Assembly: GCA_964596185.1 (NCBI GenBank) | Contig: CAZQUE010000001.1 | Location: 135,460 to 199,459 of the forward strand | Length of the DNA stretch: 64,000 nt | DNA from: an uncultured bacterium | GTDB taxonomy: Bacteria > Muiribacteriota > Ozemobacteria > Ozemobacterales > Ozemobacteraceae | Reading direction: 5' to 3' | Made by a program: the position numbers and the translations under genes | The notes under the pieces: generated by a model | What the model was told of the DNA's origin: nothing | What the model saw: only the letters and a program-made list of their open reading frames with translations | Databases searched by the model: none | Part shown: positions 1-64,000 of the stretch, piece after piece | Layout of the letters: each line of letters opens with the position of its first letter | Numbering within the stretch: the first letter of the stretch is position 1

Positions 1-1247
1 CCCGGCTATATCTCAAAAATGGGGCTAATGAAGATTCGGTTCGCATCTATGAGAAAATCCTGCGACTTGAGCCTGAAAATGCCCTGATCATGGTGGAGCT
101 TGCCAGTTGCCAGATCAAACTAGGGAACTTCGAAGAAGCAACATTTTTGCTTGAACGGGCTCAAGAAATCAAACCCGGGTTTTATGCCGTTTTTCTGACC
201 TTTTCACGTCTTTATGAGGCGCAGAAAGATACTGGCCGTCAGGTGAGTTTTCTAATGCTTGCCGCTAATGCCGCACCTGAAAAAACTGAAATCAGGCTGG
301 CGCTTGCCGATCTTTTGAAAAGGCATGGCGACGTAAATGGGGCAATTTCTCAATATCGTAGCTTGATCGAAGAGCATCCAAGACTCGAACCGGCTTTATT
401 CGCTGCAGGTATCTTGCTGATGAACCGAAATGAGCTTGCCGAGGCGATGATGTGCTTTCGGCGTATACTTAATTTTAATCCTGGTGCTTTTGATGCTCAT
501 TTTAACCTCGCCAACTGTCTTTTCCGCCAGAAAAAGTATCAGATGGCAATTACTCATTTCCGTTTTGCCAGCAGAAGTAAAAAAATGGTCGAACGCTCAC
601 TTTATCTTTCAGCACAATGTCATCTGCAGTTAGGTGATTACGACCGGGCGATCGTTGCCATGGAACAGCTGGTAAATCATGACGAAAACAATATTTCTTA
701 TCAGAAAAGTCTTGCAGAAATTTACTCGGCGGCCAAAGAGCACGATCTGGCTCGCGACACATGGCGTTTGCTGTCAAAGCTGGCTCCAGAACGCCCTGAA
801 TTCATGGTCAAATATGCTGAGTCCCTGGTGCGATTGAAGGATTTCGATCGGGCAGAAAAGGCTCTCGACAATCTCTTCCGAATGCATCCAGGGCACATCG
901 AGGGACATCGTATTCTTGGTGAAATCTATCTGTTAAGGGGCCAATACTCTGCAGCAATCGAAGAATTCAAGCGCACTCTGATGATCAATGAAAACTATGC
1001 CGCGGTTTATCTTGGCCTGGCAAAAGTTTTTGCTGAAACCGGTGAAATGGAAAAAGAATATCAGGCTCTTGAAAAGGCCTGTGAACTAGGTATCGAAGAA
1101 CCACAGATTTTGCTGAAACTTGGCCAGCTTGAAAATCGTTTGAATAAGCCGACCTCGCTCGACAGATTTCGAAGAATCACAGAAATTGCTCCAGATTCAG
1201 ACTGTGCTCTTGAAGCCGAATATTATCTAAGGCACCAGGCCGCCTGA
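1..1247 (+). CDS. TPR-repeat protein, 5' end outside window
   Basis: The reading frame is open from position 3 through the annotated ATG at 90 and already carries TPR-like sequence (YLKNGANEDSVRIYEKILRLEPENA), so the gene starts upstream of the window. The whole ORF is made of repeated 34-aa TPR-like units rich in A, L, Y and N with W/LG/Y/A/F/A/P positions. Stop at 1247. Confidence 0.6.
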   Translation, partial: RLYLKNGANEDSVRIYEKILRLEPENALIMVELASCQIKLGNFEEATFLLERAQEIKPGFYAVFLTFSRLYEAQKDTGRQVSFLMLAANAAPEKTEIRLALADLLKRHGDVNGAISQYRSLIEEHPRLEPALFAAGILLMNRNELAEAMMCFRRILNFNPGAFDAHFNLANCLFRQKKYQMAITHFRFASRSKKMVERSLYLSAQCHLQLGDYDRAIVAMEQLVNHDENNISYQKSLAEIYSAAKEHDLARDTWRLLSKLAPERPEFMVKYAESLVRLKDFDRAEKALDNLFRMHPGHIEGHRILGEIYLLRGQYSAAIEEFKRTLMINENYAAVYLGLAKVFAETGEMEKEYQALEKACELGIEEPQILLKLGQLENRLNKPTSLDRFRRITEIAPDSDCALEAEYYLRHQAA

Positions 1248-1248
1248 T

Positions 1249-1977
1249 TCAATTCAAAGCTATCATTGCCGCGATTCCAGTCAGCTGGATTGCGGCAAAA
1301 ATTCTTTCAGGCCAATTTTTTTCTGGGAAAATTGCCGCTATCAATGCCGCTGCACCGACGAAAATTGCCGGGGCAAATGCAAATCTGGGTGCCATGGCGA
1401 ATAAAAACAGGAAACTCAAGCCTGCCCAGGCCGGCAGAGTGGCAAATTTAGTCCGAAAAGTTGCCAGCGCGGCGATGGCAAATGCGATTAATGGCGCAAC
1501 TTTCACTGGTAAAGACAGAAACGGGCAGCCATGCAGCGGAAAATTGAAGAGGATGAAAATCATCGCCGGCCACACATAAGGCCCAGGCTCAAGAACTTCA
1601 CGGCGAATAAATATGACCGTGGCAACGAACCAGATCACGGCCTTGCTTGCCAAAGCGATAAAAGCCAGCGAGAGACCGGCCTGACGAAAGCTTGCGGCAA
1701 GGATTATGGCGATTGAAGCTTCTACCACAGGGTACTGCCAGGAAATCGGCGCCTGGCAGTAGCGGCATTTTCCCCTTAGCATTAGCCAGCTCAAAACCGG
1801 CAGCAAATCACCGGCATGAAGTCGATGATTGCATTTTGGGCATGCAGAGGGTGGAAAAATAACCGAGGTTCGGCTCGACATTCGCAGAATGACTACGTTA
1901 CAGAAACTGCCCAGGAGACTGCCAAAAACAAGGAAAAAGATGGTTAACAGATTTTGAAGTAACTCTTGCGCTGGCAT
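1249..1977 (-). CDS. pilD: Type IV prepilin peptidase (A24 family, PilD-like)
   Basis: ATG start at 1977. The N-terminal zinc-binding tetracysteine motif (CPKCNHRL...CRYCQAPIS) is followed by a multi-pass membrane domain, which is the typical PilD/A24 architecture. It sits next to the pilin gene. Confidence 0.75.
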   Translation of the reverse strand: MPAQELLQNLLTIFFLVFGSLLGSFCNVVILRMSSRTSVIFPPSACPKCNHRLHAGDLLPVLSWLMLRGKCRYCQAPISWQYPVVEASIAIILAASFRQAGLSLAFIALASKAVIWFVATVIFIRREVLEPGPYVWPAMIFILFNFPLHGCPFLSLPVKVAPLIAFAIAALATFRTKFATLPAWAGLSFLFLFAMAPRFAFAPAIFVGAAALIAAIFPEKNWPERIFAAIQLTGIAAMIALN

Positions 1978-2041
1978 AATTTTCTTTCTATTTGAGGTTA
2001 AAACAGAATAATCGATTTAACCCATGAAGGCAAAAAAAAAG

Positions 2042-2072
2042 AGCGACTGAAACCAGTCGCTCAATTTTGTGA
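2042..2072 (-). terminator. Rho-independent terminator after the pilin gene
   Basis: A hairpin gagcgactg-aaac-cagtcgctc (2051-2072) is preceded on the plus strand by a 9-nt A-run (2042-2050). Read on the minus strand this is a hairpin followed by a T-run, immediately downstream of the pilin stop at 2083. Confidence 0.5.
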
Positions 2073-2082
2073 CTAAGAAAAC

Positions 2083-2427
2083 TTAGCTGTCGTTGCTTTC
2101 AATGGTTCCATGGTTAGAACATTCGATGAGACCATTGTCATCAAGGCCGGTGCCTGAAATGACACAACTCTGCGCTGCTGGCGTAATGGGAGCCTTGAGA
2201 TACTTACCGCTGACGAGTTTACTCATAACGAGTGTGCTCATCATGTCGGTGTGATCCATGTTGTACATTTCAACTGCACCAAGGACAACTCTCATGTTTG
2301 CGTAGCAGGCTTTTTCACGGGCCTGTTCACGAGCCTTTCGGAAGTTAGGAATCGCGATGGCGGCCAGAATACCAATAATAGCGATAACGATCATAAGTTC
2401 AATCAACGTGAAGCCTCTGCGTTTCAT
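2083..2427 (-). CDS. pilA: Type IVa pilin (prepilin with class III signal peptide)
   Basis: MKRRG|FTLIELMIVIAIIGILAAIAIP: a short basic leader, then Gly-Phe(+1), Glu(+5) and a hydrophobic alpha1 helix. ATG start with an AAGGAG SD 8 nt upstream. Total length 114 aa. Confidence 0.85.
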   Translation of the reverse strand: MKRRGFTLIELMIVIAIIGILAAIAIPNFRKAREQAREKACYANMRVVLGAVEMYNMDHTDMMSTLVMSKLVSGKYLKAPITPAAQSCVISGTGLDDNGLIECSNHGTIESNDS

Positions 2428-2471
2428 AAAAACTCCTTTCTTGAAAAAATTACGGTACTACCGTCAACTTA

Positions 2472-2500
2472 ATACTAACTAGAATGATGGGTTTTGTCAA
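2472..2500 (-). promoter_or_regulatory. Candidate sigma70-type promoter for the pilin gene
   Basis: On the minus strand: TTGACA (2495-2500), a 17-nt spacer, then TAGTAT (2472-2477). This lies ~45 nt upstream of the pilin ATG. No sigma54 TGGCAC-N5-TTGC element is visible. Confidence 0.35.
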
Positions 2501-2609
2501 TCACCCCCGGTAGCCCGAAAAAGTTCGTTAATTGTTAGGGTTTTCTACATTATTGTCTGCAACCCTGTTTGACAATTTTTTTCCTTTTCTATATTCTTTA
2601 CCAATCCAA

Positions 2610-4832
2610 ATGGTCGAAAGGCTTTTCCCCTTGAAAAAAGTTCTGGGAGCAACTTTATTAATTCTTGCTCTGGTTTCCCTTACTTTTTTTTTCTCAGATT
2701 TTTTTTATGGCCATTATTCGGGCTCGGAGTACAGAACTTTAGACCCTGATTCGTTATTTTTTTTGCGAATATTTGAAAAAACCATGGCTCAAGGTAATGT
2801 CCCTGCCTATGATAGCTATGGATCATTTCCCGACAGATTCAATTTTCAATACCCGCCATTTCACATGTTCATTTTGCAAAAAACTGCAAACTTTTTGAGT
2901 TTGATCTGGCCTGGCCAAGACCCTCGCTACCTTGTGGGGTGGCTCCCTCCTTTTTTTGGATGGGTTTTGGCTATGATCCTGGTGAGCTTCGTCTGGGCAA
3001 AGACCCGCAATGCTGTTTTGACTTTACTGGTCAGCTTTGCCTGTGTTCCGGGCATTATCTCGACGATAATTTATCAGTTTCAAAGAATCGATTACCATTT
3101 TCTCAACAATTTTTTCATCTGGGTTTGGATCATTTTTGCGGCGTTATACTGTGATGGCAGAAAGCAGTGGCATTTGATCGCAGGTGTCGTTGCTGCGCTT
3201 CTGTTTCAAATGACCTGGGGTGGTACACCCTTGTTTTTTTTCATTGTAACCGTTTATTTTGTGGTTCTGCTTTTTTTCAGATCCGGAATCTTATCTGATT
3301 TTGGCTTCTATTGTTCTTCTTCAATGGTTGTTTCTTCTTTGACCATTTTGCTTTTCCTGGTCATTTCAGGAGTTAAAACATTCAATCTCGGGGGATTGAG
3401 TCTATTGCAGCCCCTGCTGATTCTTTCTGGCGGGATATTCGTGGTTATCGCACTATGGATGCCTTCATTATCCGGGAAAGGTAGATTTGCTCTGCTTGCT
3501 CCGATATTGATTTTTGCCGCATTGCTTTTTCCTTATTTTTTCGAGAAGGTAAAAGATGGTTTTACCTTTGTATCAAATTCTGATTTAAACCTTCAGTCTA
3601 TTAACGAGTTAAGGGCGGGAATCAATTTTTCTCAAATTCTGGTGTCATTTTCAGGAATTATTTCTGCTGTATCGAAGCTGAGACTAGTCTTTTTTCTGTT
3701 TCCATTTCTGATTTTCTTCAATCCATCCGGTCTTTTTGATGGCGGTGGCAAACTTTTGAAGGGCTTTAGCGCGATTTTTCTTCTTATGGGGTGTTTTTCC
3801 GAAAGATATTTTCGTTGGCTGGGCATTTTAATCGGATTTTGGAATGGCGTGGCCCTGTTTTTTCTTTTTTGCGTAATAAGTTCGACTGTAAAGGCGGATG
3901 ATTCAACGGTCTTCAGGAAAAATTTCAAATATTTGTTTTTTCTGCCATTTTTGCTTCTGCACTTTTTCTGGAGTTATCCAATGTTTTATAAACCCAGTTC
4001 TGCTTCTGGAGCTGCGCTGATGTCTGCGATGAATTGGATTCGCGACAATACGCCACCTACCAGCGGTTTCTTAGACAATAAGACTCCGGAATACGGTATT
4101 TACAACTACTGGCATTCAGGTAATGTCGTCAATTACTACGCTCAGCGCCCGACAATCGTAAACAATACCATGGTTGGGTATGGAAAAATGGCCGAAATTT
4201 TTTGCGCTGCAGATGAAGAATCTGCCTATTCGATTTGCGAGAAATATGGGATCAGATATTTTTATATCAACTCTTTTTATGATTTTTCTGATCGATTGGT
4301 CCGGTTTATGAGGGCATACTACCTTAGGCCGGGCGTGACCGGAACCGAATATCTATTCTTTCCTGATTATATTGATAATCCTGAAGATAGCTTTAAGTTC
4401 GACAAGACATTTCACTACTGGCTAAGAAATAAACTGGCAATTGAACCTTCCGGGATGTTCTCTGAAGCTGCTTCCAGACTAAGAATCGTATATTGTGATG
4501 AATATCATAGTGCCAACATGCTGCCCACCTATCTACTTTATGAACTGGTGCGCGGAGCAGTTGTTAAAGGGAATGCCGACGCGGGTTCAGAGGTGGAGGT
4601 TGCTTTGGACTGTCGTTTTGCTGATGTTGAAACCAGATACAGAAGAAAAGTCAAAGTTTCCGATCAGGGCGATTTTTCTATCCGACTTCCCTATGCAAAT
4701 TCATGGAAAAATGGCAATGTTGAAACAGGCAGTGCTTATCAAATCTCAGTCTTTATTGACGGAAAGATGAGTGAGCGCAGCTTTTCTCTTTCAGAAAATG
4801 ATGTGGCAGCTGGTAACGAGATAAAATTGTGA
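2610..4832 (+). CDS. Polytopic membrane protein, putative STT3/AglB/PglB-like oligosaccharyltransferase family (paralog A)
   Basis: There are 12-13 predicted TM helices followed by a soluble C-terminal domain. Motifs resemble the STT3 superfamily: DPDSLFFLR in loop 1 (DxD-like), SFPDRFNFQYPP (compare WFDDRAWYP), and YNYWHSGNVVNYYAQRPTIVNNTMVGYGKM, which aligns to [24 protein letters not shown]...VGKAM. I set the start at ATG 2610 by alignment with the N-terminus of paralog B; the six-frame track began at TTG 2532. Confidence 0.5.
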   Translation: MVERLFPLKKVLGATLLILALVSLTFFFSDFFYGHYSGSEYRTLDPDSLFFLRIFEKTMAQGNVPAYDSYGSFPDRFNFQYPPFHMFILQKTANFLSLIWPGQDPRYLVGWLPPFFGWVLAMILVSFVWAKTRNAVLTLLVSFACVPGIISTIIYQFQRIDYHFLNNFFIWVWIIFAALYCDGRKQWHLIAGVVAALLFQMTWGGTPLFFFIVTVYFVVLLFFRSGILSDFGFYCSSSMVVSSLTILLFLVISGVKTFNLGGLSLLQPLLILSGGIFVVIALWMPSLSGKGRFALLAPILIFAALLFPYFFEKVKDGFTFVSNSDLNLQSINELRAGINFSQILVSFSGIISAVSKLRLVFFLFPFLIFFNPSGLFDGGGKLLKGFSAIFLLMGCFSERYFRWLGILIGFWNGVALFFLFCVISSTVKADDSTVFRKNFKYLFFLPFLLLHFFWSYPMFYKPSSASGAALMSAMNWIRDNTPPTSGFLDNKTPEYGIYNYWHSGNVVNYYAQRPTIVNNTMVGYGKMAEIFCAADEESAYSICEKYGIRYFYINSFYDFSDRLVRFMRAYYLRPGVTGTEYLFFPDYIDNPEDSFKFDKTFHYWLRNKLAIEPSGMFSEAASRLRIVYCDEYHSANMLPTYLLYELVRGAVVKGNADAGSEVEVALDCRFADVETRYRRKVKVSDQGDFSIRLPYANSWKNGNVETGSAYQISVFIDGKMSERSFSLSENDVAAGNEIKL

Positions 4833-4849
4833 AAAAGAGGACTTGAACC

Positions 4850-7093
4850 TTGTTGCGATTGCTTCCAATAGACAAAAAGACCGGGATTTTTCTGGTTTCG
4901 TTGCTTTTGATTCTGGCTTGCTCCTTAACGATGTTCTATTCAGACTACCTTTTCCAAACTTCTGAAAGATCCCAGTATGTGACCAGAGATTCCGATTCGA
5001 TCTTTTTCATGCGTTTGTATGAAAAAGCAATCAATACAGGAAAAATCTCGCAAAAGGACTATTACGGCTCTTTTCCTGATGAACTGGAAATCAAATACCC
5101 ACCGTTTCATTTAAGATTTTTGCTTGAAATCAGCTATTTTCTGATGATGTTTTTGCCGGAAAAATGGTGGGGGATTGATTTTCTTATCGGTTGGATCCCG
5201 CCTTTCTTTGGTTGGATGATCGGCCTGCTGATGATTTTTTATACCTGGAAGAAAACCGGAAATAAAGGACTTACGTTAATGGTTGCCTTTGCCTGCATTC
5301 CCGGCAGAATCGCGGCGATGAGTTCGTTGTTTCTCAAGATAGATTATGATTTTCTGATAAATCTTTTTATCTGGGTCTGGGTTGTCGGTGCAGCAATGTA
5401 TTGTCCAGACAAAAGCCGCTTCTGGCAGTTTGCCGGAACAATTTCATTATTATTGTTTATTTTTACCTGGGGCGGGGTTCCACTATTTTTCTCGGTTGTT
5501 TTCATTTATTCTTTGTTTTTGCAGATTGTTAACCGACAGCTTGGCCAACAATTCGCCGAATATGCCAAATCAACATTTTTTCTCTCTTGCCTGGTGGCGT
5601 TGGTCTACGTTTTATACTCCGGAGAAAAGACCCTGAATATTGGTTATCTTGGTCTCTTCCAACCATTGTTTGGCCTGGCGGTTGCAGTTCTTCTGGTGGT
5701 TTTTGAAAAACTCTTCAGAAAAGAACCTGGAGCAGAGAGCAAAATTGCGCATTACCTTGCAATTGCCACTTTGCCATTGATTGCAATACTGGCAGCATTT
5801 TTCTTCCGTGACCAGCTTAGCAGTGGTTTTTCATTTCTGTTTAACAAAGATCCGCACATGCTCTCGGTGGGTGAACTGCAGCCAATAATCAGCTTTTCAG
5901 AATTGATCAAGGATAGAGATATTTTAATTTCTGCTCTTTATCGATTAAGTCTGATGTTTTTCTTCTTTCCATTGATTTTTTTGGCCAATCCAGGCCGTAT
6001 TTTTTCCGGAGAAGGCCGTTTCGTTCGGGACTTTGCCATTCTGTTTCTGCTCATGGGCTGCTATTCTGTCAGATATTTTCGTTGGGTTGGCCTGGTAATA
6101 GGGTTTTTGAACGGTTTGATCCTGTTCGAGCTGTTTTTAATTTTTTCCCGCCGTTTCTGCAATTCAGAAAGAAAATATGGCCGGCTGTTGCTGATCGTTC
6201 CTCTGATGGTTTTACATTTCGTTTTGAGCTATCCCGTATTTTCAAGAACTGCAGGGATTAAAAAAGCTAATTTGCAGGCTTTGACCTGGATAAATGAAAA
6301 TACTCCACCCACCAGCGGTTACTATGACGAGAAAAGGCCTGAATATTCGATTTTCGCGGTCTGGAGCTACGGGAACCAGATAAATTATTATGCAAGAAGG
6401 CCGACGATTGTAAACAATACCATGGCCGGTTTTGGAAAAATGTCCAGATTGATTACTGCTGAAGATGAAACTCAGGCCTATGAATTATGCAAAAAATACG
6501 GAGTCAGATACTTTTTTATCGATGCCAAATATAGATTGACAGATGAATTGGTTAAATTCATGCAGGTCTATGCGAAAAAAGTAGATGAAAAAGATGTCGT
6601 TTACCGTTTTATCGATGATTCTCAAGAAAGCACGACCCGTTCCAATGGTTTAAAGGAGTCTTTTTATTATTGGTTGGGCAGCAAGCTGGCAATGGAAAAA
6701 AGCTTCAATTTTCCTCAGGCCGCATCGAGATTGCGAATCGTTTATTGCTATGAATACTATTCCGAAAAAATTCCTCCGGAGCATTTGATTTTTCAGCTTG
6801 TTGAAGGCGCAAAGCTCACTGGTAAAGCTGATGCAGGAACCAAGGTCCGTATCGAATTGGATTGTCAGTTTTTCGCGATCAAGAGAAAATTTGTTCAGGA
6901 AACTATTGTGGGTGAAGATGGAAGATTTGAGGCTACTGTTCCTTACTCAAATGGATATAAAAATGGATTTGTGTTTACCGGGCCGAACTATCTGATAACC
7001 AGAATGGTTGAGGGTAATACCGAGAGCAAAGAAGTTCAGGTTTCTGAAAAAGCGGTTATTGATGGTGACCGTATATTGCTGTCGGAACTTTGA
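4850..7093 (+). CDS. Polytopic membrane protein, putative STT3-like oligosaccharyltransferase family (paralog B)
   Basis: This is a tandem paralog of the previous gene, roughly 35-40% identical by eye. Shared blocks include YGSFPD..YPPFH, GW(L/I)PPFFGW, NTPPTSG, YYA(Q/R)RPTIVNNTM.G.GKM and AASRLRIVYC.EY. The WWDYG-equivalent reads AVWSYGN. TTG start at 4850 with an AAGAGGA SD, 17 nt after the stop of paralog A. Confidence 0.5.
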   Translation: MLRLLPIDKKTGIFLVSLLLILACSLTMFYSDYLFQTSERSQYVTRDSDSIFFMRLYEKAINTGKISQKDYYGSFPDELEIKYPPFHLRFLLEISYFLMMFLPEKWWGIDFLIGWIPPFFGWMIGLLMIFYTWKKTGNKGLTLMVAFACIPGRIAAMSSLFLKIDYDFLINLFIWVWVVGAAMYCPDKSRFWQFAGTISLLLFIFTWGGVPLFFSVVFIYSLFLQIVNRQLGQQFAEYAKSTFFLSCLVALVYVLYSGEKTLNIGYLGLFQPLFGLAVAVLLVVFEKLFRKEPGAESKIAHYLAIATLPLIAILAAFFFRDQLSSGFSFLFNKDPHMLSVGELQPIISFSELIKDRDILISALYRLSLMFFFFPLIFLANPGRIFSGEGRFVRDFAILFLLMGCYSVRYFRWVGLVIGFLNGLILFELFLIFSRRFCNSERKYGRLLLIVPLMVLHFVLSYPVFSRTAGIKKANLQALTWINENTPPTSGYYDEKRPEYSIFAVWSYGNQINYYARRPTIVNNTMAGFGKMSRLITAEDETQAYELCKKYGVRYFFIDAKYRLTDELVKFMQVYAKKVDEKDVVYRFIDDSQESTTRSNGLKESFYYWLGSKLAMEKSFNFPQAASRLRIVYCYEYYSEKIPPEHLIFQLVEGAKLTGKADAGTKVRIELDCQFFAIKRKFVQETIVGEDGRFEATVPYSNGYKNGFVFTGPNYLITRMVEGNTESKEVQVSEKAVIDGDRILLSEL

Positions 7094-7106
7094 ATAATTG
7101 ATTGAT

Positions 7107-9779
7107 TCAGGGCGTCGCTTGAAGATATTTGGTGTAATATTCAAAATCCATAATCAGAAAGCGCTGCAGATATTCCATCGTCAGCATGATCGAGGCATTT
7201 TTGTTAACTCGATCAATGTCATAGTTCTTTAGCGGTTCAAAAATGGGCTTTCGGCCATCGAGCTTCATGCTCATGACCTTCATGCTGTTGAGATCTTTGT
7301 AATACCAATAATAGTTATCGTTTTCCTGCAGGGCGAGATGATTGAAAGAGGCAAGAAAAATCTTGCGCGGTGCAGGATTTGCGGTTAGCAGATCCATGCC
7401 TTGAATCACTACCGGAACTTTGCTTTTGACCCCACAAAGATTCAGTGCAGTGGGCAAAATATCAATATGTGAGCCTGGAGTTGGGTTTATTTTTAAGCCG
7501 GTGCTGTTTGGTCTGATAATAATAAGAGGAACATTCGTCAGATGTGGGTCGCAGTTCCAGCCGTGCCCAAATTGGCCATTTTCGCCAAGGCTGGTGACGT
7601 GGTCGGAAGTAATCATTATATAAGTGTTTTCGCTAAGCCTGTTTGCATCAAGGGCCTCAACAATTCTGAAAATCTGTGAGTCGAGATAGCTGATGCAGTC
7701 TTTGAATCTGCCGACGGCATCATTGGGTGATTTGCCGAAAACGGTTGGGTGGTCGGAGATCTGATTGAATGGAGCATGAGGAAAAGCGGCCCGGTAATAG
7801 ATGAAGAAAGGTTGATCAGAACTGCTTTTCTCTTTAAGAAAATCTGAAATTCGATCGACGACGAAATGTTCCTTTACGCCCCATATCCAGCCATCATCCT
7901 TGGTCATGCCGGGCATGGTGGTCGCATCATACATTCTGTCAGCGCCTCGTGGGCGATAAAAATTGGCAATTCCTGTATTGCCGGTATAGATCGAGAAAAA
8001 GAGCGAGCAATCAAAACCGGATGCTTTCAAAACTTCGATTAAAGTATTACAAATAAAAACCGGTTTGCTTCTGAAAATATGGAATGTTGATGGGATGATC
8101 CCGGAAAAAATTGAAAATTCTGCATTTGAAGATTCGGCAAAAGATGAAAAATAAAATGGAAAAATCTCGATTCGATCTTTTAATGATTCGAGCTTCGGGG
8201 TAGTTGCATCCTCATTGCCGAAAAGCTGCAAATATCTGGTTCCGGTTGATTCGAGGGTAATCAGAATCAGATTGGCAGGTTTTTGCACATTTTGTTGTCG
8301 TTGCGATTCAACAAACTTTTTCGTTGTTTCCTCGATATTGAAGCCTGCCTGATCAAGTCTTTTCTTGAGAGCTTCAGGGGTTGGGCGTTTTGAAAAATAG
8401 TTTTTGAAATAAGGAACCGAGCCGATGAGGTTGTTGACCGGGTCTGACATGCCGGCAACCGGCGAGTTCAACATGCGCGAGCCGATGTTTGAAATAGCCG
8501 AAAAGCCAAGAATGATAATCAGAAAAAGTTTGGTTCTGCTGGTCGATTTGGCAATGATTCGACCGGATACGAAGCTGGCACTTAACCAGAGAACCGTTGG
8601 CACAATGATAAGGCCGACCAATGTTCCGATACTGACTACTTTGACGGCAGTATTCAAAAACATGCTTAAAGTGCTGAGACTCAAGACCCAATCAATTGCA
8701 TGAAAGTCTACACTCTGGCCCATGTTGAAGAACACAAAACCGTCGACGACATAGAAAATAAAAAGCAGGAACGCCAGCGAATAGAAAATCGCCTTTTCTG
8801 CTTTCTTGCTGAAAAGGCCGAAAAATACTGCAATGATACTGATGATGGTCAGATGAGAAATGGCCATGAAGGCATAACCGAATGAGAAAAGCAAAAGCCA
8901 GAAGTTGAAAACGCAGATCCCCATTGGAATTCGGTTAACTGAAAAGCTGAAAACAATGCTGAAAAAAAGCAGAAAAAACCATGAATGATTTGGTGAACCG
9001 CTTTCATGATGAGATTCGGCAAATTTGATCATTCGAAAACCCAGAAGCCAACATAAAAAGAACAATACTAAAACTGAGATCAGCGATGAACTGTAGATAA
9101 TAGCAAAGTTCAACAGGTAAGCAACTGATGAAACGAAGGTTAGCCCGAAAAAGTAATGCAGGTATCGTGGTGATCGACCTTTGGCGCAGTTAGTCGAGAT
9201 CAGGGTTGTGAACAAAACCGCAAAAGCAAAAATCAATTGGTAATTACTTAAATAATAGGTGAATTGAAAAAAAGGCAGGATACATAACAGATCGATAATC
9301 CGCTCATATCCAGCTTTTCGGGTGATGTAAAAAACCAGGCCATAAAACAGCAGACTCCAGACAATGAACGGCGACTGAAAAAACATGTCCATTATCAAAA
9401 CTGCACTTAAATCTTCATAAGTGGCCTGTGCTTCAAAAATTCTAAAAAGAGCCGGCTTACTGCCGCCCAGCTTGAGATTTGTCAGGGCAAAAATTATAAA
9501 TGCCGCAGGGTAAACCAGGGCGCTCTTGAATTGAAAATCTTTGGGAAAGCGCTTTATCGAGCGAAAGTAGGCGATAAATAAAACTACATATACAGCAATG
9601 TACAGCCAGATGCCGAACTCGGGAAAAGAAAGATCCGGCCTGACCAGTTCGCCAAGGTTTTTGGGAACGTTTAAGAAGATGGCGAAAACACGTGCGGCAA
9701 GAATAAGAACAAATGCCGTATAAACTGGGGCCTTTAGACGCTCTGCGGCACTTTTCCAGAAAAGGATGAAAGAATTCAT
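7107..9779 (-). CDS. Membrane-anchored sulfatase / alkaline-phosphatase-superfamily transferase (LtaS/EptA/PptA-like)
   Basis: A ~520-aa multi-TM N-terminal region is followed by a C-terminal sulfatase-type domain (ITLESTGTRYLQLFG..., ITSDHVTSLGENGQFGHGWN). I moved the start to ATG 9779 (MNSFILFW). The longer track ORF would overlap pilT by ~100 nt. Confidence 0.7.
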   Translation of the reverse strand: MNSFILFWKSAAERLKAPVYTAFVLILAARVFAIFLNVPKNLGELVRPDLSFPEFGIWLYIAVYVVLFIAYFRSIKRFPKDFQFKSALVYPAAFIIFALTNLKLGGSKPALFRIFEAQATYEDLSAVLIMDMFFQSPFIVWSLLFYGLVFYITRKAGYERIIDLLCILPFFQFTYYLSNYQLIFAFAVLFTTLISTNCAKGRSPRYLHYFFGLTFVSSVAYLLNFAIIYSSSLISVLVLFFLCWLLGFRMIKFAESHHESGSPNHSWFFLLFFSIVFSFSVNRIPMGICVFNFWLLLFSFGYAFMAISHLTIISIIAVFFGLFSKKAEKAIFYSLAFLLFIFYVVDGFVFFNMGQSVDFHAIDWVLSLSTLSMFLNTAVKVVSIGTLVGLIIVPTVLWLSASFVSGRIIAKSTSRTKLFLIIILGFSAISNIGSRMLNSPVAGMSDPVNNLIGSVPYFKNYFSKRPTPEALKKRLDQAGFNIEETTKKFVESQRQQNVQKPANLILITLESTGTRYLQLFGNEDATTPKLESLKDRIEIFPFYFSSFAESSNAEFSIFSGIIPSTFHIFRSKPVFICNTLIEVLKASGFDCSLFFSIYTGNTGIANFYRPRGADRMYDATTMPGMTKDDGWIWGVKEHFVVDRISDFLKEKSSSDQPFFIYYRAAFPHAPFNQISDHPTVFGKSPNDAVGRFKDCISYLDSQIFRIVEALDANRLSENTYIMITSDHVTSLGENGQFGHGWNCDPHLTNVPLIIIRPNSTGLKINPTPGSHIDILPTALNLCGVKSKVPVVIQGMDLLTANPAPRKIFLASFNHLALQENDNYYWYYKDLNSMKVMSMKLDGRKPIFEPLKNYDIDRVNKNASIMLTMEYLQRFLIMDFEYYTKYLQATP

Positions 9780-9790
9780 TTCGATGCGCC

Positions 9791-10852
9791 TTAAGCGCTC
9801 TTGAGCATTCTTTCGAGTTCCTTCGGATGCATGGTGTGTGACATTGCTTCTTCGAGAGTGATGTCGCCACGCAAATATAGGTCGCGCAGGCACATTTCGA
9901 AGGTCATCATGCCCTCGTCATGGCTGGTCTGCATGACCGTGTACAGTCCGGAAATCTTCTGTTCGCGAATACAGTTGGCGACGGCCGGGTTTCCGATGAG
10001 AATTTCGTTACAGACGACTCGGCCTTTGCCGCTGGCCATCGGAATGAGCTGCTGGGCAACGACTGCTCTGAGAACGAATGAAAGCTGTGAGCGGATCTGG
10101 CTTTGCTGGTGCGGCGGGAAAATATCGATGATACGGTTGATTGTCTGGGCAGCATCGGTAGTATGCAGAGTGCCGAAAACAAGGTGGCCGGTTTCCGCCA
10201 TGGTACAGGCAGCTGAAACAGTCTCGAGGTCGCGCATTTCGCCGACGAGGATAACGTCTGGATCTTCGCGAAGCACGCGTCTGAGAGCTTCACCGAAAGA
10301 GTTGGTGTCGATATGCAGTTCACGCTGGTTGACCACAGATTTTTTGTGGTAATGCAGGTATTCGATCGGATCTTCGATGGTCATGATGTGATTTCGTCTG
10401 GTTTCGTTGACGATATTGATCAGGCAGGCCAGAGAAGTTGATTTACCAGAACCGGTCGGACCGGTAAAGAGAACCAGCCCTTTGCGCAATTTGGTGAAGT
10501 CACGGAGTTTTTCGGGCAGTCGAAGCTCTTCGAGCGAAGGAATGCGGGTTGGAATAATTCGAAATGCTGCGCCGATACAGCCTCTTTGTTTATAAACGTT
10601 AACGCGGAATCGGCCAAAGCCATGAACTGAATAAGACAGGTCAAGCTCTTTGCATTCTTCGAATTCTTTCTGCTGTTCAGCAGTCAGCATGTTGTAGATC
10701 AACGATCTTGTATCCATAGGAGTGAGAACATCAAGATCGGTTTGAATCAATTCTCCATCAACGCGGATAACCGGAGGGGTTCCCACGGTAATATGAAGAT
10801 CTGATGCACCGTTTTCAATTACCAGGTTTAGCAGATCGTTAAGAACAAACAT
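9791..10852 (-). CDS. pilT: Twitching-motility ATPase PilT
   Basis: The N-terminus MFVLNDLLNLVIENGASDLHI..., Walker A GPTGSGKST and the 353-aa length are PilT hallmarks. Confidence 0.9.
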   Translation of the reverse strand: MFVLNDLLNLVIENGASDLHITVGTPPVIRVDGELIQTDLDVLTPMDTRSLIYNMLTAEQQKEFEECKELDLSYSVHGFGRFRVNVYKQRGCIGAAFRIIPTRIPSLEELRLPEKLRDFTKLRKGLVLFTGPTGSGKSTSLACLINIVNETRRNHIMTIEDPIEYLHYHKKSVVNQRELHIDTNSFGEALRRVLREDPDVILVGEMRDLETVSAACTMAETGHLVFGTLHTTDAAQTINRIIDIFPPHQQSQIRSQLSFVLRAVVAQQLIPMASGKGRVVCNEILIGNPAVANCIREQKISGLYTVMQTSHDEGMMTFEMCLRDLYLRGDITLEEAMSHTMHPKELERMLKSA

Positions 10853-10885
10853 TTTCCCGCACTCCTTATTTTTTTATGTGTATGA

Positions 10886-12718
10886 TTAGTGCTCGCCCAT
10901 GGTGACGCGGACAACTTCTTCAAGAGAGGTCATACCGGTGAGGGCTTTTCTCAGAGCTGATTCGCGCAGTGACAACATGCCTTCTTCAATGGCCTGTCTT
11001 CTGATGTCATCGGTTGAGCCGCCGTTGAGAATGATATCTCTAAGGCGTTCGGACATCAACATAACTTCGTAAACGCCGACGCGGCCTTTTGATCCTGAGT
11101 TGTTGCAGGTTTCGCAGCCTTTGCCCTTGTAGAACATCATATTCTTTTCATTGATGTGGGGCAGGTCGAGACGTCTGAGTAATTCTGGGGTGATGCCGAA
11201 CTGGCTGATTTGCTCAGCTCTTGGTTTGATTTCAAATTTGCAGTCTTTACAGATTTTTCTGACCAGACGTTGTGCCTGAACGATAACGACCGAGGTCGTA
11301 ACCATGAAAGGTTCGATACCCATGTTAACGATACGGCCGATGGTGCCGGGCGCATCGTTGGTATGCAGGGTTGAAAGCACAAGGTGGCCGGTCATCGACG
11401 CTTTGATCGCGATTTCTGCGGTTTCAAAGTCACGAATCTCACCGACCATGATTACATCCGGATCCTGGCGCAGGAAGGAGCGCAGGGCCGCGGCGAAAGT
11501 CAGGCCGATTTCAGGTTTACACTGCACCTGGTTAACCCCATGCAGCATGTATTCAACCGGATCTTCAGCGGTCATGACGTTGGTGTCGACGGCGTTGAGA
11601 GATGTCAGCGCCGAATAAAGCGTTGTGGTTTTACCTGATCCGGTTGGACCGGTAACGAGAATGATGCCGTATGGCGAGGCAATACCGCCCTTGAAGCGTT
11701 CAAGCGTTTTTGGTTCGAACCCGAGATCTTCAAGGTTAACCTTGAGCGAGCTCTGGTCGAGAATTCGCATAACGATTTTTTCGCCCCAGATAACCGGCAG
11801 AACCGATACGCGCAAGTCGATCATGCGGTTGGCCACTTTGATCTTGATACGTCCATCCTGTGGCAGACGCTTTTCAGCGATATTGAGTGACGACATGATT
11901 TTGATACGCGAAGTGATAGCGGCGGTAGCCTTTTTGGGCGGGCTCATGGCGGTGAACATCATGCCGTCCTGGCGATAACGCACGCGCAATTCTTTTTCGA
12001 ACGGTTCGATATGAATGTCGGAAACCCCGTTTTGAACAGCCTGAGAAATAACCAGGTTGCAAAGGCGGATGATCGGCGCATCGTTTTCGCCGAGTTCGCC
12101 GAGCTGGTCGAGATCTTCGTCGTCGGTGTGTCCGATGTCTTCAAGGTCGTCCATCAGTTTGTCCTGCTGGGCAACGGCACCATAGGCGTCCTGTAGTGCT
12201 TTACTGATGTCAGTATGGGTCGCGACGACCGGTTTGACCATCAAACCGCTCATCAGCTGAATGTCGTCGATGGCAATGATGTTAAGTGGGTCGACCATGG
12301 CCACGGTAAGCTTGTTTCCGACCTTGTTGATCGGAATGAGCATGTGACGCTTGGCGATATGTTCGGGTACCAGTTTCGCAATAACCGGATCAATCAGGTA
12401 GTTTGACAGGTCAATGAACGGTATACGAAGCTGCTTTGACAGGATCTGAACGATATCCTGTTCGGTGACAAGATGCATTTCAACCAGCACCGCGCCAAGT
12501 CGTTTGCCGCTCTTTTTCTGTAGCGCCAGAGCCTGTTGCAGTTGCTCTTCGTTGATCAGACCTTCATGAATAAGTGCATCCCCAAGACGCATTTTCTTGG
12601 GAATAGTAGACGAAGAAGCTCCTGGCTTGGGTGGCCCCGGTGGCGCAGCGGCCGGGCCTGGGGGCATTGCGCCGCCATCCGGTCCCTGGCCGGGCTGTGC
12701 AGGAATAGATTGATTCAT
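10886..12718 (-). CDS. pilB: Type IV pilus assembly ATPase PilB (GspE family)
   Basis: An Ala/Pro-rich N-terminus is followed by a GSPII_E N-domain, Walker A GPTGSGKTTT and a C-terminal CxxC...CxxC zinc finger. There is a strong AAGGAAGG SD. Confidence 0.9.
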   Translation of the reverse strand: MNQSIPAQPGQGPDGGAMPPGPAAAPPGPPKPGASSSTIPKKMRLGDALIHEGLINEEQLQQALALQKKSGKRLGAVLVEMHLVTEQDIVQILSKQLRIPFIDLSNYLIDPVIAKLVPEHIAKRHMLIPINKVGNKLTVAMVDPLNIIAIDDIQLMSGLMVKPVVATHTDISKALQDAYGAVAQQDKLMDDLEDIGHTDDEDLDQLGELGENDAPIIRLCNLVISQAVQNGVSDIHIEPFEKELRVRYRQDGMMFTAMSPPKKATAAITSRIKIMSSLNIAEKRLPQDGRIKIKVANRMIDLRVSVLPVIWGEKIVMRILDQSSLKVNLEDLGFEPKTLERFKGGIASPYGIILVTGPTGSGKTTTLYSALTSLNAVDTNVMTAEDPVEYMLHGVNQVQCKPEIGLTFAAALRSFLRQDPDVIMVGEIRDFETAEIAIKASMTGHLVLSTLHTNDAPGTIGRIVNMGIEPFMVTTSVVIVQAQRLVRKICKDCKFEIKPRAEQISQFGITPELLRRLDLPHINEKNMMFYKGKGCETCNNSGSKGRVGVYEVMLMSERLRDIILNGGSTDDIRRQAIEEGMLSLRESALRKALTGMTSLEEVVRVTMGEH

Positions 12719-12803
12719 TACTGCAGTTCCTTCCTTATTTCTTTACAGAAACAATTCCATTAGACTGTCATGATATATCAAGTTTCACTGAATTTCCAGT
12801 AAA

Positions 12804-13628
12804 TCAGAATATACAACCACGCATAATTTTTTCGGGCGCTTCGAGATCTGTCAGCAGTTTGAACGATTCAACCGCCTGAAGCACCAGAAGCTCTTTGCCA
12901 TCGATAATTCTGCAGCCGGATTCATTGGCGGCACCAATTAATTGAGAGCAATCGCTATAATTAAGATCGAAAAAAATCTGCCGATTGTTTAGCTTAGTTT
13001 CAAACTCTTTGATTCTGTCTTCATTTTTCCAACCCAGGGGGGTGGCATTAATGATCAAATCAACTTTTGGTAAAATGGCCTCGAGGTTGTTCGAGTTCCA
13101 GTGCAGAGATTGAAATTCTGTACCCGTTGTCAGATACTGCGGTGCCTTAGATTTTTTTCTTGAGATCTGAAAAATTCTGGCAATTTTATTTTGCGTAAGA
13201 GCCCAGATTACGGCAGCGGCAGAACCGCCATTGCCAAGAACGAGCGCTGAGCCAATCTTTTTTAGAGATGCCAGTATCCGGCACATTGCTATAGCATCAG
13301 TGTTCCAGCCTTCGCTTCCTGCAGAAGAAAATTTTATCGTGTTTACCGCAGAGAGAAGGCTGGCTGGGGGATGTAAAACTTCGCAGAGTTCGGCGGCGTT
13401 TCTTTTGTGGGGAAGGGTAACGTTGACACCCTTGATTCCAAGTGCCTTAAGGCCGTTGAAAGCAGATGGCAGATCGACGACATCGAATGCCAGGTAAACT
13501 GCGGGGAATTTGAGAGCGGCGAAAGCGCAATTCCACATTGCCGGACTCAAAGAATGAGCTACCGGATGACCAATCAGCCCAAAAATGTGCTGAAAGCCCG
13601 ATTTGCATTTTTTTGGTTGCGTTGACAC
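12804..13628 (-). CDS. aroE: Shikimate dehydrogenase
   Basis: FGLIGHPVAHSLSPAMWNCAF matches the AroE N-terminal substrate-binding motif, and there is a Rossmann-type GNGGSAAAV. The start appears to be GTG. Confidence 0.75.
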   Translation of the reverse strand: MSTQPKKCKSGFQHIFGLIGHPVAHSLSPAMWNCAFAALKFPAVYLAFDVVDLPSAFNGLKALGIKGVNVTLPHKRNAAELCEVLHPPASLLSAVNTIKFSSAGSEGWNTDAIAMCRILASLKKIGSALVLGNGGSAAAVIWALTQNKIARIFQISRKKSKAPQYLTTGTEFQSLHWNSNNLEAILPKVDLIINATPLGWKNEDRIKEFETKLNNRQIFFDLNYSDCSQLIGAANESGCRIIDGKELLVLQAVESFKLLTDLEAPEKIMRGCIF

Positions 13629-13663
13629 CTAAAAGGGATCTTCTGGCAGAAGATTTACCGGCT

Positions 13664-14008
13664 TCAGGAAAAGCTTTTCAAAGCGCTTTCTTCAGAATCA
13701 AAAATTTCGAAAACTTTGGTCAGACGAGTGAGCTCGAACAGCTCCTGGACTGCCGGCGAAAGATTGATCAGCTTAAGGTCTCCCTTGGCTTTTTTGACCT
13801 TTTTCAAAGTTGCGGCAACGACGCCAAGGCCCATGCTGTTGAGATAATTCACTTCCTGAAAATCCATGATCAGTTTGTTTTTGCCGTCGGCAACGATCTG
13901 ATCGATACGATCTTTGAATTGATTGACGGTTTCGGTACCGATTTCGCCTCTGAGAACTACCAGCGTAACATCGTTACCCTTAGGTCTTACGTCGATTCTG
14001 ATTTCCAT
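13664..14008 (-). CDS. STAS-domain anti-sigma-factor antagonist (SpoIIAA-like)
   Basis: A 114-aa protein with the typical STAS pattern (...LRGEIGTETVNQFKDRI..., conserved phosphorylatable serine context NSMGLGVV). GGGAGG SD. Confidence 0.75.
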   Translation of the reverse strand: MEIRIDVRPKGNDVTLVVLRGEIGTETVNQFKDRIDQIVADGKNKLIMDFQEVNYLNSMGLGVVAATLKKVKKAKGDLKLINLSPAVQELFELTRLTKVFEIFDSEESALKSFS

Positions 14009-14058
14009 TTTGGTTTCCTCCCAGTTATTCTTCTGCCAAATAACTTTTCCTAAAATTA

Positions 14059-14094
14059 CCTCATCTTTCTCTCAGATGCAAGAGAAAGACGAGG
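14059..14094 (-). terminator. Stem-loop between the OMP gene and the STAS gene (possible terminator or attenuator)
   Basis: A 14-bp imperfect inverted repeat cctcatctttctct / agagaaagacgagg with an 8-nt loop, flanked by T/A-rich sequence. It lies between convergent-order genes on the minus strand. Confidence 0.3.
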
Positions 14095-14128
14095 TTTATT
14101 GTAAAGGGGATTTACAAACGTTTTTAGA

Positions 14129-15139
14129 TTAGAACTGTTTTGATGCAGAGATTCTATGCGCGTCTCCCAGAGTTTCGTCGGCGTAGGAATAATCAAAACG
14201 CCAGGTATCGAGCTTGAAGCTGGCACCAAGAGTCAGGTCGCCGTCGTGGGCACCGAGTCTCAGAGCGGCATAGTCCTGTACCCAGTATTCTGCGCCGGCA
14301 TAAAGCTTGGCATCCATGTCTTCAACCTTGTTGATGTCGGCGGCGATTGTAAGCTTGTCATTGGGCTTATGGGCAACACCAACCTGAAGGGTGGTGGGAA
14401 CGCTATCAGAATGTCCTGAAGCTGTATCCCATTCGAGAGATTCACCAATGTCGCGAACAGACAGACCCAGAGTCGTCTTTTCGTTGGCTTCATAGAGGAA
14501 GCCGAGATCGAGGCCGAAACTGTCTGCCGAGTTGGTAAACAGATCCTGGCTCAGATATTTGAGGTTGATACCACCATACCAGCGATCAGCCAGTTTTTTG
14601 GCGTATGAACCGAAAGTTGCTTTTTCAGAATCATCGAAGTAGCTGAAAATGTAAACTGATTTACCGGGAGAATAAGTCCCGTCAGGATTGGTAGCCGGAA
14701 GATCCGTTCCTGCTGGAATCGCTGTTCCATCAAGAGTTGCAGGGGTGTTGCCTGTGCCATAAGTAGTGGCAAGCCGTGTTTCAGGAATACCATCAACGCC
14801 GAATCTGATGTGAGACAGGGCGACAACGCCATTGTCTTTGCCATCTTTGCCTTTAAGCGGATGCGCGTAGTTGAAGAAGTTGTATTCGCGATCCATGCTC
14901 AGGTCGGCGTGCATGAAAGAGCCTTCAGCCTTTTTCAGTTTGGCGAGTCCGGCCGGATTCCAAAACGCGGCGGTAGAGTCGTCGGCCAGTGCAGTGAATG
15001 CACTGCCCATGCCCAGAGCCCGGGCACCGACACCCATTTTCAGATATGCTCCCGCCTGGCCTGCGGATTCAGCAAAGGCAGTGCTCATGGTGCCTACGCT
15101 AAGAGCCACGAGGAAGAGAGTCTTTAAAACCTTTTTCAT
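14129..15139 (-). CDS. FadL/PorV-family outer-membrane beta-barrel protein
   Basis: Signal peptide MKKVLKTLFLVALSVGTMSTAFA. The FadL-type N-terminal hatch motif is present (GVGARALGMGSAFTALADDSTAAFWNPAGLAKL). The body has alternating-hydrophobic beta-strand character and ends in C-terminal ...ASKQF. I trimmed the start to ATG 15139. Confidence 0.55.
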   Translation of the reverse strand: MKKVLKTLFLVALSVGTMSTAFAESAGQAGAYLKMGVGARALGMGSAFTALADDSTAAFWNPAGLAKLKKAEGSFMHADLSMDREYNFFNYAHPLKGKDGKDNGVVALSHIRFGVDGIPETRLATTYGTGNTPATLDGTAIPAGTDLPATNPDGTYSPGKSVYIFSYFDDSEKATFGSYAKKLADRWYGGINLKYLSQDLFTNSADSFGLDLGFLYEANEKTTLGLSVRDIGESLEWDTASGHSDSVPTTLQVGVAHKPNDKLTIAADINKVEDMDAKLYAGAEYWVQDYAALRLGAHDGDLTLGASFKLDTWRFDYSYADETLGDAHRISASKQF

Positions 15140-15244
15140 ATTGTTTCCCCTTACGAGTCGATAGAACTGGTTATCTATCATTTCGGCAGCTGACTTGATT
15201 TTCTGAACGATAATTTAACTATTTTTGAAAAAAAGTTTTTTCAA

Positions 15245-15940
15245 TTAGATACCGGTCAGTCCAAGATCGAGCAGTGATTTGTAAATTTGCGCAACTGAGC
15301 TGTCATTAGAACTGTCTTCAGCTCGGGCAACGTTGATCTGTGATCGTGCTTTGTCCTGGTCACCCAGTTCGTTGCGCCAGAAATAACAGAAGGCCAGCAT
15401 TGCATGTGCTTCGGCATTGCTGATGCCAATGTCGTGAGTTGATTGGAACACGAAAGCGGTGTTGTTCAGACCTATTTGTTCCAGCACTTGAATCGCCTGT
15501 TTGAATCCTGCCAGTTGTCCGCGCTGAATCAGTGCGGAGGCCAGACCGATACGGGCTTCATTGTTGGTTGAGGCGGCCTGAGTAAAGGCTGAATAACCGG
15601 ACTCAACCCCTGAAGATTTGGTCAGTGCCCAGCCCAGACCATTATATGCGTGAGATTTCTGGTCATCGCTGATATTGCTGATCGTCAAAACTTCATTGAA
15701 TTTGTTTATTGCACTGCTGTAAGCGCCATAACGGAAGTCTTCCCATGCAGAAGCGATCAATGAGTCTGGATCAGTTTCACCGGTGCCGCCGGTTCCACCT
15801 GTTCCACCAGTGCCGCCGGTTCCCGGAGTCGGAATTTCGGGCGGAATGGTGTAACGTCCGCTGCCACCGCCGCTGCCGCAGCCGCTGGCTATGAGTATGA
15901 CAATGCCGATGGTAAACAGCACCAGTAGTTTTCTGTTCAT
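15245..15940 (-). CDS. Lipoprotein with (GTG)n linker and TPR-like domain (cassette 1)
   Basis: MNRKLLVLFTIGIVILIASGC is a lipobox. A GTGGTGGTGGTGGTGE linker precedes a TPR-like helical domain. The C-terminus SVAQIYKSLLDLGLTGI is shared with the 25913..26692 paralog. GGAGA SD. Starts 8-26 nt after the giant ORF stop. Confidence 0.6.
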   Translation of the reverse strand: MNRKLLVLFTIGIVILIASGCGSGGGSGRYTIPPEIPTPGTGGTGGTGGTGGTGETDPDSLIASAWEDFRYGAYSSAINKFNEVLTISNISDDQKSHAYNGLGWALTKSSGVESGYSAFTQAASTNNEARIGLASALIQRGQLAGFKQAIQVLEQIGLNNTAFVFQSTHDIGISNAEAHAMLAFCYFWRNELGDQDKARSQINVARAEDSSNDSSVAQIYKSLLDLGLTGI

Positions 15941-15966
15941 TTTGCTATCTCCAATCATATTCGCTA

Positions 15967-18900
15967 TCAGCGCAACACGGCGATTTTGTGCGTGTATTTA
16001 GCTTTTTTGCTCCAGTTGTCGGGATCTCTGACCGTAATCCTGGCGAAGTAAACGCCATTGGCAACCTGTTTGCCACCCGTTGAGCGCAGATCCCAGAGCA
16101 CATCCTGAACCTGCAGCAAACCGTTGGTTCCGGTTCTGATACTGAGGTTGTTCGAATCAGCGACCTTGTGGCCGGCGACATCGTAGATTTTAACTTCGAT
16201 TTCGCCCCAGTCGACATCAGGTCGATTGGTGCTGATGCGCAGATTTACCCGGGTTCTTGCCGGATTCGGGTATTGATTCACTTCGTAAATGACCAGCGGT
16301 GGCAGAACCTGGAAGCGCAGTGCCGGAGTGACAAGCTGATTGCCTGCTTTGTCGGCCAGCCGCAGCGACATTTCATATTCTCCACCGATCAGATCTTCGG
16401 TCGGAATGAAGCGTGCCATCTTGCCGCTTTCGTCAAACATAACCGGATAGGCTCGGTTGTTCATGATTACCTGACCTTTGGCTAAATCGATTCCTGAACC
16501 CAGTTCGTCAATATTCCAGACGAATGATGGTCGCGGTTCGCGAATCGGTTTATCGGCTTCAATCTTGGTAAGCATGTTGGCGCGTGGTGCAAGAACGTCT
16601 TTCATTATTGCAAAGGTGCCGGGTTCGTTGGCGAAGAATTCGATCTCGCCATCTTTCAGACTGTAGGCGACAGGCTTCCAGCCAAGGCTGAGATCGCTGC
16701 GATACAGGCCGGTGCCGGCTTCGAGCTGCTCGGTGCTGAGCTTGAAGTTGGCTTTGATGTTGCCGGCAATTCTTCCGGCCGCAATGTTGATGCTGTATGC
16801 AGTGCCAACCGGAATCAATTCTTCGGCGCTCTGGCCATCGGTTGCCGCGCTGGCTCTTATCGAACTGACCTGAGCTCTGGTAAGCTCGGCCATTACCGAA
16901 GGAACGATCATGGCAGCTCTGGTTTCGCTGGTGGGCACTTTGCTCAACTGCTCAGGCACGATGGCGACCAGGCTGTTTTCTTTGAGGGTTCCCGGTTCGA
17001 ACAATGCGGTGAAGTTGCGGTCTGGCGACTGCAGCGAGGCTCGCATCGAGGCATTGACGAAGGCCGTTGAGAAGCTCATGTTCGCGGTTCCGGTATTCGT
17101 AGAGATGTCGGTGGCGGTGACCTTGATCGTTGCCACGCCTGGGTAATTCATGTCGAGATGAGCGCCGCCGATGAAGATGCGATTGGTCGGGCCGGCATTG
17201 AGAACCAGCGATACGGCGGTTCCACCACTCTGGGTGATGACAGCTGTCGGAGCTCCTGACAAATCTTCATTTGAGCTGACGGCGATGCTGAAATCGAATT
17301 CATTGGCCGGGTTGCTGAATGCTGTGATGGTCAATACCGGCGGTGTGATGTCCTGACCCTGGAAGGTAACCCGGGCCAGTGAACTGTCGCTCGGGTTGCC
17401 GAAGAGATCTTCCACTCCAGAGGCGACGATAGTGTAGTTTCTGGTTTCAACGATGTCGTCATAAGCCGTGATCGTTACCGATTTCAGATCCGCACGCAGG
17501 CTTACCGACTCGATCGCAATTGTGTCGGTGCCGCTGGTGAGGTTGTAGTTGCCAACCTGCTGTGCGGTAATGTTCTCGATCTGTTCATCGAAGACGATAT
17601 TGAATTTTTTCTGAGAATTCAGACCGTCATAAGTGATCGCTGTAATGATCGGGCCAAGAGTGTCGGCGGTAAACAGTCCGGTGTTGTTGCCGGAAGTGAT
17701 CGGATCATCGTCGATACTTCTGAAACCCGGGTTAACAGTCAGGGTGTAGTTGGTGTTGTGAGTAAGTGGGTAGGTGAGCGGTATTTCGACGGTGTTGTCG
17801 TTTACGGTTATCGGGGTTACTGCACCGATGCCGACCGGAGTGGCCGGAGACAGGCTGTAATTGCTGGGTATTCCAGCATCAGCAGGATTGACCGCGTGGC
17901 TGAAAGTGACCCTGATATGGTCTTTGTCGATCTGCGCAACACTGGTAACCTTGAATACGGAGTTCACAACGGTGATGTCTTTGGTAACATCGGTGGATTC
18001 GTTTCCGGCCAGATCGGTTACCGACAGTTTGTATGTGCCGTCGACGACTGGCTGTCTGTTTGAATCCTTGCCATCCCATTCAACTTTGAACGGAGTCGCG
18101 GTTTCTTCAAGCAGCAGCTCGCGAACCAGCGAGGAGCCGGTGGTAATTCTTACCAGTGCGGTTCCAGAACTGACGCTGGCGTCGTTACTGCCAACTTCTA
18201 TTCGCAAAGGTGTGACGTTTGGATTGAAGCGGTTCACTTCATTGCCGTTGTCGACACGATATGTTCTGATATCGATTATAGATGGGGCTGTGCGGTCCAT
18301 GACCAGGGTTCCGGTAGCTATGCTGCCGACACCAAGAGGATCGCCGATATTGCCGGCATAATCGACGATGTTAACCATGTATTCGCCGTCGACAAGTGTG
18401 CCTTGCGGAGAGTTGGTGTCTTTGCCGTCGAAGCTGATGGTATAGCCGCCGCCACTCAGACCGGTCATCGGATAAGTGTCGGTCGAGAGGCCTGGGTTAA
18501 CCAGTCGCATTTTCAAGGCATCGCCTGAAGCAGGTCCGAAGGCATCGATCTTGGCAAAAGAACTGACCAGCGGGCTGAAATAGGCTTTGTTGTTGTAGGT
18601 TCGCACGTTACTGAACCGCCATGAAGTTACAACCGGAGCTTTGCCATCATATACGATGCTGCCGCGTTTGCTGGCTTCATTGCCGGCGTCGTCATAAACC
18701 CTGAGAACATAGGTTGTCGGTCCGGATTCGCCTACCAGGGTGCCACCAATGGTGCCATCCCAGTTGGCAGTGCCGGTAAGACCGCTGACTGTTATTGGCA
18801 GTGATTCTCGCAGAGCGTCGCCCTGGAAAATTTGCAGCCAGAGACTGGTTGCCAACGGCGCAGTCTGGAAGTTGATTGTAACTGTCGCGATTCCAGGGGC

Positions 18901-21900
18901 AACGTATGGGCTGAAGGGTTGATTATTCACGTCACCTGAAGGTGAAGTTAATTTTGCAGTGGTCGACTGATAGGTTGAAACGACGAATGAGTCGATGTTT
19001 GGCCCTTTTGACCTGATCTGCAGCTGACTTGGCAGGGCGACTTCGTTGTTGCCGCGGTTGCCGGCCTCATCATAGCCACCGGAAACGTAGTAGGTATAAG
19101 TGCCTTGCGGGGTATTGGCATCAAAGTTGGCAGAGTTGGTAAACCTTGCGGTGTAAGAATCCACCCATGACTGGAAAGTGAAGGACATAACGGTGTTAAG
19201 GCCATCACCAAGTCGCAGTTGCGGCTGGAAGCCACTGCCAACTGTCTGATCCATGGGTTCGTCGAAGGTTACTTCGAATTGCGCTGAATTTGCAGGAGTT
19301 ATACCGATCGTGCCGGTGGGAATTGCCGACAGCGGCACTGGCAGTTGATTGTCGAGCATCAGTGTGTAGCTTGCATTCTTGAAACCATTGACCGAATTGT
19401 CTTTGTCGCTGAGATTGTAAGAAAGCGAAGCTGTGTCGGTGTAGGTTGTCGGGCTGAAAACATCGGCATAGCCGCTGACTTCAACAAAACATGGTCTTCT
19501 TTGCAGATTTGAAGCGGTAAGGTCGCTGTTATTGGCAAATCTGGCTACAGTCCTGGTTATACCACCCTGAACATGATCGAGCCAGGCGATGAAGGTCGCG
19601 GTATCCTTGGGATTGACCTGATCATCCTGAGTGAAGAGTTTCAGGGTTGGAACCTTGGTCCTGTCTATGGGTATGTAGACATCTGCAGAAAGAGTTGCAG
19701 TGTTGAACGCTACTTCATAGTAGAAGTTGCCGACCGGTTGCCCTTTGCAAAGCTGAATCTGCTGAGCTGAAATCGATTTGGCCGGAGTGACTGCCAGGGT
19801 TTGGATTGCCGGGGGGGCAATGATCATCGGGAAAGTGACATTGATGATTTTCTGGGCAGTGCCACCCTGAACCGGGTAGCGAATGCTGCCATTGCCCCAA
19901 AGGTCGACGAACGCGCTTTCTGAACAGGCAATGAAGAATTCACTGGTTCCCCAGCTGAGCATGGTTCTGAGAGCTTCCGAAGTCAGCGGGATGGTTACCA
20001 CGTTCGAGGCATAGTCGGTGTTGTAAGTTTTGTAGGCAGTGTAATCAACCATCGTCTGGTTCAAGGGAATCGAACCATCGGTCAGGTCTGATTTGGCATA
20101 GAGATAGATTCTTGACAGGTCAACCGGCAGGTCACGGCTGAGTTCAATCGTTTCGGCCAGGTTTTTGTAAGGATCGAGATAAAGCCGGGCGCGTCTGAGG
20201 GGTGCTTTCTGGAATTCAATCTTGAGGAGCGGCTGTGCGCCTGAAAGATCGAGAGAAATTGCGCCATCGTCAATGGAGAATTGGCTGTTGAGAGGAATAA
20301 GAGTTGCCGGAGTCGCAACGGTGTAGTGAATCGGCATTACTCTATTGCCTTCGAAGTCTCTGATCAAAGGATCCGGATCGAATGGATCGGGTGGTTCATA
20401 CTCGGTTCCATTCACCTGCAGATGGAATTGTGCGCCGGTTCGGCCGTAATTAAGCGCGATCCAGTCTTTGGCTTGTTGCGAGAGCAGAATTTTCAATCTT
20501 CTGATGTCCATGTCGAATACCGCGTCGGGCGCAGCAGCAGTAATGAAGCGGTAGCGATTGGCATAGGTGTCAGAAGGATTGCCGCGGTTTTTCCAGATGG
20601 AAAGGTTGCGCAAGCTGTCATTGGTTATCGAGTTGGGATCCATATCCTTGTCGAAGTCGACATAGAGATAATCGGATTCAGAGGGCACATTGGCATTGTA
20701 ATAGCCGGTAACCAGCTTGGGTCTGGTCGTATAAACCGTGGGAATATTGACACTGGTGCTGGCAAGAGTTCTGGGCAGGGGCTGCAGCCAGTTGCCCGCT
20801 TCATCGAGAGCGATTGGATCATAGGTGTTCGGGGTTGCTTCACCGTTTGTCGTGCTGTGAGCCACCGAGATGTAGAGGTTGGTCTGGCCCCAATCGGCGA
20901 CAATCGCTTTGGTGCCGGTAGAAAGCATGACCTGAATCCGGTCGCTTGGGTAGGATTCGAAGATCGTGTCGTTGACCGGGTCAAGTGCTCTTGCTGCTCC
21001 GGGAATCTGAATGTCGTCATGATCCATTTTGCTGCCAATGCGAACCTTGTCGAGGTTCGTCTGAAAGAGTATTGGATCAATGGTTTCGGTAAAGTTCATC
21101 GTGAGAATGCGACCGTCATAACTGGCCGATTCAAGGCGCGGGCGAGTTGTATCGACGGCGAGTTCGTGATCGACGTATGTGTAGTTACCGGCGCCGTCGC
21201 GAACGTAGATTCTGAAGGTTCTGGTCGCCAAATCGAAGGTATTGGTTGCCAGTTCCATCGGCAGTGAATAGACTGTCAGCGGATTCTGAATCTGAGTCAG
21301 CTTATAGGTCGAGGTTGCTTCGATTTGTGAGAAGTCGACGAAGGCCATGCCGTTGCCGGTGACGTCGCCGGTATTGGTAACCGTTACCGAAGCCACGATT
21401 CCGTCGGGTGCGACTCGGTCACCTTCGCTTGGTCGGTAACCATCGCCAACGTTGGCGGCCCAGTTCTGCAGGTTGCGATTTTCGACGCGCAGATTAGAAT
21501 CGGTGATGACCGGAGGATCGTTGTCGATGGTGAAAGTAGCCAGCTTGAGTGCGCTGCTGACAATGTTCTGGGCATCGTCAGAAGCATAAACTCTGAATCT
21601 GGGGGTTTCACCATTCATTGCCGGCCAGCCGGTAATGGTTGTCGTAGCAACTCTGAACATACCTTCCCAGATTTCAGTGCCGGGCAGGTTGTAGATCGGA
21701 GTTCGGAAAGCTTCGGTGACGTTGTCGGCCCGATAGAGAATGAAGGTCGCTGAACCCGGGTCATCGAATTTCTTGATTTCGGTTCTTACGTAAAGAAGAT
21801 CGTCGATATTGATGCTGTTTGAAGCAATGTTGTCTTCATTTTCATCAAGAACCGAAAGAATAATGTTCTGTGGGTCAGGTAGCTTGGTGTCGACACCGAA

Positions 21901-24900
21901 TGGCGAATCTGGGTCGCAGGTAATGGTGGTAGATGCGAGAATGATCGAGCTTGCATCAGGATGCAGAACTCTTACGCCGAAGCTGGCAATCGGAGTGTCA
22001 ACGTTTCCGGCACTTACTGTGAAAGTGTCGCGATATACATAGTTTCCGGCTCCGCTGATCGGGAAAGGCTGGTAGGTCAGCGGGGTCCAGTAGGTTTTCA
22101 TGTCGCCGTCATAGTATGCCGAGTTGGCATCATCGGCAGAGGCGCTGGTGATACTGCGGATATCAGCCAGAACTGTTGCCGGCGGAGCATTGTCGGCGCT
22201 GTAAAGCGAAGTCATTACTACGGTCAGGGTGACCTGGTCGCCGGGATTGGCAATCTGGTTCTGCTCCCAGCTCGGCACAGCATCCAGGCTCAGATCGGCT
22301 CTTGATTGCGGATAAGATGCAAAAGTCGGGGTTTTCGACAGGAATCTTATTGAATTGGTATAGCCGTATTTCATGTTGCCCGAGGCGTCATAAGCGAGAA
22401 TGGTCAGCGAGCCAACCGTTCCGAGACCTTCGGGAACGGTCCATTCGTAAACGTATTCGCCCAAAACCGGCGGCGGGAACAGAGTCGGGCCAGGAGGTGT
22501 CAGACCATTCGCCAGATAAAGATTGGTGAAATCGATCATCGGGAGAATGTCGTCGTTATTGGTGACTCTCAGTCTTATCTGAATAACGTCATTGAGATTG
22601 GCCTCGTTGAGGCGGCCCTGATCGACAACGAAAGCGATCGGGTAAATTTCAAGTTTTGGCGGGCTGTTATCGATAAAGACTTTGGTTGTCGTGGTCTGAA
22701 CGATTTCGTTGCCGTTAACATCGGTAAGTTTGATGTTGAAGGCGGTTTCTTCGTTATTGGTAGAACCCGGAATGGGCATGTAGTCAGCGGTTGCTATCCA
22801 GCCGCCGGCAGTTGAGGTATAAGGAATCTGTCGGGCAGTGTCGTTGATGCCGAGTTTGGTCAGATCAACGGTGGCGGTGCCCATGTCTCCGGTATTACCA
22901 GAAATGTTGATTTCGATTCTGACGACGTCGGTAGCTACGCTCGGATAGGTGGTATAAATACCATCGAGGTCGACGATGGTATTGCCATTGTTATCGTAAA
23001 CCTGGGTAACGGTGCAGGTATTGATCGTCAGAGGTTTATTGTCGACGAACATTGCTTCGGTAGAGCCCAGAGCACGGTTGCCGGCGTTATCCGTCAACTC
23101 AACGGTGAGCGAAATGGTTTCGCCATCGGTAGAGCCTTCGGTTACTGTGTGGGTGTAACCGTAAATGCCGTCGTTGGCAAGATTGTCGTTGTGTGCGCCA
23201 TCGTCATAAAGAACCTGCGCTGAGTTGCCGCCGAGGGAAGTAAGATTTACCATCGGGGTGCCGCCATCGACGCGGGTCAGGTCAGCCTTGGCGGTTATAG
23301 TAACTTTATCACCGATGTTTACTACACCGGTTTTGCCCTTGAGTTCCTGAACAGTTGCTGAAGCATACATGATCACTGGCGGTCGACAATCGACTTCGAA
23401 GGTGCTCGACAGCGAATTCATGGTATTGCCGGCTTTATCGGAAACGATGGCTCTGAAAACATAGCTGGTGCTTTCCATGGCTGCTTCTGCGCAGTCATGC
23501 ACCAGATAATATCTGAGCAGCACCGGATCGTAATTCATGATATAGCCGCTGGGGCCACCGACATACGAAAGATCGATGGTGCAGGTTCCGGAATCGGGAT
23601 CGGTTACGGGTACGATTATTTCGAGACGGTCGCCGATGTTAACGACTCCTGATTTGTTCAGGTCGGTCATATAGTTGATTGCCATCGGTCCGACATCTGG
23701 TTTCTTGTTGTCGATGTGGACGTAAATTGTGTTTGAAACGGCGTTTCCGGCGTTGTCTTCAGCCTGATAGGTGAAGTAATGGTCGTCATTGAGGTCGCCG
23801 TCGGTAACATCGACGGTTACCGTGTAGGTTCCGACGCCATCATAAACCATGTTCACCGGAGTGGTCTGACCGAATTCGGTAAGTGAGACTTTAACCGTTT
23901 CCTGGTCATGAACAGAAGCAGCGGCGCTCGCAAGTTGCACGAAGAAACTTAAGCGGTCATTGATTCGGACGTATGGGTGAGTTGCTGAAATGGCGGGTGA
24001 CGAAGTGTAACGACTGCCGAGAATTTTGGGCATTTCGTTGTCGATGCTGATTGTGTTCGCAACGGTATAAACGGTATTACCGGCATCATCCGCGGCATAA
24101 ATGGTGAAAGCGACGTTCTGGTCATAGAATGTGCCGACAGTCGGGTCACCAACCGTATGGTCGAGGCGATAAATCGTGCCGGAATAAGGTGACAGGGTGC
24201 TGCTGGCTGTGCCGCCAATTCTTTCGAAATTGGTCCAGATACTGCCGCCGTCAATATTGGCCAGAGTGGCCTGAATGGCGATCTGATCACCGTATTTTAC
24301 GGTTTTGCCAGGCCTTGATACGTTCTGGGTTTGTCCGGCGCTGATCGTCGGCGGATAGTTGTCTACGTAAAGAATTGGCAGAACGACCTGACTGATCTGG
24401 TTGCCGGCAGTGTCTTTTGCAGTAACCGTGAAAGCTCTTGGGGTAGTGTTTTCTGAGGTGAACTGATGAATGTCATACCAGAGTTCAAATGTAGTGGTTG
24501 CACTATTATTGAACGGGATGATCTGATTTGGAATTCCACCGATGCCGCTTAGGTCAACGGTTATTACGACATCGTTCATCAGGCTGGAAAGGTTGCCGTA
24601 GAAGTGCAGCTGGTCGCCGATGATAGCGATGTTGTCGTTGGGAACACCGCCTTTTTCAACCATTTCTACGCCAAAGGGCAGGGCGAATTCGGGCGGAATA
24701 TTGTCAAGAGCAAGAGGGTTAGAGTTTCTCGGCGAACTTTCGTTGCCGACATCGTCAGTGGCTCTAACTTCAAAGGTGATGAAGTTGCTCTGAACGTCGG
24801 GAACATCGGCCAGATAATAGTCATACTGGAAAGTAGCTTCCGAGCCAACTGTTCCAGCTGTGCGGATCATGGTGATACCGGCCGGGAAAAGTATTGGATG

Positions 24901-25749
24901 AGTGACGACGACTTTGTCATAGTCGTATTTGTCGATTACAGCCTGAATTCTGATTGTGTCGCCTGAGGTAACCCAGGATTTGCCAGTGGTCATGTTTACG
25001 GCAGTTACAGATTGAATTTCAGGTTCGACTGTGTCGTAGTTAACTGAAAGATCCCACTGACGGGTGTTGCCGGCATCATCTGTGGCCGATACGGTCAGAG
25101 GAGTAGCGGTGCCTTCACGGTTGTTGGGAAAAGTAAGCGAGAGCTGGTAAACCGGAGCTGAGTCCGGGCCGCCGACGCGAGAAAAAATATGGCTTGCGCC
25201 CAGACCGATGCTGGTAAGATTGGCTCTGGGGATGTCGCCATCGAGCGAGCTGTTCATGGTGATATCGATCTGAATGTTGTCACCAATTTTGAAATAGCTG
25301 CTGGTACCGGTTCCACCGGTAACGCTCGGACCATATTGTGAAAAAGGCCTTCTATTGTCTATCAGTAAGCTACCGCCAACTCTGACACCATCTTCGTCAG
25401 AAAATTGGAATGATTGGGCAGTATTGTTTTCCACGTTACCGGGCGAAACGGTCAAAAATGCGGAGTAGAAGTTACCGGCGATGTTTGGCAGAGGGAAATA
25501 GGGGTTGCCGAACTGGCTGAGGTTGACGAACGGATACTGGCTTGTATCGGTAGTTGTCGAGCGACAACTGAAAGTGATCGTGTCGCCAATACCGGCAATG
25601 CCGTCGCCGTTCAAGTCTGAAGACAATACGGCTACCTGGTTGGATACTAGTGCCCAACCTGATGTGATTGTACCCAGAAGCAGGTATAGTATCAATATGC
25701 TTCTGAATACCCTGTTGATAAATTTTCTGTCTGCCTTTTTGATCGCCAT
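15967..25749 (-). CDS. Giant (3260 aa) secreted cadherin/Ig-like repeat surface protein with T9SS C-terminal sorting domain
   Basis: N-terminal signal peptide. There are more than 20 modules separated by cadherin-like linkers xIDNxPPxI (ALDNIPPEF, YVDNYPPTI, HIDNKKPDV, TIDNDPPVI...). The C-terminal ~90 aa (...YPNPARTRVNLRIS...VKIYDVAGHKV...WDLR...GKQVANGVYFARI...KIAVLR) matches the T9SS CTD (Por_Secre_tail-like). GGAGGA SD. Confidence 0.85.
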   Translation of the reverse strand: MAIKKADRKFINRVFRSILILYLLLGTITSGWALVSNQVAVLSSDLNGDGIAGIGDTITFSCRSTTTDTSQYPFVNLSQFGNPYFPLPNIAGNFYSAFLTVSPGNVENNTAQSFQFSDEDGVRVGGSLLIDNRRPFSQYGPSVTGGTGTSSYFKIGDNIQIDITMNSSLDGDIPRANLTSIGLGASHIFSRVGGPDSAPVYQLSLTFPNNREGTATPLTVSATDDAGNTRQWDLSVNYDTVEPEIQSVTAVNMTTGKSWVTSGDTIRIQAVIDKYDYDKVVVTHPILFPAGITMIRTAGTVGSEATFQYDYYLADVPDVQSNFITFEVRATDDVGNESSPRNSNPLALDNIPPEFALPFGVEMVEKGGVPNDNIAIIGDQLHFYGNLSSLMNDVVITVDLSGIGGIPNQIIPFNNSATTTFELWYDIHQFTSENTTPRAFTVTAKDTAGNQISQVVLPILYVDNYPPTISAGQTQNVSRPGKTVKYGDQIAIQATLANIDGGSIWTNFERIGGTASSTLSPYSGTIYRLDHTVGDPTVGTFYDQNVAFTIYAADDAGNTVYTVANTISIDNEMPKILGSRYTSSPAISATHPYVRINDRLSFFVQLASAAASVHDQETVKVSLTEFGQTTPVNMVYDGVGTYTVTVDVTDGDLNDDHYFTYQAEDNAGNAVSNTIYVHIDNKKPDVGPMAINYMTDLNKSGVVNIGDRLEIIVPVTDPDSGTCTIDLSYVGGPSGYIMNYDPVLLRYYLVHDCAEAAMESTSYVFRAIVSDKAGNTMNSLSSTFEVDCRPPVIMYASATVQELKGKTGVVNIGDKVTITAKADLTRVDGGTPMVNLTSLGGNSAQVLYDDGAHNDNLANDGIYGYTHTVTEGSTDGETISLTVELTDNAGNRALGSTEAMFVDNKPLTINTCTVTQVYDNNGNTIVDLDGIYTTYPSVATDVVRIEINISGNTGDMGTATVDLTKLGINDTARQIPYTSTAGGWIATADYMPIPGSTNNEETAFNIKLTDVNGNEIVQTTTTKVFIDNSPPKLEIYPIAFVVDQGRLNEANLNDVIQIRLRVTNNDDILPMIDFTNLYLANGLTPPGPTLFPPPVLGEYVYEWTVPEGLGTVGSLTILAYDASGNMKYGYTNSIRFLSKTPTFASYPQSRADLSLDAVPSWEQNQIANPGDQVTLTVVMTSLYSADNAPPATVLADIRSITSASADDANSAYYDGDMKTYWTPLTYQPFPISGAGNYVYRDTFTVSAGNVDTPIASFGVRVLHPDASSIILASTTITCDPDSPFGVDTKLPDPQNIILSVLDENEDNIASNSINIDDLLYVRTEIKKFDDPGSATFILYRADNVTEAFRTPIYNLPGTEIWEGMFRVATTTITGWPAMNGETPRFRVYASDDAQNIVSSALKLATFTIDNDPPVITDSNLRVENRNLQNWAANVGDGYRPSEGDRVAPDGIVASVTVTNTGDVTGNGMAFVDFSQIEATSTYKLTQIQNPLTVYSLPMELATNTFDLATRTFRIYVRDGAGNYTYVDHELAVDTTRPRLESASYDGRILTMNFTETIDPILFQTNLDKVRIGSKMDHDDIQIPGAARALDPVNDTIFESYPSDRIQVMLSTGTKAIVADWGQTNLYISVAHSTTNGEATPNTYDPIALDEAGNWLQPLPRTLASTSVNIPTVYTTRPKLVTGYYNANVPSESDYLYVDFDKDMDPNSITNDSLRNLSIWKNRGNPSDTYANRYRFITAAAPDAVFDMDIRRLKILLSQQAKDWIALNYGRTGAQFHLQVNGTEYEPPDPFDPDPLIRDFEGNRVMPIHYTVATPATLIPLNSQFSIDDGAISLDLSGAQPLLKIEFQKAPLRRARLYLDPYKNLAETIELSRDLPVDLSRIYLYAKSDLTDGSIPLNQTMVDYTAYKTYNTDYASNVVTIPLTSEALRTMLSWGTSEFFIACSESAFVDLWGNGSIRYPVQGGTAQKIINVTFPMIIAPPAIQTLAVTPAKSISAQQIQLCKGQPVGNFYYEVAFNTATLSADVYIPIDRTKVPTLKLFTQDDQVNPKDTATFIAWLDHVQGGITRTVARFANNSDLTASNLQRRPCFVEVSGYADVFSPTTYTDTASLSYNLSDKDNSVNGFKNASYTLMLDNQLPVPLSAIPTGTIGITPANSAQFEVTFDEPMDQTVGSGFQPQLRLGDGLNTVMSFTFQSWVDSYTARFTNSANFDANTPQGTYTYYVSGGYDEAGNRGNNEVALPSQLQIRSKGPNIDSFVVSTYQSTTAKLTSPSGDVNNQPFSPYVAPGIATVTINFQTAPLATSLWLQIFQGDALRESLPITVSGLTGTANWDGTIGGTLVGESGPTTYVLRVYDDAGNEASKRGSIVYDGKAPVVTSWRFSNVRTYNNKAYFSPLVSSFAKIDAFGPASGDALKMRLVNPGLSTDTYPMTGLSGGGYTISFDGKDTNSPQGTLVDGEYMVNIVDYAGNIGDPLGVGSIATGTLVMDRTAPSIIDIRTYRVDNGNEVNRFNPNVTPLRIEVGSNDASVSSGTALVRITTGSSLVRELLLEETATPFKVEWDGKDSNRQPVVDGTYKLSVTDLAGNESTDVTKDITVVNSVFKVTSVAQIDKDHIRVTFSHAVNPADAGIPSNYSLSPATPVGIGAVTPITVNDNTVEIPLTYPLTHNTNYTLTVNPGFRSIDDDPITSGNNTGLFTADTLGPIITAITYDGLNSQKKFNIVFDEQIENITAQQVGNYNLTSGTDTIAIESVSLRADLKSVTITAYDDIVETRNYTIVASGVEDLFGNPSDSSLARVTFQGQDITPPVLTITAFSNPANEFDFSIAVSSNEDLSGAPTAVITQSGGTAVSLVLNAGPTNRIFIGGAHLDMNYPGVATIKVTATDISTNTGTANMSFSTAFVNASMRASLQSPDRNFTALFEPGTLKENSLVAIVPEQLSKVPTSETRAAMIVPSVMAELTRAQVSSIRASAATDGQSAEELIPVGTAYSINIAAGRIAGNIKANFKLSTEQLEAGTGLYRSDLSLGWKPVAYSLKDGEIEFFANEPGTFAIMKDVLAPRANMLTKIEADKPIREPRPSFVWNIDELGSGIDLAKGQVIMNNRAYPVMFDESGKMARFIPTEDLIGGEYEMSLRLADKAGNQLVTPALRFQVLPPLVIYEVNQYPNPARTRVNLRISTNRPDVDWGEIEVKIYDVAGHKVADSNNLSIRTGTNGLLQVQDVLWDLRSTGGKQVANGVYFARITVRDPDNWSKKAKYTHKIAVLR

Positions 25750-25842
25750 GTAAATGGTTCCTCCGCGGTAGTGGAACTGATAGTTTTCGACTATTCAGTT
25801 AGTTAATCGGCACTTCGTAGAGAAACCTGTAGAAAAAAAACA

Positions 25843-25878
25843 ATAAAAAAAGGCCGGGGCGCGTTAACGCACCCCGGC
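25843..25878 (-). terminator. Rho-independent terminator between the two adhesin cassettes
   Basis: GC-rich hairpin ggccggggcgcg-ttaa-cgcaccccggc (25852-25878) with a plus-strand A-run at 25843-25851. On the minus strand that is a T-run following the hairpin, downstream of the lipoprotein stop at 25913. Confidence 0.55.
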
Positions 25879-25912
25879 TTTTCCCTAAACTCCCATTCAA
25901 TGGGATGTTACG

Positions 25913-26692
25913 CTATATACCGGTCAGGCCGGCTTTTTTCAATGTGTTGTAAATCTGGGCAACCGAAGAGGTCGAAGAGCTGTCGGCGCTTCTGGCAGCG
26001 AGAATCTGGGCTCTGGCTTTGTCGTCGTCGCCGACATTGCCGCGCCAGAAATATGCGTATGCAGTCATGGCGTGAGCTTCTGCCGAGCTGATTCCGATTG
26101 AAGTATGTTCCAGAGTCAGCAGGTAGCTCGGGTCACCCAGGCCTATCTGCTCAAAAATATCGACCGCCTGACTGACCGAAGAGGTGGTGCTTTGTTGAAC
26201 CAGGCCCATGGCATAACCAAGCAACGATTCCGGCAGACTTCCGGCCTGCATGAAATCTGACATACCCGACATGGTGTCGTAGTTTTTGACCTTGGCCCAG
26301 CCGCGGCCATTATAAGCCTGCTGGCGTTGTTCGGTTGTGGCGTTATTGTCCCCAAGGACGCTGTCGAAGTAAAGAATTGCTCCGCTCCAGTTGCCGTAAT
26401 CCATGGCTGACCAGGCGTTGGTAAGTTTCTGGGAAACTGTTGTGCCGGTGCCTGTACCCGTTCCAGTCGATGTGCCCGTGCCTGTTGAGGTTCCGGTTCC
26501 TGTTGAGGTTCCTGTTCCTGTCGAAGTTCCAGTGCCGGTGCCCGTTATGATCGGGCCGGTGGGGTTTTCGCCCGGCAATATTTGACGACCGCTGCCGCCA
26601 CCCCCACCACCGCAGCCAATCGTCAGAACAATGGCGGCGCACATCAGTGAGAAAAAGATACTGAGAAATGTATATCGCTGTTTTTTTTGCAT
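25913..26692 (-). CDS. Lipoprotein with (GTGTS)n linker and TPR-like domain (cassette 2)
   Basis: Lipobox LTIGC. Gly-Thr-Ser repeat GTGTGTSTGTGTSTGTGTSTGTGTSTGTGTGTGT. Paralog of the 15245..15940 lipoprotein. The start codon sits 3 nt after the giant ORF stop. Confidence 0.6.
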   Translation of the reverse strand: MQKKQRYTFLSIFFSLMCAAIVLTIGCGGGGGGSGRQILPGENPTGPIITGTGTGTSTGTGTSTGTGTSTGTGTSTGTGTGTGTTVSQKLTNAWSAMDYGNWSGAILYFDSVLGDNNATTEQRQQAYNGRGWAKVKNYDTMSGMSDFMQAGSLPESLLGYAMGLVQQSTTSSVSQAVDIFEQIGLGDPSYLLTLEHTSIGISSAEAHAMTAYAYFWRGNVGDDDKARAQILAARSADSSSTSSVAQIYNTLKKAGLTGI

Positions 26693-26695
26693 GGA

Positions 26696-29600
26696 TTACC
26701 TCAATATCGCAATCTTGAAGGTTTCTTTAACCTTTTTCGAGGGGTTGTCAGGATCTTTGATTTCGATTCTGGCAAAATATACGCCGTTGGCGACCAATTT
26801 GCCGGAAGCGTTACGCAGATCCCACGGAATGTCATACAGGTAGCGGGCATTGATTCCCCATTTTTCGTTTACTGGCTTGATGCCATCGAGTGTCGCAACT
26901 CTGTGGCCGGCGACATCGTAAATCTTGACTTTAACCAGATCTTCACTGACATCGCCACGGTTCGCACTGATTCTGATGAAAGTTCTTACTCTGGCCGGGT
27001 TAGGATATTGGGCTATCTGGGTAATCTGTAACGGGACGACCACTTCGAATCTTACTGCAGTCATCGCAGAATCGTTGCCGGTGTTGTCTTTGGCTCTGAT
27101 GACCAGGTCGTGCCAGCCACCGGTAAGATCGGCCATGGGCTTGAATGTGAAATTGCCGCTGTTGTCGACAGTTACATTCTGAGCCGGGCCTGAATCAATG
27201 TGGGCAGTAACCGTAGTTATATCGAGGCCTGATCCGGCGTCGGTGATTTTGCCCCTGAATTCCGGGCGAGGGGTGCGGAATGGTTCATTAAGGTCGATGT
27301 CGGCAGCCAGGGCTACTTCAGGGCCCTTAACGTCACGCAGAATGGCAAAGAGCTGGGTTGAAGCCGCTTTGGCTGCGAAGCTGCTGCCCCGGGTTGGTTT
27401 CGCAGTCAGGAATTTCCATTGGTCATTGGTCTGATAGAACAGGCCCAGCCCGGTAGTTGAAGTTGCTTGCGGAATTTCGACGAAGACATTGAAGCCTTCT
27501 TTTACTTTTTCTGCCGCAATTGCGACTTCATAAGCCATACTGACCGGCTTGAGTTCAGTCTGATCGATGGCCGAGGCCTGAGTTTGGCTGGCTCTGAGAC
27601 CGAGGGCAAGACGGGCCTGCTGCTGCAGGGCAGTTCTAATCGAGGTGCTGGTTTCGTTGCCAGCTTCAAGGCGATGGCCCATGATCTTGAACATGGCATT
27701 GTCCTTGAGGCTGCCGGTCGAGAATTCAGCGACAAGTTTTTCATCAGCTGATTTTACCGATGCAACCTTATTGGCACTCAGATATGCTACGGCAAAGGTC
27801 GAGTTGCCGCTGCCCTGGTTGCCGGCCAGATCCTGGGCCGTTGCCACGAGAGTGCCATTGCCCGGATAGGATGGGCTGAGATGAACCCCAATCATGAATG
27901 AGCGACTGTTGGCTCCCTGCTGCATGTTAGTGGTAATAACCGGAGCATTGCTTTGGGCTATCTGCAGCACTGGTGGAGCTTTCAGATCTTCATTGCTGAC
28001 GACGACGACGATTATGTCGCTTTCGTTAGCCGGGTTCGAGAAGGCGGACACTTCGAGAACCGGTGGCGTCAGGTCGCGACCCTTGAAGTTAATACTGTTC
28101 GGGCTTGGCGACAGGTTGCCATAAACGTCTTCGATTCCGGTTACCGAAATCTGATAATCGGCGTTTTCAATCAGATTGGAAGCTGCAGTCAGCAAAACAG
28201 TTTTGGTGTCTGCCTGAGTTGTGGCGGCTGCGATGGCCAGCGCACCACTTGGGCCGGTCAGACTGTATTTGCCGATGTCGCCGGCAGTAGCAGGCTTGTA
28301 ACTTTCATCGAAAACCACTTTGAATTCCTGCTGTCCCGACAGGCCGGAGAAGTTAACCGAAGAGAGAACGGGGCCTTGTCCGTCGGCAAGCATCGGGGCT
28401 GTATTGTTTGGCGCGGCAATCCCCGCTCCATAAATGCTGCTGATAGTGCCTGGAGTTGCCTGGAATTCATAGGTTGCCTGATGTGCAAAATTTGGAGTCA
28501 CGCTGAAGCTTACTGCCTGAGCTTCTATTTTCTGAATGTTGCTGATGGTCAGGCCGGCAGCAGTGATGGCCGCGCCGGCAAGATTGGCATCAACTTCATG
28601 GTTGAAAACGAGTTTGGCAGTCGAAGAACTTATCTGCACTGCACCGACAACCTTGAACGGAGTGGTCAGGGCAAAAATGCTGATGCTGATATTGGCTGGG
28701 TTGCCGGCATAATCAGTTGCCCTGAAACTGTAGGTTCCATCGAGAACTGTGCTGCCTGCAGAATTGGTGCCATCCCAGAAAGCGCTGAAGTAGGCCCCGG
28801 AATCGGTCAAAGGCAGCTGTTTGATTTTTATGTTTGAACTGTTGAGAACATCGACCCAGAAAATGCCGCTTTCTGAAAGCGTATCGGTAGATTCTACCCT
28901 GATTTCAAGATTGCCGGCCGCAGGCGAATAAGCGGTCACCGGGTTGCCGTTGACATAGGTGCTGTAAGTCGATACTGCCGGTTCAACCGTATCGATGATG
29001 ATGTTATACAGAATCGGGTCGCCCGATGCGAGCAAACCGACATTGCCGGCCTGATCAACCAGATCGAGGGAATAGATACCATCTGGCATCAGCGGCTTCG
29101 GATCGGTTCCGCGACTGTAGCGTCCATCGAAATTTCCGGCCCAGGTGTTGGCACCTGCGGCATTCAAAGCGTATGTGTCGGTCGAGTTGGCACCTCTTAT
29201 TCTCATTCTAAGCGCATCTGTGTCGACTGAATTGAACGAAACGTTCAGATAGCTTTGTCGAGATGGATTGAAATAGACGGAATCGGTAGCGACGGCGCCA
29301 CGGGTAACTGTCGGCAGATCGAGGGCGACCGGCGCAGAGGCATCAACGGTCCAGTCATAGGATTCAAGTGAGAAGTCACCTGAATCGTCGACCAGCTTTA
29401 TCTGATAGGTCGTCGGATAGATGGTTGGAACCGGACCATTGGTCAGCGACCAGGTAAATGTCGCTGATTTGCTTACGGCATCGTATGTCAGAGGATAAGA
29501 AGCCACGGTAACGCCGCTTTGCATGAAATGCAGATTGATTGGCAGAGCGTCAGGATCCTGGCTCAGGGTGACGGTTAGAGTCGCGGCGTTAGGTGCGACA

Positions 29601-32600
29601 GCGAAACTGAACGGTGTGTCGCGCAGAATTTCTGTGCCACTGGCGGTTGTTGCCTGCATAGATTCTGCGAAGATGGTTGCGATGACCGGGCCCCTCGACT
29701 GGACGACTACGGTGCCGACAACTGCGTTATCAAGCTTGTTTCCAGTCAGATCCCAGCCGGTTACCCGGTATTCATATTCGCCCTGCGGCAAATCGGGAGT
29801 TATCTCACTGGTTGTTACGAACTGAGCCTGGGTGTATGCAGGTGCATCGAGCCATGAGTCGAAAGCGCAGCCGATTACGGTGCTGCCGGTTGCGATACTG
29901 AGCAACGGCGTTGCTGATGCTTTCATACTTTCGTTGAAGGTGACGGTGAAAGTCGCTCCGCCGATTGGCTCAGAGGTAAGGGGTTCGCCGTTAAGTGAAA
30001 CAACACCGGTTACTGTCGGAGCCTGCCTGTCAATGATCAGAACTGTAGTTGCCGAAGCTCCGGTGGCAAAGTTGCCGGCCAGGTCGACGGCAGTTATTGT
30101 ATATGTGCCGGTTGCAAGCGCCGAAGCCTGTGAAGTGGTAAGGCTTGCGCTGTATTCATCTGCGGCATCGTCGAGATTAAGGCTGTAGGTATTTGTAGCA
30201 TTGTTGCCGGCGATTACCAGCCGCAGGCTATCGGTGGCAGTGCTGCCGAATTTAAGATACAGCGGACCATAAAGAGCCTCATTGTAGTAGAGCGGATCGT
30301 TACTGCCATCAGAAACCGGGCCGATAGCTGCCGAATCAATAACCGGTGCCAGAGCGTCGTAGGTAATGATGGTGCTGTTGGTGGCACTGATGTTACCAAT
30401 CTGGTCAACCAGTTTGAATTTGTAGCTCAGCGGGCCATTGTTACCTGGTTCATCGCCTGGAGTTGCATCGATGTTGTCAAAGAAATTGGCATCGACTGTG
30501 ATCGAAGCAATCTTGTTGCCGACATCCGGTGTAAAGGTTATCGATGCAGTAAGATTGTCGTCATTGTCGTAGATCCAGAGCATGTGTGGAATCTGGGTCG
30601 GAGCTTCGTTATAGTAGAGGGTAAGTGTCGCAACGCCAGGGGCGACATTGAGCGAGAACGGTTCGTTCATGCGAATGTCGGCGCTTACCATTGGTTGCTG
30701 TGAATAGAGAACAGCGGTTACCAGCGGAGACTGTGTGTAAAGGTCGATGGTAAAGCTGCCGATCAACGGGTTTTCGTTCTCATTGCCGGCCAGGTCTCTG
30801 GCACCGGTTATCTGGTAACTGTAGCTGCCGGTGTTGTAGAGAGTCAGGTCGTTGGTGTTGGTGAACTGGCAGTGGGTCGCATCGATCCAGCTGGTAAAAG
30901 TGAGCGGAATTGTCGTTGAGGTGCTGGCAATGTTCGCGGTCGGCGTTACAGATCGATTCATCGCTTCGTCGAATTCGATGACGAAGACTCCGGTTCCGGC
31001 AGCGTGGCCGCCTGCTATCAATGGTGTTGCCGAAGAAACCGTCGGAGCATCGCTGTCTACGATTAGCAGGGTTGCATTGTTGCCAATGTTTCCAGCCGTG
31101 TCGACCGCGCCAATGATATAAACGTCATCGACAAGGGTGCTGCCGAAAGTCGCGACATGTGTTCGCGCATCGGTGGTTTCGAGATCGATGGCCTGAGTGG
31201 CTACCGGTGAGACTGCCGGTGACAGGAAAACGAATTTCAGAGTTTCGTCATTGTTGGTTTCAACGGTAAATTGCACATCGCCCTGATTAGGTGAGTAATA
31301 ATATGCTCCAGTTGAGAAAGTTCCCAAGCCGCTGATGGTGATTGTGGCAACATCTGGAGCTGTCGCATCGTATTTCAGACTGCTGGCGAGAGCTGAGCCG
31401 GAAACGTTATCTTCATCATCGATAAGCTTGAAGCTGTAGGTCTGATCAGTGTAAGTATACAAAGGATCAGTTAAATTGAAGTCATTGGGGAAGATCAGCT
31501 GTTCGTTTATGTTGTTAAGAACCGCACCTGATGATGAAACCAATACGTCGTCTTTGTCATAGACGTTGAGACGGTGTGGTGTATTGAAAGGGCCGGCCGG
31601 ATAAGTGATGTTGATTGTCGCGCTGCCGACGCCATTGAAGGCATAGTTGGTCTTGATGCCGTCAGCAACTCCGTATACGGCACTCTGGTCAGTCAGATGC
31701 GAAATCTGGGCAAATGGCCCGTCGGTCATGACTTCAACTTTGAAGGTACCGGCGCTGGGAGCGATAAGAATATTTCCGGCAAGATCCTTGCCGCCAACGA
31801 TATCGTAATTATAAAAGCCGCTTGGCATGGAGGTTTCTATTTCGATGGCGTTGGTATAATAGGCAGTTGAAGCCAGATTTGCATCGGCCCAGCCGGCAAA
31901 GTTCATCGTGATGGTTGTACCTGCTGTGGCCAGGGTCAGGGTCGGTTCAATTCCTGCATCCATTGGCTCGGAGAAAATCACGGTGAAAGTGGTTCCGTCG
32001 GCCGGACTATTTCCGATAAGTGTGTCTGGAACTACAGAAAGAACCGTGGGGTTTGATTTGTCGACAATCAGACCTCTCTGGGCAAGTCCGGTGCCGATGT
32101 TGCCGGCGCGGTCGATGATGCTGAGAATGTAAGCGCCTTCGGCGAGCATGTTGCCGGTGGAAACGTTGTAGTTTCTCAGAGAAGTCTGGGTCATGTCATA
32201 AGTTGTCGTGGCATTGTCGGTCACTGAGTAGATTGCCAGTTTCAGCTCGTCGCTAGAGATTCCGGTAGTTGCATTCAGGTTGAAAGCGCCGATCATTGGA
32301 TTGTAATAGCTGATATTGGTTGTTTCAGAGCCGATACCGGTCATGGTGATAGAGGTTACGTCCGGTGCGAGGTTGTCGTAAGTCAGCGTAGCGACCTGAT
32401 CGGTCTGATTCATGGCCGAATCGATTATACGAATCTTGTAATCGGTTGGGCCGCTGACTCCCGGATCGAAGAGCGGGTCGAAATCAGCATTTGTAAAGGT
32501 TGCGGTGGCTACTCTGCTAACCGGAACCGAAATGGCGACCTGACCGTATCTGGTGTTGGCGGCATCGTAAACTTCGAGAACATGTGGCCAGTGCTGCACT

Positions 32601-35600
32601 GTGTCGGTTGAATAAACGATCTGGAAAGTCGCATCGCCGAGGTCGCGGCTCCAGGGTTGGTCTATAAGCGTTGCTGTAACATCAACAGTTGGTTGAACGG
32701 TTCTGACGCTTACATTACCCGAACTTACTTCCGGGGCATAGGTGCGAACTTCAACCGGATCAGTGAAAGTGGTGTCGAAACTGTTGGTCGCTTCGTCTCT
32801 ACCACCGGTTACTTCCCAGGTCCAGACGCCGTTAGCGGTAGCTTCGGTGAAGGCGGTATTGTTGGTGAAGACTGCGGTTTCAGAGGCAATCCAGTAGCTG
32901 AAGGTGAAGCTCATCGTCGTGGTTCCGGTTGCCAGGCGCAAAGTCGGGATGACGTTGGGATCCATTGCTTCGCTGAATTCTACTCTGAATTCTGAGCCAT
33001 AGGGGAGTCGGCCGATGTAGTCGCCCGGAATAACCTGCACAACAGACGGTTTCTGGGTGTCAAGTTCAATTGTGACTGAGGCGGTATCGGTGAATCCACC
33101 GGGTGCGCTATCGCTCTTCAAATTCAGATCGTAAGCCTGCGAGGCGGTTACAACATAGGCAGTGTCAAAGATGTCTCTGATATTGGTAACTTCGACGTAA
33201 ACCGGAACTCGTTGCAGGCCTGCTGGGAAGGCGGCGGCGTTGGTAAAGCGGGCGACGGTTCTTTCGAGCCCGTCGACGGTGCGATTGCTGTAGCTGATGA
33301 AACTGCCGTTGCAGATGACGGCATCGTTGTCCTGGCGCTTGATCTGGGCCGCAGGCTGGGCCTGGGTCTGGATCGGCACCGGGGCACCATCAAGATTGGG
33401 TGGGAAAATTTCTACTTCGAACGCCAATTCATTGATGGCTTTCTGATTTACCGGCGGTTTGTCGCTCATTGAGCAGGCGGCGACCGTGGCAGCGTTGTAG
33501 CCGACTGGGTAAATCATGTTGAGAGGGCCGGGGTTGCCAGAAGGCAGATAGGCGGTGTTGTTGGTTCCCCAGAGGTTGGTGAAAGCGCCGGCATTGATCT
33601 GCAGCCGCCAATCAGGAGTTGCACTGCTCTGAAAGAGGTTGATTACATTGTCGACATCAGTGGTTGTCAGTTTCAGAGAAATTGTCGTGCTGGCGTAGAG
33701 ATTGTCGGTGGGCAGTTGCAGGTCTTCGAGCTGAAGAACAAGCGAGGCTCCAGAATCATACTCATGCAGAATGATCTGGTTGTGGAATCCGGTCACTCTT
33801 CTGCTTAGTGAAGGAACTGGAGTATTTACCAGTGGATCGGTAGAATTAGCTCTGGTGAAATCGTTGGTGAACAGAAGCAGACGATCGCTGGCAGTTAGTT
33901 TGAGTGATCGACTGGCCATATCGAGTTCGGGCACGACAACATCGAAGTTGAAGGCCGGGGTGGGCCGGTTGTCAGCAGCATCCATCGGAGACTGACTTGA
34001 AATTGCCTTTACACTTCTCTGCAAATTGTCTTTTACAAAAGACATTCCATCTCGAATCGCAAACTTGAGCGTGTTGGCAGTGCCGATCTTGCGGGCGATC
34101 CAGTCGGTGCCGCTGGCATTGAGGGTGATGCGAACGTGGTTGTTTAGTGCGTCCGGCCATGAGATGGTGTCGCTTGGCGTGAACACGTAGCCATCGGCAT
34201 AGTCGACACTGCTGTAATCATAAGTCAGGTTCTTGTAGAGAAGAACGCCGCTGGAAGCACTGAGTGTCGTAGGTTCAACTTCTTTGTTGAAGTAAATGTC
34301 GATAACTGTTGCTGCGGGCCAGTTCTGCGTCATGGCAACCTGGCTCACTTCTGGCAACTCGCGCCATGATGAATCGGTTATGGTTACCGGATAGAAAGCT
34401 GCAGTCGGCAGCTCATTGGCGAACAGATCGGTAAGCGGTGAAGCTCCGGAATTGGTAATCTGTAGATACACCGGTGTTGAAGCCCAATTTCCGACGGTAA
34501 TCTGTTGCGCAGCATCGAGAGTGATGTCGAAGCTGTAGAGATTGGTGGTGTCGGGGACATTGGCGGCGAAGTTGAGATAGGCCGGCGTGCCGAGCGGGGC
34601 AGATGCACTGCCAACCAGCGTCCATTTGCTCATGTCGATACTGGCATTCTCATAGACTTCAGAGAGGTTTACCCTGATGGTCGTTCCGTCGAATTCGGCT
34701 GAAACGATTTGTGGGGCAACATTGTCGATTGTGTAGGTGAAGGTCGCGAAATCTTTGTTCCCACCTTCATCCTGGCCGATAACGTAGATTTCTCTGGTTT
34801 CGCCATTGATTGGTGGCAGGCTTGAAACCGGGATGCCGGCAATTGTCGTTGCGCTCGAGGCAGCCACTGCCATTTCGACTGTGCCGCTGCCGCAGTCGGA
34901 AAAGTCAATCCAGGCGCGATTCATGGTCGTGTCGCCGCTGAGGTAGGCATCGACATGCAGCAGATCGCCTACTGTCGAGGTGCCAAGATTGTAAGCGGTG
35001 TTCAAATCATAGTTTGGATTGAGGTCGGTAGTCGCAACCATTGTTGGGCGTTCATTTCTGACGGTAAAGGTCGAGTTGCCCTGAACCATGGTCGAAATGT
35101 TTGCGGCATCGTCTTCGGCGGTAAGTTTGTAATAAAGGGTGTTGCCGTTGTTGATGCCCCAGTTGCTGACGCCGGGTGCGCTTACCACGAAAGTAGCTTC
35201 GTGGCGATTCATTGCACTGTTGTAAACCATGGTCGCGGTCGCAAAATCAACTGTTCCTGAACCGATGGTCGCCTGAATGCTTACCGCGTCAAGGTAGGCG
35301 GCGGCACTTGCATAGACGGTCAGGACGTCATTTATGTTCGCAACATTGGCAACGGGATTGTCGCCATTAGTCTGGCTGATTTCGATGCCGTCGGCGGAGA
35401 AACTGATGGGTTGACAGTCGATGTTGAACTGAGCAGATTCGGCAAAAGCCAGATTGTTGTTGGAGTCATAGACCCTGGCTTTGAAAACGTAGTCAGTGTA
35501 TTCCTGATCGGCAGCCTGAGTATACAGGACCGGAGCCTGACCCCAGGTGTAGGTATCGATACCGTCGAAATCCATGGTTTCTGCGGCCGAATAGCCGATT

Positions 35601-38600
35601 GCGGTGAGGTCAAGGGTTACAGGCCCAGCTGAAGTCGTGCTGGTGATGCGCAGGGTAAAACTTGCCGTAGATCCGATATTAACTGGGTTGTTATCCGATT
35701 CAAACCAGAGAATGTCGGCGAGAACCGGCGGTGAATTGTCGATGGCCAGTTCGGTGGTGAAGGTTGAAACGTAGTTTTGATCGTTGTCCCAAGCGGTGAC
35801 ACTGAACGATGCAAGTTCGCCATCCCAGGTGCCGGTGCCGATTTCGGCGATATAGGCATAGTTGCCGCCGCCGGTCGCGGTCAGGGCCTGTTTGTCGCTA
35901 CCACCGAGAGTGGTCAGGTCAATGGTCGGAGCAACGTTTTCATGATTCTTGACCAGAACCGAGAATCTGATGCGGTCGCCGATCGCCAGAGGCAGAGTGC
36001 CGGCCTGAACCGTGGCAGTTGCGCCGAGAATTTCCGGCAGTTGGCAGTCGACGGTGTAAGAGTTTGACTGAGCCAGCGTCGAGTTGCCGGCCTGGTCGAA
36101 CAGAACGGCGTTGAACTTGTGCCCAAGGGCTTCATAGGTCGTTGAAGCGGTCGGTATAACGTATGAATACGAGGCTGAGTCGCTTGCAAGCAGCTGATTT
36201 GACGGGCCGCCGATAGCTGAAAGATCTATGGTGCCCGTAGCGTGGTCGATTGGGAAAGTTGAATAAGGGATATTGAATGAAACAATTTTGTTGAAGTTGA
36301 TCGTGCCGATTGCCGAATCGGTTCTTCCGGCTTTGTAAACAGACGAGTCGACATCGAAACCGTTAACGGTGATTGGGTAGTTGTCTATAGGGATGTAAAT
36401 GATGGTTGAGGTTGCATTGTTGGCGTTATCGACGGCAGTAACGGTGAAGCCGGTGTTAACCAGGTTGATGGTGCCGGTTGGAACTCCGCCTGGCAGAACA
36501 TAATCAAACCAGCCAGGGAAAGAGCTCGAGGCAAGCATGTTGGTATTAGCCGGCTGACCAAGAGGCAGCATGTTGATAGTAATGCTGGTCAGTTCACCTG
36601 TAGCCTGACTTGCGCTGGCAATGTCAGCGTGGAACGACAGGTAATCCTGTATGCGCACGTAACCGTTGTCTATGTCAGTATTGACGTTGTGATACGAGTT
36701 ACTGGCGATTCCGGCAATGTATGGCGGTTCGTTATCGATCATCATGCTGTTGGTGTTAAGACTTACATAATGAGCATCATCTAAGTATGGATTGCCGATT
36801 GTGTCATTGACCGTGATCTTGAAAGAGGTGTCGGCGTCGCAGATAACCCCTGCAGTAATTGAATCTTTCAGGGTAAAGTTGGCACTGTATACTCCGGGGG
36901 AGGTTTCCGGCAGATTCACCATTGTCGGTATGGGATAGGTCATATCGATGGCAGAAAGATCTACCGAGACAGAACCAAGTTCGACTCCGGTAACATTGGC
37001 TGTAATGGTGAAGGTGTCACCGACGTTGATGATTGAATCTGAGTTGGTGAGAGTTGCACTGGTAATAACAGGTAGAGTGCTATCGATGCGAATCGGTGGA
37101 TTGGTGTCGTCTTTAAGCAGCTGAGTTCCGTCTTTGTCGAGAATTGTCACCGGGAAATTGTAATAGGTGTCGTCTTCAAGACTTCCCGCGGGAATTGTAT
37201 AAACGGCGCGATAATTGTCGAGGCCGGCTACCTTCGGCATGGCCAGGGCTGCGGGCCCGCCGATCGAGCTGAGATCTACCGTCGCATTCAGCGGGGTCAA
37301 CAGTGTAGAAGCAGTGAGGCTGGCGACGATTTCAAGTTTGCAGGTGGCGGTGGCGTAATCGTTCACCACAGGTGTGTTATCGGGCATTAAAACTCTGATG
37401 TTGAGTTCATAAGGTCGATTGAAAAATTTATAGGTTGGCGTGTAATCTGAAACCATGTGGGCAATTACTGCCGCCGTGGTCGTTGCAATCGTGTCATTTG
37501 CCGAAACTTTGAGAGTTTTGTTGCCTTCAACGACAAGACCGGCCGAAGCTACGCTGAGAGTCGGCAAGGTGAAGGTGCCGGAATAGGTGGTGCCGGACTG
37601 CAGGGTAAGGGTTGCCACGCTCCATTCAGAGGAAAAGCCAAGCGGAGTCAAATCGACGGTTACTGAACCAGCTTCTATCTGGGTTGCCTGGGCGGTAATG
37701 GTGAAATCCATGCCGGCAAGAATGGTTGGCTGGGCTGCAGTTATCGTGATTCCGGAAAGGGTCGGTTGAATATTGTCGATGCCGATTGCTGGTGTTGTGT
37801 CGCGTTGGAATATCTGCGTGCTGTCTTTGTCGAGAATGGTTACGGTGAAGTTGTGATAGAGGTTGTCTTCAAGTGCCGGTGTACCGGCGGGGATCGTGTA
37901 AACGGTGCGGTATTCATCGGTTGCCCCGACTCTAGGCATGGCCTGGGTTGGAGAACCACCGATCGCACTCAGATCGACCGAGGCAGAAAGCGGGGTGATC
38001 ATTCCCTGAACCGGAACAACTGCACTGATAACGATTTTGCACGAAGTCGTCGCTACGTCGTAGGGTGAGTCAGCGTCATCAGGGTAAAGAACATCGGCGG
38101 TCAGAGTGAAATTTCCGTTATAAAACTTGTGATCGGGAGTGTTGGCAGTAACGGTGTGCGCTACCAAACCGACGGTTGTGGTGGCGATGGTGTCGTGGGC
38201 AGTAATTACAAAGCTGCGCGGACCTTCGACGAGCGGCACGGTGAACGGTGCGATCGTGCTCGATGCTTGAAGAACGAAGGTGTTCGAGTAAAGATTGCCA
38301 GAAACGAAGTTAAGGGGTTCGAATGCGCCGAGGCCGATACTACTCAGGTCTATGGTCAGCGAACCTGCTTCGATGAGGTTGGCTTCGGCGGTAACAGTGA
38401 AGGACTCACCGCTGATGACCGTCGGCTGAACGCTGGTGACGGTTATGTTTCCGAAAGTTGGTTGTACATTGTCGACGGCGACGGTTGGTACGGCGTCCAC
38501 CAGAGCCAGACGGTCGCCATCTTTGTCGTTGATGGTGACGGTGAAGCTGTTATAGACTACGTCTTCGGTCGTGCCTGGCGGTACTTCGTAAATGCATCGG

Positions 38601-40579
38601 TATTGTGTCGTTGCACCGACTCGAGGCATGGCCAGAGTCGGCGGGCCGCCGATTGAGGAGAAATCTGCGGTCAAGGCGAGCGGGTCAACGAATCCCAGGG
38701 TCGGTACATCGGCGGTGACGACTATTTTACAGGTCGTTGTCGCGACATTGTAGGTCGAGGGGGTATTGTCAGGGAACCAGACTTCGGCGCTGACGGAGAT
38801 GTCTCCGTTGAAGAATTTCTTGGCCGGTGTGGTCGCGGTTACTGAATGAGCAATTACATTGGTGCCCGTAGAAATTACTGTGTCTCTAGCGGTAACGACG
38901 AAGGTTCTGAGACCTTCAACGTAAGGTACCCCCGTTCCCGAAGCGGGAAGGGTGAAAGTGCCTGAATACGTGTCACCGGTAATGTACACCAGTGGTGAAT
39001 AGGTTGCCAGGCCGATACTTGAAAGGTTTACCGTTACTGAGCCGGTTTCGATAAGCGTTGCGTCTGCGGTTATGGTAAAGGTTTGTCCGGTGGTAACCGT
39101 GGCGTCGGCGCTGGTTAAGGTGATATTGGTCAGAGTCGGTGAAATGTTGTCGATGTGCACGGCGGGTGTCGTCGCTTGTACAACTGTGTTGCCGGCCTGG
39201 TCGACGGCTGTTACGACGAAGTTAAGATTTTGATTGTCTTCGGTTGCGCCGGCGACAATAGGATAAGTGTATCGGAAAAAATAAGGAAAAAGCATACTCA
39301 TCGGCTGGGCTGCTGGCCCACCGATGGGCGTCAGATCGACATTCAGGGTTAGAGTGTCGGGTGGCACATTGATCGGAATTGATGCAACAATTTCGAGTTG
39401 GCAGGTTGTCGTGCCGACATCGTATTGAGAGTTTGCTCCAAAAGGTTGAAGAATATTGGCGTAAAGGATATCGAAAGCTGGAGTTTCAAGATCGACTCCA
39501 ATATAGCGCTCGACGGTGCGAACGTTGCCGATGTCATCCGTGAAGGTAAAAACTACAAGAAGTGCGCTGTTTTTGATATCAGCGTCACTGAGATTGACGT
39601 CGAGTTGCCAGAGTGCAGGGTTTCCTTCACCGGATGAGCTAATCAGAGGCATCGCTACATCTGCAGATATTACTGGATTGGCTCCGGCGGTAAGTCCTGG
39701 TATTCTCACTGTGACAGTTTCATTGTCGTACTGAGAAACTACTGCGCTTAAGCGAAGAACGTCGCCGGCCAGAGCAGTCGTGTTTCCAGAGAGAACGGTA
39801 ACAGTTGTCTGAGCTGCATCAACCTGAGGAGGGCGAGTATCTAGCATAAAATCGTTGGTCACAAAAACAAAGGCCGGGTGCAGAGGATCTTTGAGCGTAA
39901 TCTGAAGTGCGCCAGTATATTCCCGGTTGGTTAGATAAAGCTGAGTGCTTGCATCGAGCTCAAGTTCAAAATAAGGAGTAGGCAGCGCACCTATGTAAGG
40001 AACTTCTACCGCACCGCCTCCGCCGATCGGAATCAGGTTAACCCAGGCTTTTGTTCCACCATAAGGTGCAGGCTGGTATCTCGTATCTTCTATTCTGATA
40101 GTAATATCCTGGCCGTTGGGAACCAGCAGAGGTGAAACCTGCGGATTTTGTCCTGCGACCTGGCAGAGATCGACTAGCATGGTGTTGGTAATTTCGCTCG
40201 GCAAAGCTCCCCCAATCGTCTGGGCACGAACCGTAACACTGGTATTGGCAAAATTCAATGTATTGACATATTCATTGAGGACTACGTCTACCTGATATTG
40301 CCCGATAGGCTGATTTACCATGTTCATGACGTATTCGCCGAGTCCAAGATTCGAGCAGTCGGCAAAAGGTGGAATTAACCACGCTTCAGTTAAAGGGTTG
40401 GTATAGGTTGCCACTGCCGCAATGCGCACTGTATCGCCAAAGTTCGCATAGCCGTTGCCGTCAACATCGTTTTGCAGGGTGAGATAAACAGCATCGATTT
40501 CGATAACCGCTTCTACCGGTGCAGAAAATAAAAATATCGAAAAAATCAAAGCGAAGAACAGCAGACTTAATCGCTTCAT
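26696..40579 (-). CDS. Giant (4627 aa) secreted cadherin/Ig-like repeat surface protein with T9SS C-terminal sorting domain
   Basis: Signal peptide MKRLSLLFFALIFSIFLFSAPVEA. Four tandem ~215-aa repeats near the N-terminus, with many further modules. The C-terminal ~1000 aa is paralogous to the 3260-aa protein (DLTPPVL..SAFSNPANE.., ...ANGVYFARIEIKDPDNPSKKVKETFKIAILR). AAGGAG SD. Confidence 0.85.
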   Translation of the reverse strand: MKRLSLLFFALIFSIFLFSAPVEAVIEIDAVYLTLQNDVDGNGYANFGDTVRIAAVATYTNPLTEAWLIPPFADCSNLGLGEYVMNMVNQPIGQYQVDVVLNEYVNTLNFANTSVTVRAQTIGGALPSEITNTMLVDLCQVAGQNPQVSPLLVPNGQDITIRIEDTRYQPAPYGGTKAWVNLIPIGGGGAVEVPYIGALPTPYFELELDASTQLYLTNREYTGALQITLKDPLHPAFVFVTNDFMLDTRPPQVDAAQTTVTVLSGNTTALAGDVLRLSAVVSQYDNETVTVRIPGLTAGANPVISADVAMPLISSSGEGNPALWQLDVNLSDADIKNSALLVVFTFTDDIGNVRTVERYIGVDLETPAFDILYANILQPFGANSQYDVGTTTCQLEIVASIPINVPPDTLTLNVDLTPIGGPAAQPMSMLFPYFFRYTYPIVAGATEDNQNLNFVVTAVDQAGNTVVQATTPAVHIDNISPTLTNITLTSADATVTTGQTFTITADATLIETGSVTVNLSSIGLATYSPLVYITGDTYSGTFTLPASGTGVPYVEGLRTFVVTARDTVISTGTNVIAHSVTATTPAKKFFNGDISVSAEVWFPDNTPSTYNVATTTCKIVVTADVPTLGFVDPLALTADFSSIGGPPTLAMPRVGATTQYRCIYEVPPGTTEDVVYNSFTVTINDKDGDRLALVDAVPTVAVDNVQPTFGNITVTSVQPTVISGESFTVTAEANLIEAGSLTIDLSSIGLGAFEPLNFVSGNLYSNTFVLQASSTIAPFTVPLVEGPRSFVITAHDTIATTTVGLVAHTVTANTPDHKFYNGNFTLTADVLYPDDADSPYDVATTSCKIVISAVVPVQGMITPLSASVDLSAIGGSPTQAMPRVGATDEYRTVYTIPAGTPALEDNLYHNFTVTILDKDSTQIFQRDTTPAIGIDNIQPTLSGITITAAQPTILAGMDFTITAQATQIEAGSVTVDLTPLGFSSEWSVATLTLQSGTTYSGTFTLPTLSVASAGLVVEGNKTLKVSANDTIATTTAAVIAHMVSDYTPTYKFFNRPYELNIRVLMPDNTPVVNDYATATCKLEIVASLTASTLLTPLNATVDLSSIGGPAALAMPKVAGLDNYRAVYTIPAGSLEDDTYYNFPVTILDKDGTQLLKDDTNPPIRIDSTLPVITSATLTNSDSIINVGDTFTITANVTGVELGSVSVDLSAIDMTYPIPTMVNLPETSPGVYSANFTLKDSITAGVICDADTSFKITVNDTIGNPYLDDAHYVSLNTNSMMIDNEPPYIAGIASNSYHNVNTDIDNGYVRIQDYLSFHADIASASQATGELTSITINMLPLGQPANTNMLASSSFPGWFDYVLPGGVPTGTINLVNTGFTVTAVDNANNATSTIIYIPIDNYPITVNGFDVDSSVYKAGRTDSAIGTINFNKIVSFNIPYSTFPIDHATGTIDLSAIGGPSNQLLASDSASYSYVIPTASTTYEALGHKFNAVLFDQAGNSTLAQSNSYTVDCQLPEILGATATVQAGTLPLAIGDRIRFSVLVKNHENVAPTIDLTTLGGSDKQALTATGGGNYAYIAEIGTGTWDGELASFSVTAWDNDQNYVSTFTTELAIDNSPPVLADILWFESDNNPVNIGSTASFTLRITSTTSAGPVTLDLTAIGYSAAETMDFDGIDTYTWGQAPVLYTQAADQEYTDYVFKARVYDSNNNLAFAESAQFNIDCQPISFSADGIEISQTNGDNPVANVANINDVLTVYASAAAYLDAVSIQATIGSGTVDFATATMVYNSAMNRHEATFVVSAPGVSNWGINNGNTLYYKLTAEDDAANISTMVQGNSTFTVRNERPTMVATTDLNPNYDLNTAYNLGTSTVGDLLHVDAYLSGDTTMNRAWIDFSDCGSGTVEMAVAASSATTIAGIPVSSLPPINGETREIYVIGQDEGGNKDFATFTYTIDNVAPQIVSAEFDGTTIRVNLSEVYENASIDMSKWTLVGSASAPLGTPAYLNFAANVPDTTNLYSFDITLDAAQQITVGNWASTPVYLQITNSGASPLTDLFANELPTAAFYPVTITDSSWRELPEVSQVAMTQNWPAATVIDIYFNKEVEPTTLSASSGVLLYKNLTYDYSSVDYADGYVFTPSDTISWPDALNNHVRITLNASGTDWIARKIGTANTLKFAIRDGMSFVKDNLQRSVKAISSQSPMDAADNRPTPAFNFDVVVPELDMASRSLKLTASDRLLLFTNDFTRANSTDPLVNTPVPSLSRRVTGFHNQIILHEYDSGASLVLQLEDLQLPTDNLYASTTISLKLTTTDVDNVINLFQSSATPDWRLQINAGAFTNLWGTNNTAYLPSGNPGPLNMIYPVGYNAATVAACSMSDKPPVNQKAINELAFEVEIFPPNLDGAPVPIQTQAQPAAQIKRQDNDAVICNGSFISYSNRTVDGLERTVARFTNAAAFPAGLQRVPVYVEVTNIRDIFDTAYVVTASQAYDLNLKSDSAPGGFTDTASVTIELDTQKPSVVQVIPGDYIGRLPYGSEFRVEFSEAMDPNVIPTLRLATGTTTMSFTFSYWIASETAVFTNNTAFTEATANGVWTWEVTGGRDEATNSFDTTFTDPVEVRTYAPEVSSGNVSVRTVQPTVDVTATLIDQPWSRDLGDATFQIVYSTDTVQHWPHVLEVYDAANTRYGQVAISVPVSRVATATFTNADFDPLFDPGVSGPTDYKIRIIDSAMNQTDQVATLTYDNLAPDVTSITMTGIGSETTNISYYNPMIGAFNLNATTGISSDELKLAIYSVTDNATTTYDMTQTSLRNYNVSTGNMLAEGAYILSIIDRAGNIGTGLAQRGLIVDKSNPTVLSVVPDTLIGNSPADGTTFTVIFSEPMDAGIEPTLTLATAGTTITMNFAGWADANLASTAYYTNAIEIETSMPSGFYNYDIVGGKDLAGNILIAPSAGTFKVEVMTDGPFAQISHLTDQSAVYGVADGIKTNYAFNGVGSATINITYPAGPFNTPHRLNVYDKDDVLVSSSGAVLNNINEQLIFPNDFNLTDPLYTYTDQTYSFKLIDDEDNVSGSALASSLKYDATAPDVATITISGLGTFSTGAYYYSPNQGDVQFTVETNNDETLKFVFLSPAVSPVATQAIDLETTDARTHVATFGSTLVDDVYIIGAVDTAGNIGNNATLLIVDSDAPTVSSATPLIAGGHAAGTGVFVIEFDEAMNRSVTPTANIASTSTTIPLTFTSWIDATHCQFTNTNDLTLYNTGSYSYQITGARDLAGNENENPLIGSFTIDLYTQSPLVTAVLYSQQPMVSADIRMNEPFSLNVAPGVATLTLYYNEAPTQIPHMLWIYDNDDNLTASITFTPDVGNKIASITVDANFFDNIDATPGDEPGNNGPLSYKFKLVDQIGNISATNSTIITYDALAPVIDSAAIGPVSDGSNDPLYYNEALYGPLYLKFGSTATDSLRLVIAGNNATNTYSLNLDDAADEYSASLTTSQASALATGTYTITAVDLAGNFATGASATTVLIIDRQAPTVTGVVSLNGEPLTSEPIGGATFTVTFNESMKASATPLLSIATGSTVIGCAFDSWLDAPAYTQAQFVTTSEITPDLPQGEYEYRVTGWDLTGNKLDNAVVGTVVVQSRGPVIATIFAESMQATTASGTEILRDTPFSFAVAPNAATLTVTLSQDPDALPINLHFMQSGVTVASYPLTYDAVSKSATFTWSLTNGPVPTIYPTTYQIKLVDDSGDFSLESYDWTVDASAPVALDLPTVTRGAVATDSVYFNPSRQSYLNVSFNSVDTDALRMRIRGANSTDTYALNAAGANTWAGNFDGRYSRGTDPKPLMPDGIYSLDLVDQAGNVGLLASGDPILYNIIIDTVEPAVSTYSTYVNGNPVTAYSPAAGNLEIRVESTDTLSESGIFWVDVLNSSNIKIKQLPLTDSGAYFSAFWDGTNSAGSTVLDGTYSFRATDYAGNPANISISIFALTTPFKVVGAVQISSSTAKLVFNHEVDANLAGAAITAAGLTISNIQKIEAQAVSFSVTPNFAHQATYEFQATPGTISSIYGAGIAAPNNTAPMLADGQGPVLSSVNFSGLSGQQEFKVVFDESYKPATAGDIGKYSLTGPSGALAIAAATTQADTKTVLLTAASNLIENADYQISVTGIEDVYGNLSPSPNSINFKGRDLTPPVLEVSAFSNPANESDIIVVVVSNEDLKAPPVLQIAQSNAPVITTNMQQGANSRSFMIGVHLSPSYPGNGTLVATAQDLAGNQGSGNSTFAVAYLSANKVASVKSADEKLVAEFSTGSLKDNAMFKIMGHRLEAGNETSTSIRTALQQQARLALGLRASQTQASAIDQTELKPVSMAYEVAIAAEKVKEGFNVFVEIPQATSTTGLGLFYQTNDQWKFLTAKPTRGSSFAAKAASTQLFAILRDVKGPEVALAADIDLNEPFRTPRPEFRGKITDAGSGLDITTVTAHIDSGPAQNVTVDNSGNFTFKPMADLTGGWHDLVIRAKDNTGNDSAMTAVRFEVVVPLQITQIAQYPNPARVRTFIRISANRGDVSEDLVKVKIYDVAGHRVATLDGIKPVNEKWGINARYLYDIPWDLRNASGKLVANGVYFARIEIKDPDNPSKKVKETFKIAILR
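36750..39200 (-). repeat. Intragenic tandem repeats (~650-690 bp, 3.5 units) inside the 4627-aa gene
   Basis: Repeat boundaries recur near 39170, 38520, 37810 and 37130 (for example ...gtcgacggcgacggttggtac... / ...gtcgatgccgattgctggtgt...). Protein units start (I/V)DN(I/V)xPT(L/F) and are ~40-50% identical to each other. Confidence 0.6.
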
Positions 40580-41022
40580 GGCAACTCCTTAGACGTATCC
40601 GGGCGATATACAAACATTTGTTGATCCTTGTTTGCGGCAAATTTTGACAATTCAGACTATTATTCTTTCTGTATATCGGTTGATGAATGTGAATAATTTA
40701 TTTTTTTGTTTCGTGCGGACGTATGGAACAGCCCCTACATTTGTTCTGGGTTGGGATTTTGGTGTTAAAATTGTTGTCGTTGTTGTCGTCGGGCATTTTA
40801 AGAACTGCTTCTCCGGGTTGGTTTTTACCTGGAAAATTTTCTATAATGAAAACAGAGAAATTTTCGGAGGATCGCAATGAAAGACCTGAAGCGACTATAG
40901 AAAAACTTTTCCAGGTGGAAAGGTTTTATCAGTGTTTCTGAAGGAATCACCCGGCAATTGTCGGAAAAAACAAGCATTAAAGCCATCTGGCGCGGTGCCC
41001 GGCCTTGTGTTAAAATTCATTC

Positions 41023-41868
41023 ATGAAAGAAAAAAATCGATTTTTTGGTCGGATACTCAAAGCCGATAAAAGCCTGCTCAATCTTAGCGAAAACAGCTTT
41101 GCGATTCGCCGGCGCAGCGGCGAGGAAATTCTGCTTTTCGCTCTTAACGGAAAAATGTTGCGCCTGTTGGCCGGCGATTGTGATCATGCCCCAGACACTA
41201 TCGTTTGTGAGCTTTTGCCTGACGTGACCCAGGAAATCGCCGAAGACGGCTGGAACCTTGCCGATGGCGTGTTGCGCATTCCCTTCATGACCAAAATCGA
41301 TCTGAACCAGGTCGAACTGGTTGATATGATTGCCAACATCGAAATTCGCGATTTTCCCGGACACATGAAAGGGCTGATCGCCAGACGCATGCGCCAGGCT
41401 GATTTTGCCAGATTCAAAGAAGTTGAAGATCGCTGTGCCCTATTGACATCTGCTTTAAATGAACATTTGACCGAGGCGGCAGAAATCCCGCTTGTCGATG
41501 TCATTTCTTTCGGCGAAGGGCAGCCTTCTCAGGGCGACGCCGCGCTGAGCGGTATGCTGTTGACCGGTCGCTGCTTTGCTTTAGGTCGCCGCTTTAATGT
41601 TAACTGGTATAACCGTTTGCGTGTAGAAGTCAGAAGATTGTTGCATCGCACCGATTTTCGCGGTCGCAATTTGCTTGGTTATGCTCTTGAAGGACGAATG
41701 ACGGCTATTCAAAGACGCTTTTTCGAGGCAATGGCCCGCGATTATGAATGTGCCGACGAAATTCAGGTGAAAGAACTTGCAGCTGCTGAAGATTTTAATG
41801 GTCGCGCTTTTTTGATCGGTTGTTTCGCCGCCCTCGAAATGATTCAGAAAAGTCTTTTTCAGCGCTAA
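41023..41868 (+). CDS. Hypothetical cytoplasmic protein (281 aa)
   Basis: Clean ORF with ATG start, no signal peptide, and no SD. Transcribed divergently from the giant gene across a 440-bp intergenic region. I recognise no motifs. Confidence 0.45.
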   Translation: MKEKNRFFGRILKADKSLLNLSENSFAIRRRSGEEILLFALNGKMLRLLAGDCDHAPDTIVCELLPDVTQEIAEDGWNLADGVLRIPFMTKIDLNQVELVDMIANIEIRDFPGHMKGLIARRMRQADFARFKEVEDRCALLTSALNEHLTEAAEIPLVDVISFGEGQPSQGDAALSGMLLTGRCFALGRRFNVNWYNRLRVEVRRLLHRTDFRGRNLLGYALEGRMTAIQRRFFEAMARDYECADEIQVKELAAAEDFNGRAFLIGCFAALEMIQKSLFQR

Positions 41869-41962
41869 GAAAAAGACCTCTCTTATAGGAAAAACACTGA
41901 TTGAGGAGGATCGTCTGATTATCCCTTCGGCGCACAAGCTCGTCGGGCGATGACGTTGCCCC

Positions 41963-42005
41963 CCAAAAAAAAGGGCTTTGAGAATTTCTCAAAGCCCTTT
42001 TTCGC
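41963..42005. terminator. Bidirectional rho-independent terminator
   Basis: Hairpin aagggctttgagaa-tt-tctcaaagccctt (41971-42000) flanked by A8 upstream and T5 downstream. It lies between the convergent genes 41023..41868(+) and 42019..42540(-). Confidence 0.55.
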
Positions 42006-42018
42006 AGATTTTAACGAT

Positions 42019-42540
42019 TTACATTGATGCTTCTGTGGTTGGTTTGATTAAAAAAGTCGTTTGAAAAAAGATTTCTTCCGGAGAGAAGAATTTGGGATTC
42101 GCCTGCTGTTTTTGAAGGTTTTCCATTTGGGTTGATTGCTGGCCGGTGAGAAAGGCGTCGAAATCATTCATGAATTTTTCAATCGCGCTGTTAGCTTTAG
42201 AACGAATCATCGGATGATTTTTAATCTCGGTTTTCAGCGAGCCGATTTCTTCAGGTGAGAAGCGGTTGCTGATGTTTTTGAGGAAATTTTTGGTCTCGGG
42301 GGTAATGCCCTGATCGAAAACTTTGGTTGCTACAACTGATGCGGCCAGAGAAATCTGGTTTTCTTTGGGCATATTGTCGGTCATGCTCCAGAACTGGCTG
42401 ATTATGTCGTCTTTATTGAAAGAAGTATGGCTCATTTTGCGGCCTTCGTTGTCGAAACCGATTGATATTTCAGGTCTGGAATTGTTCAAGGGCTTGTTGT
42501 AACGACTGAACATATTCTGGCTATAAGCGCTCACGTTCAT
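42019..42540 (-). CDS. Hypothetical protein (173 aa)
   Basis: ATG start with an AGGAGG SD. Hydrophilic and rich in N, K and S. No recognisable motif. Confidence 0.45.
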   Translation of the reverse strand: MNVSAYSQNMFSRYNKPLNNSRPEISIGFDNEGRKMSHTSFNKDDIISQFWSMTDNMPKENQISLAASVVATKVFDQGITPETKNFLKNISNRFSPEEIGSLKTEIKNHPMIRSKANSAIEKFMNDFDAFLTGQQSTQMENLQKQQANPKFFSPEEIFFQTTFLIKPTTEASM

Positions 42541-42622
42541 ATTTTTGCCTCCTGTTTATTCTATTCTTAGAAAACTATCGGCACTTTGCCCTACGTAGTT
42601 TAGGGGTAAAAATTTTTGTAAA

Positions 42623-42654
42623 AAAAACGGTCGGGCATGGTGGCCCGACCTTAC
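42623..42654 (-). terminator. Rho-independent terminator downstream of hisS
   Basis: Hairpin ggtcgggc-catggt-gcccgacc with a plus-strand A8 run (42623-42630), which is a T-run after the hairpin on the minus strand. Confidence 0.5.
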
Positions 42655-42804
42655 AGTGTCTTTGTTAAACAGGTATTCGTAGGGGTCGACCACTGTGTCG
42701 CCCCGCAGGATTTGTTGGCAAATGAATTTATGGATTCTTTGTGACTCTGCGGCTTGGTGTGATGCAATTGTGAAGCAATTTTATTGCCGGTTAATTGCTT
42801 TGAA

Positions 42805-44148
42805 TCAGCCTTTTACAAAAGTGGCCGCTTCGGCCCAGGGCAGCACCTGCTGCTCACCGCTGGCGAGATTTTTTATGCTGATTTTCTTTTCGGCCGCTTC
42901 GCTGGCCCCGAGAATGGCAACCCAGGCTGCGCCGAGCGATTCAGCGTAGGCGATCTGTTTGCCGAGTTTGGGGGTTTCGGGATAAACCTCGACCTTAAGA
43001 CCATTCTGGCGAAAAGCCCTGGCAGCGGCCAGAACTTCGCTGTCGGCAACGTCGTTGAAGTGACAGAGCACCAGTTGCGGGCCAACCGGCAGCTTTGCAA
43101 AAAGTCCCTTCTCTTCAAGAATGATTACCAAACGTTCAAAGCCGATGGAAAAACCCACGGCGGGAATTTCTTTGCCTTTGAACATGCCGATAAGGCCATC
43201 GTAACGACCGCCGCCACCGATACTGCCATTGAGCTCGGGTGAGCGAATCTCAAAAATCGGGCCGGTGTAATAGCCGAGGCCGCGGGCGAGAGTGGCGTCA
43301 ATAAAATATTTTCCGGCTGCTTCAGTATTGTCGAGCAGGCGGGTTAACTCTTCGAGTTGGGTCAGATGCTGTCCGGCATCGGCGCCGAGGCAGCGGCCAA
43401 GTCTTTCGAGTTCTTCTTTTTCAGAAAGCCCCTCAGGTCTTTGGATCATTTGCAGGAGCTTTTCGGCAGCATTTTGCTCGATGCCGCGTTCGCTAAGTTC
43501 TTTGGCAACGCCTTCGACGCCGATTTTGTCGAGTTTGTCGACGGCGACCAGGGTTGTGGCTTCGTTTGCTTCGGCGATGCCTGCCGCGCTGATCAGGCAT
43601 TTGAGCAGCTGGCGATGATTGATGCTGATGGTGAAATTGTGAAAACCGAGCTGATTGAAAACTTCAGCTACGGCCGAACAGACTTCGGCTTCGGCAAGCA
43701 TTGAGGTCGTGCCGGTTATGTCGACATCGCATTGTAAAAACTCGCGATAGCGGCCTTTCCCAGGGCGGTCTGCGCGCCATACGGGTTGAATCTGGTAACG
43801 TTTGAAAAACTTGGGCAGATCCGGATAGTTGGCGATAACTCGGGCCAGGGGCACGGTAAGATCGTAGCGCAGGCCCATGTCAGCAAGGTCTTTTTCATCA
43901 ACTTCGGCATTTTCAAGGGCTCGGGCAAGTTTGTCGCGCCGATGTAGAATGCGAAAAAGCAGCTGATCACCTTCGTCGCCGTATTTTCCCAGCAGAGTCG
44001 TCAGGTTTTCGATCGAAGGTGTTTCAATCTGGACAAATCCATACTTTTCATAAACCTGTTGAATGGTGGTGATGACGAATTTGCGCCGAGCCAGTTCTTC
44101 TGGCATGAAGTCGCGCATTCCGCTGGGTGGCTTGGTTGAGATGGCCAT
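42805..44148 (-). CDS. hisS: Histidine--tRNA ligase
   Basis: N-terminal KPPSGMRDFMPEE (the GxRD motif), class II motifs, and GGGGRYDGLIGMF near the C-terminal end of the catalytic core. 447 aa. Confidence 0.9.
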   Translation of the reverse strand: MAISTKPPSGMRDFMPEELARRKFVITTIQQVYEKYGFVQIETPSIENLTTLLGKYGDEGDQLLFRILHRRDKLARALENAEVDEKDLADMGLRYDLTVPLARVIANYPDLPKFFKRYQIQPVWRADRPGKGRYREFLQCDVDITGTTSMLAEAEVCSAVAEVFNQLGFHNFTISINHRQLLKCLISAAGIAEANEATTLVAVDKLDKIGVEGVAKELSERGIEQNAAEKLLQMIQRPEGLSEKEELERLGRCLGADAGQHLTQLEELTRLLDNTEAAGKYFIDATLARGLGYYTGPIFEIRSPELNGSIGGGGRYDGLIGMFKGKEIPAVGFSIGFERLVIILEEKGLFAKLPVGPQLVLCHFNDVADSEVLAAARAFRQNGLKVEVYPETPKLGKQIAYAESLGAAWVAILGASEAAEKKISIKNLASGEQQVLPWAEAATFVKG

Positions 44149-44481
44149 TTGCTTTTATCTTCCTCTGAGTAGATGTGCTCCCTTTGAACTTCTGAAGCCA
44201 TTAGTTGATAACAGAGGCGCGGGTAGATTGTCAATATTGCGATAGGTGCCGTCAAGGTCGATATTGAACTGGTTAGTGCCGGTATTCATTTCTTTTCCTC
44301 CTGAAATACTCTTACCATCTTATATCGGTAAATCAGCAGAAAAACTTCAGCCTTATCAGTTTGGGTAAAACTCTGAATTATGGGTTTCCTATATAAAAGC
44401 TCATTCAATTATTCCCCTGTTTTGTCCAAGCCTCCCGCAAAGCCTCAAAGCCTCAAAGACACAAAGAATAGATCGGGCTCT

Positions 44482-45306
44482 TTATTTGTTCTTTTGTCGC
44501 TGGGGCTTCATGGCTGCAAGCAGCTTAAAACCGTCTTTGAGCTGTGGAAAATGTGGGCTGAGCAGCTTATACATTTTTCTGGCGACAAACAGGCCTAAGA
44601 TGCTGAAAAATGCTGATATGCCGGCCGGCAGCCACAAAGGAATGCTGAATTGCCGGTCGAAATCGGTAAACAAAACGATTTCTTTCGGCTGCCCCGCCGA
44701 TAGGTCAGATTCTTCAAGCCGAATCGCGACAATGGTGCGGTCGTCGCCATCATAGCGAATTGCCGCCTCGTTCCAGAAAAACTGCAGTTTTTCCGGAGAA
44801 AAGCGATGCTGAAGGTCTTCAAGTAAATTTTTCAGATAATTGTCTTGCAGGGCTGCGCTGATGCCTTCGGAAACCATGATGAAATGGTCGTCGAGGCAAA
44901 AGTCCAGGCTTGTGCTTTTTATGGCCGGCATGGTTAAGTGGGGTTTTCCGGTAAACTTTTTATTGGCAGCAATCAGACAATTGCCGTGCCATAAAAGGTT
45001 GGCTTTGCCTCTATGGATCCAGATGGCGGCAAAGCCATCGATGCCGGCCGGGTATTCGGCATTGGTTTCGGCTAATGCGGCCGCAGCAAACTCGGCCAGA
45101 CGCTCTTGCCCTTCTTCAGCTGAGAAGAGAAATGAGTTTTCGAGCAGTGACGTGGCAAGGAGCTGCAGCAGAAGACGGGCTGCAGAACTGCCGTCGGCAC
45201 CCTTTCCGTCGGCAAGCAGGCCCAGACGATTTTTGCGGTCGAGATGAACGGCATCCTGGTTGTGCTCGCGAATTGTACCAGCCGCTGTCAGCGACGAAAT
45301 CAACAT
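44482..45306 (-). CDS. PP2C-family Ser/Thr phosphatase-like protein with C-terminal TM anchor
   Basis: GTIREHNQDAV (compare GxxRxxNED), LADGKGADGSSAA (compare DGMGGHxxG), DGDDRTIVAIRL (compare DNxTVIVV), and a C-terminal hydrophobic helix. The start codon is 3 nt after the upstream ATPase stop. Confidence 0.55.
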   Translation of the reverse strand: MLISSLTAAGTIREHNQDAVHLDRKNRLGLLADGKGADGSSAARLLLQLLATSLLENSFLFSAEEGQERLAEFAAAALAETNAEYPAGIDGFAAIWIHRGKANLLWHGNCLIAANKKFTGKPHLTMPAIKSTSLDFCLDDHFIMVSEGISAALQDNYLKNLLEDLQHRFSPEKLQFFWNEAAIRYDGDDRTIVAIRLEESDLSAGQPKEIVLFTDFDRQFSIPLWLPAGISAFFSILGLFVARKMYKLLSPHFPQLKDGFKLLAAMKPQRQKNK

Positions 45307-45309
45307 CGG

Positions 45310-48300
45310 TCAGATTCCAGCCGGGGCCTTATGATCGAGCAGGCGGTTATGGGTGTTGACCAGCTGTTGAACCTTTTCAACCACGTCGAGCAGACCTTTT
45401 GATCGCAATCCGCCGGTGAGTGCGTCGACGAATACCAGTTTGACTTTCGGGTGGGTCGGCTCAACATAGCCGGTGCTGCGATCATCTCCGAGAACCCAGT
45501 AAGTCAGTCGGTCGCAATATGGCACCCAATGGGAAAAATCGCTGAAATCAGAATAAGCATTGAGCTTGGGAATGACGATCTGCGGCACATATTCGATCTG
45601 ATTTGCGGCATTGATATAGATGCGTTCGTTTTCAGGAACGATCGGAGCTACTTTCAGATTCGGCAGGGTGACTTTGAAGCGGGCTTTGCCGAAATGATTC
45701 AGGGCGATTTTTTCGGCAAGTGCTTCCCATTTGACGTTAATGTCACGGATTTCCTGAGAATAATTGAACAGCGCTTTCTGAAAAATCTCATTGGTTTTGA
45801 GCTCTTCGATGGCATTTTCGAGAGCAAGAAAATGAGAGTGGTTGAAAAGCGTGCCGAGCATGAAGCCGAGGCCATTGTTGAGGAAATGGCGGCGGGAAAT
45901 GTGCTGCGCGGCTTTTGCTTCATCGATATGCAGGCGGTCGTGAATCAGCCATGTGGTAGCCTGCCTTGCAGTTTCGAGGGCATCTGGTGCCTTCCAGAGG
46001 TCAGACTGCTCATTGAACTGCCAGGCTTTGAATTTTTGCGGGTAAGCGTTTTCGATGACCTGGTAGAGATTCTGGTTGAAAAGGTCGAGCAATTTTGACA
46101 GGCCGTTCATGTGGAATTCCCGAATGGAAATACGCTTGGGGATTTCTTCTATCGGTATGCCGAGCCTTTCTTCAATAAGCCAGATCGTAGCTTTCTGGGC
46201 CGTGTCGAAACGGTCTTCCTGGAACCATATAAGTGGCTCTTCCTCAATGAATTGCCATTGTTTGAAGACATTTGGGAAAACGGCATTAACCAGCTTAAAG
46301 CATGAGTCATCGAAGAGTTCGAGCAGTTTGCCCAGGCCATTGTCTTTAAAAATGTGCCGGTTCAGCATAGCCGGAAGATCGCCGCGACTACAGCCAAGTT
46401 TCTCTGACATCAGCCATTCTAGAGCTTCGCGAGCGCAATAGTTTTTGTCATTATTTTCGAGCCAGTTTTCAATTTCGTTGAACTGCCAGGGTTTGAATTG
46501 GCCAGGCAGAACCATTTCGATGAGCTTGAAGCGGCTTTGTCCGGACCAGAGCCAGACCTGTTCGAGGCCTGCATTGACAAGCAGCTTTTCATTGAATATT
46601 TCCGGTAGCTCTTCCGGTTTTTGCAAACGGTTTTTAATCTTTTCGAGCAGGGCTTTAACGGCTATGGCCGACCAGGTTGCCGCGATTTCATCATTGGCAA
46701 AGATAAAGTCGGGAAGATAGCCGCCTTTTTCCTGGATTAGATGAATGATGTCGACGATATCGGTTTCGCTCATTTCTTCGGGGGCCGCGCCGAAAAAGTT
46801 TTTGAATCCTTCGCTTGTTCTGGTTAGACCCTGCATTTGCAGCAGTTCTCTAATCTGCAGAACGGGCAGATGCATTCTTTCGGCGAGCTTTTCGTCACTG
46901 AAAAACAGATATTCTTTTTCGAGGGAAGCAATGATGGTCTTTATTACCGGATCATTGGGATCGATAACCGGGGCACTCCGCTGGGCGCGAATCGGCTCTG
47001 ACTGTGGCATGGTTGAGCCCATTGCCGCAGATTGGGGCATGGCCACCGGCACTACCATGCTGGGATTGCCGGTAAAAACTCCCGGAAGACTGATTCTTTT
47101 TTCTTCTTCATCGGAAGGAGTTACATAAACGACTTCTTCAAGAGTCGATTCTCCGACGATGGCCCGTTCAATGGCCATTTCTCTCAGAGTTCTCATGCCT
47201 TCCAGGCGTGCGATACGTTTTATTGCCATTTCGGTGCCGCCTTCCATGATAATGTCCTTGAGAGAGGCGGTCATTACCATGGTTTCGTAGACGCCGATTC
47301 GGCCAAAGGTGCCGGTTTGATTGCATTCTTTGCAGCCGGCGCCATGATAGAACTTGTTGCCGATCAGCTTGCCTGGTGAAAGATTGAGTCGCTGAATGAT
47401 ACTGTGGCTCGGTTTGTATTCGGTTTTGCAGCTTGGGCAGATGCGGTGCAGCAGTTTCTGGGCCACTACTGCTCTGACGGCAGCTGTGACCAGATAAGCC
47501 GGAACACCCATGTTGATCAATCGGTTGATGCTGGCCGGGGCATTGTTTGTGTGAAGGGTCGACAAAACCTTGTGGCCGGTAAGAGAGGCTCTGAAGGCAA
47601 TTTCAGCCGTTTCCAGATCGCGGACTTCGCCGACGAGAATGATGTCGGGATCCTGGCGCAGGGCAGAACGCAGGCCGCTGGCAAAATCAAGGCCGATTTT
47701 GTCGTTTATCTGAACCTGGGTGATGCCGTTGATTCGGTATTCTACCGGGTTTTCAATGGTGAAAATATTGATTTCGGTGCTGTTGAAATACTTCAGCATG
47801 CCGAACAGGGTTGTGGTTTTACCCGCGCCGGTCGGTCCGGTAACCAGAATCAGACCGTATGGTTCGTCGAGAGCGGCTTTGAGTCGAGACAGATCATCGT
47901 CGAAAAAGCCAAGATTGTCGAGGTCGTATTTTGCTTCACGCTGCAAAAGACGCAGAACCGCTTTTTCACCAAGTAAGCTGGGTACGGTGCTGACACGGAA
48001 GTCGATTTCCTTATCCTGCATTCTGACCTTGAGACGTCCGTCCTGTGGCAGTCTTCGCTCGGCAATGTCAAGATGTGAAAGAATCTTGATGCGACTGATC
48101 AACGGTGCGAGAAGGCTTTTGGGCCCGGTCATCGCGTCGTGCAGAATGCCATCAACGCGGAACCTGACCAGAAGAATGTCTTCGCGCGGTTCGACATGAA
48201 TGTCAGATGCTCTTTTTAGGATTGCCTGTTTAAAAATTGCATTTAAAAACTGAACGACCGCTCCCTGTTCCGAGGTTTTTCTGACAACTTCAACACCAGC

Positions 48301-48798
48301 TTCGCCCGGTTCACTGACTTCTGCTTTGCCGTCTTCACCACCGACAGAAAAGCCTTCCCAGGAGTAAAGCTGGCGGATTGCCAGTTCTATCTGATTTTTG
48401 GGGGCGATCAATACTTCAAGTTTGCATTGAGTAAGAAAGGCGATCATATCGGTGGCCATGATGTCGAAAGGATCGGCCATGGCAACGGTGAGGCGGTTTC
48501 CTTCCTTTTTCATCGGAACCATTTTGTATTGTTTGGCCTGATATTCAGGGATAAGCGAAAGAATCTTGGCGTCGACCTTGATGTTGGTCAGATCGATGAC
48601 CGATACCCCAAGAAATTCAGCCCAGAGGTCGAGAATTTGCTTCTCAGACATGAAACCAAGTCTGACAATGATATTTTCAAGGCGTTCGAGCGTCTGGGCC
48701 TGGATGTTTTTCGCCTTTTCAAGCTGATCTTCAGACAACAGACCCTTTTGCAGCATCAGGCTTTCAACTGTTTGTTTGGTTCCTTGAATGTTGTTCAT
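45310..48798 (-). CDS. GspE/PilB-family secretion ATPase with long C-terminal repeat-containing extension (1162 aa)
   Basis: The N-terminal ~570 aa have a GSPII_E N-domain, Walker A GPTGAGKTTT, and a CPSCK...CKECNQ zinc finger. A ~590-aa extension follows, containing three ~85-aa repeats (FKPWQFNE.../FKQWQFIEE.../FKAWQFNEQ...). GGAGGA SD. Confidence 0.8.
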   Translation of the reverse strand: MNNIQGTKQTVESLMLQKGLLSEDQLEKAKNIQAQTLERLENIIVRLGFMSEKQILDLWAEFLGVSVIDLTNIKVDAKILSLIPEYQAKQYKMVPMKKEGNRLTVAMADPFDIMATDMIAFLTQCKLEVLIAPKNQIELAIRQLYSWEGFSVGGEDGKAEVSEPGEAGVEVVRKTSEQGAVVQFLNAIFKQAILKRASDIHVEPREDILLVRFRVDGILHDAMTGPKSLLAPLISRIKILSHLDIAERRLPQDGRLKVRMQDKEIDFRVSTVPSLLGEKAVLRLLQREAKYDLDNLGFFDDDLSRLKAALDEPYGLILVTGPTGAGKTTTLFGMLKYFNSTEINIFTIENPVEYRINGITQVQINDKIGLDFASGLRSALRQDPDIILVGEVRDLETAEIAFRASLTGHKVLSTLHTNNAPASINRLINMGVPAYLVTAAVRAVVAQKLLHRICPSCKTEYKPSHSIIQRLNLSPGKLIGNKFYHGAGCKECNQTGTFGRIGVYETMVMTASLKDIIMEGGTEMAIKRIARLEGMRTLREMAIERAIVGESTLEEVVYVTPSDEEEKRISLPGVFTGNPSMVVPVAMPQSAAMGSTMPQSEPIRAQRSAPVIDPNDPVIKTIIASLEKEYLFFSDEKLAERMHLPVLQIRELLQMQGLTRTSEGFKNFFGAAPEEMSETDIVDIIHLIQEKGGYLPDFIFANDEIAATWSAIAVKALLEKIKNRLQKPEELPEIFNEKLLVNAGLEQVWLWSGQSRFKLIEMVLPGQFKPWQFNEIENWLENNDKNYCAREALEWLMSEKLGCSRGDLPAMLNRHIFKDNGLGKLLELFDDSCFKLVNAVFPNVFKQWQFIEEEPLIWFQEDRFDTAQKATIWLIEERLGIPIEEIPKRISIREFHMNGLSKLLDLFNQNLYQVIENAYPQKFKAWQFNEQSDLWKAPDALETARQATTWLIHDRLHIDEAKAAQHISRRHFLNNGLGFMLGTLFNHSHFLALENAIEELKTNEIFQKALFNYSQEIRDINVKWEALAEKIALNHFGKARFKVTLPNLKVAPIVPENERIYINAANQIEYVPQIVIPKLNAYSDFSDFSHWVPYCDRLTYWVLGDDRSTGYVEPTHPKVKLVFVDALTGGLRSKGLLDVVEKVQQLVNTHNRLLDHKAPAGI

Positions 48799-48815
48799 TC
48801 TTTCCTCCGGTGACT

Positions 48816-49568
48816 TTATTTAACCTCGATGCGGTATGATCTGCGCTCGATCGATTCTTCGAATTTCATGGTATCTCGGCGGGCAAAAAGGTGAAAATTC
48901 ACATGTCCGGTGCGCTTGGCCTTGAAAATAAGGACAAGTTTGTCGTCATGTTTGCGCAAATCATGAATTGAAATGCGGTTGTCGTTGTATTCATACATTA
49001 TTTGCCAGTCGAGTTCCTGTATTCCTGAATAGCGGGGCAGTTCTATTTCGAAAAAACTGTTGAGCCCGACTTTGATTGTTTCGGTTTTCTTGATTTCCGG
49101 TGGTAGCAGACGAACTGAAAATGTGTTGGAAACCAGATGCCGTGGACTGGTCATAACCATGGCATGAATGCGGTAAACTCCCTGCGGCAACGGACTGTTC
49201 AGTCGATCTCGCGATTGCCATGACATTTGGTAGGTGATGGGCTGACCAACCCGCAGTGGTATCGAGTGGGGCGCTTCCTCCCAGCGTAGGCCCTGAGACC
49301 ATCGATATATCTGGGTGCCGTTATGGAAAACCGCGTAATCCCAATGCTGACCAGTCGGATAAAAAATATCGACGGTTTTGTCAGTGCGATTGCGAATCTG
49401 AATGGTAAAAGTGGCAGTTTCACCGGCGATGATCTCCGGTTTCTCCGGCCAGGCTTTTATTTCAAGATCGGCAGGGTTGACGAATTCCCATTTTCGCAAT
49501 TCAGCCTTCGCCTGAGTGGCAAAGATAACGAAAAACAAAAGAATAAAAACTGTGAATTTTTTCTTCAT
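48816..49568 (-). CDS. Secreted protein, possible BsuPI/proteinase-inhibitor-like beta-sandwich domain
   Basis: Signal peptide MKKKFTVFILLFFVIFATQAKA (start trimmed to ATG 49568). TFTIQIRNRTDKTVDIFYPTGQHWDYAVF...YRWSQG resembles BsuPI-type domains, but that assignment is tentative. Confidence 0.45.
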   Translation of the reverse strand: MKKKFTVFILLFFVIFATQAKAELRKWEFVNPADLEIKAWPEKPEIIAGETATFTIQIRNRTDKTVDIFYPTGQHWDYAVFHNGTQIYRWSQGLRWEEAPHSIPLRVGQPITYQMSWQSRDRLNSPLPQGVYRIHAMVMTSPRHLVSNTFSVRLLPPEIKKTETIKVGLNSFFEIELPRYSGIQELDWQIMYEYNDNRISIHDLRKHDDKLVLIFKAKRTGHVNFHLFARRDTMKFEESIERRSYRIEVK

Positions 49569-49628
49569 GCCTGAATGATACAACACCTGAACCTGTCTGA
49601 AAAGAAATTGTCTGCAACTTTGCAATTT

Positions 49629-50477
49629 TTAGACTGTCTGCCTGGGTGTGCAGGCATAGCAATAGCGACAACCATGCCTGCAAAGATCGTATTTGCCTAT
49701 GTCACGACTGTACAGGCAGTTGCAATATTTGCGCTGACCTTTATGCCTGGCTTTAACAAATTCATTCCCGGTAATTTGTTCGACCCAGTTTTGATCGATG
49801 CAGCCCGAATTTGGAATTTTGGCTTCGGCAAAGGCCGGGTCATTTTCACAACAGCAGCTAAGAGCCAGACTATTCAGTTCGGCAATTTTCTTGAGCTGTT
49901 GCAAAAATGGCAGAAAACCCTCCTGTTTTTCGGGGTCGCGCATGAAGGTTTGTTTGACTGGCTTCAATCCGCTGATTGTTTTTCGATAGAAATCGAGAAG
50001 ACTGATCTTGCAGCCGTAAACCAATGGTGAAAGCTGTTCGGCCAGTCTGGCAAAGTTCTCAATATGCCAGGTAAAACTGAACTTTTCGGAAATTATAATC
50101 GGATCATAGCGCCAGATCAGTCTTTGCGGCCCAATCTGGTCTGCCAGTCGACGCAAAGCTGTTATTGCCTGAACAGGAGCAGGACAGAAAGGTTCAAGCT
50201 CTTGACCATAGCCATTGATCGTCATGAAAAAGCCAAAGTCAATGTTCAACCTTATCAATTGCTGAATTGACTCTTTGAATGGTTCTGGATTGCGGGTCCA
50301 GAAAATGAAGGCGGCAACGTTTGCCGGGCGCAGCGAGACATGGCTGATCTGCCTGGGATTGAATGGATTGGCAACCTCACAATCGCCTTTTTCCAGACAA
50401 TCAAGAAACCAGTCATTGGCAAAAGCCGGTATATCACAGCGTCTCGACGCGCTGATCAGGTATTTTTCCTCTGGCAT
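49629..50477 (-). CDS. DUF1848-like protein with C-terminal Cys cluster
   Basis: Start trimmed to MPEEKYLISASRRCDIPAF...NPFNPRQISHVSL...IFWTRNP, which matches my memory of the DUF1848 N-terminal signature. The C-terminal CxxxCxYCYAC suggests a metal or FeS site. Confidence 0.45.
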   Translation of the reverse strand: MPEEKYLISASRRCDIPAFANDWFLDCLEKGDCEVANPFNPRQISHVSLRPANVAAFIFWTRNPEPFKESIQQLIRLNIDFGFFMTINGYGQELEPFCPAPVQAITALRRLADQIGPQRLIWRYDPIIISEKFSFTWHIENFARLAEQLSPLVYGCKISLLDFYRKTISGLKPVKQTFMRDPEKQEGFLPFLQQLKKIAELNSLALSCCCENDPAFAEAKIPNSGCIDQNWVEQITGNEFVKARHKGQRKYCNCLYSRDIGKYDLCRHGCRYCYACTPRQTV

Positions 50478-50505
50478 GGGTCTATTATACAACAATTTGC
50501 GGCCA

Positions 50506-50534
50506 TTGACAGGCTTGCGATTGGTTCTTATAAT
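50506..50534 (+). promoter_or_regulatory. Consensus sigma70 promoter
   Basis: TTGACA (50506-50511), an exactly 17-nt spacer, then TATAAT (50529-50534). This sits ~65 nt upstream of the ATG at 50599, which has a GGAGGG SD. Confidence 0.5.
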
Positions 50535-50598
50535 TGAGAAAAGTTGTACGCACGCTTGCAAGAAAAGCCTCTTTCAAAGAGAGCGGAGGGAATAAATT

Positions 50599-52176
50599 AT
50601 GAAACTGTTTTCAACGGCCCTGGTTCGAAGAATCTCACTGATCACGGTGATTCTGTTTGTATTCTCGACCTTGTCGGTCAGCGCCCAGGTTGGCGAAGTT
50701 AACATTCCGGTCAACAACACTCAGCCTATTGATATTTCACTTATCAACAACGTGTTGCCGGAACTCAACGGGTTGCAGGCTAATTTGAGGACTACCCAGA
50801 ATACCATTGCAACAATTGAAAAGATTTCTACGCCTCTTTACAATCAGGTAGCCCCAACCAATATGCAGACAATGAGCATTGCTCAGCGAGTTAAGGCAAT
50901 TCTGGGCAATGCAAAAAACCTGCTCACCGGAACCCTGAAAACCTCAAGCGTCGCTGCCCAACAGAATTTGCAGAGTGGAACCAGCATCGGCAATTTGCCG
51001 ATTGATCAGCAGCTGGCCTACAGCGTCGAACAACTCGGAGTTCAGGCTGCCAAAATTCAGACTAATCCTCAGGCGTCTGGCGCTATTGAAAAACTTAAAT
51101 CAATTCTGGCTGTAGTTAAAGACAAACTTCAGGCAATCGTAAACGTAATCAGAGCGAAAATTTTTGCCGTTGGTCAGAAAGTTGGTTTGATCAGTAAAGA
51201 TAAGCGCTTTGAAGATGGTAAGGTCGTCGACAATAAAGGAACGATCAATGCCGCCGCTGATGTGCAATATGCTGACAGTTTTTCCGGCAAGCTTTCAAAG
51301 GGTGTTAACGAAGGCGTTCAGAATGCCAAAGCTTCTTTGAAAAACAGCTTTTCGTTCTCGAACCTGGCTCTGACAACCACCGTTGCCGTTGGAACCAACC
51401 TCGCCATCGACATGATTCATGGTGAAAAACCTTCATTGAAAAAAGCGGTTAAAGCCGTTGCTTCGCTTGAATTCGCCGGCAGCGTGGCCGGTTCTGCACT
51501 TGGTGCCGCCGGCGGTCAGTTTACCGCCTCACTTGTAAAATCTTTCATTCCCGGTCCGATTGGTGCCATGGTTGGCGCTGTAATCCCGGTGATGTTCGCC
51601 TCTGCTACCGGTCAGATGGGCGCTGGCCTGATTTCTGGTCTGAAGAATGGTGAATTTTCAATCGCCAAAGCCTGGAAACAGGTTGATAAGGCTGATCTGG
51701 TCGGCTCTTCGATCGGGTCGACCATCGGTATGGCTCTTGGCGCTCCAATTCCAGTGGTTGGTCCAATTATCGGTGGTATCGTCGGCGGTTTGCTTGGCAG
51801 TAAGGTTGCCAAATGGATATCAGGTTTTGCCAAAGGTAGAAAGGTATCTTTCTTCGGCAAAGGTTATGATGTTGATAAATCATCTACTCCCACCCGAACC
51901 GGAGGATTCTCGGTTGGTATCGGTTCGATTGCCGGCCCTGGCAACAATGGACCGGTCGTCATGGGTTCGCAGGAATCTTCGCCGATAGTTTCCGGAAGTG
52001 TTTCTGCTTCACCTGAACAGCTTAAAGCTGCTGAGAAAAGATACTATGATGCCTACCTGCAGTATAACAATATGGTTAAGTCTGGTGACAGCGAAGGCGC
52101 TAAAAAGGTTTTCGAACAGCTCAAGGTTTATTCAGATGAATACAACAGTCTGAAAAAACAAATCAGCGGAAACTGA
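50599..52176 (+). CDS. Secreted protein with C-terminal glycine-zipper membrane-active region
   Basis: Signal peptide ...STLSVSAQV. An N-terminal Q/N/A-rich helical region is followed by GxxxG zipper stretches (GAMVGAVIPVMF..GAGLISGL..IGSTIGMALGAPIPVVGPIIGGIVGGLLG). Confidence 0.55.
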   Translation: MKLFSTALVRRISLITVILFVFSTLSVSAQVGEVNIPVNNTQPIDISLINNVLPELNGLQANLRTTQNTIATIEKISTPLYNQVAPTNMQTMSIAQRVKAILGNAKNLLTGTLKTSSVAAQQNLQSGTSIGNLPIDQQLAYSVEQLGVQAAKIQTNPQASGAIEKLKSILAVVKDKLQAIVNVIRAKIFAVGQKVGLISKDKRFEDGKVVDNKGTINAAADVQYADSFSGKLSKGVNEGVQNAKASLKNSFSFSNLALTTTVAVGTNLAIDMIHGEKPSLKKAVKAVASLEFAGSVAGSALGAAGGQFTASLVKSFIPGPIGAMVGAVIPVMFASATGQMGAGLISGLKNGEFSIAKAWKQVDKADLVGSSIGSTIGMALGAPIPVVGPIIGGIVGGLLGSKVAKWISGFAKGRKVSFFGKGYDVDKSSTPTRTGGFSVGIGSIAGPGNNGPVVMGSQESSPIVSGSVSASPEQLKAAEKRYYDAYLQYNNMVKSGDSEGAKKVFEQLKVYSDEYNSLKKQISGN

Positions 52177-52189
52177 TATAACGCTCTTT

Positions 52190-52221
52190 AAAAAAGGCTC
52201 GGGATATCCCGAGCCTTTTTT
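52190..52221. terminator. Bidirectional rho-independent terminator
   Basis: Hairpin ggctcggg-atat-cccgagcc flanked by A6 and T6, between the convergent genes 50599..52176(+) and cheR(-). Confidence 0.55.
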
Positions 52222-52243
52222 ATTTCAGTTTAAACAACTACTT

Positions 52244-53095
52244 TTATTCAACAAACATTGATTTTCCACTGGGTTTGAGGAAGACGGTGCGTTCATCGAT
52301 TCGAGTTTCTTTGAACAGGGGCGGAAGGTCGCGGGTGCTCTCTGTTGAGCCTATCAACAGGTAGCCGTCATCATTGAGGTGACGTCTGATTTTCACAAAC
52401 AGGCTCTCGCGATCCCTTGCCGAAAAGTAAATCGCTACATTGCGACAGAAAATAAGATCATAACGCTCGGGAAGCAAAAAGGGCTTTTGTAGCTCGATGC
52501 GATCGAAGATCATCGATTCTTTGAGTGAATCATGAATATGATACTGCTCAGAACGGGCAATGAAATACTTTTTAAGAAAGTCCGGCGGCACCCCGCGTTC
52601 AACTTCGAATTTGCTGTATGACCCAGTTTTGGCAGCCAGCAATGCCTGATGAGAAATGTCGGTAGCGGTAATCTGGTATTCTTTGGGTGCAGCGCCCAGA
52701 TCTTTCAAAATCATGGCGATGCTGTAGGCTTCCTGGCCGGTTGCGCAGGCCGCGCTCCAGATTTTCAAGGCCCTGGGTTGAGGAAAGCTGCGTACCCGAT
52801 TAAGGAGCTCTGGTAAAATTTTACTCTTCAATGCATCAAAAGGACTCGAGTCTCTGAAAAAAGAGGTTTCTTTTATGGTGATCTGATCGATGATTTCATC
52901 GCGAAGTTTTCTCTGACCAGGTTCTCGTGCCAGAAAATACAGATGACTGAAGGTATTGCAGCGGTATCTCTGCAATAGTGATGTCAATCGCTCTCTTATC
53001 AGATATTCTTTCTCTTCTGAAAGCGCTATTCCGGTTAAATCAAAGATAAATTGAATCCAGAGGGCTAGTTCATGATATTCCAACCTTTGAACCAT
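52244..53095 (-). CDS. cheR: Chemotaxis protein methyltransferase CheR
   Basis: KETSFFRD and WSAACATGQEAYSIAMIL are the SAM-binding motif context of CheR. Confidence 0.9.
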   Translation of the reverse strand: MVQRLEYHELALWIQFIFDLTGIALSEEKEYLIRERLTSLLQRYRCNTFSHLYFLAREPGQRKLRDEIIDQITIKETSFFRDSSPFDALKSKILPELLNRVRSFPQPRALKIWSAACATGQEAYSIAMILKDLGAAPKEYQITATDISHQALLAAKTGSYSKFEVERGVPPDFLKKYFIARSEQYHIHDSLKESMIFDRIELQKPFLLPERYDLIFCRNVAIYFSARDRESLFVKIRRHLNDDGYLLIGSTESTRDLPPLFKETRIDERTVFLKPSGKSMFVE

Positions 53096-53129
53096 CTCTA
53101 TTCACCTCTTCTTCTGAAAACCTCGCTGC

Positions 53130-54263
53130 TCAACCAATTTGATAGATCTTCTGCAGAGAAAGTCTTTCAAGTTTGTTTCTAATTTCCTTGAGAGAGAGAA
53201 TCTCATTGGCGAGTTTGGCTTCAACTACCACTTTGGGCATTCCATAAACGACGCATGATTTCTCGTCCTGGGCAACCACGTAGCCATTGTTGTCTCTGAT
53301 CATTCTGGCGCCGGCCAGCCCGTCCATGCCCATTCCTGTCATGATGAAAAAAGCTATTTTGCCGGAAAAATTTTTAACCAACGATTCAATCAAATAATCA
53401 ATAGAAGGTTTGCAATTGTTCACCGGAGGGTCGTCCGTCAGCTTGAATCGGTAATTGCCGTCTGAGCATTTTTGCAGAGCCAGATGTCTGCCGCCTTTGG
53501 CAATGTAGATGCACTCAGAATCCATTGGCATTTGGTCACAGACCTCTGCAACATCGAGACCCGATCTTTCTTTGATGCTTTGGGCAAGTGCTTCAGAAAA
53601 GTTTTCCGGAATATGTTGAACGATGATTATCGGGATCTTGAGCTTGATGTGGAAGTCTGAAAACAATTCCATCAGTGCCGGAGGGCCTCCGGTGGAGATG
53701 CCTATTACGACAAGATCCGGGGTGAATCTGGCTCCGGCCGGTACTGGTTGCGGAAACGCCTGATCGGTTTTAGCCTGCTCCAGCTGTGGAGATTCGATCT
53801 TCTTTTGTGTCGAACCGGAATTTTTAGCAAGTTCGATACGGAATTTGCGACGGTTGATAAAGGCATTTATTGCAGACTGAAGATCTGAACGTAATAGTTG
53901 GCGGGTTTCTTCCATGGTGTGGTTGCCCTGTGGCTTGGCAACGAATTCGAAAGCGCCGGCAGCGAGCGCCTTGATGGCACCGCGGCACATACTGGGTGAA
54001 GCGCCACTGACGATGATTATTCCGATTTCGATCTTTTGTCGCTTCAATTCTTCTATCAGCTCAAGGCCGTTCATTTCAGGCATGTCAAGATCAAGAAGAA
54101 GCAGATCCGGTTTCAGGTTGAGTATTTTTTGCAGGGCAATTTTTCCGTTCGGTGCCTGACCCAGGATCTGCAGGTTTTTCTCTGTAGACAACAGATCAAT
54201 AAGTATCTTCCTGAAAACCAGCGAATCATCAACGATCAAAGTTCTTACCGGAGTTGGCTGCAT
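53130..54263 (-). CDS. cheB: Chemotaxis response regulator protein-glutamate methylesterase CheB
   Basis: N-terminal receiver (LIVDDSLVFRKIL...DLDMP) followed by the C-terminal methylesterase GISTGGPPAL. Confidence 0.9.
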   Translation of the reverse strand: MQPTPVRTLIVDDSLVFRKILIDLLSTEKNLQILGQAPNGKIALQKILNLKPDLLLLDLDMPEMNGLELIEELKRQKIEIGIIIVSGASPSMCRGAIKALAAGAFEFVAKPQGNHTMEETRQLLRSDLQSAINAFINRRKFRIELAKNSGSTQKKIESPQLEQAKTDQAFPQPVPAGARFTPDLVVIGISTGGPPALMELFSDFHIKLKIPIIIVQHIPENFSEALAQSIKERSGLDVAEVCDQMPMDSECIYIAKGGRHLALQKCSDGNYRFKLTDDPPVNNCKPSIDYLIESLVKNFSGKIAFFIMTGMGMDGLAGARMIRDNNGYVVAQDEKSCVVYGMPKVVVEAKLANEILSLKEIRNKLERLSLQKIYQIG

Positions 54264-54758
54264 TTAGTTTTCACCTTGATTGAGATCGCCTTCATCGTAT
54301 TTTTCGAGCACTTGCTCGAGCTTCAAAAGACCGATCATATTTCCATCGAGAAAAAAGAAACCGGCCAGCGATTGCTGCATGGCAGGCTGTAGATTTTCCG
54401 GATTGGGAACAAGATTCTCGTCGGAAAAGGGAAAGATTCCTGTGAGGGATTCAACCAGGAAGCCAACCAGCTCCGAATTTGTTTCGACAACCAGTATTCG
54501 TGACTCCGGACCGATTATCTGGGGTTGCAGTTCAAGTTTAACGGCCGGGTCAATCAATGCCAGAACCCGGCCACGCAGGTTGAAAAGACCTTTTACATAA
54601 GCAGCAGCGTGATGAACCGGTCTGATCTCCGGGACTGCCAGGACTTCCTGGATGTGACTGGTCGGTATGCCGAAGGTATTGCCGCAGAATTCGCAGACCA
54701 GTACCAGGGCATTGTCTTCATCGAGGAGGCTTTCAGCCAGATTCATCAGTTCGGTCAT
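54264..54758 (-). CDS. cheW: Chemotaxis coupling protein CheW
   Basis: A single CheW-like domain of 164 aa. Directly abuts cheB with no gap, and sits 1 nt from the MCP stop. Confidence 0.8.
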   Translation of the reverse strand: MTELMNLAESLLDEDNALVLVCEFCGNTFGIPTSHIQEVLAVPEIRPVHHAAAYVKGLFNLRGRVLALIDPAVKLELQPQIIGPESRILVVETNSELVGFLVESLTGIFPFSDENLVPNPENLQPAMQQSLAGFFFLDGNMIGLLKLEQVLEKYDEGDLNQGEN

Positions 54759-54759
54759 A

Positions 54760-57564
54760 TCAGATTTTGAACCTTGTTAACATATTGTTGAGCTGTTCAG
54801 AAAGTCTTGAAAGCTCTCTGGCGCTTGAAAGCACCTGCTGGCTCGAAGAAGAAATTTCACCCGAAGCGGTATTTACCCGTGCGACGTCTTTCGATGCTTC
54901 TTTTGTGCCGATGGCTATTTCTGCCATGCGTGAATTAACATCTCTGATGCTTTGTGAGGTGTCGGCAATATTACCAGAGATACTTTTGGTAACACTGGCC
55001 TGTTGCTCGATGCTGCTGGCAATCGCAGCAATGATGTCGCTGACTTCACGAATGATTTTGCTGATGTTTTCAATGTCGCCAATCGCGTTCACCGTAACTT
55101 CTTGAATTCCGGCAATTTTTTTGCGGATATCGATGGTGGCGATTGAAGTTTGCTGGGCCAGTTCTTTAACTTCATTGGCGACGACCGCAAAGCCCTTTCC
55201 GGCTGCCCCGGCTCGGGCTGCCTCGATTGTCGCATTCAGTGCGAGCAGGTTTGTTTGCGAAGAAATGCTGGTAATGGTTTCGGTTACCTGACCGATTTCC
55301 TGGGCCGACTTTTCCATTGCCTTGATGATATCTGAAACGCCACTGGCTTGTTGACTGGCATTACTGGCAATTCTGCGTGCTTTTTCTGAATTAGCGGCAA
55401 TTTCAGAGATGGTAACGCTCATTTCTTCGGTGGCCGTAGCAACTGTCGTCAGATTCATCGTCGTTTGCTCCATGCTCGAAGCCACCGAAACAGCATTTGA
55501 ACTCATTTCTTCGACAGCCGAAGCGACGAGTGAAGAGCGATCGTTTGATTCGCGAGAATTGGTTGCAAGTTGTTCAGAAATTGCAGAAAGCTCAGTTGAT
55601 GAAGATGCGAGGGTCTGAGCGCTCTGATTAAGCTCGCGGAACATTTGTGAGAGCTGTTTGACCATTGTTGCGACTGCCTGCATTTGCTGGTCATTTTCAG
55701 AACGCTGGGTTACTTCAACCATCAAATCGCCTTCGGCAACCTTTTGAGCAACGCTGGTTACCCCAAGAAGCGATTGAATCAGCTGATTCAGGCAATCTTT
55801 CAAGACATTGAACTCGCCTCGATATTCATCCTGAACCGGTGCAGGAATTTCGCCCCGGCTAAGTTTCCAGAGATTTTTTGAGACCATTACAATCGGGTCT
55901 TCAAAGGCTTCGAGAATGTTGTTCATCTCTTCGACAATTCGTGCAAATTCACCACGATTGCGGCTGGAATCACAACGCACGGAGAGATTTCCCTCAAGGG
56001 CCGCCTTCGTCAGGGTGTGACTGTCGCTGATTAGGTTGTTAAGCGAAGTTCGCACCATCTGAAGATTTTTGCTGATTGTCTGGAAATTTTCAAAAATCGG
56101 TTGGGTTGCCTTGTTCGGTGTGGCAATGTCCCAGTTCCAGTTTAAGTCTCCTTCAGCCAGTTTGGCGAGACACTCTGCAAGTTTGTTGAGTTCGTTGCTT
56201 TGATAACTAAACACTTCTGCAGAGGTTCGGGTTAGCGATTCGACCTCGTTCCGGCCTTCTTCAGCCTTTTTCAAAAGAAAGTGATGGCAGTTTTCAGGGC
56301 GATTCAGCTTGTTATAGATTGCGACAGCCATGCCTTCACAGTTGCCGTATCCGCAAGAATTACAGTTGAAGAAGTCATCTTCAGAAAACTTGCCCATTTG
56401 TTGATAAATATGGTCAAGTTCACTTTTTGCGGGCATTTTAATAATGTTACTCTGGCTGCGATTTTCATAGCTTCGCGCATATAGACGGGGTTTCCAGTAA
56501 CGATTTAGCAGCTTTTCAATGCTTTTGTGGGTTCTACGGGCTGACATCGGGCCCCAGCGCTTGTAGCGCTTTTGCATTTCCCGATTTCTTTCTTCAACGA
56601 GTCTTTCGACTTCATCGGGTGAGCTGTGTTTGATGTCGGTACCGGTGCCGGCGTTGCAACCCAGCTCACAATTGAGACAATCGACGAGCAATGGTGCCTT
56701 TTTCTCGAGGCGAAGCCGGTTGAGATCTTTCAAATAATCGTAAATGATGTGTGGCCCTTCAATTTTGCGGGTAACTTCCTTTACATCGGCATTCCAGCGT
56801 TCCGCGGTTCTGAGAAGGCCGCCTGGAGTTGAAAAAAGAACAGCTCTTTCGGCGGGCGGGTTGTCGTAATCGACCTCCGGGAAAGTGGTCAGATGAATGT
56901 TGTTCTTGGCCATCCAGGCTTTGAGATTGGACATGGTCACATTGTAATCGCCGAAACCGGTCTGATAAAACTCTCGCTTTTTGGCAACGCAGGGCGATAA
57001 GACGGCGACCTTGTGGGCTGCAAACCTTGGCCAGTATTCCTTGATCATTTTTATCGTATGCAGCATTGGGCTGTCGGCAGGCGCGAATGAAGGCAGCAGG
57101 TCGGGCTGGTAGATTTCCGCATAATTTACCAGAGCCGGGCATGGTTGGGCAATTACCAGGTCAGGCTCATTGCTCTTTATGTGCTCAAGGTAAGATTTGA
57201 TGGTCAGTTCAGCGCCAAAACTGACGTCAAAGATACCGGCGACACCAGTTGATTTCAGCCAGCCGTTGAGGCGCAGATATTGATTGGGGAAAGATACTGC
57301 AACGGCGGGTGCCACAACCGCGATTATGGGCTCGCGACGGTTGAGCGCTTCAATGAAAGCCGCAGTGTCATCGACGGGTCTTCTGGCATCGTGGGTGCAG
57401 GTTTTCAAACATTGGCCACAGCCAATGCACATGTCTGAGTTTATCTCTACTGAATCTCCAGAGGCATCATTGCAGAATTTAACCGGGCATGCGGCGATAC
57501 ACGCATGACAATTTACACAGTTGTCTTTTACGACTTCGATTACTTGTGGTAGAGAGCGTAACAT
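54760..57564 (-). CDS. Soluble methyl-accepting chemotaxis protein with N-terminal 2x[4Fe-4S] ferredoxin plus [FeFe]-hydrogenase-like sensor domain
   Basis: Two CxxCxxCxxxCP ferredoxin motifs ([23 protein letters not shown]) are followed by a region with H-cluster-like motifs ([31 protein letters not shown]). The C-terminal part is a canonical MCP signalling domain (...[31 protein letters not shown]...). No TM helices. GGAGGA SD. Confidence 0.85.
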
Positions 57565-57584
57565 TGGGCTATCCTCCAGAAATT

Positions 57585-60206
57585 TCAGGTTGCGGATCGA
57601 ACATGGTCGAGCCAGTCGGAAATTTGTTGCATTTCAAGTTTGAGCATGTGTGCTCCAATACCTTCATGGCTGAGGTCGAGATCGCGGTCTCCCTCTTTTG
57701 TCCATAAAGTAGCAACTTTTATTCCATCGAGTTGTTTATTCTGTTTCAGTTTGCGCAAAGTCAGAAATTGATCTTTCTTAACCAGGGAAAGGTCGGCGAG
57801 AATGCCTTTGATGCTGTGCCCGGGCGCAGACAGGCAGTCTTCGAGTTCGGCAATCGACCCGGCAATTCTGACGTTGCAACCCTGGTTTTCAAGCTGCAGC
57901 TTGAGTTGGTTTTGAAAGAAACTGTTTGCCTCAAGCAATGCAATACAGGTTGAATCCTTAGGGATAGAATCATCTGGCAGAGAATGTTCCAACAGCTCGG
58001 GTCTCGTGTTGGCAACGATTTCAATTATATCAATGAATAACAATGATTCGTTCTTCCAGACAGTTGCGCCACTGATACCGGGTCTTCTGAACACCTGGCG
58101 ATCAAATTCAGGTATCAACTCGATCACTTGAATCGGCAGGGCAGCAATTAGTCCTATTTCTCTCGATTTGAGGCGAACTACGATCACTCCCCATTCTTTG
58201 TCTGATGACAGGCTGTCAAGTGAATGACCATCTACAGGAAAGACCGGCAGAATCTTGTCTTCAAGCTGCAAAGCCCGCCAGTCACCACAGGAGATAAGAC
58301 GTTCGGGCAGGACTTTTTCAAGTCTGGAAACAAGAAATAACGGCAGAGCATAATTTTCCGGCCCGGCAACCTTGAAGCAAAGAAATGGCAGAGCTTGATT
58401 TTCTGCCGAAATATTGCGGTCACTTTCAATCAAATTACTGTTGATATGATTTTGCCGGCCAAGAATTCCAGATCGGGCGGCTAAACCAAGAACGTCGATG
58501 ATCAAGGCAATCCGGCCATCACCGAGTATGGTTGCGCCAGAATACTCGCTTAAAGATTTCAAGTCCTTGCCGAGCTGTTTTACCACGATTTCTTCGGTAA
58601 AAAGAGGCTTGTCGACGATCAGGGCAAAAGTAAAACTGCCGGTAGTGACGACAATTACGTTCAGGCCACTGGCTGAATGAAAGCGCCGACCGTCTTTGCG
58701 TGGCTTTGTTTGCGCAATATTATGCGGAATCAGGCGGTCATGCCCGTTTTTAAGTTCATTATTGCGCCGGTCTGCAATGCGTTTGCGTCGGTTTTTCAGC
58801 TTGATTTTTCGTTGCGGGTCTTCATAACTGTCTTCACATCCGAGGAAGCGATTTAAAGAAATGAGTGGCAGAAGTTTACCCCGCAAAACCAGAACTTCCT
58901 GATTGCCGATGATTTCAACGCGGCGCTTGATCATTTCAGCGGGTATAAGCAGCATTTCAAGAACATTAGCCTGTGGAATAGCGAACATTTCATCGGCGCT
59001 GGTCAGAATCAAAGAGGGAATTATGGCCAGAGTCAGCGGCAGCTTAATTTTAAATATCGAACCTTTTCCCGGTTCTGAAATTATTTCGACTTTACCCCCC
59101 AAACTGTCAATGTTGGCTTTAACCACGTCCATACCCACGCCGCGGCCGGAAAGCTCCGATACTTTTTCGGCCGTTGAAAGTCCTGGCAAAAAAATAAGAT
59201 TCTGCATATCTTTAATTGACATGTTTTTTGCTTTTTCGAAAGAAAGCAAACCACGATCTATCGCTTTTTGACAGACTTTCTCTCCATCAATGCCGCGACC
59301 GTCGTCGGCTACCTCGACAATTACCCGACTGGCTTCGTAAAATGCCTGAATCTTGATATGGGCTGGTAAAGATTTGCCGAGCCTTTTGCGTTCATCCGGA
59401 GTCTCGATGCCATGGTCAATGGCGTTGCGAACCATGTGGGTCAATGGATCGCCAAGACCTTCAATCAGCGTTTTATCAAGTTCTACTTCGCGACCTTCGA
59501 GGCTGAGTTTAATTTCTTTGCCGAGCTTTCGCGACAGATCTCTTATCATTCGCGGAAACTTGCAGAAAATTCGATCTATCGGCTGCAGCCGGGTCATCAT
59601 GATCGTTTCCTGAAGTTCGGTCGTAACCTGACCCATACGTTGTCCACTCATGCGGATAGAGCGCATGTCATTACGGCTGAGAGCTTCGCGAAGCTGGTTT
59701 CGGCTAAGAACCAGCTCGCCGGCCAGATTCATCAGATTTTCGAGTAAGCTGACCTTAACACGCAAGGTTGGTTCTGAAACTTCTTTAACCTGAATAGCTT
59801 CGGTCGCCGATGACATTTTTTCTTCAGCATCTTTAGCCGGAGCTTCTGGCGCGGCCTCGGCTTCTGCTCTCTGAGGTTCGAAGGGCAAAAACGAACCGGA
59901 TGGAACTTCAAGAAAAACTTCGATTTCTCCCGGGCCAATCTCTGAGCTGTAGAGAATCTCGATTGGCAAATTCGAGTCAGCTGAAAGATCATTTTCGTCA
60001 AATGTATCAAAGTCGATTTTTAGTTGTAAGACACTTCCTAAGCCATATAGCAGTTTTAAGAAGTCACCCAGCGATTTGCCGAGACTGTCGATGTCTTTGA
60101 TCAGGTTCAGTTTTGCGTGATAAATGTTCAGGCCCAGATCCATGGCTTCGTCGAGCTGTGCGCGCACCCCATCGTCTTCTGGTTCATTGGCAAACGAACT
60201 TTCCAA
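57585..60206 (-). CDS. cheA: Chemotaxis histidine kinase CheA (possibly with C-terminal receiver-like domain)
   Basis: Dimerisation region ([25 protein letters not shown]), HATPase ([16 protein letters not shown]...GRGVGMDVV), CheW-like domain(s), and a C-terminal ~120 aa with a degenerate REC pattern. The start appears to be TTG; the upstream frame is closed by a stop 30 nt earlier. The N-terminal P1/Hpt region is short and divergent. Confidence 0.8.
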
Positions 60207-60340
60207 CCATGACTTTTTTACTGGCAGGCCGTCTCATGTACCCTCTTTTTTAGTTTGTTTGTGGAGACTCAGCCTAGATTATCACGTCTCATTTATTTAT
60301 ACAAGCCGGCGCGAAAATATTTGTAATTGCCAGTTCCCGC

Positions 60341-60369
60341 TTGACGAAAAGACCGGGTAATAGTATCAT
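60341..60369 (+). promoter_or_regulatory. Candidate sigma70 promoter for purD
   Basis: TTGACG (60341-60346), a 17-nt spacer, then TATCAT (60364-60369), ~40 nt upstream of the GTG start. Confidence 0.4.
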
Positions 60370-60410
60370 TGCGCGGCGGCATGTGCCGATGATAAAACGG
60401 AGAATTAGTT

Positions 60411-61652
60411 GTGAACATACTCGTGCTTGGTTCTGGAGCCAGAGAACATTCTTTGGTACATTCTCTGTCCAAGTCTCCCTCGGTACATCGGATTTTTGCC
60501 TGCCCCGGCAATGCGGGAATGGCAGACATCAATCTTTGTAAAAGAATTCCATTCAAGGATAATGTCGAACTTATCAAGCATTGCCGCGACAAAATCGCCC
60601 TGGCGGTTGTCGGCTCTTCGAAATTCGTTGAAGATGGAACGGTCGACGCGCTGGCTCTTGCCGGTATTCCGGTAATCGGTCCCGCCGAAGATGCCGGCAA
60701 AATCGAGACCAGTAAAGCATTCGCGGCAAAATTCATTGCCAGGCACAAGATTCCTGCCCCACATACAATGATTGTCGTAAATGAGCAGGAGATAGATGCT
60801 GCATTCGCTCAAAACCAAAACCTGCTGGTTGCCAAGTGTGATGGTTTTTCACACGGTGAGGGAGTAAAGGTTTGTAAGAATACCAACGCTGCTATTCAGG
60901 CTGCCAAGGATCTTTTGCGCAAGAATGGCCCGCCGGTAATACTTCAGGAGCCCTTGATCGGCGTTGAATGCTCATATTCAATTCTGACCGATGGCCAGCA
61001 ATGGGTTTCTTTCAGCTCGAGCCGAGATTATAAAAGAGTTTTTGAAAATGAAACCGGCCCAACCTCTGGAGGAATGGGTTCCGTGAGCCCTTCACCAGAC
61101 CTAACTCCTGAACTCGAGCAGAAAATCATTCGAGAGATCGTTCAACCAGTCGTTAACGGTATGAAACAGGACAATCTTCTTTATCGCGGCTTTTTGTCCA
61201 TTCAGTTGATGCTGACGGCAGAAGGCCCAAGAGTGCTTGAATTCAATGCCCGACTTGGTGACCCGGAGACACAGAGTATTCTGACCCGTTTCCGTGGCGA
61301 CCTGGCTTGCCTGCTGAAGGATTGCGCTATGGGGTGTCTTACTTCAGTTGGCTCTGAAGTCGCTTTTGGAAAACATTCTGCCGTGTCGGTGGTTATTGCC
61401 CGTGAGGGTTATCCGGAGTCAGAGGCCGCCGACCCGATTATTGATGGACTGGAGAAAATTCAGGATTCCTATGTTTATTTTTCCAACTGTCGTAAGTCAG
61501 AAGATGCTGATCGCATGAAATTCAAGAGCGGTCGATTGTTGAGTGTCACCGCAATTGGCGAGACATTGGAATTGGCTAAAAATAAGGTTTACCAGGATAT
61601 TTTGCTGTTAAACCTTGCCAAAGTTCATTACCGCAAAGATATCGGCAGCTGA
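60411..61652 (+). CDS. purD: Phosphoribosylamine--glycine ligase
   Basis: N-terminal (M/V)NILVLGSGAREHSLVHSL is the classic PurD start. ATP-grasp body. GTG start with an ACGGAG SD. Confidence 0.9.
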   Translation: MNILVLGSGAREHSLVHSLSKSPSVHRIFACPGNAGMADINLCKRIPFKDNVELIKHCRDKIALAVVGSSKFVEDGTVDALALAGIPVIGPAEDAGKIETSKAFAAKFIARHKIPAPHTMIVVNEQEIDAAFAQNQNLLVAKCDGFSHGEGVKVCKNTNAAIQAAKDLLRKNGPPVILQEPLIGVECSYSILTDGQQWVSFSSSRDYKRVFENETGPTSGGMGSVSPSPDLTPELEQKIIREIVQPVVNGMKQDNLLYRGFLSIQLMLTAEGPRVLEFNARLGDPETQSILTRFRGDLACLLKDCAMGCLTSVGSEVAFGKHSAVSVVIAREGYPESEAADPIIDGLEKIQDSYVYFSNCRKSEDADRMKFKSGRLLSVTAIGETLELAKNKVYQDILLLNLAKVHYRKDIGS

Positions 61653-61669
61653 CCTTCTGATACATGATG

Positions 61670-61708
61670 AAAAAAAGAGGGACTTATTAGAAAGCCCCTC
61701 TTTTTCTG
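61670..61708. terminator. Bidirectional terminator between purD and the PLD-family gene
   Basis: A7 run, then hairpin aagaggg...cccctctt, then a T5 run, between convergent genes. Confidence 0.4.
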
Positions 61709-61735
61709 ATATCGGAGAACGTTTTTTCGATTGAA

Positions 61736-63982
61736 TTAAATCAACTTTTTGAATATGGTGAACTTTGACAAGGTCTTAAGCATCCAGAAATTTTTGCCCT
61801 TGAGATCATCGGGCCCGAAAACTGATTTTATCTTGCCATTTTCATCGATCGATATCTGATATTCTTTACTCTGGTTGAAGTCTTTGTAGATTTCGCTTCG
61901 CAGCTGCTGAGCGAATTCATCTGACTTAACCGCTGCCACAACTTCTGAGTTGATCTGCTCACTCATCCAGTCAAGATTATAGGTGCCGACTACGCCGACT
62001 TTTCCGTCAAATACCCAGTTTTTGGCGTGCAGCTTGCGCTTGCCGTAATACACGAAGATTCTGATGTTGGGAATCTCGGCCATTACTTGCTTCCACTGGG
62101 CATAAAACATTGCCTGGGTCGCGAGACTGTCAGTTGAATAAGGACTGTTTGTGTGCAGTTTGATGCTGACACCACGGCGTCCGGCGCGTTGCAGGGCTGC
62201 AAAAATTCTGTCAGTTAAAACAACATAGGGGTTCTGAATGAGAACTTCTTTTTTGCTGCCATCGATGTATTTAACCATTTCATCGGTAATGTCATTTCGT
62301 GGCCCGCCGAGTGAATGCTTGTCAATTATTTTTGCATAAGCTTCAACCGAATTACTCAATGGTGAGAAACCGGCATAGCTTCTGAGGTTTTTATATGGAG
62401 CCAGTTCGCCAAGGAATTCCCTGGCGCTGTTGAGATACTTCTTGTCGACGTTGGCTGAAACGGTAAAACGTTCGTTTAAAAGATGTGAGTACATTGTATC
62501 GCGAGCAGCAAGCATCTCGTTGCTCATGATATCAATGTTGCCCCAGAGCTCTTTACCGATGGTGTAGGTTTTGAGCTTTGAGAACTCTTCGTCGAAAGCA
62601 TAAGAAAGCTGTCGGGCTACATCGTCACATCTGATAATGACATCTGTGTCGCGATAGCATTCAGGGTGGTCTTCTACTTCCAGGAAGTAATCCTTGGAAA
62701 CATTGCGGCCACCAACGATGCTGTATTCGTTATCGATGACGATTATTTTGTCGTGATTAGAGGCCATAATTTTGCGAAGATCGGTGAGGGCAGTAAGAAG
62801 ATTCGAATGCGCCGGGTTGAAAACCTTTACTTCGCAGTTTGGCAATTCCAATAGTTCCTGGAGGAAATCCTGGCCCATTAGCTTGCGGGTAAGTTGCTTG
62901 GTGCCGCGAGCATCGAGCATGAGTCTGATTTTGATGCCTTCTCTGGCTTTTTTAAGCAGAGTGCCCAGCATCGACATACCGAAAATGTCTTTATCCATGA
63001 TGAAATATTGAATGTCGATGCTGTGTTTGGCTTCATTCAAAAGTTTCCAGCGACCGTACCAGGCTTCTGAGTTGGAGTATCTCAGACTGACTTCGGCAGT
63101 TTTGTTCGATTTACCTGTGGCAGGAACAAAACGATCAAAAGTGATATTTACCGGCGGAGCAAATTGTGCCCCCAATTTTTCATACGCAAGCTGGAATTTT
63201 TCAAATTTATCCTGATTGCTGTTAAATTTAAATAATTTACTGACATAGCCTGCCCACCTTGTGGCTTTTACCGGAAAGGCCAGCCAGGATGTATTTCTGT
63301 ATTTTTCGTAACTTTTCTGCGAGTCAGCATAAGAACTGTTTAAAACCTGTTTCCATTGCTTGTGGCTTTTGCTGGCCTGGTAATAGGCGAGGCGTTGTCG
63401 GGCAACATAAGCAGCTTTCGAATTGGGCTTGTTTTTGGCGATTTCAGTGAGAATTTTAGCGGAGGTTTCCTGGTCATCTTTGAGCAGGTCGTAGGCTTTG
63501 GCCAACTCATATCTTGCCATATCGACGAACTTTGATTCGGGATTGCTATTGATAAAGGCTGTAAGGAGCTTCATCATTGCGTCAGGCGATTTTCTACCCT
63601 TTTCTGACCAAAGCTGGTCTAAAATTCGTTTTAGACCTGCAGGTAGTTCTACTGCTTTGGTAGAAGTAGCAATCGATGAAGAAGAGCCTGAATCGACAAA
63701 ATTCTGGTAATCTTCGGTTGCGTTTTCTACGGCAGTTGTTCCGTCAAGAACCTCATCTGAAGAACGATGAAGATTGCCTTCATAAGAATTTTTGGCGTCA
63801 AGATAAGCATTCAGAAGAGATTTGATTTCCGTATCGGATTTTTTTTCAAGAACAGCATTGCGATAGGCGTTGTAGGCAGAAACATAGGCTTCATATTCCG
63901 CACGCGCATCGGCAAGACAAACTGAAGTAACTGCCGCTAACAAAACCATCAGCAGCAGAACTGATGAAAATTTTATTTTCAT
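61736..63982 (-). CDS. Secreted phospholipase D-superfamily protein (two HKD motifs) with N-terminal TPR-like region
   Basis: Signal peptide MKIKFSSVLLLMVLLAAVTSVCLA. HKD motif 1 is HDKIIVID...GGRN and HKD motif 2 is HAKNWVFD...GTYNLD. GGAGG SD. Confidence 0.7.
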   Translation of the reverse strand: MKIKFSSVLLLMVLLAAVTSVCLADARAEYEAYVSAYNAYRNAVLEKKSDTEIKSLLNAYLDAKNSYEGNLHRSSDEVLDGTTAVENATEDYQNFVDSGSSSSIATSTKAVELPAGLKRILDQLWSEKGRKSPDAMMKLLTAFINSNPESKFVDMARYELAKAYDLLKDDQETSAKILTEIAKNKPNSKAAYVARQRLAYYQASKSHKQWKQVLNSSYADSQKSYEKYRNTSWLAFPVKATRWAGYVSKLFKFNSNQDKFEKFQLAYEKLGAQFAPPVNITFDRFVPATGKSNKTAEVSLRYSNSEAWYGRWKLLNEAKHSIDIQYFIMDKDIFGMSMLGTLLKKAREGIKIRLMLDARGTKQLTRKLMGQDFLQELLELPNCEVKVFNPAHSNLLTALTDLRKIMASNHDKIIVIDNEYSIVGGRNVSKDYFLEVEDHPECYRDTDVIIRCDDVARQLSYAFDEEFSKLKTYTIGKELWGNIDIMSNEMLAARDTMYSHLLNERFTVSANVDKKYLNSAREFLGELAPYKNLRSYAGFSPLSNSVEAYAKIIDKHSLGGPRNDITDEMVKYIDGSKKEVLIQNPYVVLTDRIFAALQRAGRRGVSIKLHTNSPYSTDSLATQAMFYAQWKQVMAEIPNIRIFVYYGKRKLHAKNWVFDGKVGVVGTYNLDWMSEQINSEVVAAVKSDEFAQQLRSEIYKDFNQSKEYQISIDENGKIKSVFGPDDLKGKNFWMLKTLSKFTIFKKLI

Positions 63983-64000
63983 GATACCGCCTCCATCTTT

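Follow-up and report, generated by a model that had tools for sequence, protein, structure and literature searches.

Type IV pilus genes in the window (the whole 64-kb stretch of DNA that was analyzed) share a locus with three large membrane-enzyme genes, which raises the question of what these enzymes act upon. A first-pass annotation had read the locus as a pilin-modification island in which three enzymes were inserted. The pilin, pilT, pilB, and all three large enzyme genes were found where that annotation had placed them, and the gene set at 1249–12718 encodes a PilD-like protein, a 114-aa pilin, two STT3-fold proteins (OST1 and OST2), an 890-aa sulfatase-superfamily protein, PilT, and PilB, arranged as follows.

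1249–1977, minus strand: PilD-like membrane protein, 242 aa (PF06750, E = 1.5e-31)
2041–2062, minus strand: terminator-like hairpin (9-bp stem, then a T9 run) immediately 3' of the pilin stop codon
2083–2427, minus strand: short prepilin, 114 aa, ComGC-like (N_methyl/TIGR02532 above cut-off)
2472–2597, no strand: divergent intergenic region with two sigma-70-like sites
2610–4832, plus strand (ORF opens at 2532): OST1, AglB/STT3-family GT-C, 740 aa (AglB_L1, AglB_core, TIGR04154)
4850–7093, plus strand: OST2, AglB/STT3-family GT-C, 747 aa (AglB_L1, AglB_core, TIGR04154, AF2 model)
7107–9779, minus strand: polytopic 890-aa protein with a periplasmic LtaS/OpgB-type domain (PF00884)
9791–10852, minus strand: PilT retraction ATPase (TIGR01420, 476.4 bits; cut-off 319.1)
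10886–12718, minus strand: PilB assembly ATPase (TIGR02538, 710.8 bits; cut-off 675.65) with an MshEN N-terminal domain of c-di-GMP-binding type (PF05157, E = 3.5e-22)

As previously claimed, the 64-kb window holds no pilC, pilM-Q, or further prepilin genes; it does hold a second PilB-like gene (1162 aa, 45310–48798). The machinery was said to be encoded elsewhere, and in the sister MAG pilC and pilB are indeed found at another locus, L010, its second. One sigma-70-like site faces the pilin gene (2500–2472, minus strand) and another faces OST1 (2569–2597, plus strand), each matching at 10 of 12 positions, as consensus matches only and within an intergenic region that overall is not enriched for such sites.

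The two ∼745-aa polytopic proteins, 41% identical to each other, are divergent AglB/STT3 enzymes. Neither matches Pfam STT3 (PF02516) itself, which had been suggested as the check; we assign them to the family because Pfam domains score above cut-off, TIGR04154 matches, and an AF2 model matches AglB. For OST1, whose start is probably the ATG at 2610 rather than 2532, the values are E = 2.6e-11 (AglB_L1), 1.2e-7 (AglB_core), and about 1e-31 to 6e-31 (TIGR04154); for OST2, they are 1.6e-12, 3.3e-9, and 1.2e-46, respectively. The OST2 model (pLDDT 74.6) has A. fulgidus AglB as its top PDB match (7e9s; E = 4.5e-24, TM 0.69), with AglB and STT3 structures ahead of ArnT or Emb-type GT-Cs, and the closest named outgroup of the OSTs consists of euryarchaeal archaeosortase-A-associated OSTs. 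The catalytic motifs DxD, DxD/H, and T/S-I/V-x-E (S-V/I-x-E) are intact in both proteins, and residues D47, D49, D165, E342, and R408 are invariant. Both carry replacements of the sequon-reading Asp of WWD and of the DK motif, whose residues read the +2 Ser/Thr; the WWDxG position is YWHSG in OST1 and VWSYG in OST2, while OSTs of the main family retain [YF]WDxG.

The third protein, previously placed in the sulfatase superfamily, does carry a PF00884 domain, of phospho-transferase type (E = 1.7e-40). Its ORF spans 7107–9893, and the true start is almost certainly the Met at 9779, giving 890 aa as compared to 887–901 aa in its orthologues. An N-terminal membrane domain of about 440–490 aa precedes a catalytic domain that contains no C/S-x-P-x-R (formylglycine) motif, and E510, S550, H668, D726, H727, and H739 are invariant. 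Its top PDB matches are LtaP and LtaS, every NCBIfam match lies far below cut-off, and a search of 5.8 billion proteins yielded only 8 homologues. From these residues and matches, the protein looks like a phospho-transferase of LtaS/OpgB/PptB type with a Ser nucleophile.

Synteny, which the first-pass annotation had itself proposed to examine, was strongly positive. Of 27 non-redundant loci, mostly from Riflebacteria, 24 have an AglB-like gene adjoining a pilin gene, with the divergent pilin gene ≤140 bp upstream of the OST gene. These pairs usually lie inside a complete pilus cluster, in the order pilQ..pilO-pilMN-pilin<->OST-[sulfatase-family]-DUF2304-GT2-GT2-..-pilC-pilB, and the head-to-head order persists although the OSTs diverge to about 28% identity. 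One genome type has an OST pair at each of two pilus loci (L009 and L010, in one MAG), as does a second case (L025 and L026, in one metagenome). As a control outside the Riflebacteria-type family, AglB-like genes of Omnitrophica and Myxococcota showed no pilus linkage. In a close relative an OST1-clade gene lies about 11.5 kb away from the pilus locus, and two further paralogues (L015 and L044) have no adjoining pilin.

Relatives without OSTs keep the conserved unit pilB-pilT-sulfatase-pilin-pilD', which leaves the OST pair alone as a lineage-specific insertion, and comparison of gene order shows this tandem pair to have been inserted antisense between the phospho-transferase and pilin genes in this lineage. 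The sulfatase-family gene, counted earlier among the inserted enzymes, is instead a conserved core member in the OST-less relatives; it adjoins the pilin gene in every relative, and its product is no orthologue of the 600-aa sulfatase-family protein that the main Riflebacteria clusters encode. A lineage-specific insertion with degenerate WWD and DK motifs and a GC content below that of its flanks might be taken for a decaying or non-functional passenger of a recent event. However, both OST frames are full length, orthologues are present in two further assemblies, every catalytic acidic residue is kept, and dN/dS is 0.09 for OST1 and 0.08 for OST2 (dS about 1.4); as these ratios already largely refute decay, we give that explanation almost no weight. 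The 890-aa protein has a dN/dS of 0.06. All three enzymes are intact, have kept the residues needed for catalysis, and evolve under purifying selection.

The pilin has the leader and mature N-terminus MKRRG|FTLIELM and ends in IESNDS, and a Shine-Dalgarno sequence precedes its gene. The strongest full-length hit is ComGC-like, at 63.6 bits (under the cut-off of 75), and its orthologues have Pfam ComGC_C. The neighboring gene was annotated initially as pilD, but its protein (hereafter PilD') has the Cys-rich A24 N-terminal domain (PF06750) alone, and the peptidase domain (PF01478) was undetected in 1249–1977 even at E ≤1. The C-terminal membrane half contains no Asp, and the catalytic Asp pair is missing. 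Five PilD' orthologues are strongly conserved, likewise without Asp in that half, and dN/dS is 0.05.

Pilin co-variation, also suggested earlier as a check, did not bear out canonical N-glycosylation: N-X-S/T sites are not enriched in OST-adjacent pilins (z = −0.7), of which 6 out of 25 lack the sequon altogether. The window pilin has a single sequon, NDS, which is missing from the 96%-identical orthologue at L025, although L025 also has OST1, and is kept at L050, a locus without a local OST. The lost WWD Asp and DK residues, together with this unconserved sequon, suggest that the acceptor of the window OSTs is probably something other than classical N-X-S/T. A rival possibility is that the OSTs are general N-glycosylation enzymes of periplasmic or surface proteins, with the pilin at most one target among many (giant T9SS-type adhesins or PilQ/PilO being possible others) and the position beside pilin genes a matter of co-regulation or history. 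Archaeal AglB and Campylobacter PglB are such generalists, [YF]WDxG is retained in main-family OSTs, L002 and L015 lie away from pilins, and PilO, PilQ, and PilMN show a mild sequon excess (z = 2.5–4.6, inflated by relatedness). Giant T9SS-type adhesins 3–28 kb from the locus carry 40 and 60 N-X-S/T sites, but these counts equal chance expectation (z = 0.4–0.6). Since, in addition, the Asp that reads the sequon is missing from both window OSTs and the pilin-OST arrangement arose at two different pilin loci and withstood the divergence noted above, we regard general N-glycosylation as unlikely.

GacI/GacJ-like polyprenyl-phosphate-sugar synthase genes usually accompany AglB-like/pilin loci. In the main Riflebacteria clusters, a 241-aa GT2, for which the best matches are PpgS, AglJ, and ArnC-type polyprenyl-P-sugar synthases, always adjoins a DUF2304 gene; the window contains neither GT2 nor DUF2304 donor-synthesis genes. 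The main clusters additionally encode a GDPD-like protein, a B12 radical-SAM protein, and a methyltransferase, genes that would also suit a non-protein acceptor. By analogy with GacL, ArnT, OpgB, and LtaS, the GT-C and LtaS-like enzymes might act on an envelope glycan, glycolipid, or teichoic-acid-like polymer needed or exported by the pilus or a secretion machine. The addition of side chains to polysaccharide provides a precedent for the GacI/GacJ(DUF2304)/GacL(GT-C) logic (bioRxiv 10.1101/180810), glycolipids and glucans are substrates of LtaS and OpgB homologues, and the pilins carry no sequon signal. Yet AglB/STT3 structures precede ArnT or Emb-type GT-Cs among the matches, and AglB_core and AglB_L1, the C-terminal domains on the peptide side, are kept. 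Moreover, to our knowledge every characterized STT3-fold enzyme, DPY19 included, is a protein modifier, and we consider a non-protein acceptor distinctly improbable.

An AglB/STT3 pair and a phospho-transferase-like enzyme beside a pilin, in a pairing repeated across the phylum, point to pilus decoration. On balance, it seems moderately probable that the locus is a pilus-associated modification module of a Riflebacteria-type genome, directed at the pilin or pilus through a non-canonical acceptor. The original pilin-modification proposal thus stands as to enzyme families and pilin synteny and falls as to canonical sequon use and the three-gene insertion, its substrate being a candidate only. 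Our literature search found no paper describing such a pilus-linked AglB-type module, which, if real, would be a so far undescribed mode of bacterial pilus decoration with a putative target. In such a module, the prepilin would insert into the inner membrane and, because PilD' lacks the Asp pair, be cleaved by a peptidase encoded elsewhere; PilD' may keep only an N-methylation or scaffolding role. At the periplasmic face, OST1 and OST2 would transfer a sugar or short glycan onto the pilin or another pilus component from a polyprenyl-monophosphate carrier, supplied by GacI/GacJ-like enzymes whose genes presumably lie at the other pilus locus of the organism. The 890-aa enzyme, acting through Ser550, would take a phospho-head-group (e.g., phosphoethanolamine or phosphoglycerol) off a membrane lipid and attach it to the pilin or the pilin glycan, in the manner of Neisseria PptA and PptB.

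Archaeal AglB, of the STT3 family, adds N-glycans to archaellins and to the type IV pilins of archaea. The window OSTs share its fold (A. fulgidus AglB-L, by the AF2 model at TM 0.69), its AglB_core and AglB_L1 periplasmic domains, and its catalytic motifs; euryarchaeal AglBs are their nearest named relatives, type IV filament subunits are by context their probable targets, and a monophosphate-linked polyprenol is the likely donor, as in Euryarchaeota. They differ in their bacterial host (Riflebacteria), in lying inside a pilus operon whereas archaeal aglB is standalone or in an agl cluster, in departing from archaeal WWDYG ([YF]WDxG in the Riflebacteria family, VWSYG/YWHSG in the window), and in having an unconserved DK motif and adjoining pilins without a conserved N-X-S/T. 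PglB of Campylobacter and Desulfovibrio is likewise a bacterial STT3-family enzyme of archaeal acquisition acting in the periplasm, but is a weaker structural match (TM 0.43–0.45). It belongs to a pgl glycan-assembly cluster, uses an Und-PP-linked heptasaccharide, and recognizes D/E-X-N-X-S/T, whereas here a pilus cluster provides the setting, accompanied by Und-P-sugar genes of GacI/GacJ type. GacI/GacJ/GacL and PpgS/Rv3632/Rv3779 each comprise a polyprenyl-P-sugar synthase, a DUF2304 activator, and a GT-C transferase, and the main clusters similarly place a PpgS/AglJ-like GT2, DUF2304, and a GT-C side by side; unlike in those systems, the GT-C partner is of the STT3 family rather than GacL/ArnT type, the acceptor is presumed to be protein, and the donor genes lie outside the window.

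With PptA/PptB and LtaS/OpgB/EptC, the 890-aa protein shares a membrane-anchored PF00884 domain, a Ser/Thr nucleophile, and Asp/His metal ligands. Its gene's conserved adjacency to the pilin gene recalls Neisseria PptA and PptB, which put PE, PC, or phosphoglycerol on pilin Ser (PMC10948894). It has about 11–12 TM helices, unlike LtaS and EptA (about 5). A polytopic membrane glycosyltransferase gene also adjoins the pilin gene in the Pseudomonas and Neisseria TfpO/PilO, TfpW, and PglL systems. Those enzymes form O-linkages and belong to Wzy_C/O-antigen-ligase-like or non-STT3 GT-C families (TfpW being a GT-C enzyme with a polyprenyl-P-sugar donor). From general knowledge of those enzymes, the STT3-family OSTs would be set apart from them, and no similarity to them in sequence or fold was found. 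The target of TfpO is the C-terminal Ser of pilin, and the C-terminal residue is likewise Ser in all five short-pilin orthologues.

ORF mapping of positions 1-16000 together with HMM scans (Pfam, NCBIfam) recovered every gene that the first-pass annotation had listed here, with the following calls.

Genes of the window pilus locus
1249-1977, minus strand: PilD-like protein (PilD'), matched by PF06750 alone
2083-2427, minus strand: 114-aa prepilin, MKRRG/FTLIELM, N_methyl/TIGR02532 over cut-off
2532/2610-4832, plus strand: OST1, a putative oligosaccharyltransferase (OST), AglB_core and AglB_L1 over cut-off
4850-7093, plus strand: OST2, its tandem paralogue, AglB_core and AglB_L1 over cut-off
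7107-9779, minus strand: 890-aa polytopic protein, PF00884 E = 1.7e-40
9791-10852, minus strand: PilT, TIGR01420 476.4 bits, cut-off 319.1
10886-12718, minus strand: PilB with MshEN domain, TIGR02538 710.8 bits, cut-off 675.65

PilB and PilT, the ATPases of a T4aP-like system, both exceed their equivalog/subfamily cut-offs, and the prepilin carries a class III signal peptide (G-1, F+1, E+5; TIGR02532 40.9 vs 16.3) that leaves a mature pilin of 109 aa. The ORF of the 890-aa gene reaches 9893, overlapping pilT, and we placed its start at M 9779 because orthologues measure 887-901 aa. OST1 and OST2 share 41% identity; because they become alignable only from OST1 residue 30, and a sigma-70-like site lies at 2569-2597, OST1 likely starts at ATG 2610. 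A good Shine-Dalgarno sequence and a sigma-70-like site (2500-2472) accompany the pilin gene, and its stop codon is followed by a strong hairpin and T9 run (2062-2041). The divergent pair of sigma-70-like sites is only suggestive of promoters because the promoter scan found no more such sites than expected from shuffles. An Rfam scan of the whole window returned zero matches, and there is therefore no riboswitch upstream of the pilin gene. As previously noted, pilC, pilM-Q and further or minor prepilins are absent from the rest of the window, although a second PilB-like ATPase of 1162 aa is present (45310-48798, minus strand), whose MshEN and T2SSE domains are fused to ~600 further C-terminal residues without a Pfam match.

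Both OSTs are divergent members of the STT3/AglB/PglB family (GT66). The archaeosortase-A-associated OST model TIGR04154 covers residues 17-600 (E = 1e-31 for OST1 and 1e-46 for OST2), with scores of 107 and 156 bits that fall short of the family cut-off of 450. Of the two Pfam families anticipated by the first-pass annotation, PF00884 was matched by the 890-aa protein, and PF02516 (STT3) gave no match to either OST at E <= 0.01. The AF2 model of OST2 (pLDDT 74.6, pTM 0.74) has the GT66 architecture of 13 long TM helices and, after them, a C-terminal domain of mixed alpha/beta structure, and its top Foldseek matches in the PDB are AglB structures 7e9s and 3waj (E about 1e-24), the best being A. 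fulgidus AglB-L 7e9s (E = 4.5e-24, TM 0.69), with eukaryotic STT3, then PglB and DPY19, ranked lower. PDB sequence searches, with the single sequence or a family profile, matched the C-terminal domains of AglB exclusively, so the TM domain was reached by fold comparison and TIGR04154 only. The catalytic motifs D47-x-D49 (EL1), D165-Y-D/H (EL2) and S-V/I-x-E342 (EL5) are invariant across 12 and 26 sequences, and R408 is invariant across the family.

The acceptor pocket, as far as alignment can tell, is altered. In STT3 enzymes the WWDYG motif reads the +2 Ser/Thr of the sequon, and a DK or MI motif adjoins the Ser/Thr pocket. WWDYG is replaced by VWSYGN in OST2 and YWHSGN in OST1, both the Asp and the first Trp being lost, and the DK positions align to K...R in OST2 and K...E in OST1 rather than D...K, with an offset M-x-x-I/L. 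At these positions the wider Riflebacteria OST family has [YF]WD[EQR]GN and NNAMWG[YF]K[TK]MA[DE]IF, against WWDYGN and NNFQxGxxDxAKFF in the archaeal outgroup.

Sequons in all cluster proteins and window proteins were counted against 200-300 shuffles. OST-adjacent pilins have 0-5 N-X-S/T sites, on average 1.48 where 1.64 would be expected (z = -0.7), and 6 of 25 lack them altogether; the co-variation of pilins with OSTs that might have been expected is thus absent at the level of sequons, and canonical N-glycosylation of the adjacent pilin was dropped as the leading mechanism. In 13 of the 25 main-cluster pilins a sequon recurs at one place, as NY[ST] or N[IV]T immediately ahead of a conserved WKGPY; this hot spot falls short of being universal, and the pilins share ancestry. 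The single sequon of the window pilin lies in a C-terminal E-S-N-D-S that fits the PglB-type D/E-X-N-X-S/T, and we rejected it as a PglB-type acceptor site for want of conservation: the pilin of metagenome locus L025, 96% identical to that of the window, ends in E-S-K-E-S despite the presence of OST1, and NDS is found in the pilin of locus L050, which has no local OST. A C-terminal Ser is common to all five short pilins. Taken together, the evidence for classical N-glycosylation of the pilin is negative to weak, and both the changes in the WWD/DK pocket and the absence of a conserved sequon speak against a canonical N-X-S/T as acceptor. An acceptor other than protein is conceivable but improbable. 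Sequon counts in the giant Ig-repeat proteins next to the locus are likewise at chance level, and it seems doubtful that the OSTs serve as general protein OSTs. These two surface proteins (15967-25749 and 26696-40579, both minus strand; 3260 and 4627 aa) terminate in a T9SS-type Por_Secre_tail sorting domain, which is unexpected outside Bacteroidota/FCB, and adjoin a PorV/FadL-like outer-membrane protein (14129-15181, minus strand).

The 890-aa protein, previously described as a membrane-anchored sulfatase-superfamily protein, is predicted to be of the phospho-head-group-transferase type because of its LtaP/LtaS-like domain, its invariant residues and the absence of a formylglycine motif. The closest PDB structures to its periplasmic domain are LtaP 4uop and LtaS 2w5r, and OpgB/MdoB are the closest models. 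E510, S550, H668, D726, H727 and H739 are invariant among orthologues, S550 aligning to the Thr nucleophile of LtaP/LtaS, and no C/S-x-P-x-R motif was found in the catalytic domain, so that a sulfatase proper was ruled out. The protein thus combines the alkaline-phosphatase fold, Ser nucleophile, metal ligands and membrane anchor of LtaS/OpgB/EptA/PptA enzymes; its NCBIfam matches (<= 56 bits against cut-offs of 400-970) do not reach equivalog level. Whereas the LtaS/EptA type typically has a 5-TM N-domain, that of the 890-aa protein spans ~490 aa, with ~11-12 TM helices within the first 440 residues. Its AF2 model, from a 6-sequence alignment, was unusable (mean pLDDT 46.4, residues 1-463 nearly all <50). 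Homologues are very rare (8 matches), and orthology with the 600-aa sulfatase-family protein of the main clusters (the complete Riflebacteria pilus loci) was rejected, the two sharing just a 73-residue local match. At L050:5003-10479, in one relative, two tandem copies of this gene type, of 898 and 901 aa, separate pilT from the pilin gene.

The first-pass call of pilD had to be revised. The only match of PilD' is PF06750, the A24 N-terminal Cys-rich domain; the peptidase domain PF01478 is absent at E <= 1, and none of five orthologues has an Asp in the C-terminal membrane half, so the catalytic Asp pair of A24 prepilin peptidases is missing. The protein is strongly conserved (93% amino-acid identity at dS 0.78, dN/dS 0.05) and could act as a pilin N-methyltransferase on its own or be a pseudo-peptidase.

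PilD' orthologues in comparison loci
L025:8650-9378
L048:6150-6887
L049:9984-10712
L050:11035-11763

All three membrane enzymes had been described as inserted into the pilus locus, and this holds for the OST pair alone. Relatives at ~50% identity have the order STAS-aroE-pilB-pilT-sulf(x1 or x2)-pilin(ComGC_C)-A24_N-TPR, where sulf is the 890-aa enzyme gene; because they keep both sulf and the pilin gene, with no OST genes between, these two form the conserved pair and the OST genes an insertion. The insertion is present in the window, in L009 (a sister MAG) and in L025 (82% nucleotide identity). In a further species, represented by L002 and L049, which we treat as one because they overlap by 3159 bp at 95.4% identity, an OST1-clade gene (P0004) lies ~11.5 kb from pilD'. 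At L010 the sister MAG has, in addition, the main pilus cluster, which includes the donor genes and a separate OST pair, and this two-locus pattern is repeated in the metagenome that holds L025 and L026. The dN/dS values of OST1 (0.09), OST2 (0.08) and the 890-aa enzyme (0.06) show that all three genes are functional; that the OSTs are relics is scarcely credible, and we rejected the idea of pseudogenes on this ground. Across 2083-12718, dS against the sister genomes (L009, L025) is very uneven, at 0.04 for the pilin gene, 0.38 for pilB/pilT, 0.99 for sulf and ~1.4 for OST1/OST2 (0.78 for the pilD' gene), a pattern suggestive of mosaicism or recombination at the locus or of strongly constrained codon use in the pilin gene.

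The OST family is small, with 11 clusters in a word-indexed search and, in an exhaustive profile search, about 50 representatives above 330 bits followed by a gap down to <=236 bits. Its nearest named outgroup is the AglBs of Methanocella, Methanomethylovorans and Halobacteriota, which fits acquisition of the family from Euryarchaeota, the origin proposed for bacterial STT3 generally (PMC4973528). Genome and metagenome scans yielded 39 loci, nearly all labelled Riflebacteria, Rifleibacteriota or Ozemobacter, and the ORFs of 47 loci (8 more from protein look-ups) were annotated by phmmer. Synteny in related genomes held up: among non-redundant loci having upstream sequence, 24 of 27 have a prepilin gene that lies upstream of the OST on the other strand, no more than 140 bp away. 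The genes are usually arranged as pilQ-x-x-pilO-pilMN-pilin<->OST-[600-aa sulfatase-family-GDPD-like]-DUF2304-GT2(241 aa)-GT2(330 aa)-[methyltransferase-B12 radical SAM]-pilC-pilB. The 241-aa GT2 is closest to polyprenyl-phosphate-sugar synthases (PpgS, AglJ, PgfS, ArnC), and its constant neighbour is the DUF2304 gene, of the GacJ/Rv3632 family that activates such synthases in GacI/GacJ/GacL-type systems, where the Und-P-sugar is consumed by a GT-C enzyme (bioRxiv 10.1101/180810). In many main clusters (for example L001 and L003:15218-17342) the stretch from the GT2 genes to pilC also encodes a SAM methyltransferase and a B12 radical-SAM protein of HpnJ-like type, and others have a 600-aa OpgB-like protein and a GDPD-like membrane protein; this variation points to variable extra tailoring of the transferred moiety. 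Two MAGs labelled Candidatus Avigastranaerophilus (Melainabacteria; loci L016 and L022) contain a complete pilQ..pilin<->OST..pilC-pilB cluster, their pilin having the same conserved N-terminal segment (identical over the 32 residues compared), which means either inter-phylum transfer of the entire cluster or mis-binning/mis-labelling. AglB-like genes outside the family (Omnitrophica, Myxococcota) are not surrounded by pilus clusters, which argues that among bacterial AglB-like genes the pilus association is specific to the Riflebacteria family. At the Myxococcota locus L053, an unrelated bacterial STT3-domain gene adjoins PMT_2-type GT-C genes and a sulfatase-family gene, and the pairing of STT3 with a sulfatase-family neighbour may thus recur outside pilus contexts.

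The earlier description of the locus as a pilin modification island is largely right, once the extent of the insertion, the nature of PilD and the lack of sequon co-variation are corrected, and a pilus-associated modification module is probably the correct reading as well as the best supported. As donor, the STT3-fold GT-C enzymes would draw on a polyprenyl-monophosphate sugar supplied by GacI/GacJ-like enzymes whose genes are at the other pilus locus, and the LtaS/PptB-like 890-aa phospho-transferase would work alongside them; the acceptor would be the pilin or another pilus component, modified at the periplasmic face. To our knowledge, bacterial STT3-type N-glycosylation is known essentially as PglB, in Campylobacterota and some Desulfobacterota, and bacterial pilins are glycosylated by the O-oligosaccharyltransferases TfpO and PglL (unrelated to STT3) or by TfpW. 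We found no report in the open-access literature of an STT3/AglB-family enzyme within bacterial type IV pilus clusters, nor any description of such a feature in Riflebacteria. Pilin-adjacent modifying enzymes are themselves well known, among them TfpO/PilO, TfpW and PglL as well as PptA/PptB (PMC10948894), and archaeal pilins are glycosylated by archaeal AglB (e.g. PMC5131992).

A bolder scenario, which we put forward tentatively and consider unlikely in full, is that an archaeal AglB was recruited into the type IV filament operons of a bacterial phylum, and that its duplicated copies, having lost the WWD/DK pocket, glycosylate pilins from a polyprenyl-monophosphate sugar at a non-N-X-S/T acceptor, which could be the invariant C-terminal Ser or another residue, together with a new phospho-form transferase with a large membrane domain. 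If true, this would give Bacteria their first pilin glycosylation system of the STT3 family and add a new acceptor specificity to that family; phylum-wide, operon-level coupling of AglB and pilin would extend to Bacteria the archaeal practice of AglB glycosylation of pilins and archaellins, and would show STT3 enzymes whose acceptor pocket has been altered in nature, which is of relevance to glyco-engineering. Clear experimental handles are the 109-aa mature pilin, the two paralogous OSTs, the minimal GacI/GacJ-type donor pathway and the existence in nature of genomes that have the OST insertion and genomes that lack it; the Asp-less PilD' and the new 890-aa phospho-transferase likewise lend themselves to testing.

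Elsewhere in the window, a chemoreceptor (54760-57564, minus strand) with HAMP and MCP signalling domains, whose N-terminal domain resembles [FeFe]-hydrogenase and has 4Fe-4S clusters, lies within a cheA-cheW-cheB-cheR cluster and may sense redox state or H2.

Follow-up and report, generated by a model that had tools for sequence, protein, structure and literature searches.

A tandem pair of AglB/STT3-like oligosaccharyltransferase homologs with a replaced WWDYG aspartate beside type IV pilus genes of a probable Riflebacteria genome

The stretch of DNA analyzed here (the window; 64,000 nucleotides, positions 135,460 to 199,459 of contig CAZQUE010000001.1) carries two oligosaccharyltransferase (OST)-like genes in tandem, paralogs A and B, flanked by a short pilin gene on one side and by a large membrane protein gene and two type IV pilus ATPase genes on the other:

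2083..2427, minus strand: short type IV pilin or pseudopilin, 114 aa, N-terminus GFTLIEL, divergent from paralog A; candidate acceptor
2532..4832, plus strand: paralog A, AglB/STT3-like oligosaccharyltransferase homolog, ORF of 766 aa from the first TTG
4850..7093, plus strand: paralog B, AglB/STT3-like oligosaccharyltransferase homolog, ORF of 747 aa
7107..9893, minus strand: 928-aa multi-pass membrane protein with a sulfatase/LtaS/EptA-type domain (PF00884 at 1.9e-40), convergent with paralog B
9791..12718, minus strand: PilT-like (9791-10852) and PilB-like (10886-12718) type IV pilus ATPases, assigned from their translations

Paralog B starts 18 nt past the stop codon of paralog A, both frames are full length and intact, and no other OST copies were found elsewhere in the window. 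The real start of A is probably the ATG at 2610 (M27); homologs begin near residue 27-30 in the alignment, and a promoter-like site (2569-2597) lies within the 5′ extension of the ORF. A protein 100% identical to paralog B (P0001) bears the JGI name “asparagine N-glycosylation enzyme membrane subunit Stt3.” The pilin matches Pfam N_methyl and the NCBIfam ComGC, PilA and GspG-like models, is bracketed by a promoter-like site (2500-2472) and a terminator-like hairpin (2062-2041), and has no further pilin-like ORF for company in the window. The protein encoded at 7107..9893, for which the LtaS and PEtN-transferase matches are weak, may be another enzyme that modifies the envelope or the pilin; its place beside the A/B pair is conserved only in locus L001, at 88% identity. 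The window also encodes giant Ig-domain surface proteins.

By sequence profile and by structure model, A and B are true homologs of the STT3/AglB family, the GT-C oligosaccharyltransferases of CAZy GT66. The best NCBIfam model for both is TIGR04154 (E of 6.3e-31 for A and 1.2e-45 for B), with scores of 107.5 and 156.2 bits that fall far under the family cutoff of 450. Pfam finds AglB_core-like and AglB_L1 domains in each protein (reported for A as PF22627 and PF18079), and neither matches STT3 PF02516 or a Wzy_C/O-antigen ligase-like domain at E<=1. The AF2 model (pTM 0.72) is of A alone, to which B is 41% identical over the full length. Its top Foldseek match is A. fulgidus AglB-L (7e9s; E=4.5e-23, TMq 0.67), with full-length matches to STT3 and PglB as well, and AF2, Foldseek and Pfam together delineate an N-terminal, multi-pass GT-C membrane domain followed by a C-terminal mixed alpha/beta core domain. 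Because a profile of the TM domain alone found nothing among PDB sequences at E<=10, the similarity to the AglB TM domain being too low for HMMER to reach PDB chains, homology of that domain rests on TIGR04154, on the MAFFT alignment with archaeal relatives and on Foldseek.

The initial annotation reported a degenerate WWDYG motif in both paralogs, and translation bears this out. Nucleotides 4101-4124 (tac aac tac tgg cat tca ggt aat) encode YNYWHSGN, residues 524-531 of paralog A, and AVWSYGN forms residues 503-509 of paralog B. In the latter case the right site had been picked, but at 6358-6375, which is out of frame and 1-2 nt off; the motif occupies 6356-6376. The residues that align with WWDYG itself are as follows:

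4107..4121, plus strand: WWDYG slot of paralog A, Y526-W527-H528-S529-G530, pocket Asp replaced by His
6359..6373, plus strand: WWDYG slot of paralog B, V504-W505-S506-Y507-G508, pocket Asp replaced by Ser

Equating this slot with the WWDYG of STT3 and AglB, as had been proposed, is supported by three alignments. With phmmer, “peygiynywhsgnvvnyyaqrp” of A pairs with “pdyavlswwdygnwilyvakka” of A. fulgidus AglB-S (3vu0, E=1.6e-9; 3vgp, 5.7e-8). With a family profile these matches improve to E=8.5e-18 (3vu0) and 2.2e-16 (3vgp), and the slot columns fall also on the WWDYG of AglB-L (3wai) and of eukaryotic STT3 (8i9p, 2lgz). Aligning canonical archaeal WWDYGN proteins with MAFFT gives the same result. 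These three independent alignments rule out a chance or misaligned motif; in none is the WWDYG placed elsewhere, and the slot region is homologous to that of STT3. The flanks (PEY..., GN, RP..NN) are well conserved, as first noted, and the replacement of Asp by His in A and by Ser in B is seen directly in the aligned slot, where the second Trp and the Gly are the sole WWDYG residues kept by both. The slot states are themselves maintained: the His is kept in orthologs L001 and L021 (YWHSGN) and in P0004 (YWHIGN, 50% identity), and the VWSYGN of B in L001 and in P0002 (82% identity). Around the slot the AF2 model has a pLDDT of 46-67. Candidate DK-like strings (D587-RLVR-FM in A, D565-ELVK-FM in B) lie on a predicted helix, 587-597, where the model is of low confidence, and assignment of a DK or MI motif needs structure (PMC3703281).

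The initial annotation also called the lost Asp catalytically relevant, and on this point it must be corrected. In PglB, the W-W-D triad makes hydrogen bonds to the hydroxyl of the +2 Thr (PMC3527161; PMC3703281), and metal binding and catalysis reside in two DxD motifs and TIXE (PMC8342417); the lost Asp is thus part of the +2 Ser/Thr pocket and is no catalytic residue. The motifs that do belong to the catalytic centre are present in both paralogs, as is the phosphate-site Arg:

2742..2753, plus strand: first DxD motif, in EL1, of paralog A, D71-P-D73-S74, from alignments
3090..3098, plus strand: second DxD motif of paralog A, D187-Y-H189, from alignments
3597..3608, plus strand: TIXE/SVSE-type motif in EL5 of paralog A, S356-I-N-E359, E359 invariant
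3804..3806, plus strand: putative lipid-phosphate-binding Arg of paralog A, R425, invariant in the family
4988..4999, plus strand: first DxD motif of paralog B, D47-S-D49-S50
5342..5350, plus strand: second DxD motif of paralog B, D165-Y-D167
5864..5875, plus strand: TIXE/SVSE-type motif of paralog B, S339-V-G-E342

D71, D73 and S74 are invariant across a 13-sequence TM-domain alignment (numbered D45, D47 and S48 there), D71 and D73 are invariant across alignment A1 as well, and DPDS is found in all of the 16-locus ORFs. D73 falls on an Asp that is conserved in canonical archaeal AglB-like proteins and whose AfAglB equivalent, Asp47, binds metal (PMC8342417). The second motif reads DHH in archaeal relatives (Asp161-His-His163 in AfAglB), the SINE of A aligns with the (T/S)(I/V)xE of archaeal AglBs (Thr357-Ile-Ala-Glu360), and R425 falls on the Arg of the QxRF that archaeal AglB-like proteins conserve, the counterpart at the AfAglB phosphate site being Arg426 (PMC8342417). 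Both genes are under purifying selection: dN/dS against L001 is 0.094 for A, 0.083 for B and 0.044 for the core domain of B, all rough values with dS near saturation. Among Asp-bearing members 51 columns reach at least 90% conservation; A departs from these at 4 and B at 5, compared with a mean of 2.1 and a maximum of 12 within the Asp-bearing group. A pseudogene or general decay is rejected on a dN/dS of 0.08-0.09 and on the 46-47 of 51 conserved columns kept.

Among characterized enzymes, A. fulgidus AglB (AglB-L 3WAJ, 5GMY, 7E9S; C-terminal domains AglB-S1/S2 3VU0, 3VGP) is the best match in both sequence and fold. It shares with A and B the GT-C multi-pass domain, the central core domain, the AglB_L1 beta domain, the TIXE-type motif and the phosphate-site Arg, and with paralog A the D-x-H form of the second DxD; an AglB-like DGGK-like string occurs in A, and 3wai matches the family profile over a second stretch. 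Unlike AglB, A and B are bacterial (Riflebacteria), have YWHSG or VWSYG in place of WWDYG, lack an assignable canonical DK or MI motif, and adjoin bacterial type IV pilus genes. The bacterial, single-subunit STT3-family OST PglB of Campylobacter (C. lari 3RCE/5OGL; C. jejuni) works in the periplasm and has a recognizably shared fold (E ~1e-7, TMq 0.42-0.44) but is far more distant than AglB; it has a strict WWDYG and an MI motif, is inactivated by single motif changes (PMC3527161), and sits within a general pgl locus with no pilin link. Eukaryotic STT3 (yeast, human) belongs to the same superfamily and fold as A (E 1e-14 to 1e-10) and differs in its multi-subunit complex, dolichol-PP-linked donors and strict WWDYG and DK motifs. 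TIGR04154 itself is named [quoted passage not shown] a context absent for A and B.

Both paralogs fall within an AglB-like family specific to Riflebacteria, which we define by a score above 350 bits to the family profile, a slot of the form xW.xGN and the frame PEY...RP..NN. Paralog A scores 1000.7 bits and B 1066.7 bits, both being included in the profile's own alignment; approximately 50 cluster representatives exceed 350 bits, and scores then drop to ~200 for archaeal and other relatives. The branch was probably acquired from Euryarchaeota, and in literature on Riflebacteria OSTs, bacterial AglB-like enzymes and WWDYG variants with pilins the family was not found described. The initial claim of degeneracy holds for both copies but not as something special to them, since the whole family has the slot consensus (F/Y)WD(E)GN, and WWDxG is present in only 23 of 103 more distant AglB-like cluster representatives. 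In those 103 the Asp is kept in only 55, with Ser, Gly, Glu and Thr common at its position in AglB-like proteins; a Methanothrix protein of the TIGR04154 type (ABK15319.1/WP_011696698.1), named oligosaccharyl transferase by NCBI and one of several AglB paralogs (PMC9128505), has SWSYGN, with Ser for Asp as in paralog B. The second Trp and the Gly are near-invariant throughout (53/54 in the family, 99-101/103 in the distant representatives). Within the family the Asp has been lost at least 5 times, mostly in extra paralogs. It is invariant in the 50 Asp-bearing members of the tree set and altered in all 6 members of the A+B clade, in which nearly all other conserved columns are retained.

The family's genomic setting is the type IV pilus. 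Wherever sequence upstream of an Asp-bearing copy is available, a type IV pilin gene lies immediately upstream of the OST gene on the opposite strand, and in 13 of 16 genome loci a PilB-like homolog is found within 5-9 kb. L017, L020 and L045 have full pilus clusters that include GT2/GT2/DUF2304 genes, with T2SSE and T2SSF genes in L017 and L020, and the GT2 genes at the loci resemble AglJ/PpgS and AglG/MftF. The ancestral arrangement would then have been a pilin divergent from the OST, followed by AglG-like and AglJ/PpgS-like GT2 genes and DUF2304, the module sitting inside a PilQ-PilMNO...PilC-PilB cluster and tying the family genetically to type IV pili. In the window the locus is a second, derived one, in which a short ComGC-like pilin is joined by A, B, the LtaS-like enzyme, PilT and PilB, with no glycan-donor GT2 genes among the window ORFs scanned. 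A closely related MAG retains two Asp-bearing copies in tandem at L002, the ancestral pilus locus, and 2 relatives in the A lineage (P0003 and P0004) lie at a locus without pilus genes.

The short pilin faces paralog A as pilins do in the Asp-bearing loci, but is of a different type. Its single sequon, NDS, is not kept in the 96%-identical ortholog of L021, the C-terminus of which is ESKES where the window has ESNDS, and the mature pilins beside the Asp-less copies of L021, L025 and L045 have no sequon. Association between Asp loss and sequon absence is weak (Fisher p ~0.07, from few and non-independent lineages). Nor is N-X-S/T enriched in the pilins beside Asp-bearing copies (23 observed against 31 expected), 15 of 19 of which have at least one, against 15.6 expected. 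Because there is no enrichment, the sequons do not independently support the idea that the pilin is a target of N-glycosylation. N-glycosylation of type IV pilins by AglB is known from archaea (PMC11407970).

From the observed homology, motif states, selection and synteny we draw a tentative best reading, in which activity, donor, pilin acceptor and changed specificity are all inferred: A and B may be active pilin-associated transferases with altered acceptor recognition. They would represent a functional, selectively maintained Riflebacteria branch of the AglB/STT3 family with an intact GT-C catalytic centre, its +2 pocket remodeled in two steps, family-wide by replacement of the first Trp with Phe or Tyr and of the Tyr with Glu or another residue, then in the duplicated lineage by replacement of the pocket Asp with His (A) or Ser (B). 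Altered acceptor recognition, which the initial annotation had already suggested, is the most economical reading of the sequence change because the Asp is invariant in Asp-bearing members and lost across the A+B clade while other columns are kept. At the periplasmic face, the enzyme would take a short glycan built on polyprenyl phosphate and pass it to the neighboring pilin, and possibly to other exported proteins; transfer to pilin is the most likely mechanism because of the family's genetic link to type IV pili. Since the window pilin has no conserved N-X-S/T, A and B may act on a site that need not carry the usual hydroxyl at +2. In a bolder form, which we consider doubtful, they would be the first STT3/AglB-family transferases free of the +2 Ser/Thr rule, attaching glycans to the type IV pilin of a bacterium at an Asn outside any sequon, or even to Ser/Thr, with His versus Ser setting two site specificities, and the family as a whole would be an N-glycosylation module of archaeal type (AglJ/AglG/AglB-like) that a bacterial pilus system has taken over.

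The near-invariance of the second Trp and Gly can also be taken to mean that little has changed. A and B would then be ordinary N-X-S/T oligosaccharyltransferases, in which His or Ser, the second Trp and a Lys or Arg of the DK-like helix still bond the +2 hydroxyl, the Asp change is near-neutral, and the targets are exported proteins generally, for which the giant Ig-domain surface proteins could stand, not pilin specifically. Asp-less slots are frequent in AglB-like proteins, the OST-annotated Methanothrix paralog included, and [DE]xx[KR]-like strings occur in A (RLVR), in B (ELVK) and in the L002 pair. An Asp conserved in all 50 Asp-bearing members is not a freely variable site, however, and the pilins beside Asp-less copies are without sequons; we also know of no Asp-less archaeal AglB paralog that has been characterized, nor did we find one in the literature. 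D459V alone inactivates C. jejuni PglB on sequon substrates (PMC3527161), as do W457S, W458R/C, Y460N/C and G461D (PMC3527161; PMC3703281). Taken together, these points make unaltered specificity rather unlikely.

The departure could instead be larger than a changed sequon. Pilin C-terminal Ser is O-glycosylated by Pseudomonas TfpO/PilO, both orthologs of the short pilin have Ser as the last residue (...ESNDS, ...ESKES), an LtaS/EptA-type membrane enzyme stands in for the GT2 genes at the locus, and the fold search also returns the GT-C peptide transferases DPY19 and PMT; A and B might accordingly have changed chemistry or acceptor class, using Ser/Thr (for example, that C-terminal Ser) or a non-protein envelope acceptor, perhaps with the LtaS-like enzyme. 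Such a shift strikes us as distinctly improbable: the DxD Asp and TIXE Glu, which in known OSTs activate the carboxamide of Asn, are unchanged, the closest fold is AglB (E=4.5e-23) and not DPY19 (~1e-10) or PMT (>1e-2), and we know of no STT3-family enzyme that makes O-linkages or uses lipid acceptors. The pilin-decorating TfpO/PilO of Pseudomonas, PglL/PglO of Neisseria and the GT-C arabinosyltransferase TfpW are membrane transferases encoded beside pilin genes and work from lipid-linked donors; they offer a functional analogy only, coming from unrelated families (Wzy_C-type O-OTases) and forming an O-glycosidic linkage. Very improbable, finally, is the non-catalytic role raised in the initial annotation, with A and B decaying as duplicates or serving as pseudo-enzymes, as scaffolds or as lectin-like partners to an Asp-bearing OST whose gene lies elsewhere. 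Both are extra paralogs, the related MAG does keep its Asp-bearing pair, and the OST genes are much more diverged between the window and L001 (~80% amino acid identity) than the flanking PilT/PilB (99.7%). But the frames are intact, the catalytic and phosphate-site residues are all kept, only 4-5 of the 51 conserved columns deviate, and dN/dS is low.

To our knowledge, bacterial N-linked protein glycosylation has been established experimentally almost only for the PglB of Campylobacter-like and Desulfovibrio-like organisms, and WWDYG is regarded as the signature that enforces N-X-S/T. The candidate-phylum, AglB-type family considered here is hard-wired to type IV pilin genes, in parallel with AglB-dependent pilin glycosylation in archaea, and has repeatedly swapped the pocket Asp while its catalytic centre stays under purifying selection. 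The canonical WWDxG is absent from most of the uncharacterized metagenomic AglB-like proteins surveyed, which recommends caution in motif-based annotation. If A and B are active, they would be natural OST variants with different acceptor rules, useful for glycoengineering, and would provide a test of how the +2 pocket sets sequon specificity.

The two tandem AglB/STT3-like oligosaccharyltransferase (OST) genes of the window are as follows.

2532-4832, + strand: paralog A, ORF of 766 aa
4850-7093, + strand: paralog B, ORF of 747 aa, in tandem with A

Their full-length identity is 41%, and both match PF22627 (AglB_core-like) and PF18079 (AglB_L1) above the Pfam gathering score; the matches to NCBIfam TIGR04154 'archaeo_STT3' (6.3e-31 for A, 1.2e-45 for B) are both far under the 450-bit cutoff. 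Codons 1-26 of ORF A (2532-2609) are probably untranslated, the start of its homologs lying near M27 (ATG at 2610). Between A and the divergent pilin gene there are back-to-back promoter-like sites, at 2569-2597 (+) and 2500-2472 (-), in a region where the count of promoter-like sites is not above chance.

The initial annotation had reported a degenerate WWDYG motif in both paralogs, and this is borne out at the DNA and protein levels. In A, nt 4101-4124 (tac aac tac tgg cat tca ggt aat) encode YNYWHSGN, residues 524-531; in B, AVWSYGN occupies residues 503-509, nt 6356-6376, so that the site had been correctly chosen but its coordinates were 1-2 nt off. That the true WWDYG might lie elsewhere is answered alike by phmmer, a family profile, and MAFFT, all of which place it in this slot. 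With A as query against PDB sequences, phmmer aligned PEYGIYNYWHSGNVVNYYAQRP to PDYAVLSWWDYGNWILYVAKKA of the A. fulgidus AglB-S C-terminal domain (3vu0, E=1.6e-9; 3vgp, 5.7e-8), and a profile of 12 family sequences improved these matches to 8.5e-18 and 2.2e-16, its slot columns also falling on the WWDYG of AglB-L (3wai) and of eukaryotic STT3 (8i9p, 2lgz). The placement was the same when archaeal proteins with a canonical WWDYGN were aligned by MAFFT. In a fold search with the AF2 model of A, which is of low confidence around the slot (pLDDT 46-67), AglB was followed by STT3 (1e-14 to 1e-10), DPY19, and then PglB (~1e-7).

In characterized OSTs, the W-W-D triad and the DK/MI helix form a pocket that hydrogen-bonds the hydroxyl of the sequon's +2 Ser/Thr (PMC3703281; PMC3527161; PMC8342417), and the catalytic/metal site is built from two DxD motifs plus the Glu of TIXE, an Arg and a His lying at the lipid phosphate (AfAglB equivalents Asp47, Asp161/His163, Glu360, and Arg426; PMC8342417). 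Thus, to call the missing residue a catalytically relevant Asp, as was done at the outset, is only loosely right: the Asp belongs to the +2 pocket, although single changes in C. jejuni PglB (such as D459V, W457S, W458R/C, Y460N/C, and G461D) do abolish glycosylation of sequon substrates (PMC3527161). The effect of these substitutions acts through acceptor binding. The residues expected at the catalytic centre are listed here for both paralogs.

First DxD: D71-P-D73-S in A; D47-S-D49-S in B
Second DxD: D187-Y-H189 in A; D165-Y-D167 in B
TIXE-type motif: S356-I-N-E359 in A; S339-V-G-E342 in B
Phosphate-site Arg: R425 in A; R408 in B (VRYFRW, 407-412)

These residues are invariant family-wide and align with the matching conserved residues of canonical archaeal AglB-like proteins, and a DGGK-like string, DGGGK, is present in A; judged from sequence, the catalytic centre of both paralogs is intact. 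Comparison with the orthologous tandem pair at locus L001 (~80% aa identity) gives dN/dS ratios of 0.094 (A), 0.083 (B), and 0.044 (core domain of B), values that are rough, with dS near saturation at 1.3-1.5, yet clearly below 1. Among 51 columns conserved at 90% or more in the Asp-bearing members, A differs at 4 and B at 5 (Asp-bearing mean 2.1, maximum 12), and the Asp column is the sole one that is both 100% conserved in the Asp-bearing group and altered in 6/6 members of the A+B clade. These column counts speak against decay of A and B and for a pinpoint replacement of the slot Asp in enzymes whose remaining sequence is well preserved. The non-catalytic role that had been offered as an alternative is unlikely, given the kept catalytic residues, the low dN/dS, and the few deviating columns, and it is the other original proposal, altered acceptor recognition, that stands as the best reading of both sequences.

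The family to which A and B belong is compact: both word-indexed and exhaustive searches return ~50 cluster representatives above 350 bits and then drop to ~200. Where its genome loci bear an organism label, this is Candidatus Riflebacteria, Rifleibacteriota, or Ozemobacter, except for two from Candidatus Avigastranaerophilus MAGs (L010 and L015). The latter have the same pilin-OST-PilB arrangement and a Riflebacteria-type pilin N-terminus; either they are mis-binned or mislabelled, or the family reaches beyond Riflebacteria. L001 is nearly identical to the locus of the window (99.7% in PilB and PilT), and the window itself probably comes from a Riflebacteria-type organism. The slot consensus is (F/Y)WD(E/x)GN, with WWDxG in 0/54 members, Asp in 42/54, and the second Trp and the Gly in 53/54. 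In the NJ tree, a simple one that carries no support values, there is one Asp-less clade made up of A and its orthologs, P0004 (YWHIGN), P0003 (PWGKGN), and B and its orthologs, nested within a clade of tandemly duplicated genes. Asp has been lost independently in other members.

P0005: FWSHGN
P0014 and the first gene of L020: FWGEGN
P0034: FWSHGN
L025 (outside the tree): TWGEGN
P0021, L006, and L027: YRNxSN

The MAG of L001 also carries a tandem pair with Asp (L002; YWDEGN and FWDRGN), and Asp-less L006 shares a contig with Asp-bearing L009, which argues that the loss is recurrent and falls mostly in extra copies. Paralogs with the slot YRN(D/E)SN (L006, 9881-12088; L027 and L035, 7881-10076; P0021) have lost the near-invariant Trp and Gly as well and keep DPDS, DYD, and xITE; no pilin adjoins them, and it is L009 that lies on the contig of one.

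An Asp-less slot is not rare among AglB-like proteins. Reviews continue to present WWDXG as the motif of AglB (PMC11407970). Only 23 of 103 more distant AglB-like representatives have WWDxG; the counts at the third position are Asp 55, Ser 18, Gly 12, Glu 7, and Thr 4, and a Candidatus Omnitrophica protein reads PWEVGH. Methanothrix, whose genomes have several AglB paralogs (PMC9128505), includes one with SWSYGN (ABK15319.1/WP_011696698.1, P0072/P0169), annotated 'oligosaccharyl transferase, archaeosortase A system-associated' and identical to B in its Asp-to-Ser state. A literature search for the Riflebacteria OST family and for Asp-less variants found no description.

At locus L017 the order is secretin, PilO, PilM/N, pilin (-), and an Asp-bearing OST (+), followed by GT2 (330 aa), GT2 (242 aa), DUF2304, methyltransferase, B12/radical-SAM, PilC, and PilB; a comparable order occurs at L020 and L045. 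The 242-aa GT2 has similarity to polyprenyl-phosphate glycosyltransferases (AglJ, 2.5e-29; PpgS, 2.6e-29; Dol-P hexose transferase; ArnC) and the 330-aa GT2 to MftF, EpsD, and AglG, every score being under its curated cutoff; the module looks like a compact archaeal-style route from lipid-phosphate sugar through elongation to AglB. In all Asp-bearing loci with upstream sequence, the gene immediately upstream of the OST is divergent and encodes a ~190-aa pilin whose N-terminus, GFTLMEIMVVIIVIAVLASVAGPMIGSITDQGR, is invariant, and 13/16 genome loci have a gene for a PilB-like ATPase within 5-9 kb. The window keeps the divergent pilin-OST pair, with a short pilin of another type (114 aa, ComGC/GspG-like), and 3′ of the OSTs the place of the GT2 genes is taken by those for a membrane enzyme of LtaS/EptA type, PilT, and PilB. 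P0003 and P0004, of the A lineage, have a third, non-pilus context beside a PNP_UDP_1 gene. Other genes of the window are these.

1249-1977, - strand: prepilin-peptidase-like membrane protein, 242 aa, with the A24_N_bact N-terminal domain only (1.5e-31); no Peptidase_A24 match at E<=0.001 and no NCBIfam match
7107-9893, - strand: LtaS/EptA-type protein, 928 aa; N-terminal region large and multi-pass, domain of sulfatase type (PF00884, 1.9e-40)
14129-15181: FadL/PorV-like outer-membrane protein, which along with TPR proteins precedes the giant ORFs
15967-25749 and 26696-40579, - strand: giant ORFs, 3260 and 4627 aa; bacterial Ig-like domains at the C-terminus, weak match to Por_Secre_tail
45310-48798, - strand: second T2SSE/PilB-type ATPase, unusually long (1162 aa), with ~600 residues past the ATPase domain lacking annotation
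54760-57564, - strand: fusion of 4Fe-4S, Fe-only-hydrogenase large-subunit, HAMP, and MCP, 934 aa

The LtaS-like gene is convergent with B, and L001 alone also has it beside the OST pair (88% aa); its product might add a phospho-form or phosphoglycerol to the pilin or envelope, for which Neisseria PptA is the comparison. The giant ORFs may encode large surface adhesins and may be general targets of glycosylation, and the hydrogenase-MCP fusion, within a CheR/CheB/CheA-CheW cluster (52244-60206), could serve as a chemoreceptor for redox state or H2. Compared with the closest relatives (L001/L021), amino acid identity is 94% for TPR, 92% for the prepilin-peptidase-like protein, 96% for the pilin, 80% for OST-A, 82% for OST-B, 88% for the LtaS-like protein, and 99.7% for PilT and PilB. 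This peak of divergence at the OST genes (window 1-12718), with dS of 1.3-1.5 versus 0.37-0.39 for PilT/PilB, suggests an older or recombining allelic cassette, like surface-glycosylation islands.

Adjacency argues for the neighbouring pilin as the acceptor of A and B, and N-glycosylation of type IV pilins by AglB is documented in archaea (PMC11407970). Sequon statistics are no help: the mature parts of 19 non-redundant pilins beside Asp-bearing genes hold 23 N-X-S/T against 31 expected from composition, and 15/19 have at least one against 15.6 expected. The ~190-aa pilins upstream of the OST (L003-L016, L024-L043) share an identical 33-residue N-terminus and a block 'NY-x-(K/R)KWKGPYMDS'. In the conserved 'NY-x-(K/R)KWKGPY' column, Asn is found in 11/12 aligned pilins, only 5 of which have Ser/Thr at +2; this Asn could be a glycosylation site off the N-X-S/T rule or merely structural. 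Mature pilins beside Asp-less genes at L021, L025, and L045 have no sequons, and the sole sequon of the window pilin, the C-terminal N112-D-S114, is K-E-S in the 96%-identical L021 ortholog. With few Asp-less loci with pilins in the sample and few, non-independent lineages, the comparison of Asp-bearing and Asp-less neighbours (sequon yes/no 15/4 vs 1/3, Fisher p ~0.07) makes a link between Asp loss and sequon absence suggestive at most.

Taken jointly, that A and B would be active enzymes, altered in +2 recognition and directed at the pilin, is a tentative proposition to which we give slightly less than an even chance. The OST enzyme class is well known; not previously described are the bacterial lineage, the linkage to pilins, and the recurrent remodelling of the pocket.

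What the first reader, a model, noticed from the sequence alone, without database searches (positions are those of the whole stretch)
14129..40579. Duplicated cassettes: giant T9SS-cargo adhesin plus translationally coupled TPR lipoprotein, with a FadL/PorV-like OMP
On the minus strand the gene order is a 4627-aa giant, then lipoprotein-2 with a 3-nt gap, then a terminator, then a 3260-aa giant, then lipoprotein-1 with a gap of about 26 nt, then a FadL/PorV-family barrel. The two giants share about 1000 aa of their C-termini including the T9SS CTD, and the two lipoproteins are paralogs. The arrangement recalls Flavobacterium sprB-sprF, where a giant adhesin is paired with a dedicated PorP-like OMP, but here the partner is a small lipoprotein. 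The conserved pairing suggests a dedicated chaperone, anchor or export accessory for each giant cargo. Together the two giants take up about 23.7 kb, or 37% of the window.
Basis: partly seen in the sequence, partly recalled or inferred. Interest (0 to 1): 0.75.

Follow-up and report, generated by a model that had tools for sequence, protein, structure and literature searches.

The report
Giant surface proteins with dedicated lipoproteins
Two huge surface proteins of an uncultured Riflebacteria bacterium each carry a type IX secretion-style sorting tail and are each followed by their own small lipoprotein, a pairing that recurs in many uncultured phyla and points to an undescribed helper for exporting or anchoring such proteins.

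Summary
On the minus strand lie giant2 (4627 aa), lipo2, a strong terminator, giant1 (3260 aa), lipo1 and a PorV/PorQ-family barrel. The organism belongs to Candidatus Riflebacteria.

- **Sorting tail.** A profile of the giants' C-terminal domains matches the P. gingivalis PorU CTD (E 4.6e-15), and a confident model's best fold match is PorU. The window's own copies score just below the curated cut-offs.
- **Lipoproteins.** They form an uncurated family of about 170-aa TPR domains with the signature AYNGLGW.
- **Pairing.** All 60 Riflebacteria-type loci with upstream DNA have a CTD protein directly upstream, in three co-duplicated cassette classes. So do at least 54 of 68 metagenome loci, with a median gap of 12 nt and unrelated passenger domains.
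- **Barrel.** It is optional.
- **The giants.** Giant1 is collinear across the phylum and constant in length, which suggests a core envelope protein rather than a variable adhesin.

My best reading is a cargo-specific lipoprotein partner for export or anchoring, with the barrel as CTD dock, parallel to PG1035–PorP–PorE. I could not test whether Riflebacteria have a T9SS core, and no physical interaction was tested.

The parts
26696..40579 (-). giant2: 4627-aa secreted protein with an N-terminal signal peptide, Ig-like domains and a C-terminal sorting domain
   Evidence: ORF; Big_5, Big_13 and FlgD_ig hits; paralog of giant1; acidic, pI 4.2, Thr-rich
36800..39442 (-). tandem ~228-aa repeats inside giant2 (aa ~380-1260)
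   Evidence: fragment self-comparison, 40-55% identity between units
26699..27028 (-). giant2 C-terminal domain (last 110 aa), T9SS type-A-like
   Evidence: PF18962 at 23.8 bits when scanned alone; 132.7 bits against the CTD profile
25913..26692 (-). lipo2: 259-aa lipoprotein (lipobox TIGC), GRQILPGENP motif, (TGTGTS)n linker and a TPR domain; starts 3 nt after the giant2 stop
   Evidence: orthologs in L044, L047, L058 and L060
25853..25878 (-). intrinsic-terminator-like hairpin followed by a T-run, separating the two cassettes
   Evidence: 11-bp stem with 10 G-C pairs
15967..25749 (-). giant1: 3260-aa secreted protein; phylum-wide collinear ortholog
   Evidence: ORF; orthologs 41-82% identical over the full length, 3214-3301 aa; Big_13, Big_5 and Por_Secre_tail hits
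15970..16299 (-). giant1 C-terminal domain (last 110 aa), T9SS type-A-like and PorU-like
15245..15940 (-). lipo1: 231-aa lipoprotein (lipobox ASGC), GRYTIPPEIP motif, Gly/Thr linker and a ~170-aa TPR domain (the ORF extends to 15958)
   Evidence: AF2 pLDDT above 90 for the TPR domain
14129..15139 (-). PorV/PorQ-family outer-membrane beta-barrel, 336 aa (the ORF extends to 15181)
   Evidence: NF033709 132.3 bits against a cut-off of 90; the only PDB sequence match is F. johnsoniae PorV; present after lipo1 in 33 ORF hits, all directly after a lipo1 ortholog

Best explanation
Each giant is exported by Sec. It carries a PorU/PorZ-like type-A sorting domain at its C-terminus. It is made together, probably 1:1 through translational coupling, with a cognate outer-membrane TPR lipoprotein.

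The lipoprotein is a cargo-specific partner. It either escorts the cargo's C-terminal region to the outer-membrane export or sorting machinery, or holds the finished protein at the outer membrane. Where a PorV/PorQ-family barrel is encoded next to the pair, as for giant1 here, the barrel is the dock for the CTD, which is probably retained. The result would be a three-part anchorage of surface protein, 14-strand barrel and periplasmic TPR lipoprotein, like PG1035-PorP-PorE or PorZ-PorQ in P. gingivalis.

Giant1 is a core envelope protein of the phylum, a coat or fibre. Giant2 is a repeat-expanded paralog from an old duplication of the whole cargo-plus-lipoprotein unit.

Shown: the gene anatomy, the paralogy, the CTD and barrel family assignments, and the conserved pairing.

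Inferred: physical binding, the topology of the lipoprotein, retention of the CTD, and the export route.
For: **Pairing**
- All 60 Riflebacteria-type loci with upstream DNA (54 distinct pairs) have a CTD protein ending directly before the lipoprotein, in three paralog classes that co-diverge.
- In genome loci from other phyla the same order holds, with TIGR04183-positive cargo.
- In 80 metagenome loci, 51 of 68 with an upstream ORF have a C-terminal CTD, with a median gap of 12 nt. Three of the misses that I re-tested also pass TIGR04183.
- The passenger domains are unrelated to one another (subtilase, ExeM-like nuclease, glycosidase-like, Ig giants). The constant feature is therefore the CTD.

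**CTD identity**
- All 23 CTDs hit PF18962.
- The CTD profile matches the PorU CTD at E 4.6e-15 and the PorZ CTD at 2e-4.

**Barrel and lipoprotein**
- The barrel scores 132 bits on NF033709.
- The lipoprotein has a lipobox in all homologs and a confident TPR fold.

**Precedent from the literature**
- PorZ and PorU are held on the surface by the PorQ and PorV barrels, and the PorZ CTD is not cleaved (PMC8545088).
- PorE (a TPR lipoprotein), PorP (a barrel) and PG1035 (a CTD protein) form an anchorage complex (PMC9143113).
- Cognate shuttle genes lie next to type B cargo genes (PMC12618676).
Against: - No interaction was tested.
- The window's CTDs are below the curated cut-offs.
- The barrel is missing next to the pair in the gut/rumen clade, in cassette 2, in class 3, and in 79 of 80 metagenome loci. 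The three-part model is therefore not general unless a barrel encoded elsewhere serves.
- Unlike PorE, the lipoprotein has no peptidoglycan-binding domain.
- The TPR fold match is generic, with eukaryotic APC subunits scoring as high as PilF.
- Whether Riflebacteria have any T9SS translocon is unknown. Published work places them in the diderm Terrabacteria, where no T9SS has been reported.
Confidence: 0.5

Rival explanations
1. The C-terminal domain is only an FlgD-type Ig domain, and the system has nothing to do with type IX secretion. The giants would cross the outer membrane by another route, for example the type II/type IV pilus-like machinery encoded nearby. The lipoprotein and barrel would then serve that route or general envelope organisation.
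For: The window's CTDs score below the curated T9SS cut-offs and also hit FlgD_ig and FlgD structures. Riflebacteria are classed as diderm Terrabacteria, and no paper links them to T9SS. PilB/PilT-like ATPases lie near the cassette in 35 Riflebacteria loci.
Against: The best sequence and fold matches of the CTD are to T9SS CTDs (PorU, PorZ, mirolase), well ahead of FlgD. The adjacent barrel is PorV/PorQ family. Partner cargo in other phyla passes TIGR04183. None of the 80 metagenome loci has a PilB-like ATPase nearby, so the pilus synteny is specific to this lineage.
Confidence: 0.17
2. The TPR lipoprotein is an adaptor for a C-terminal processing protease, in the way NlpI serves Prc and LbcA serves CtpA (from my own knowledge of those systems). 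It would present the giant's tail for cleavage and maturation.
For: In one Riflebacteria species an S41 CtpB-like peptidase with a PDZ domain directly follows the lipoprotein (L002, L003, L045). The lipoprotein is a small outer-membrane TPR lipoprotein like NlpI.
Against: The S41 gene is adjacent in only 3 of the 72 loci then held (L001-L072), all from one species, in none of the 80 metagenome loci, and not in the window. The profile of the lipoprotein family (A1) gave no NlpI or LbcA match among solved structures, and lipo1 and lipo2 gave no NCBIfam match at all.
Confidence: 0.08
3. The lipoprotein is a PilF/PilW/Tgl-type pilotin for a type IV pilus secretin, and its position after the giants is incidental synteny.
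Against: The scores are far below the cut-offs (33.5 against 154). Three paralogs per genome each follow a CTD protein, and outside Riflebacteria the pairing holds without any pilus genes. No secretin gene appeared in the window proteins scanned or among the called genes of the loci fetched with Pfam annotation.
Confidence: 0.05
4. The lipoprotein is a purely periplasmic, transient chaperone that keeps the very long cargo export-competent and does not remain with it. It would be an escort, not an anchor.
For: TPR domains commonly bind extended peptides or C-terminal tails. The coupling is tight and the specificity is one chaperone per cargo. The long disordered Gly/Thr linker after the lipid anchor would let the TPR domain reach into the periplasm.
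Against: Partner cargo ranges from about 720 aa to over 4600 aa, so size alone is not the reason. Nothing computed here separates an escort from an anchor.
Confidence: 0.2

Closest known systems
PG1035-PorP-PorE anchorage complex of P. gingivalis (PMC9143113)
   Same: It has three parts: a surface protein held by its CTD, a 14-strand FadL-like outer-membrane barrel, and a TPR-containing outer-membrane lipoprotein on the periplasmic side.
   Different: There the CTD is type B, the barrel is PorP/SprF family, and PorE is a large four-domain protein with a peptidoglycan-binding OmpA_C domain. Here the CTD is type-A-like, the barrel is PorV/PorQ family, and the lipoprotein is a single ~170-aa TPR domain. 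It is duplicated once per cargo and gives no PorE model hit.
PorU-PorV and PorZ-PorQ pairs of the T9SS attachment complex (PMC8545088)
   Same: The CTD is most similar to those of PorU and PorZ. Those proteins stay on the surface bound to PorV and PorQ barrels, and the PorZ CTD is not cleaved. A PorV/PorQ-family barrel is encoded beside giant1.
   Different: The giants have no C25 peptidase or beta-propeller passenger. The barrel misses the PorV and PorQ equivalog cut-offs (52 against 250; 70 against 220). No lipoprotein partner is known for PorU or PorZ.
sprB-sprF and other type B cargo with cognate PorP/SprF shuttle genes in F. johnsoniae (PMC12618676)
   Same: A giant surface protein is genetically linked to its own dedicated accessory, and the pairs are duplicated with matching specificity.
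   Different: That accessory is a beta-barrel, not a lipoprotein, and the CTD is type B. According to that paper, all type A CTDs use the general PorV shuttle. A cargo-specific partner for type A cargo is the new element here.
PilF/PilW/Tgl pilotin lipoproteins of type IV pili
   Different: There is no significant sequence membership. The client here is a CTD protein, not a secretin, and the pairing holds without pilus genes.
TfsA/TfsB S-layer proteins of Tannerella forsythia (from my own knowledge, not checked here)
   Same: Two large paralogous CTD proteins are encoded in tandem and form a glycosylated surface coat. Here the giants are acidic and rich in sequons, and two AglB-like oligosaccharyltransferases lie nearby.
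   Different: No S-layer evidence exists for Riflebacteria. The giants are two to three times larger, and TfsA/TfsB have no cognate lipoproteins that I know of.

Membership tests
T9SS type A sorting domain (TIGR04183 / PF18962) | Score at or above the curated cut-off | tested here: inconclusive
   Window giant1: TIGR04183 21.1 against 23 and PF18962 26.1 against 27. Giant2 CTD alone: PF18962 23.8 against 27. Class-3 paralogs and partner cargo in other phyla pass, with 24-37 bits. All 23 CTDs hit PF18962 at E below 0.01.
T9SS type A sorting domain (TIGR04183 / PF18962) | C-terminal beta-sandwich fold like solved T9SS CTDs | tested here: met
T9SS type A sorting domain (TIGR04183 / PF18962) | Conserved motifs: PNP near the start, G-x-Y, and a K in the last strand at the extreme C-terminus | tested here: met
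   Invariant P9 N10 P11, G82, Y84 and K105 in alignment A2. All sequences end in K(I/F/V)AV(L/M)(R/K).
T9SS type A sorting domain (TIGR04183 / PF18962) | The genome encodes the T9SS core (SprA/Sov, PorK/L/M/N, PorT, PorU, PorZ) | not testable with these tools
   Only 20-kb loci could be fetched, and no query sequences for the core proteins were available. None appear in the window. No literature exists on the point.
PorV/PorQ family outer-membrane protein (NF033709) | Score at or above the family cut-off | tested here: met
   132.3 bits against 90. The only PDB sequence match is FjPorV 6h3i_F.
PorV, PorQ or PorV2 equivalogs (NF033710, NF033711, NF052325) | Score at or above the equivalog cut-off | tested here: not met
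   52.1 against 250, 69.6 against 220 and 96.3 against 325. It is a family member but not an ortholog of any named component.
SprB/SprF-type system (type B CTD TIGR04131 plus PorP/SprF barrel) | Type B CTD on the cargo and a PorP_SprF-family partner | tested here: not met
   No TIGR04131 hit, and CHU_C only 17.6 against 27 on giant1. The barrel gives no PorP_SprF hit.
PorW/SprE or PorE (the TPR lipoproteins of the T9SS) | Match to NF052312 or NF052230 | tested here: not met
PilF/PilW/Tgl pilotins (TIGR02521, NF033762) | Score at or above the cut-off, and association with a secretin | tested here: not met
   Lipo1 and lipo2 give no hit. A class-3 paralog scores 33.5 against 154 and 25.4 against 225. 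There is no pilus ATPase near the pair in the 80 metagenome loci.
Bacterial lipoprotein | Signal peptide ending in a lipobox Cys | tested here: met
   L-A-S-G-C or an equivalent is present in the window copies and in all homologs inspected. The Cys is invariant in A1 and A5. This is pattern reading, not a dedicated predictor.

The most novel reading that the evidence does not exclude
The small 'AYNGLGW' TPR lipoproteins are a previously unrecognised class of cargo-cognate accessory for type-A-CTD proteins, the type A counterpart of the PorP/SprF partners of type B cargo. They are spread across many uncultured phyla. In Riflebacteria, a diderm Terrabacteria lineage, the module of CTD, PorV/Q barrel and lipoprotein would operate either with an unreported T9SS or with a different translocon. 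That would mean the sorting and anchoring half of type IX secretion is older or more mobile than the Bacteroidota/FCB machine.
Probability: 0.3. Interest if true: 0.8.

Novelty: new variant of a known kind. Interest (0 to 1): 0.62.

Why it matters
Type A CTD cargo is thought to need only the general PorV shuttle. A dedicated, co-duplicating lipoprotein partner would add a new component and a specificity layer to type IX-style sorting. It would also give a simple genomic marker, a CTD gene followed within about 10 nt by an AYNGLGW lipoprotein gene, for a subclass of surface proteins.

The finding also puts a T9SS-like sorting signal and a PorV-family barrel in a phylum outside the FCB group. 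That makes the distribution and origin of the system directly testable.

Finally, it identifies a 3260-aa, phylum-wide, length-conserved envelope protein. This is likely a major surface structure of Riflebacteria, of which no cultured isolate is known to me.

Tried and rejected
1. **Co-folding the CTD with the lipoprotein.** No interaction model exists.
2. **Looking for a Riflebacteria PorU through its CTD.** Both protein searches with CTD queries returned only short fragments, so they say nothing about PorU.
3. **Extending the window.** Exact look-ups of the terminal genes found nothing on record.
4. **Broad metagenome scan.** It was redone with A6.
5. **NlpI-Prc-like adaptor idea.** The S41 peptidase is adjacent in only one species.
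6. **Pilotin/T4P idea.** There are no pilus ATPases near the pair outside Riflebacteria.
7. **Self-BLAST for internal repeats.** It gave nothing until I redid it with fragments.
8. **RNA genes.** Rfam and tRNA scans of the window found nothing.
9. **Literature.** Searches linking Riflebacteria to T9SS returned nothing.

Full report
**1. Observation**

The ORF list shows the stated genes on the minus strand:
- giant2, 26696-40579, 4627 aa
- lipo2, 25913-26692, 259 aa
- giant1, 15967-25749, 3260 aa
- lipo1, 15245-15958, 237 aa
- an OMP, 14129-15181, 350 aa

Reading the junctions:
- The giant2 stop and the lipo2 ATG are 3 nt apart, with GAGG just upstream.
- Giant1 and lipo1 are 8 nt apart. From the second ATG (15940, MNRK..., the start used by the orthologs) the gap is 26 nt.
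- Lipo1 and the OMP signal-peptide start (15139) are 105 nt apart. The 336-aa OMP form is an exact database entry.

An 11-bp, 10-GC hairpin with a T-run at 25878-25853 separates the two cassettes.

The lipoproteins are 47% identical over 171 aa. The giants share their last ~1165 aa at 34% identity, plus weaker collinear similarity upstream. Both giants begin with signal peptides (by inspection of the sequence). They are acidic (pI 4.2-4.5) and rich in Thr and Asn. The window has exactly two CTD proteins, two lipoproteins and one PorV-like barrel.

**2. Organism and setting**

All 77 protein-level relatives of lipo1 come from Candidatus Riflebacteria/Ozemobacteraceae MAGs or from unlabelled metagenome contigs.

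The flanks encode aroE, PilB, PilT, a prepilin peptidase, hisS, a che operon and two AglB-like oligosaccharyltransferases.

Witwinowski et al. class Riflebacteria with the diderm Terrabacteria, which have OmpM tethers. That is outside the FCB group, to which the T9SS is usually assigned (abstracts). No paper in the library links Riflebacteria with T9SS.

**3. The parts**

*C-terminal domain.*
- Giant1 gives PF18962 26.1 bits (cut-off 27) and TIGR04183 21.1 bits (cut-off 23). It gives a stronger hit (62.6 bits) to the C-terminal 150 positions of the PorU model.
- The giant2 CTD scanned alone gives PF18962 23.8 bits.
- All 23 representative CTDs from this and related loci hit PF18962 at E below 0.01, with a best value of 3.7e-8.
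- Their profile matches the CTD of P. gingivalis PorU (6za2, residues 1056-1154) at E 4.6e-15 and the CTD of PorZ at 2e-4. FlgD matches are much weaker.
- The motifs PNP, G-x-Y and the terminal K-x-AVLR strand are invariant or nearly so.

I conclude that this is a type-A-like T9SS CTD of the PorU/PorZ/FlgD-Ig subtype. It is borderline for the window copies on single-sequence thresholds.

*Barrel.* It scores 132.3 bits on NF033709, the PorV/PorQ family (cut-off 90). It falls far below the PorV, PorQ and PorV2 equivalog cut-offs. Its only PDB sequence match is F. johnsoniae PorV. JGI calls it a FadL-type protein.

*Lipoprotein.*
- It has an invariant lipobox Cys, a conserved GRY(T)(I/L)PxE(I/V)P motif, a disordered Gly/Thr linker, and a ~170-aa domain.
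- AF2 models that domain with pLDDT above 90 as a TPR superhelix.
- There is no NCBIfam hit, and only TPR_19 in Pfam.
- An alignment across all classes shows a family signature: GW..F..G.Y..AI.KF and (D/E)AYNG(L/I)GW..K.
- Against 1.84 billion representatives the profile finds 131 clusters at E of 1e-10 or better. Most are full-length 190-280-aa proteins. This is a small, uncurated family.

**4. Is the pairing conserved?**

*Riflebacteria and related genome loci.* A genome-collection scan gave 67 loci, and look-ups gave five more. With my own ORF calling and phmmer, every one of the 60 Riflebacteria-type loci that has upstream DNA carries a CTD protein ending directly before the lipoprotein. 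These are 54 distinct pairs.

Three paralog classes co-diverge:
- **Class 1:** giant1 plus lipo1.
- **Class 2:** giant2 plus lipo2 (L044, L047, L058, L060). L058 shows the window's order, giant2-lipo2-giant1.
- **Class 3:** a 1660-1810-aa CTD protein plus a 211-221-aa lipoprotein elsewhere in the same genomes. For example, L008 and L063 both lie on OZ223236.1. The class-3 CTDs pass TIGR04183 (37.0 and 24.3 bits).

None of the 77 protein hits is closer to lipo2 than to lipo1, so the duplication is old.

*The barrel.* It follows lipo1 in 33 ORF hits, all directly after a lipo1 ortholog. It is absent next to the pair in the gut/rumen clade, in cassette 2 and in class 3.

*Other phyla, genome loci.* Distant ~200-aa lipoprotein homologs in Poribacteria, TA06, Bacteroidota and unnamed MAGs again sit 7-50 nt after a CTD protein. 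Four of the six upstream proteins tested pass TIGR04183 and one is borderline.

*Other phyla, metagenome loci.* A metagenome scan with these distant members found 218 relatives, of which 80 loci were kept.
- 68 loci have an upstream ORF.
- 51 of those carry a C-terminal CTD by my Riflebacteria-derived HMM, with a median gap of 12 nt and several 4-nt overlaps.
- Three of the 17 misses that I re-tested pass TIGR04183.
- The total is therefore at least 54 of 68.

The passengers of these cargo proteins are unrelated to one another. They include a subtilase, an ExeM-like nuclease, glycosidase-like and MXAN_2561-like proteins, and the Ig giants. The constant partner of the lipoprotein is therefore the CTD, not a particular enzyme.

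CTD proteins without a following lipoprotein also occur in the same loci. Only a subset of CTD cargo has this partner.

**5. The giants**

Giant1 orthologs are collinear from end to end. They are 41-82% identical, and their lengths stay within 3214-3301 aa. This is unlike repeat-variable adhesins and suggests a core structural envelope protein of the phylum.

Giant2 is variable: 3051 aa in L047 against 4627 aa here. It contains ~228-aa tandem repeats that are 40-55% identical.

Both giants have about 1.25 N-x-S/T sequons per 100 aa, against 0.1-0.9 in neighbouring proteins. Two AglB-like oligosaccharyltransferase genes lie 7-13 kb away. This is a lead for N-glycosylation and is untested.

**6. 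Mechanism**

Three things argue for a cargo-specific protein partner rather than a general machine part: the tight or overlapping junctions, the one-lipoprotein-per-cargo rule, and the co-duplication.

Published precedents:
- PorU and PorZ stay on the surface bound to the PorV and PorQ barrels, and the PorZ CTD is not cleaved (PMC8545088).
- The type B protein PG1035 is held by the barrel PorP, which is bound on the periplasmic side by the TPR lipoprotein PorE (PMC9143113).
- Type B cargo genes sit beside their cognate PorP/SprF shuttles, while type A cargo is said to use only PorV (PMC12618676).

The giant1 cassette has the same three kinds of part. I therefore favour this model: the CTD, probably retained, docks on the PorV/Q-like barrel, and the lipoprotein acts as a cognate escort or anchor at the inner face of the outer membrane. 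I put my confidence in this at about 0.5.

None of the following were tested: binding, topology, CTD retention, and the translocon.

Rivals:
- A non-T9SS route with an FlgD-type Ig tail.
- A transient chaperone only.
- An NlpI-like protease adaptor. The S41 peptidase is adjacent in one species only.
- A pilotin. There are no pilus ATPases near the pair in the 80 metagenome loci, against 35 Riflebacteria loci that have them.

**7. Comparison and novelty**

This is not a sprB-sprF system. There is no type B CTD and no PorP/SprF barrel. The lipoprotein is not PorW/SprE, PorE, PilF/PilW or Tgl by any model.

It works most like the PG1035-PorP-PorE or PorZ-PorQ anchorage, but with a new, small lipoprotein family that is duplicated once per cargo and attached to type-A-like cargo. 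I rate it a new variant of a known kind.

**8. Limits**

The key refutation test, the presence of core T9SS genes in Riflebacteria, could not be run. Several loci come from the same organisms, so counts of loci overstate independent events. My CTD HMM was built from the same family that it was used to count.

Noticed in passing
window 2532-4832 (+), 4850-7093 (+), 7107-9893 (-): Two tandem AglB/PglB-like oligosaccharyltransferase paralogs sit next to a 928-aa sulfatase/LtaS-like membrane protein. The same genes follow the cassette in the JGI contig L073. Given the sequon-rich giants, this is a lead for N-glycosylation of the surface proteins.
   Followed up: partly
window 54760-57564 (-): A 934-aa fusion joins an [FeFe]-hydrogenase-like H-cluster domain and 4Fe-4S motifs to HAMP and methyl-accepting chemotaxis signalling domains. 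It lies inside a che operon (CheA 57585-60206, CheB 53130-54263, CheR 52244-53095) and looks like a hydrogenase-type chemoreceptor.
   Followed up: no
window 45310-48798 (-): A 1162-aa PilB/GspE-like ATPase with an MshEN domain carries a C-terminal extension of about 600 aa that matches no family.
   Followed up: no
window 15245-15940 (-) and orthologs (alignment A1): A conserved short motif, G-R-Y-(T)-(I/L)-P-x-E-(I/V)-P, lies in the disordered stretch just after the lipid-anchor Cys of class-1 and class-2 lipoproteins (GRQILPGENP in lipo2). It is absent from class 3 and from homologs in other phyla. It could be a sorting or binding motif.
   Followed up: no
L002 10799-12223; also L003 and L045: In one Riflebacteria species a CtpB-like S41 C-terminal processing peptidase with a PDZ domain directly follows the lipoprotein, in place of the PorV-like barrel.
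   Followed up: yes
L070 10675-11757; L071 10581-11768: In two loci from unnamed MAGs a SurA/PrsA-type peptidyl-prolyl isomerase gene directly follows the CTD-protein/lipoprotein pair. A PPIase is a subunit of the F. johnsoniae T9SS translocon complex.
   Followed up: no
L131 727-1758, 1881-5930, 5935-6567: This is the only metagenome locus with all three parts together, but in a different order: PorV-like barrel, then a 1349-aa CTD protein, then the lipoprotein 5 nt later.
   Followed up: partly
L007 and L055 (DYKG01), L031, L041, L042, L054, L056: Contigs that carry Riflebacteria-type cassettes are labelled in their records as Methylomirabilis, Erysipelotrichia, Avigastranaerophilus, Cloacimonadota or Actinomycetota. 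These are probably mis-binned or mis-classified MAGs.
   Followed up: no
window 13664-14008 (-): A 114-aa ORF lies between the barrel and aroE. The gene at the same place in the near-identical JGI contigs L073-L075 has the same size and carries STAS-domain hits, and 113-116-aa STAS genes hold that position in class-1 loci of other genomes. The window copy itself was not scanned. Its relation to the cassette is unknown.
   Followed up: no
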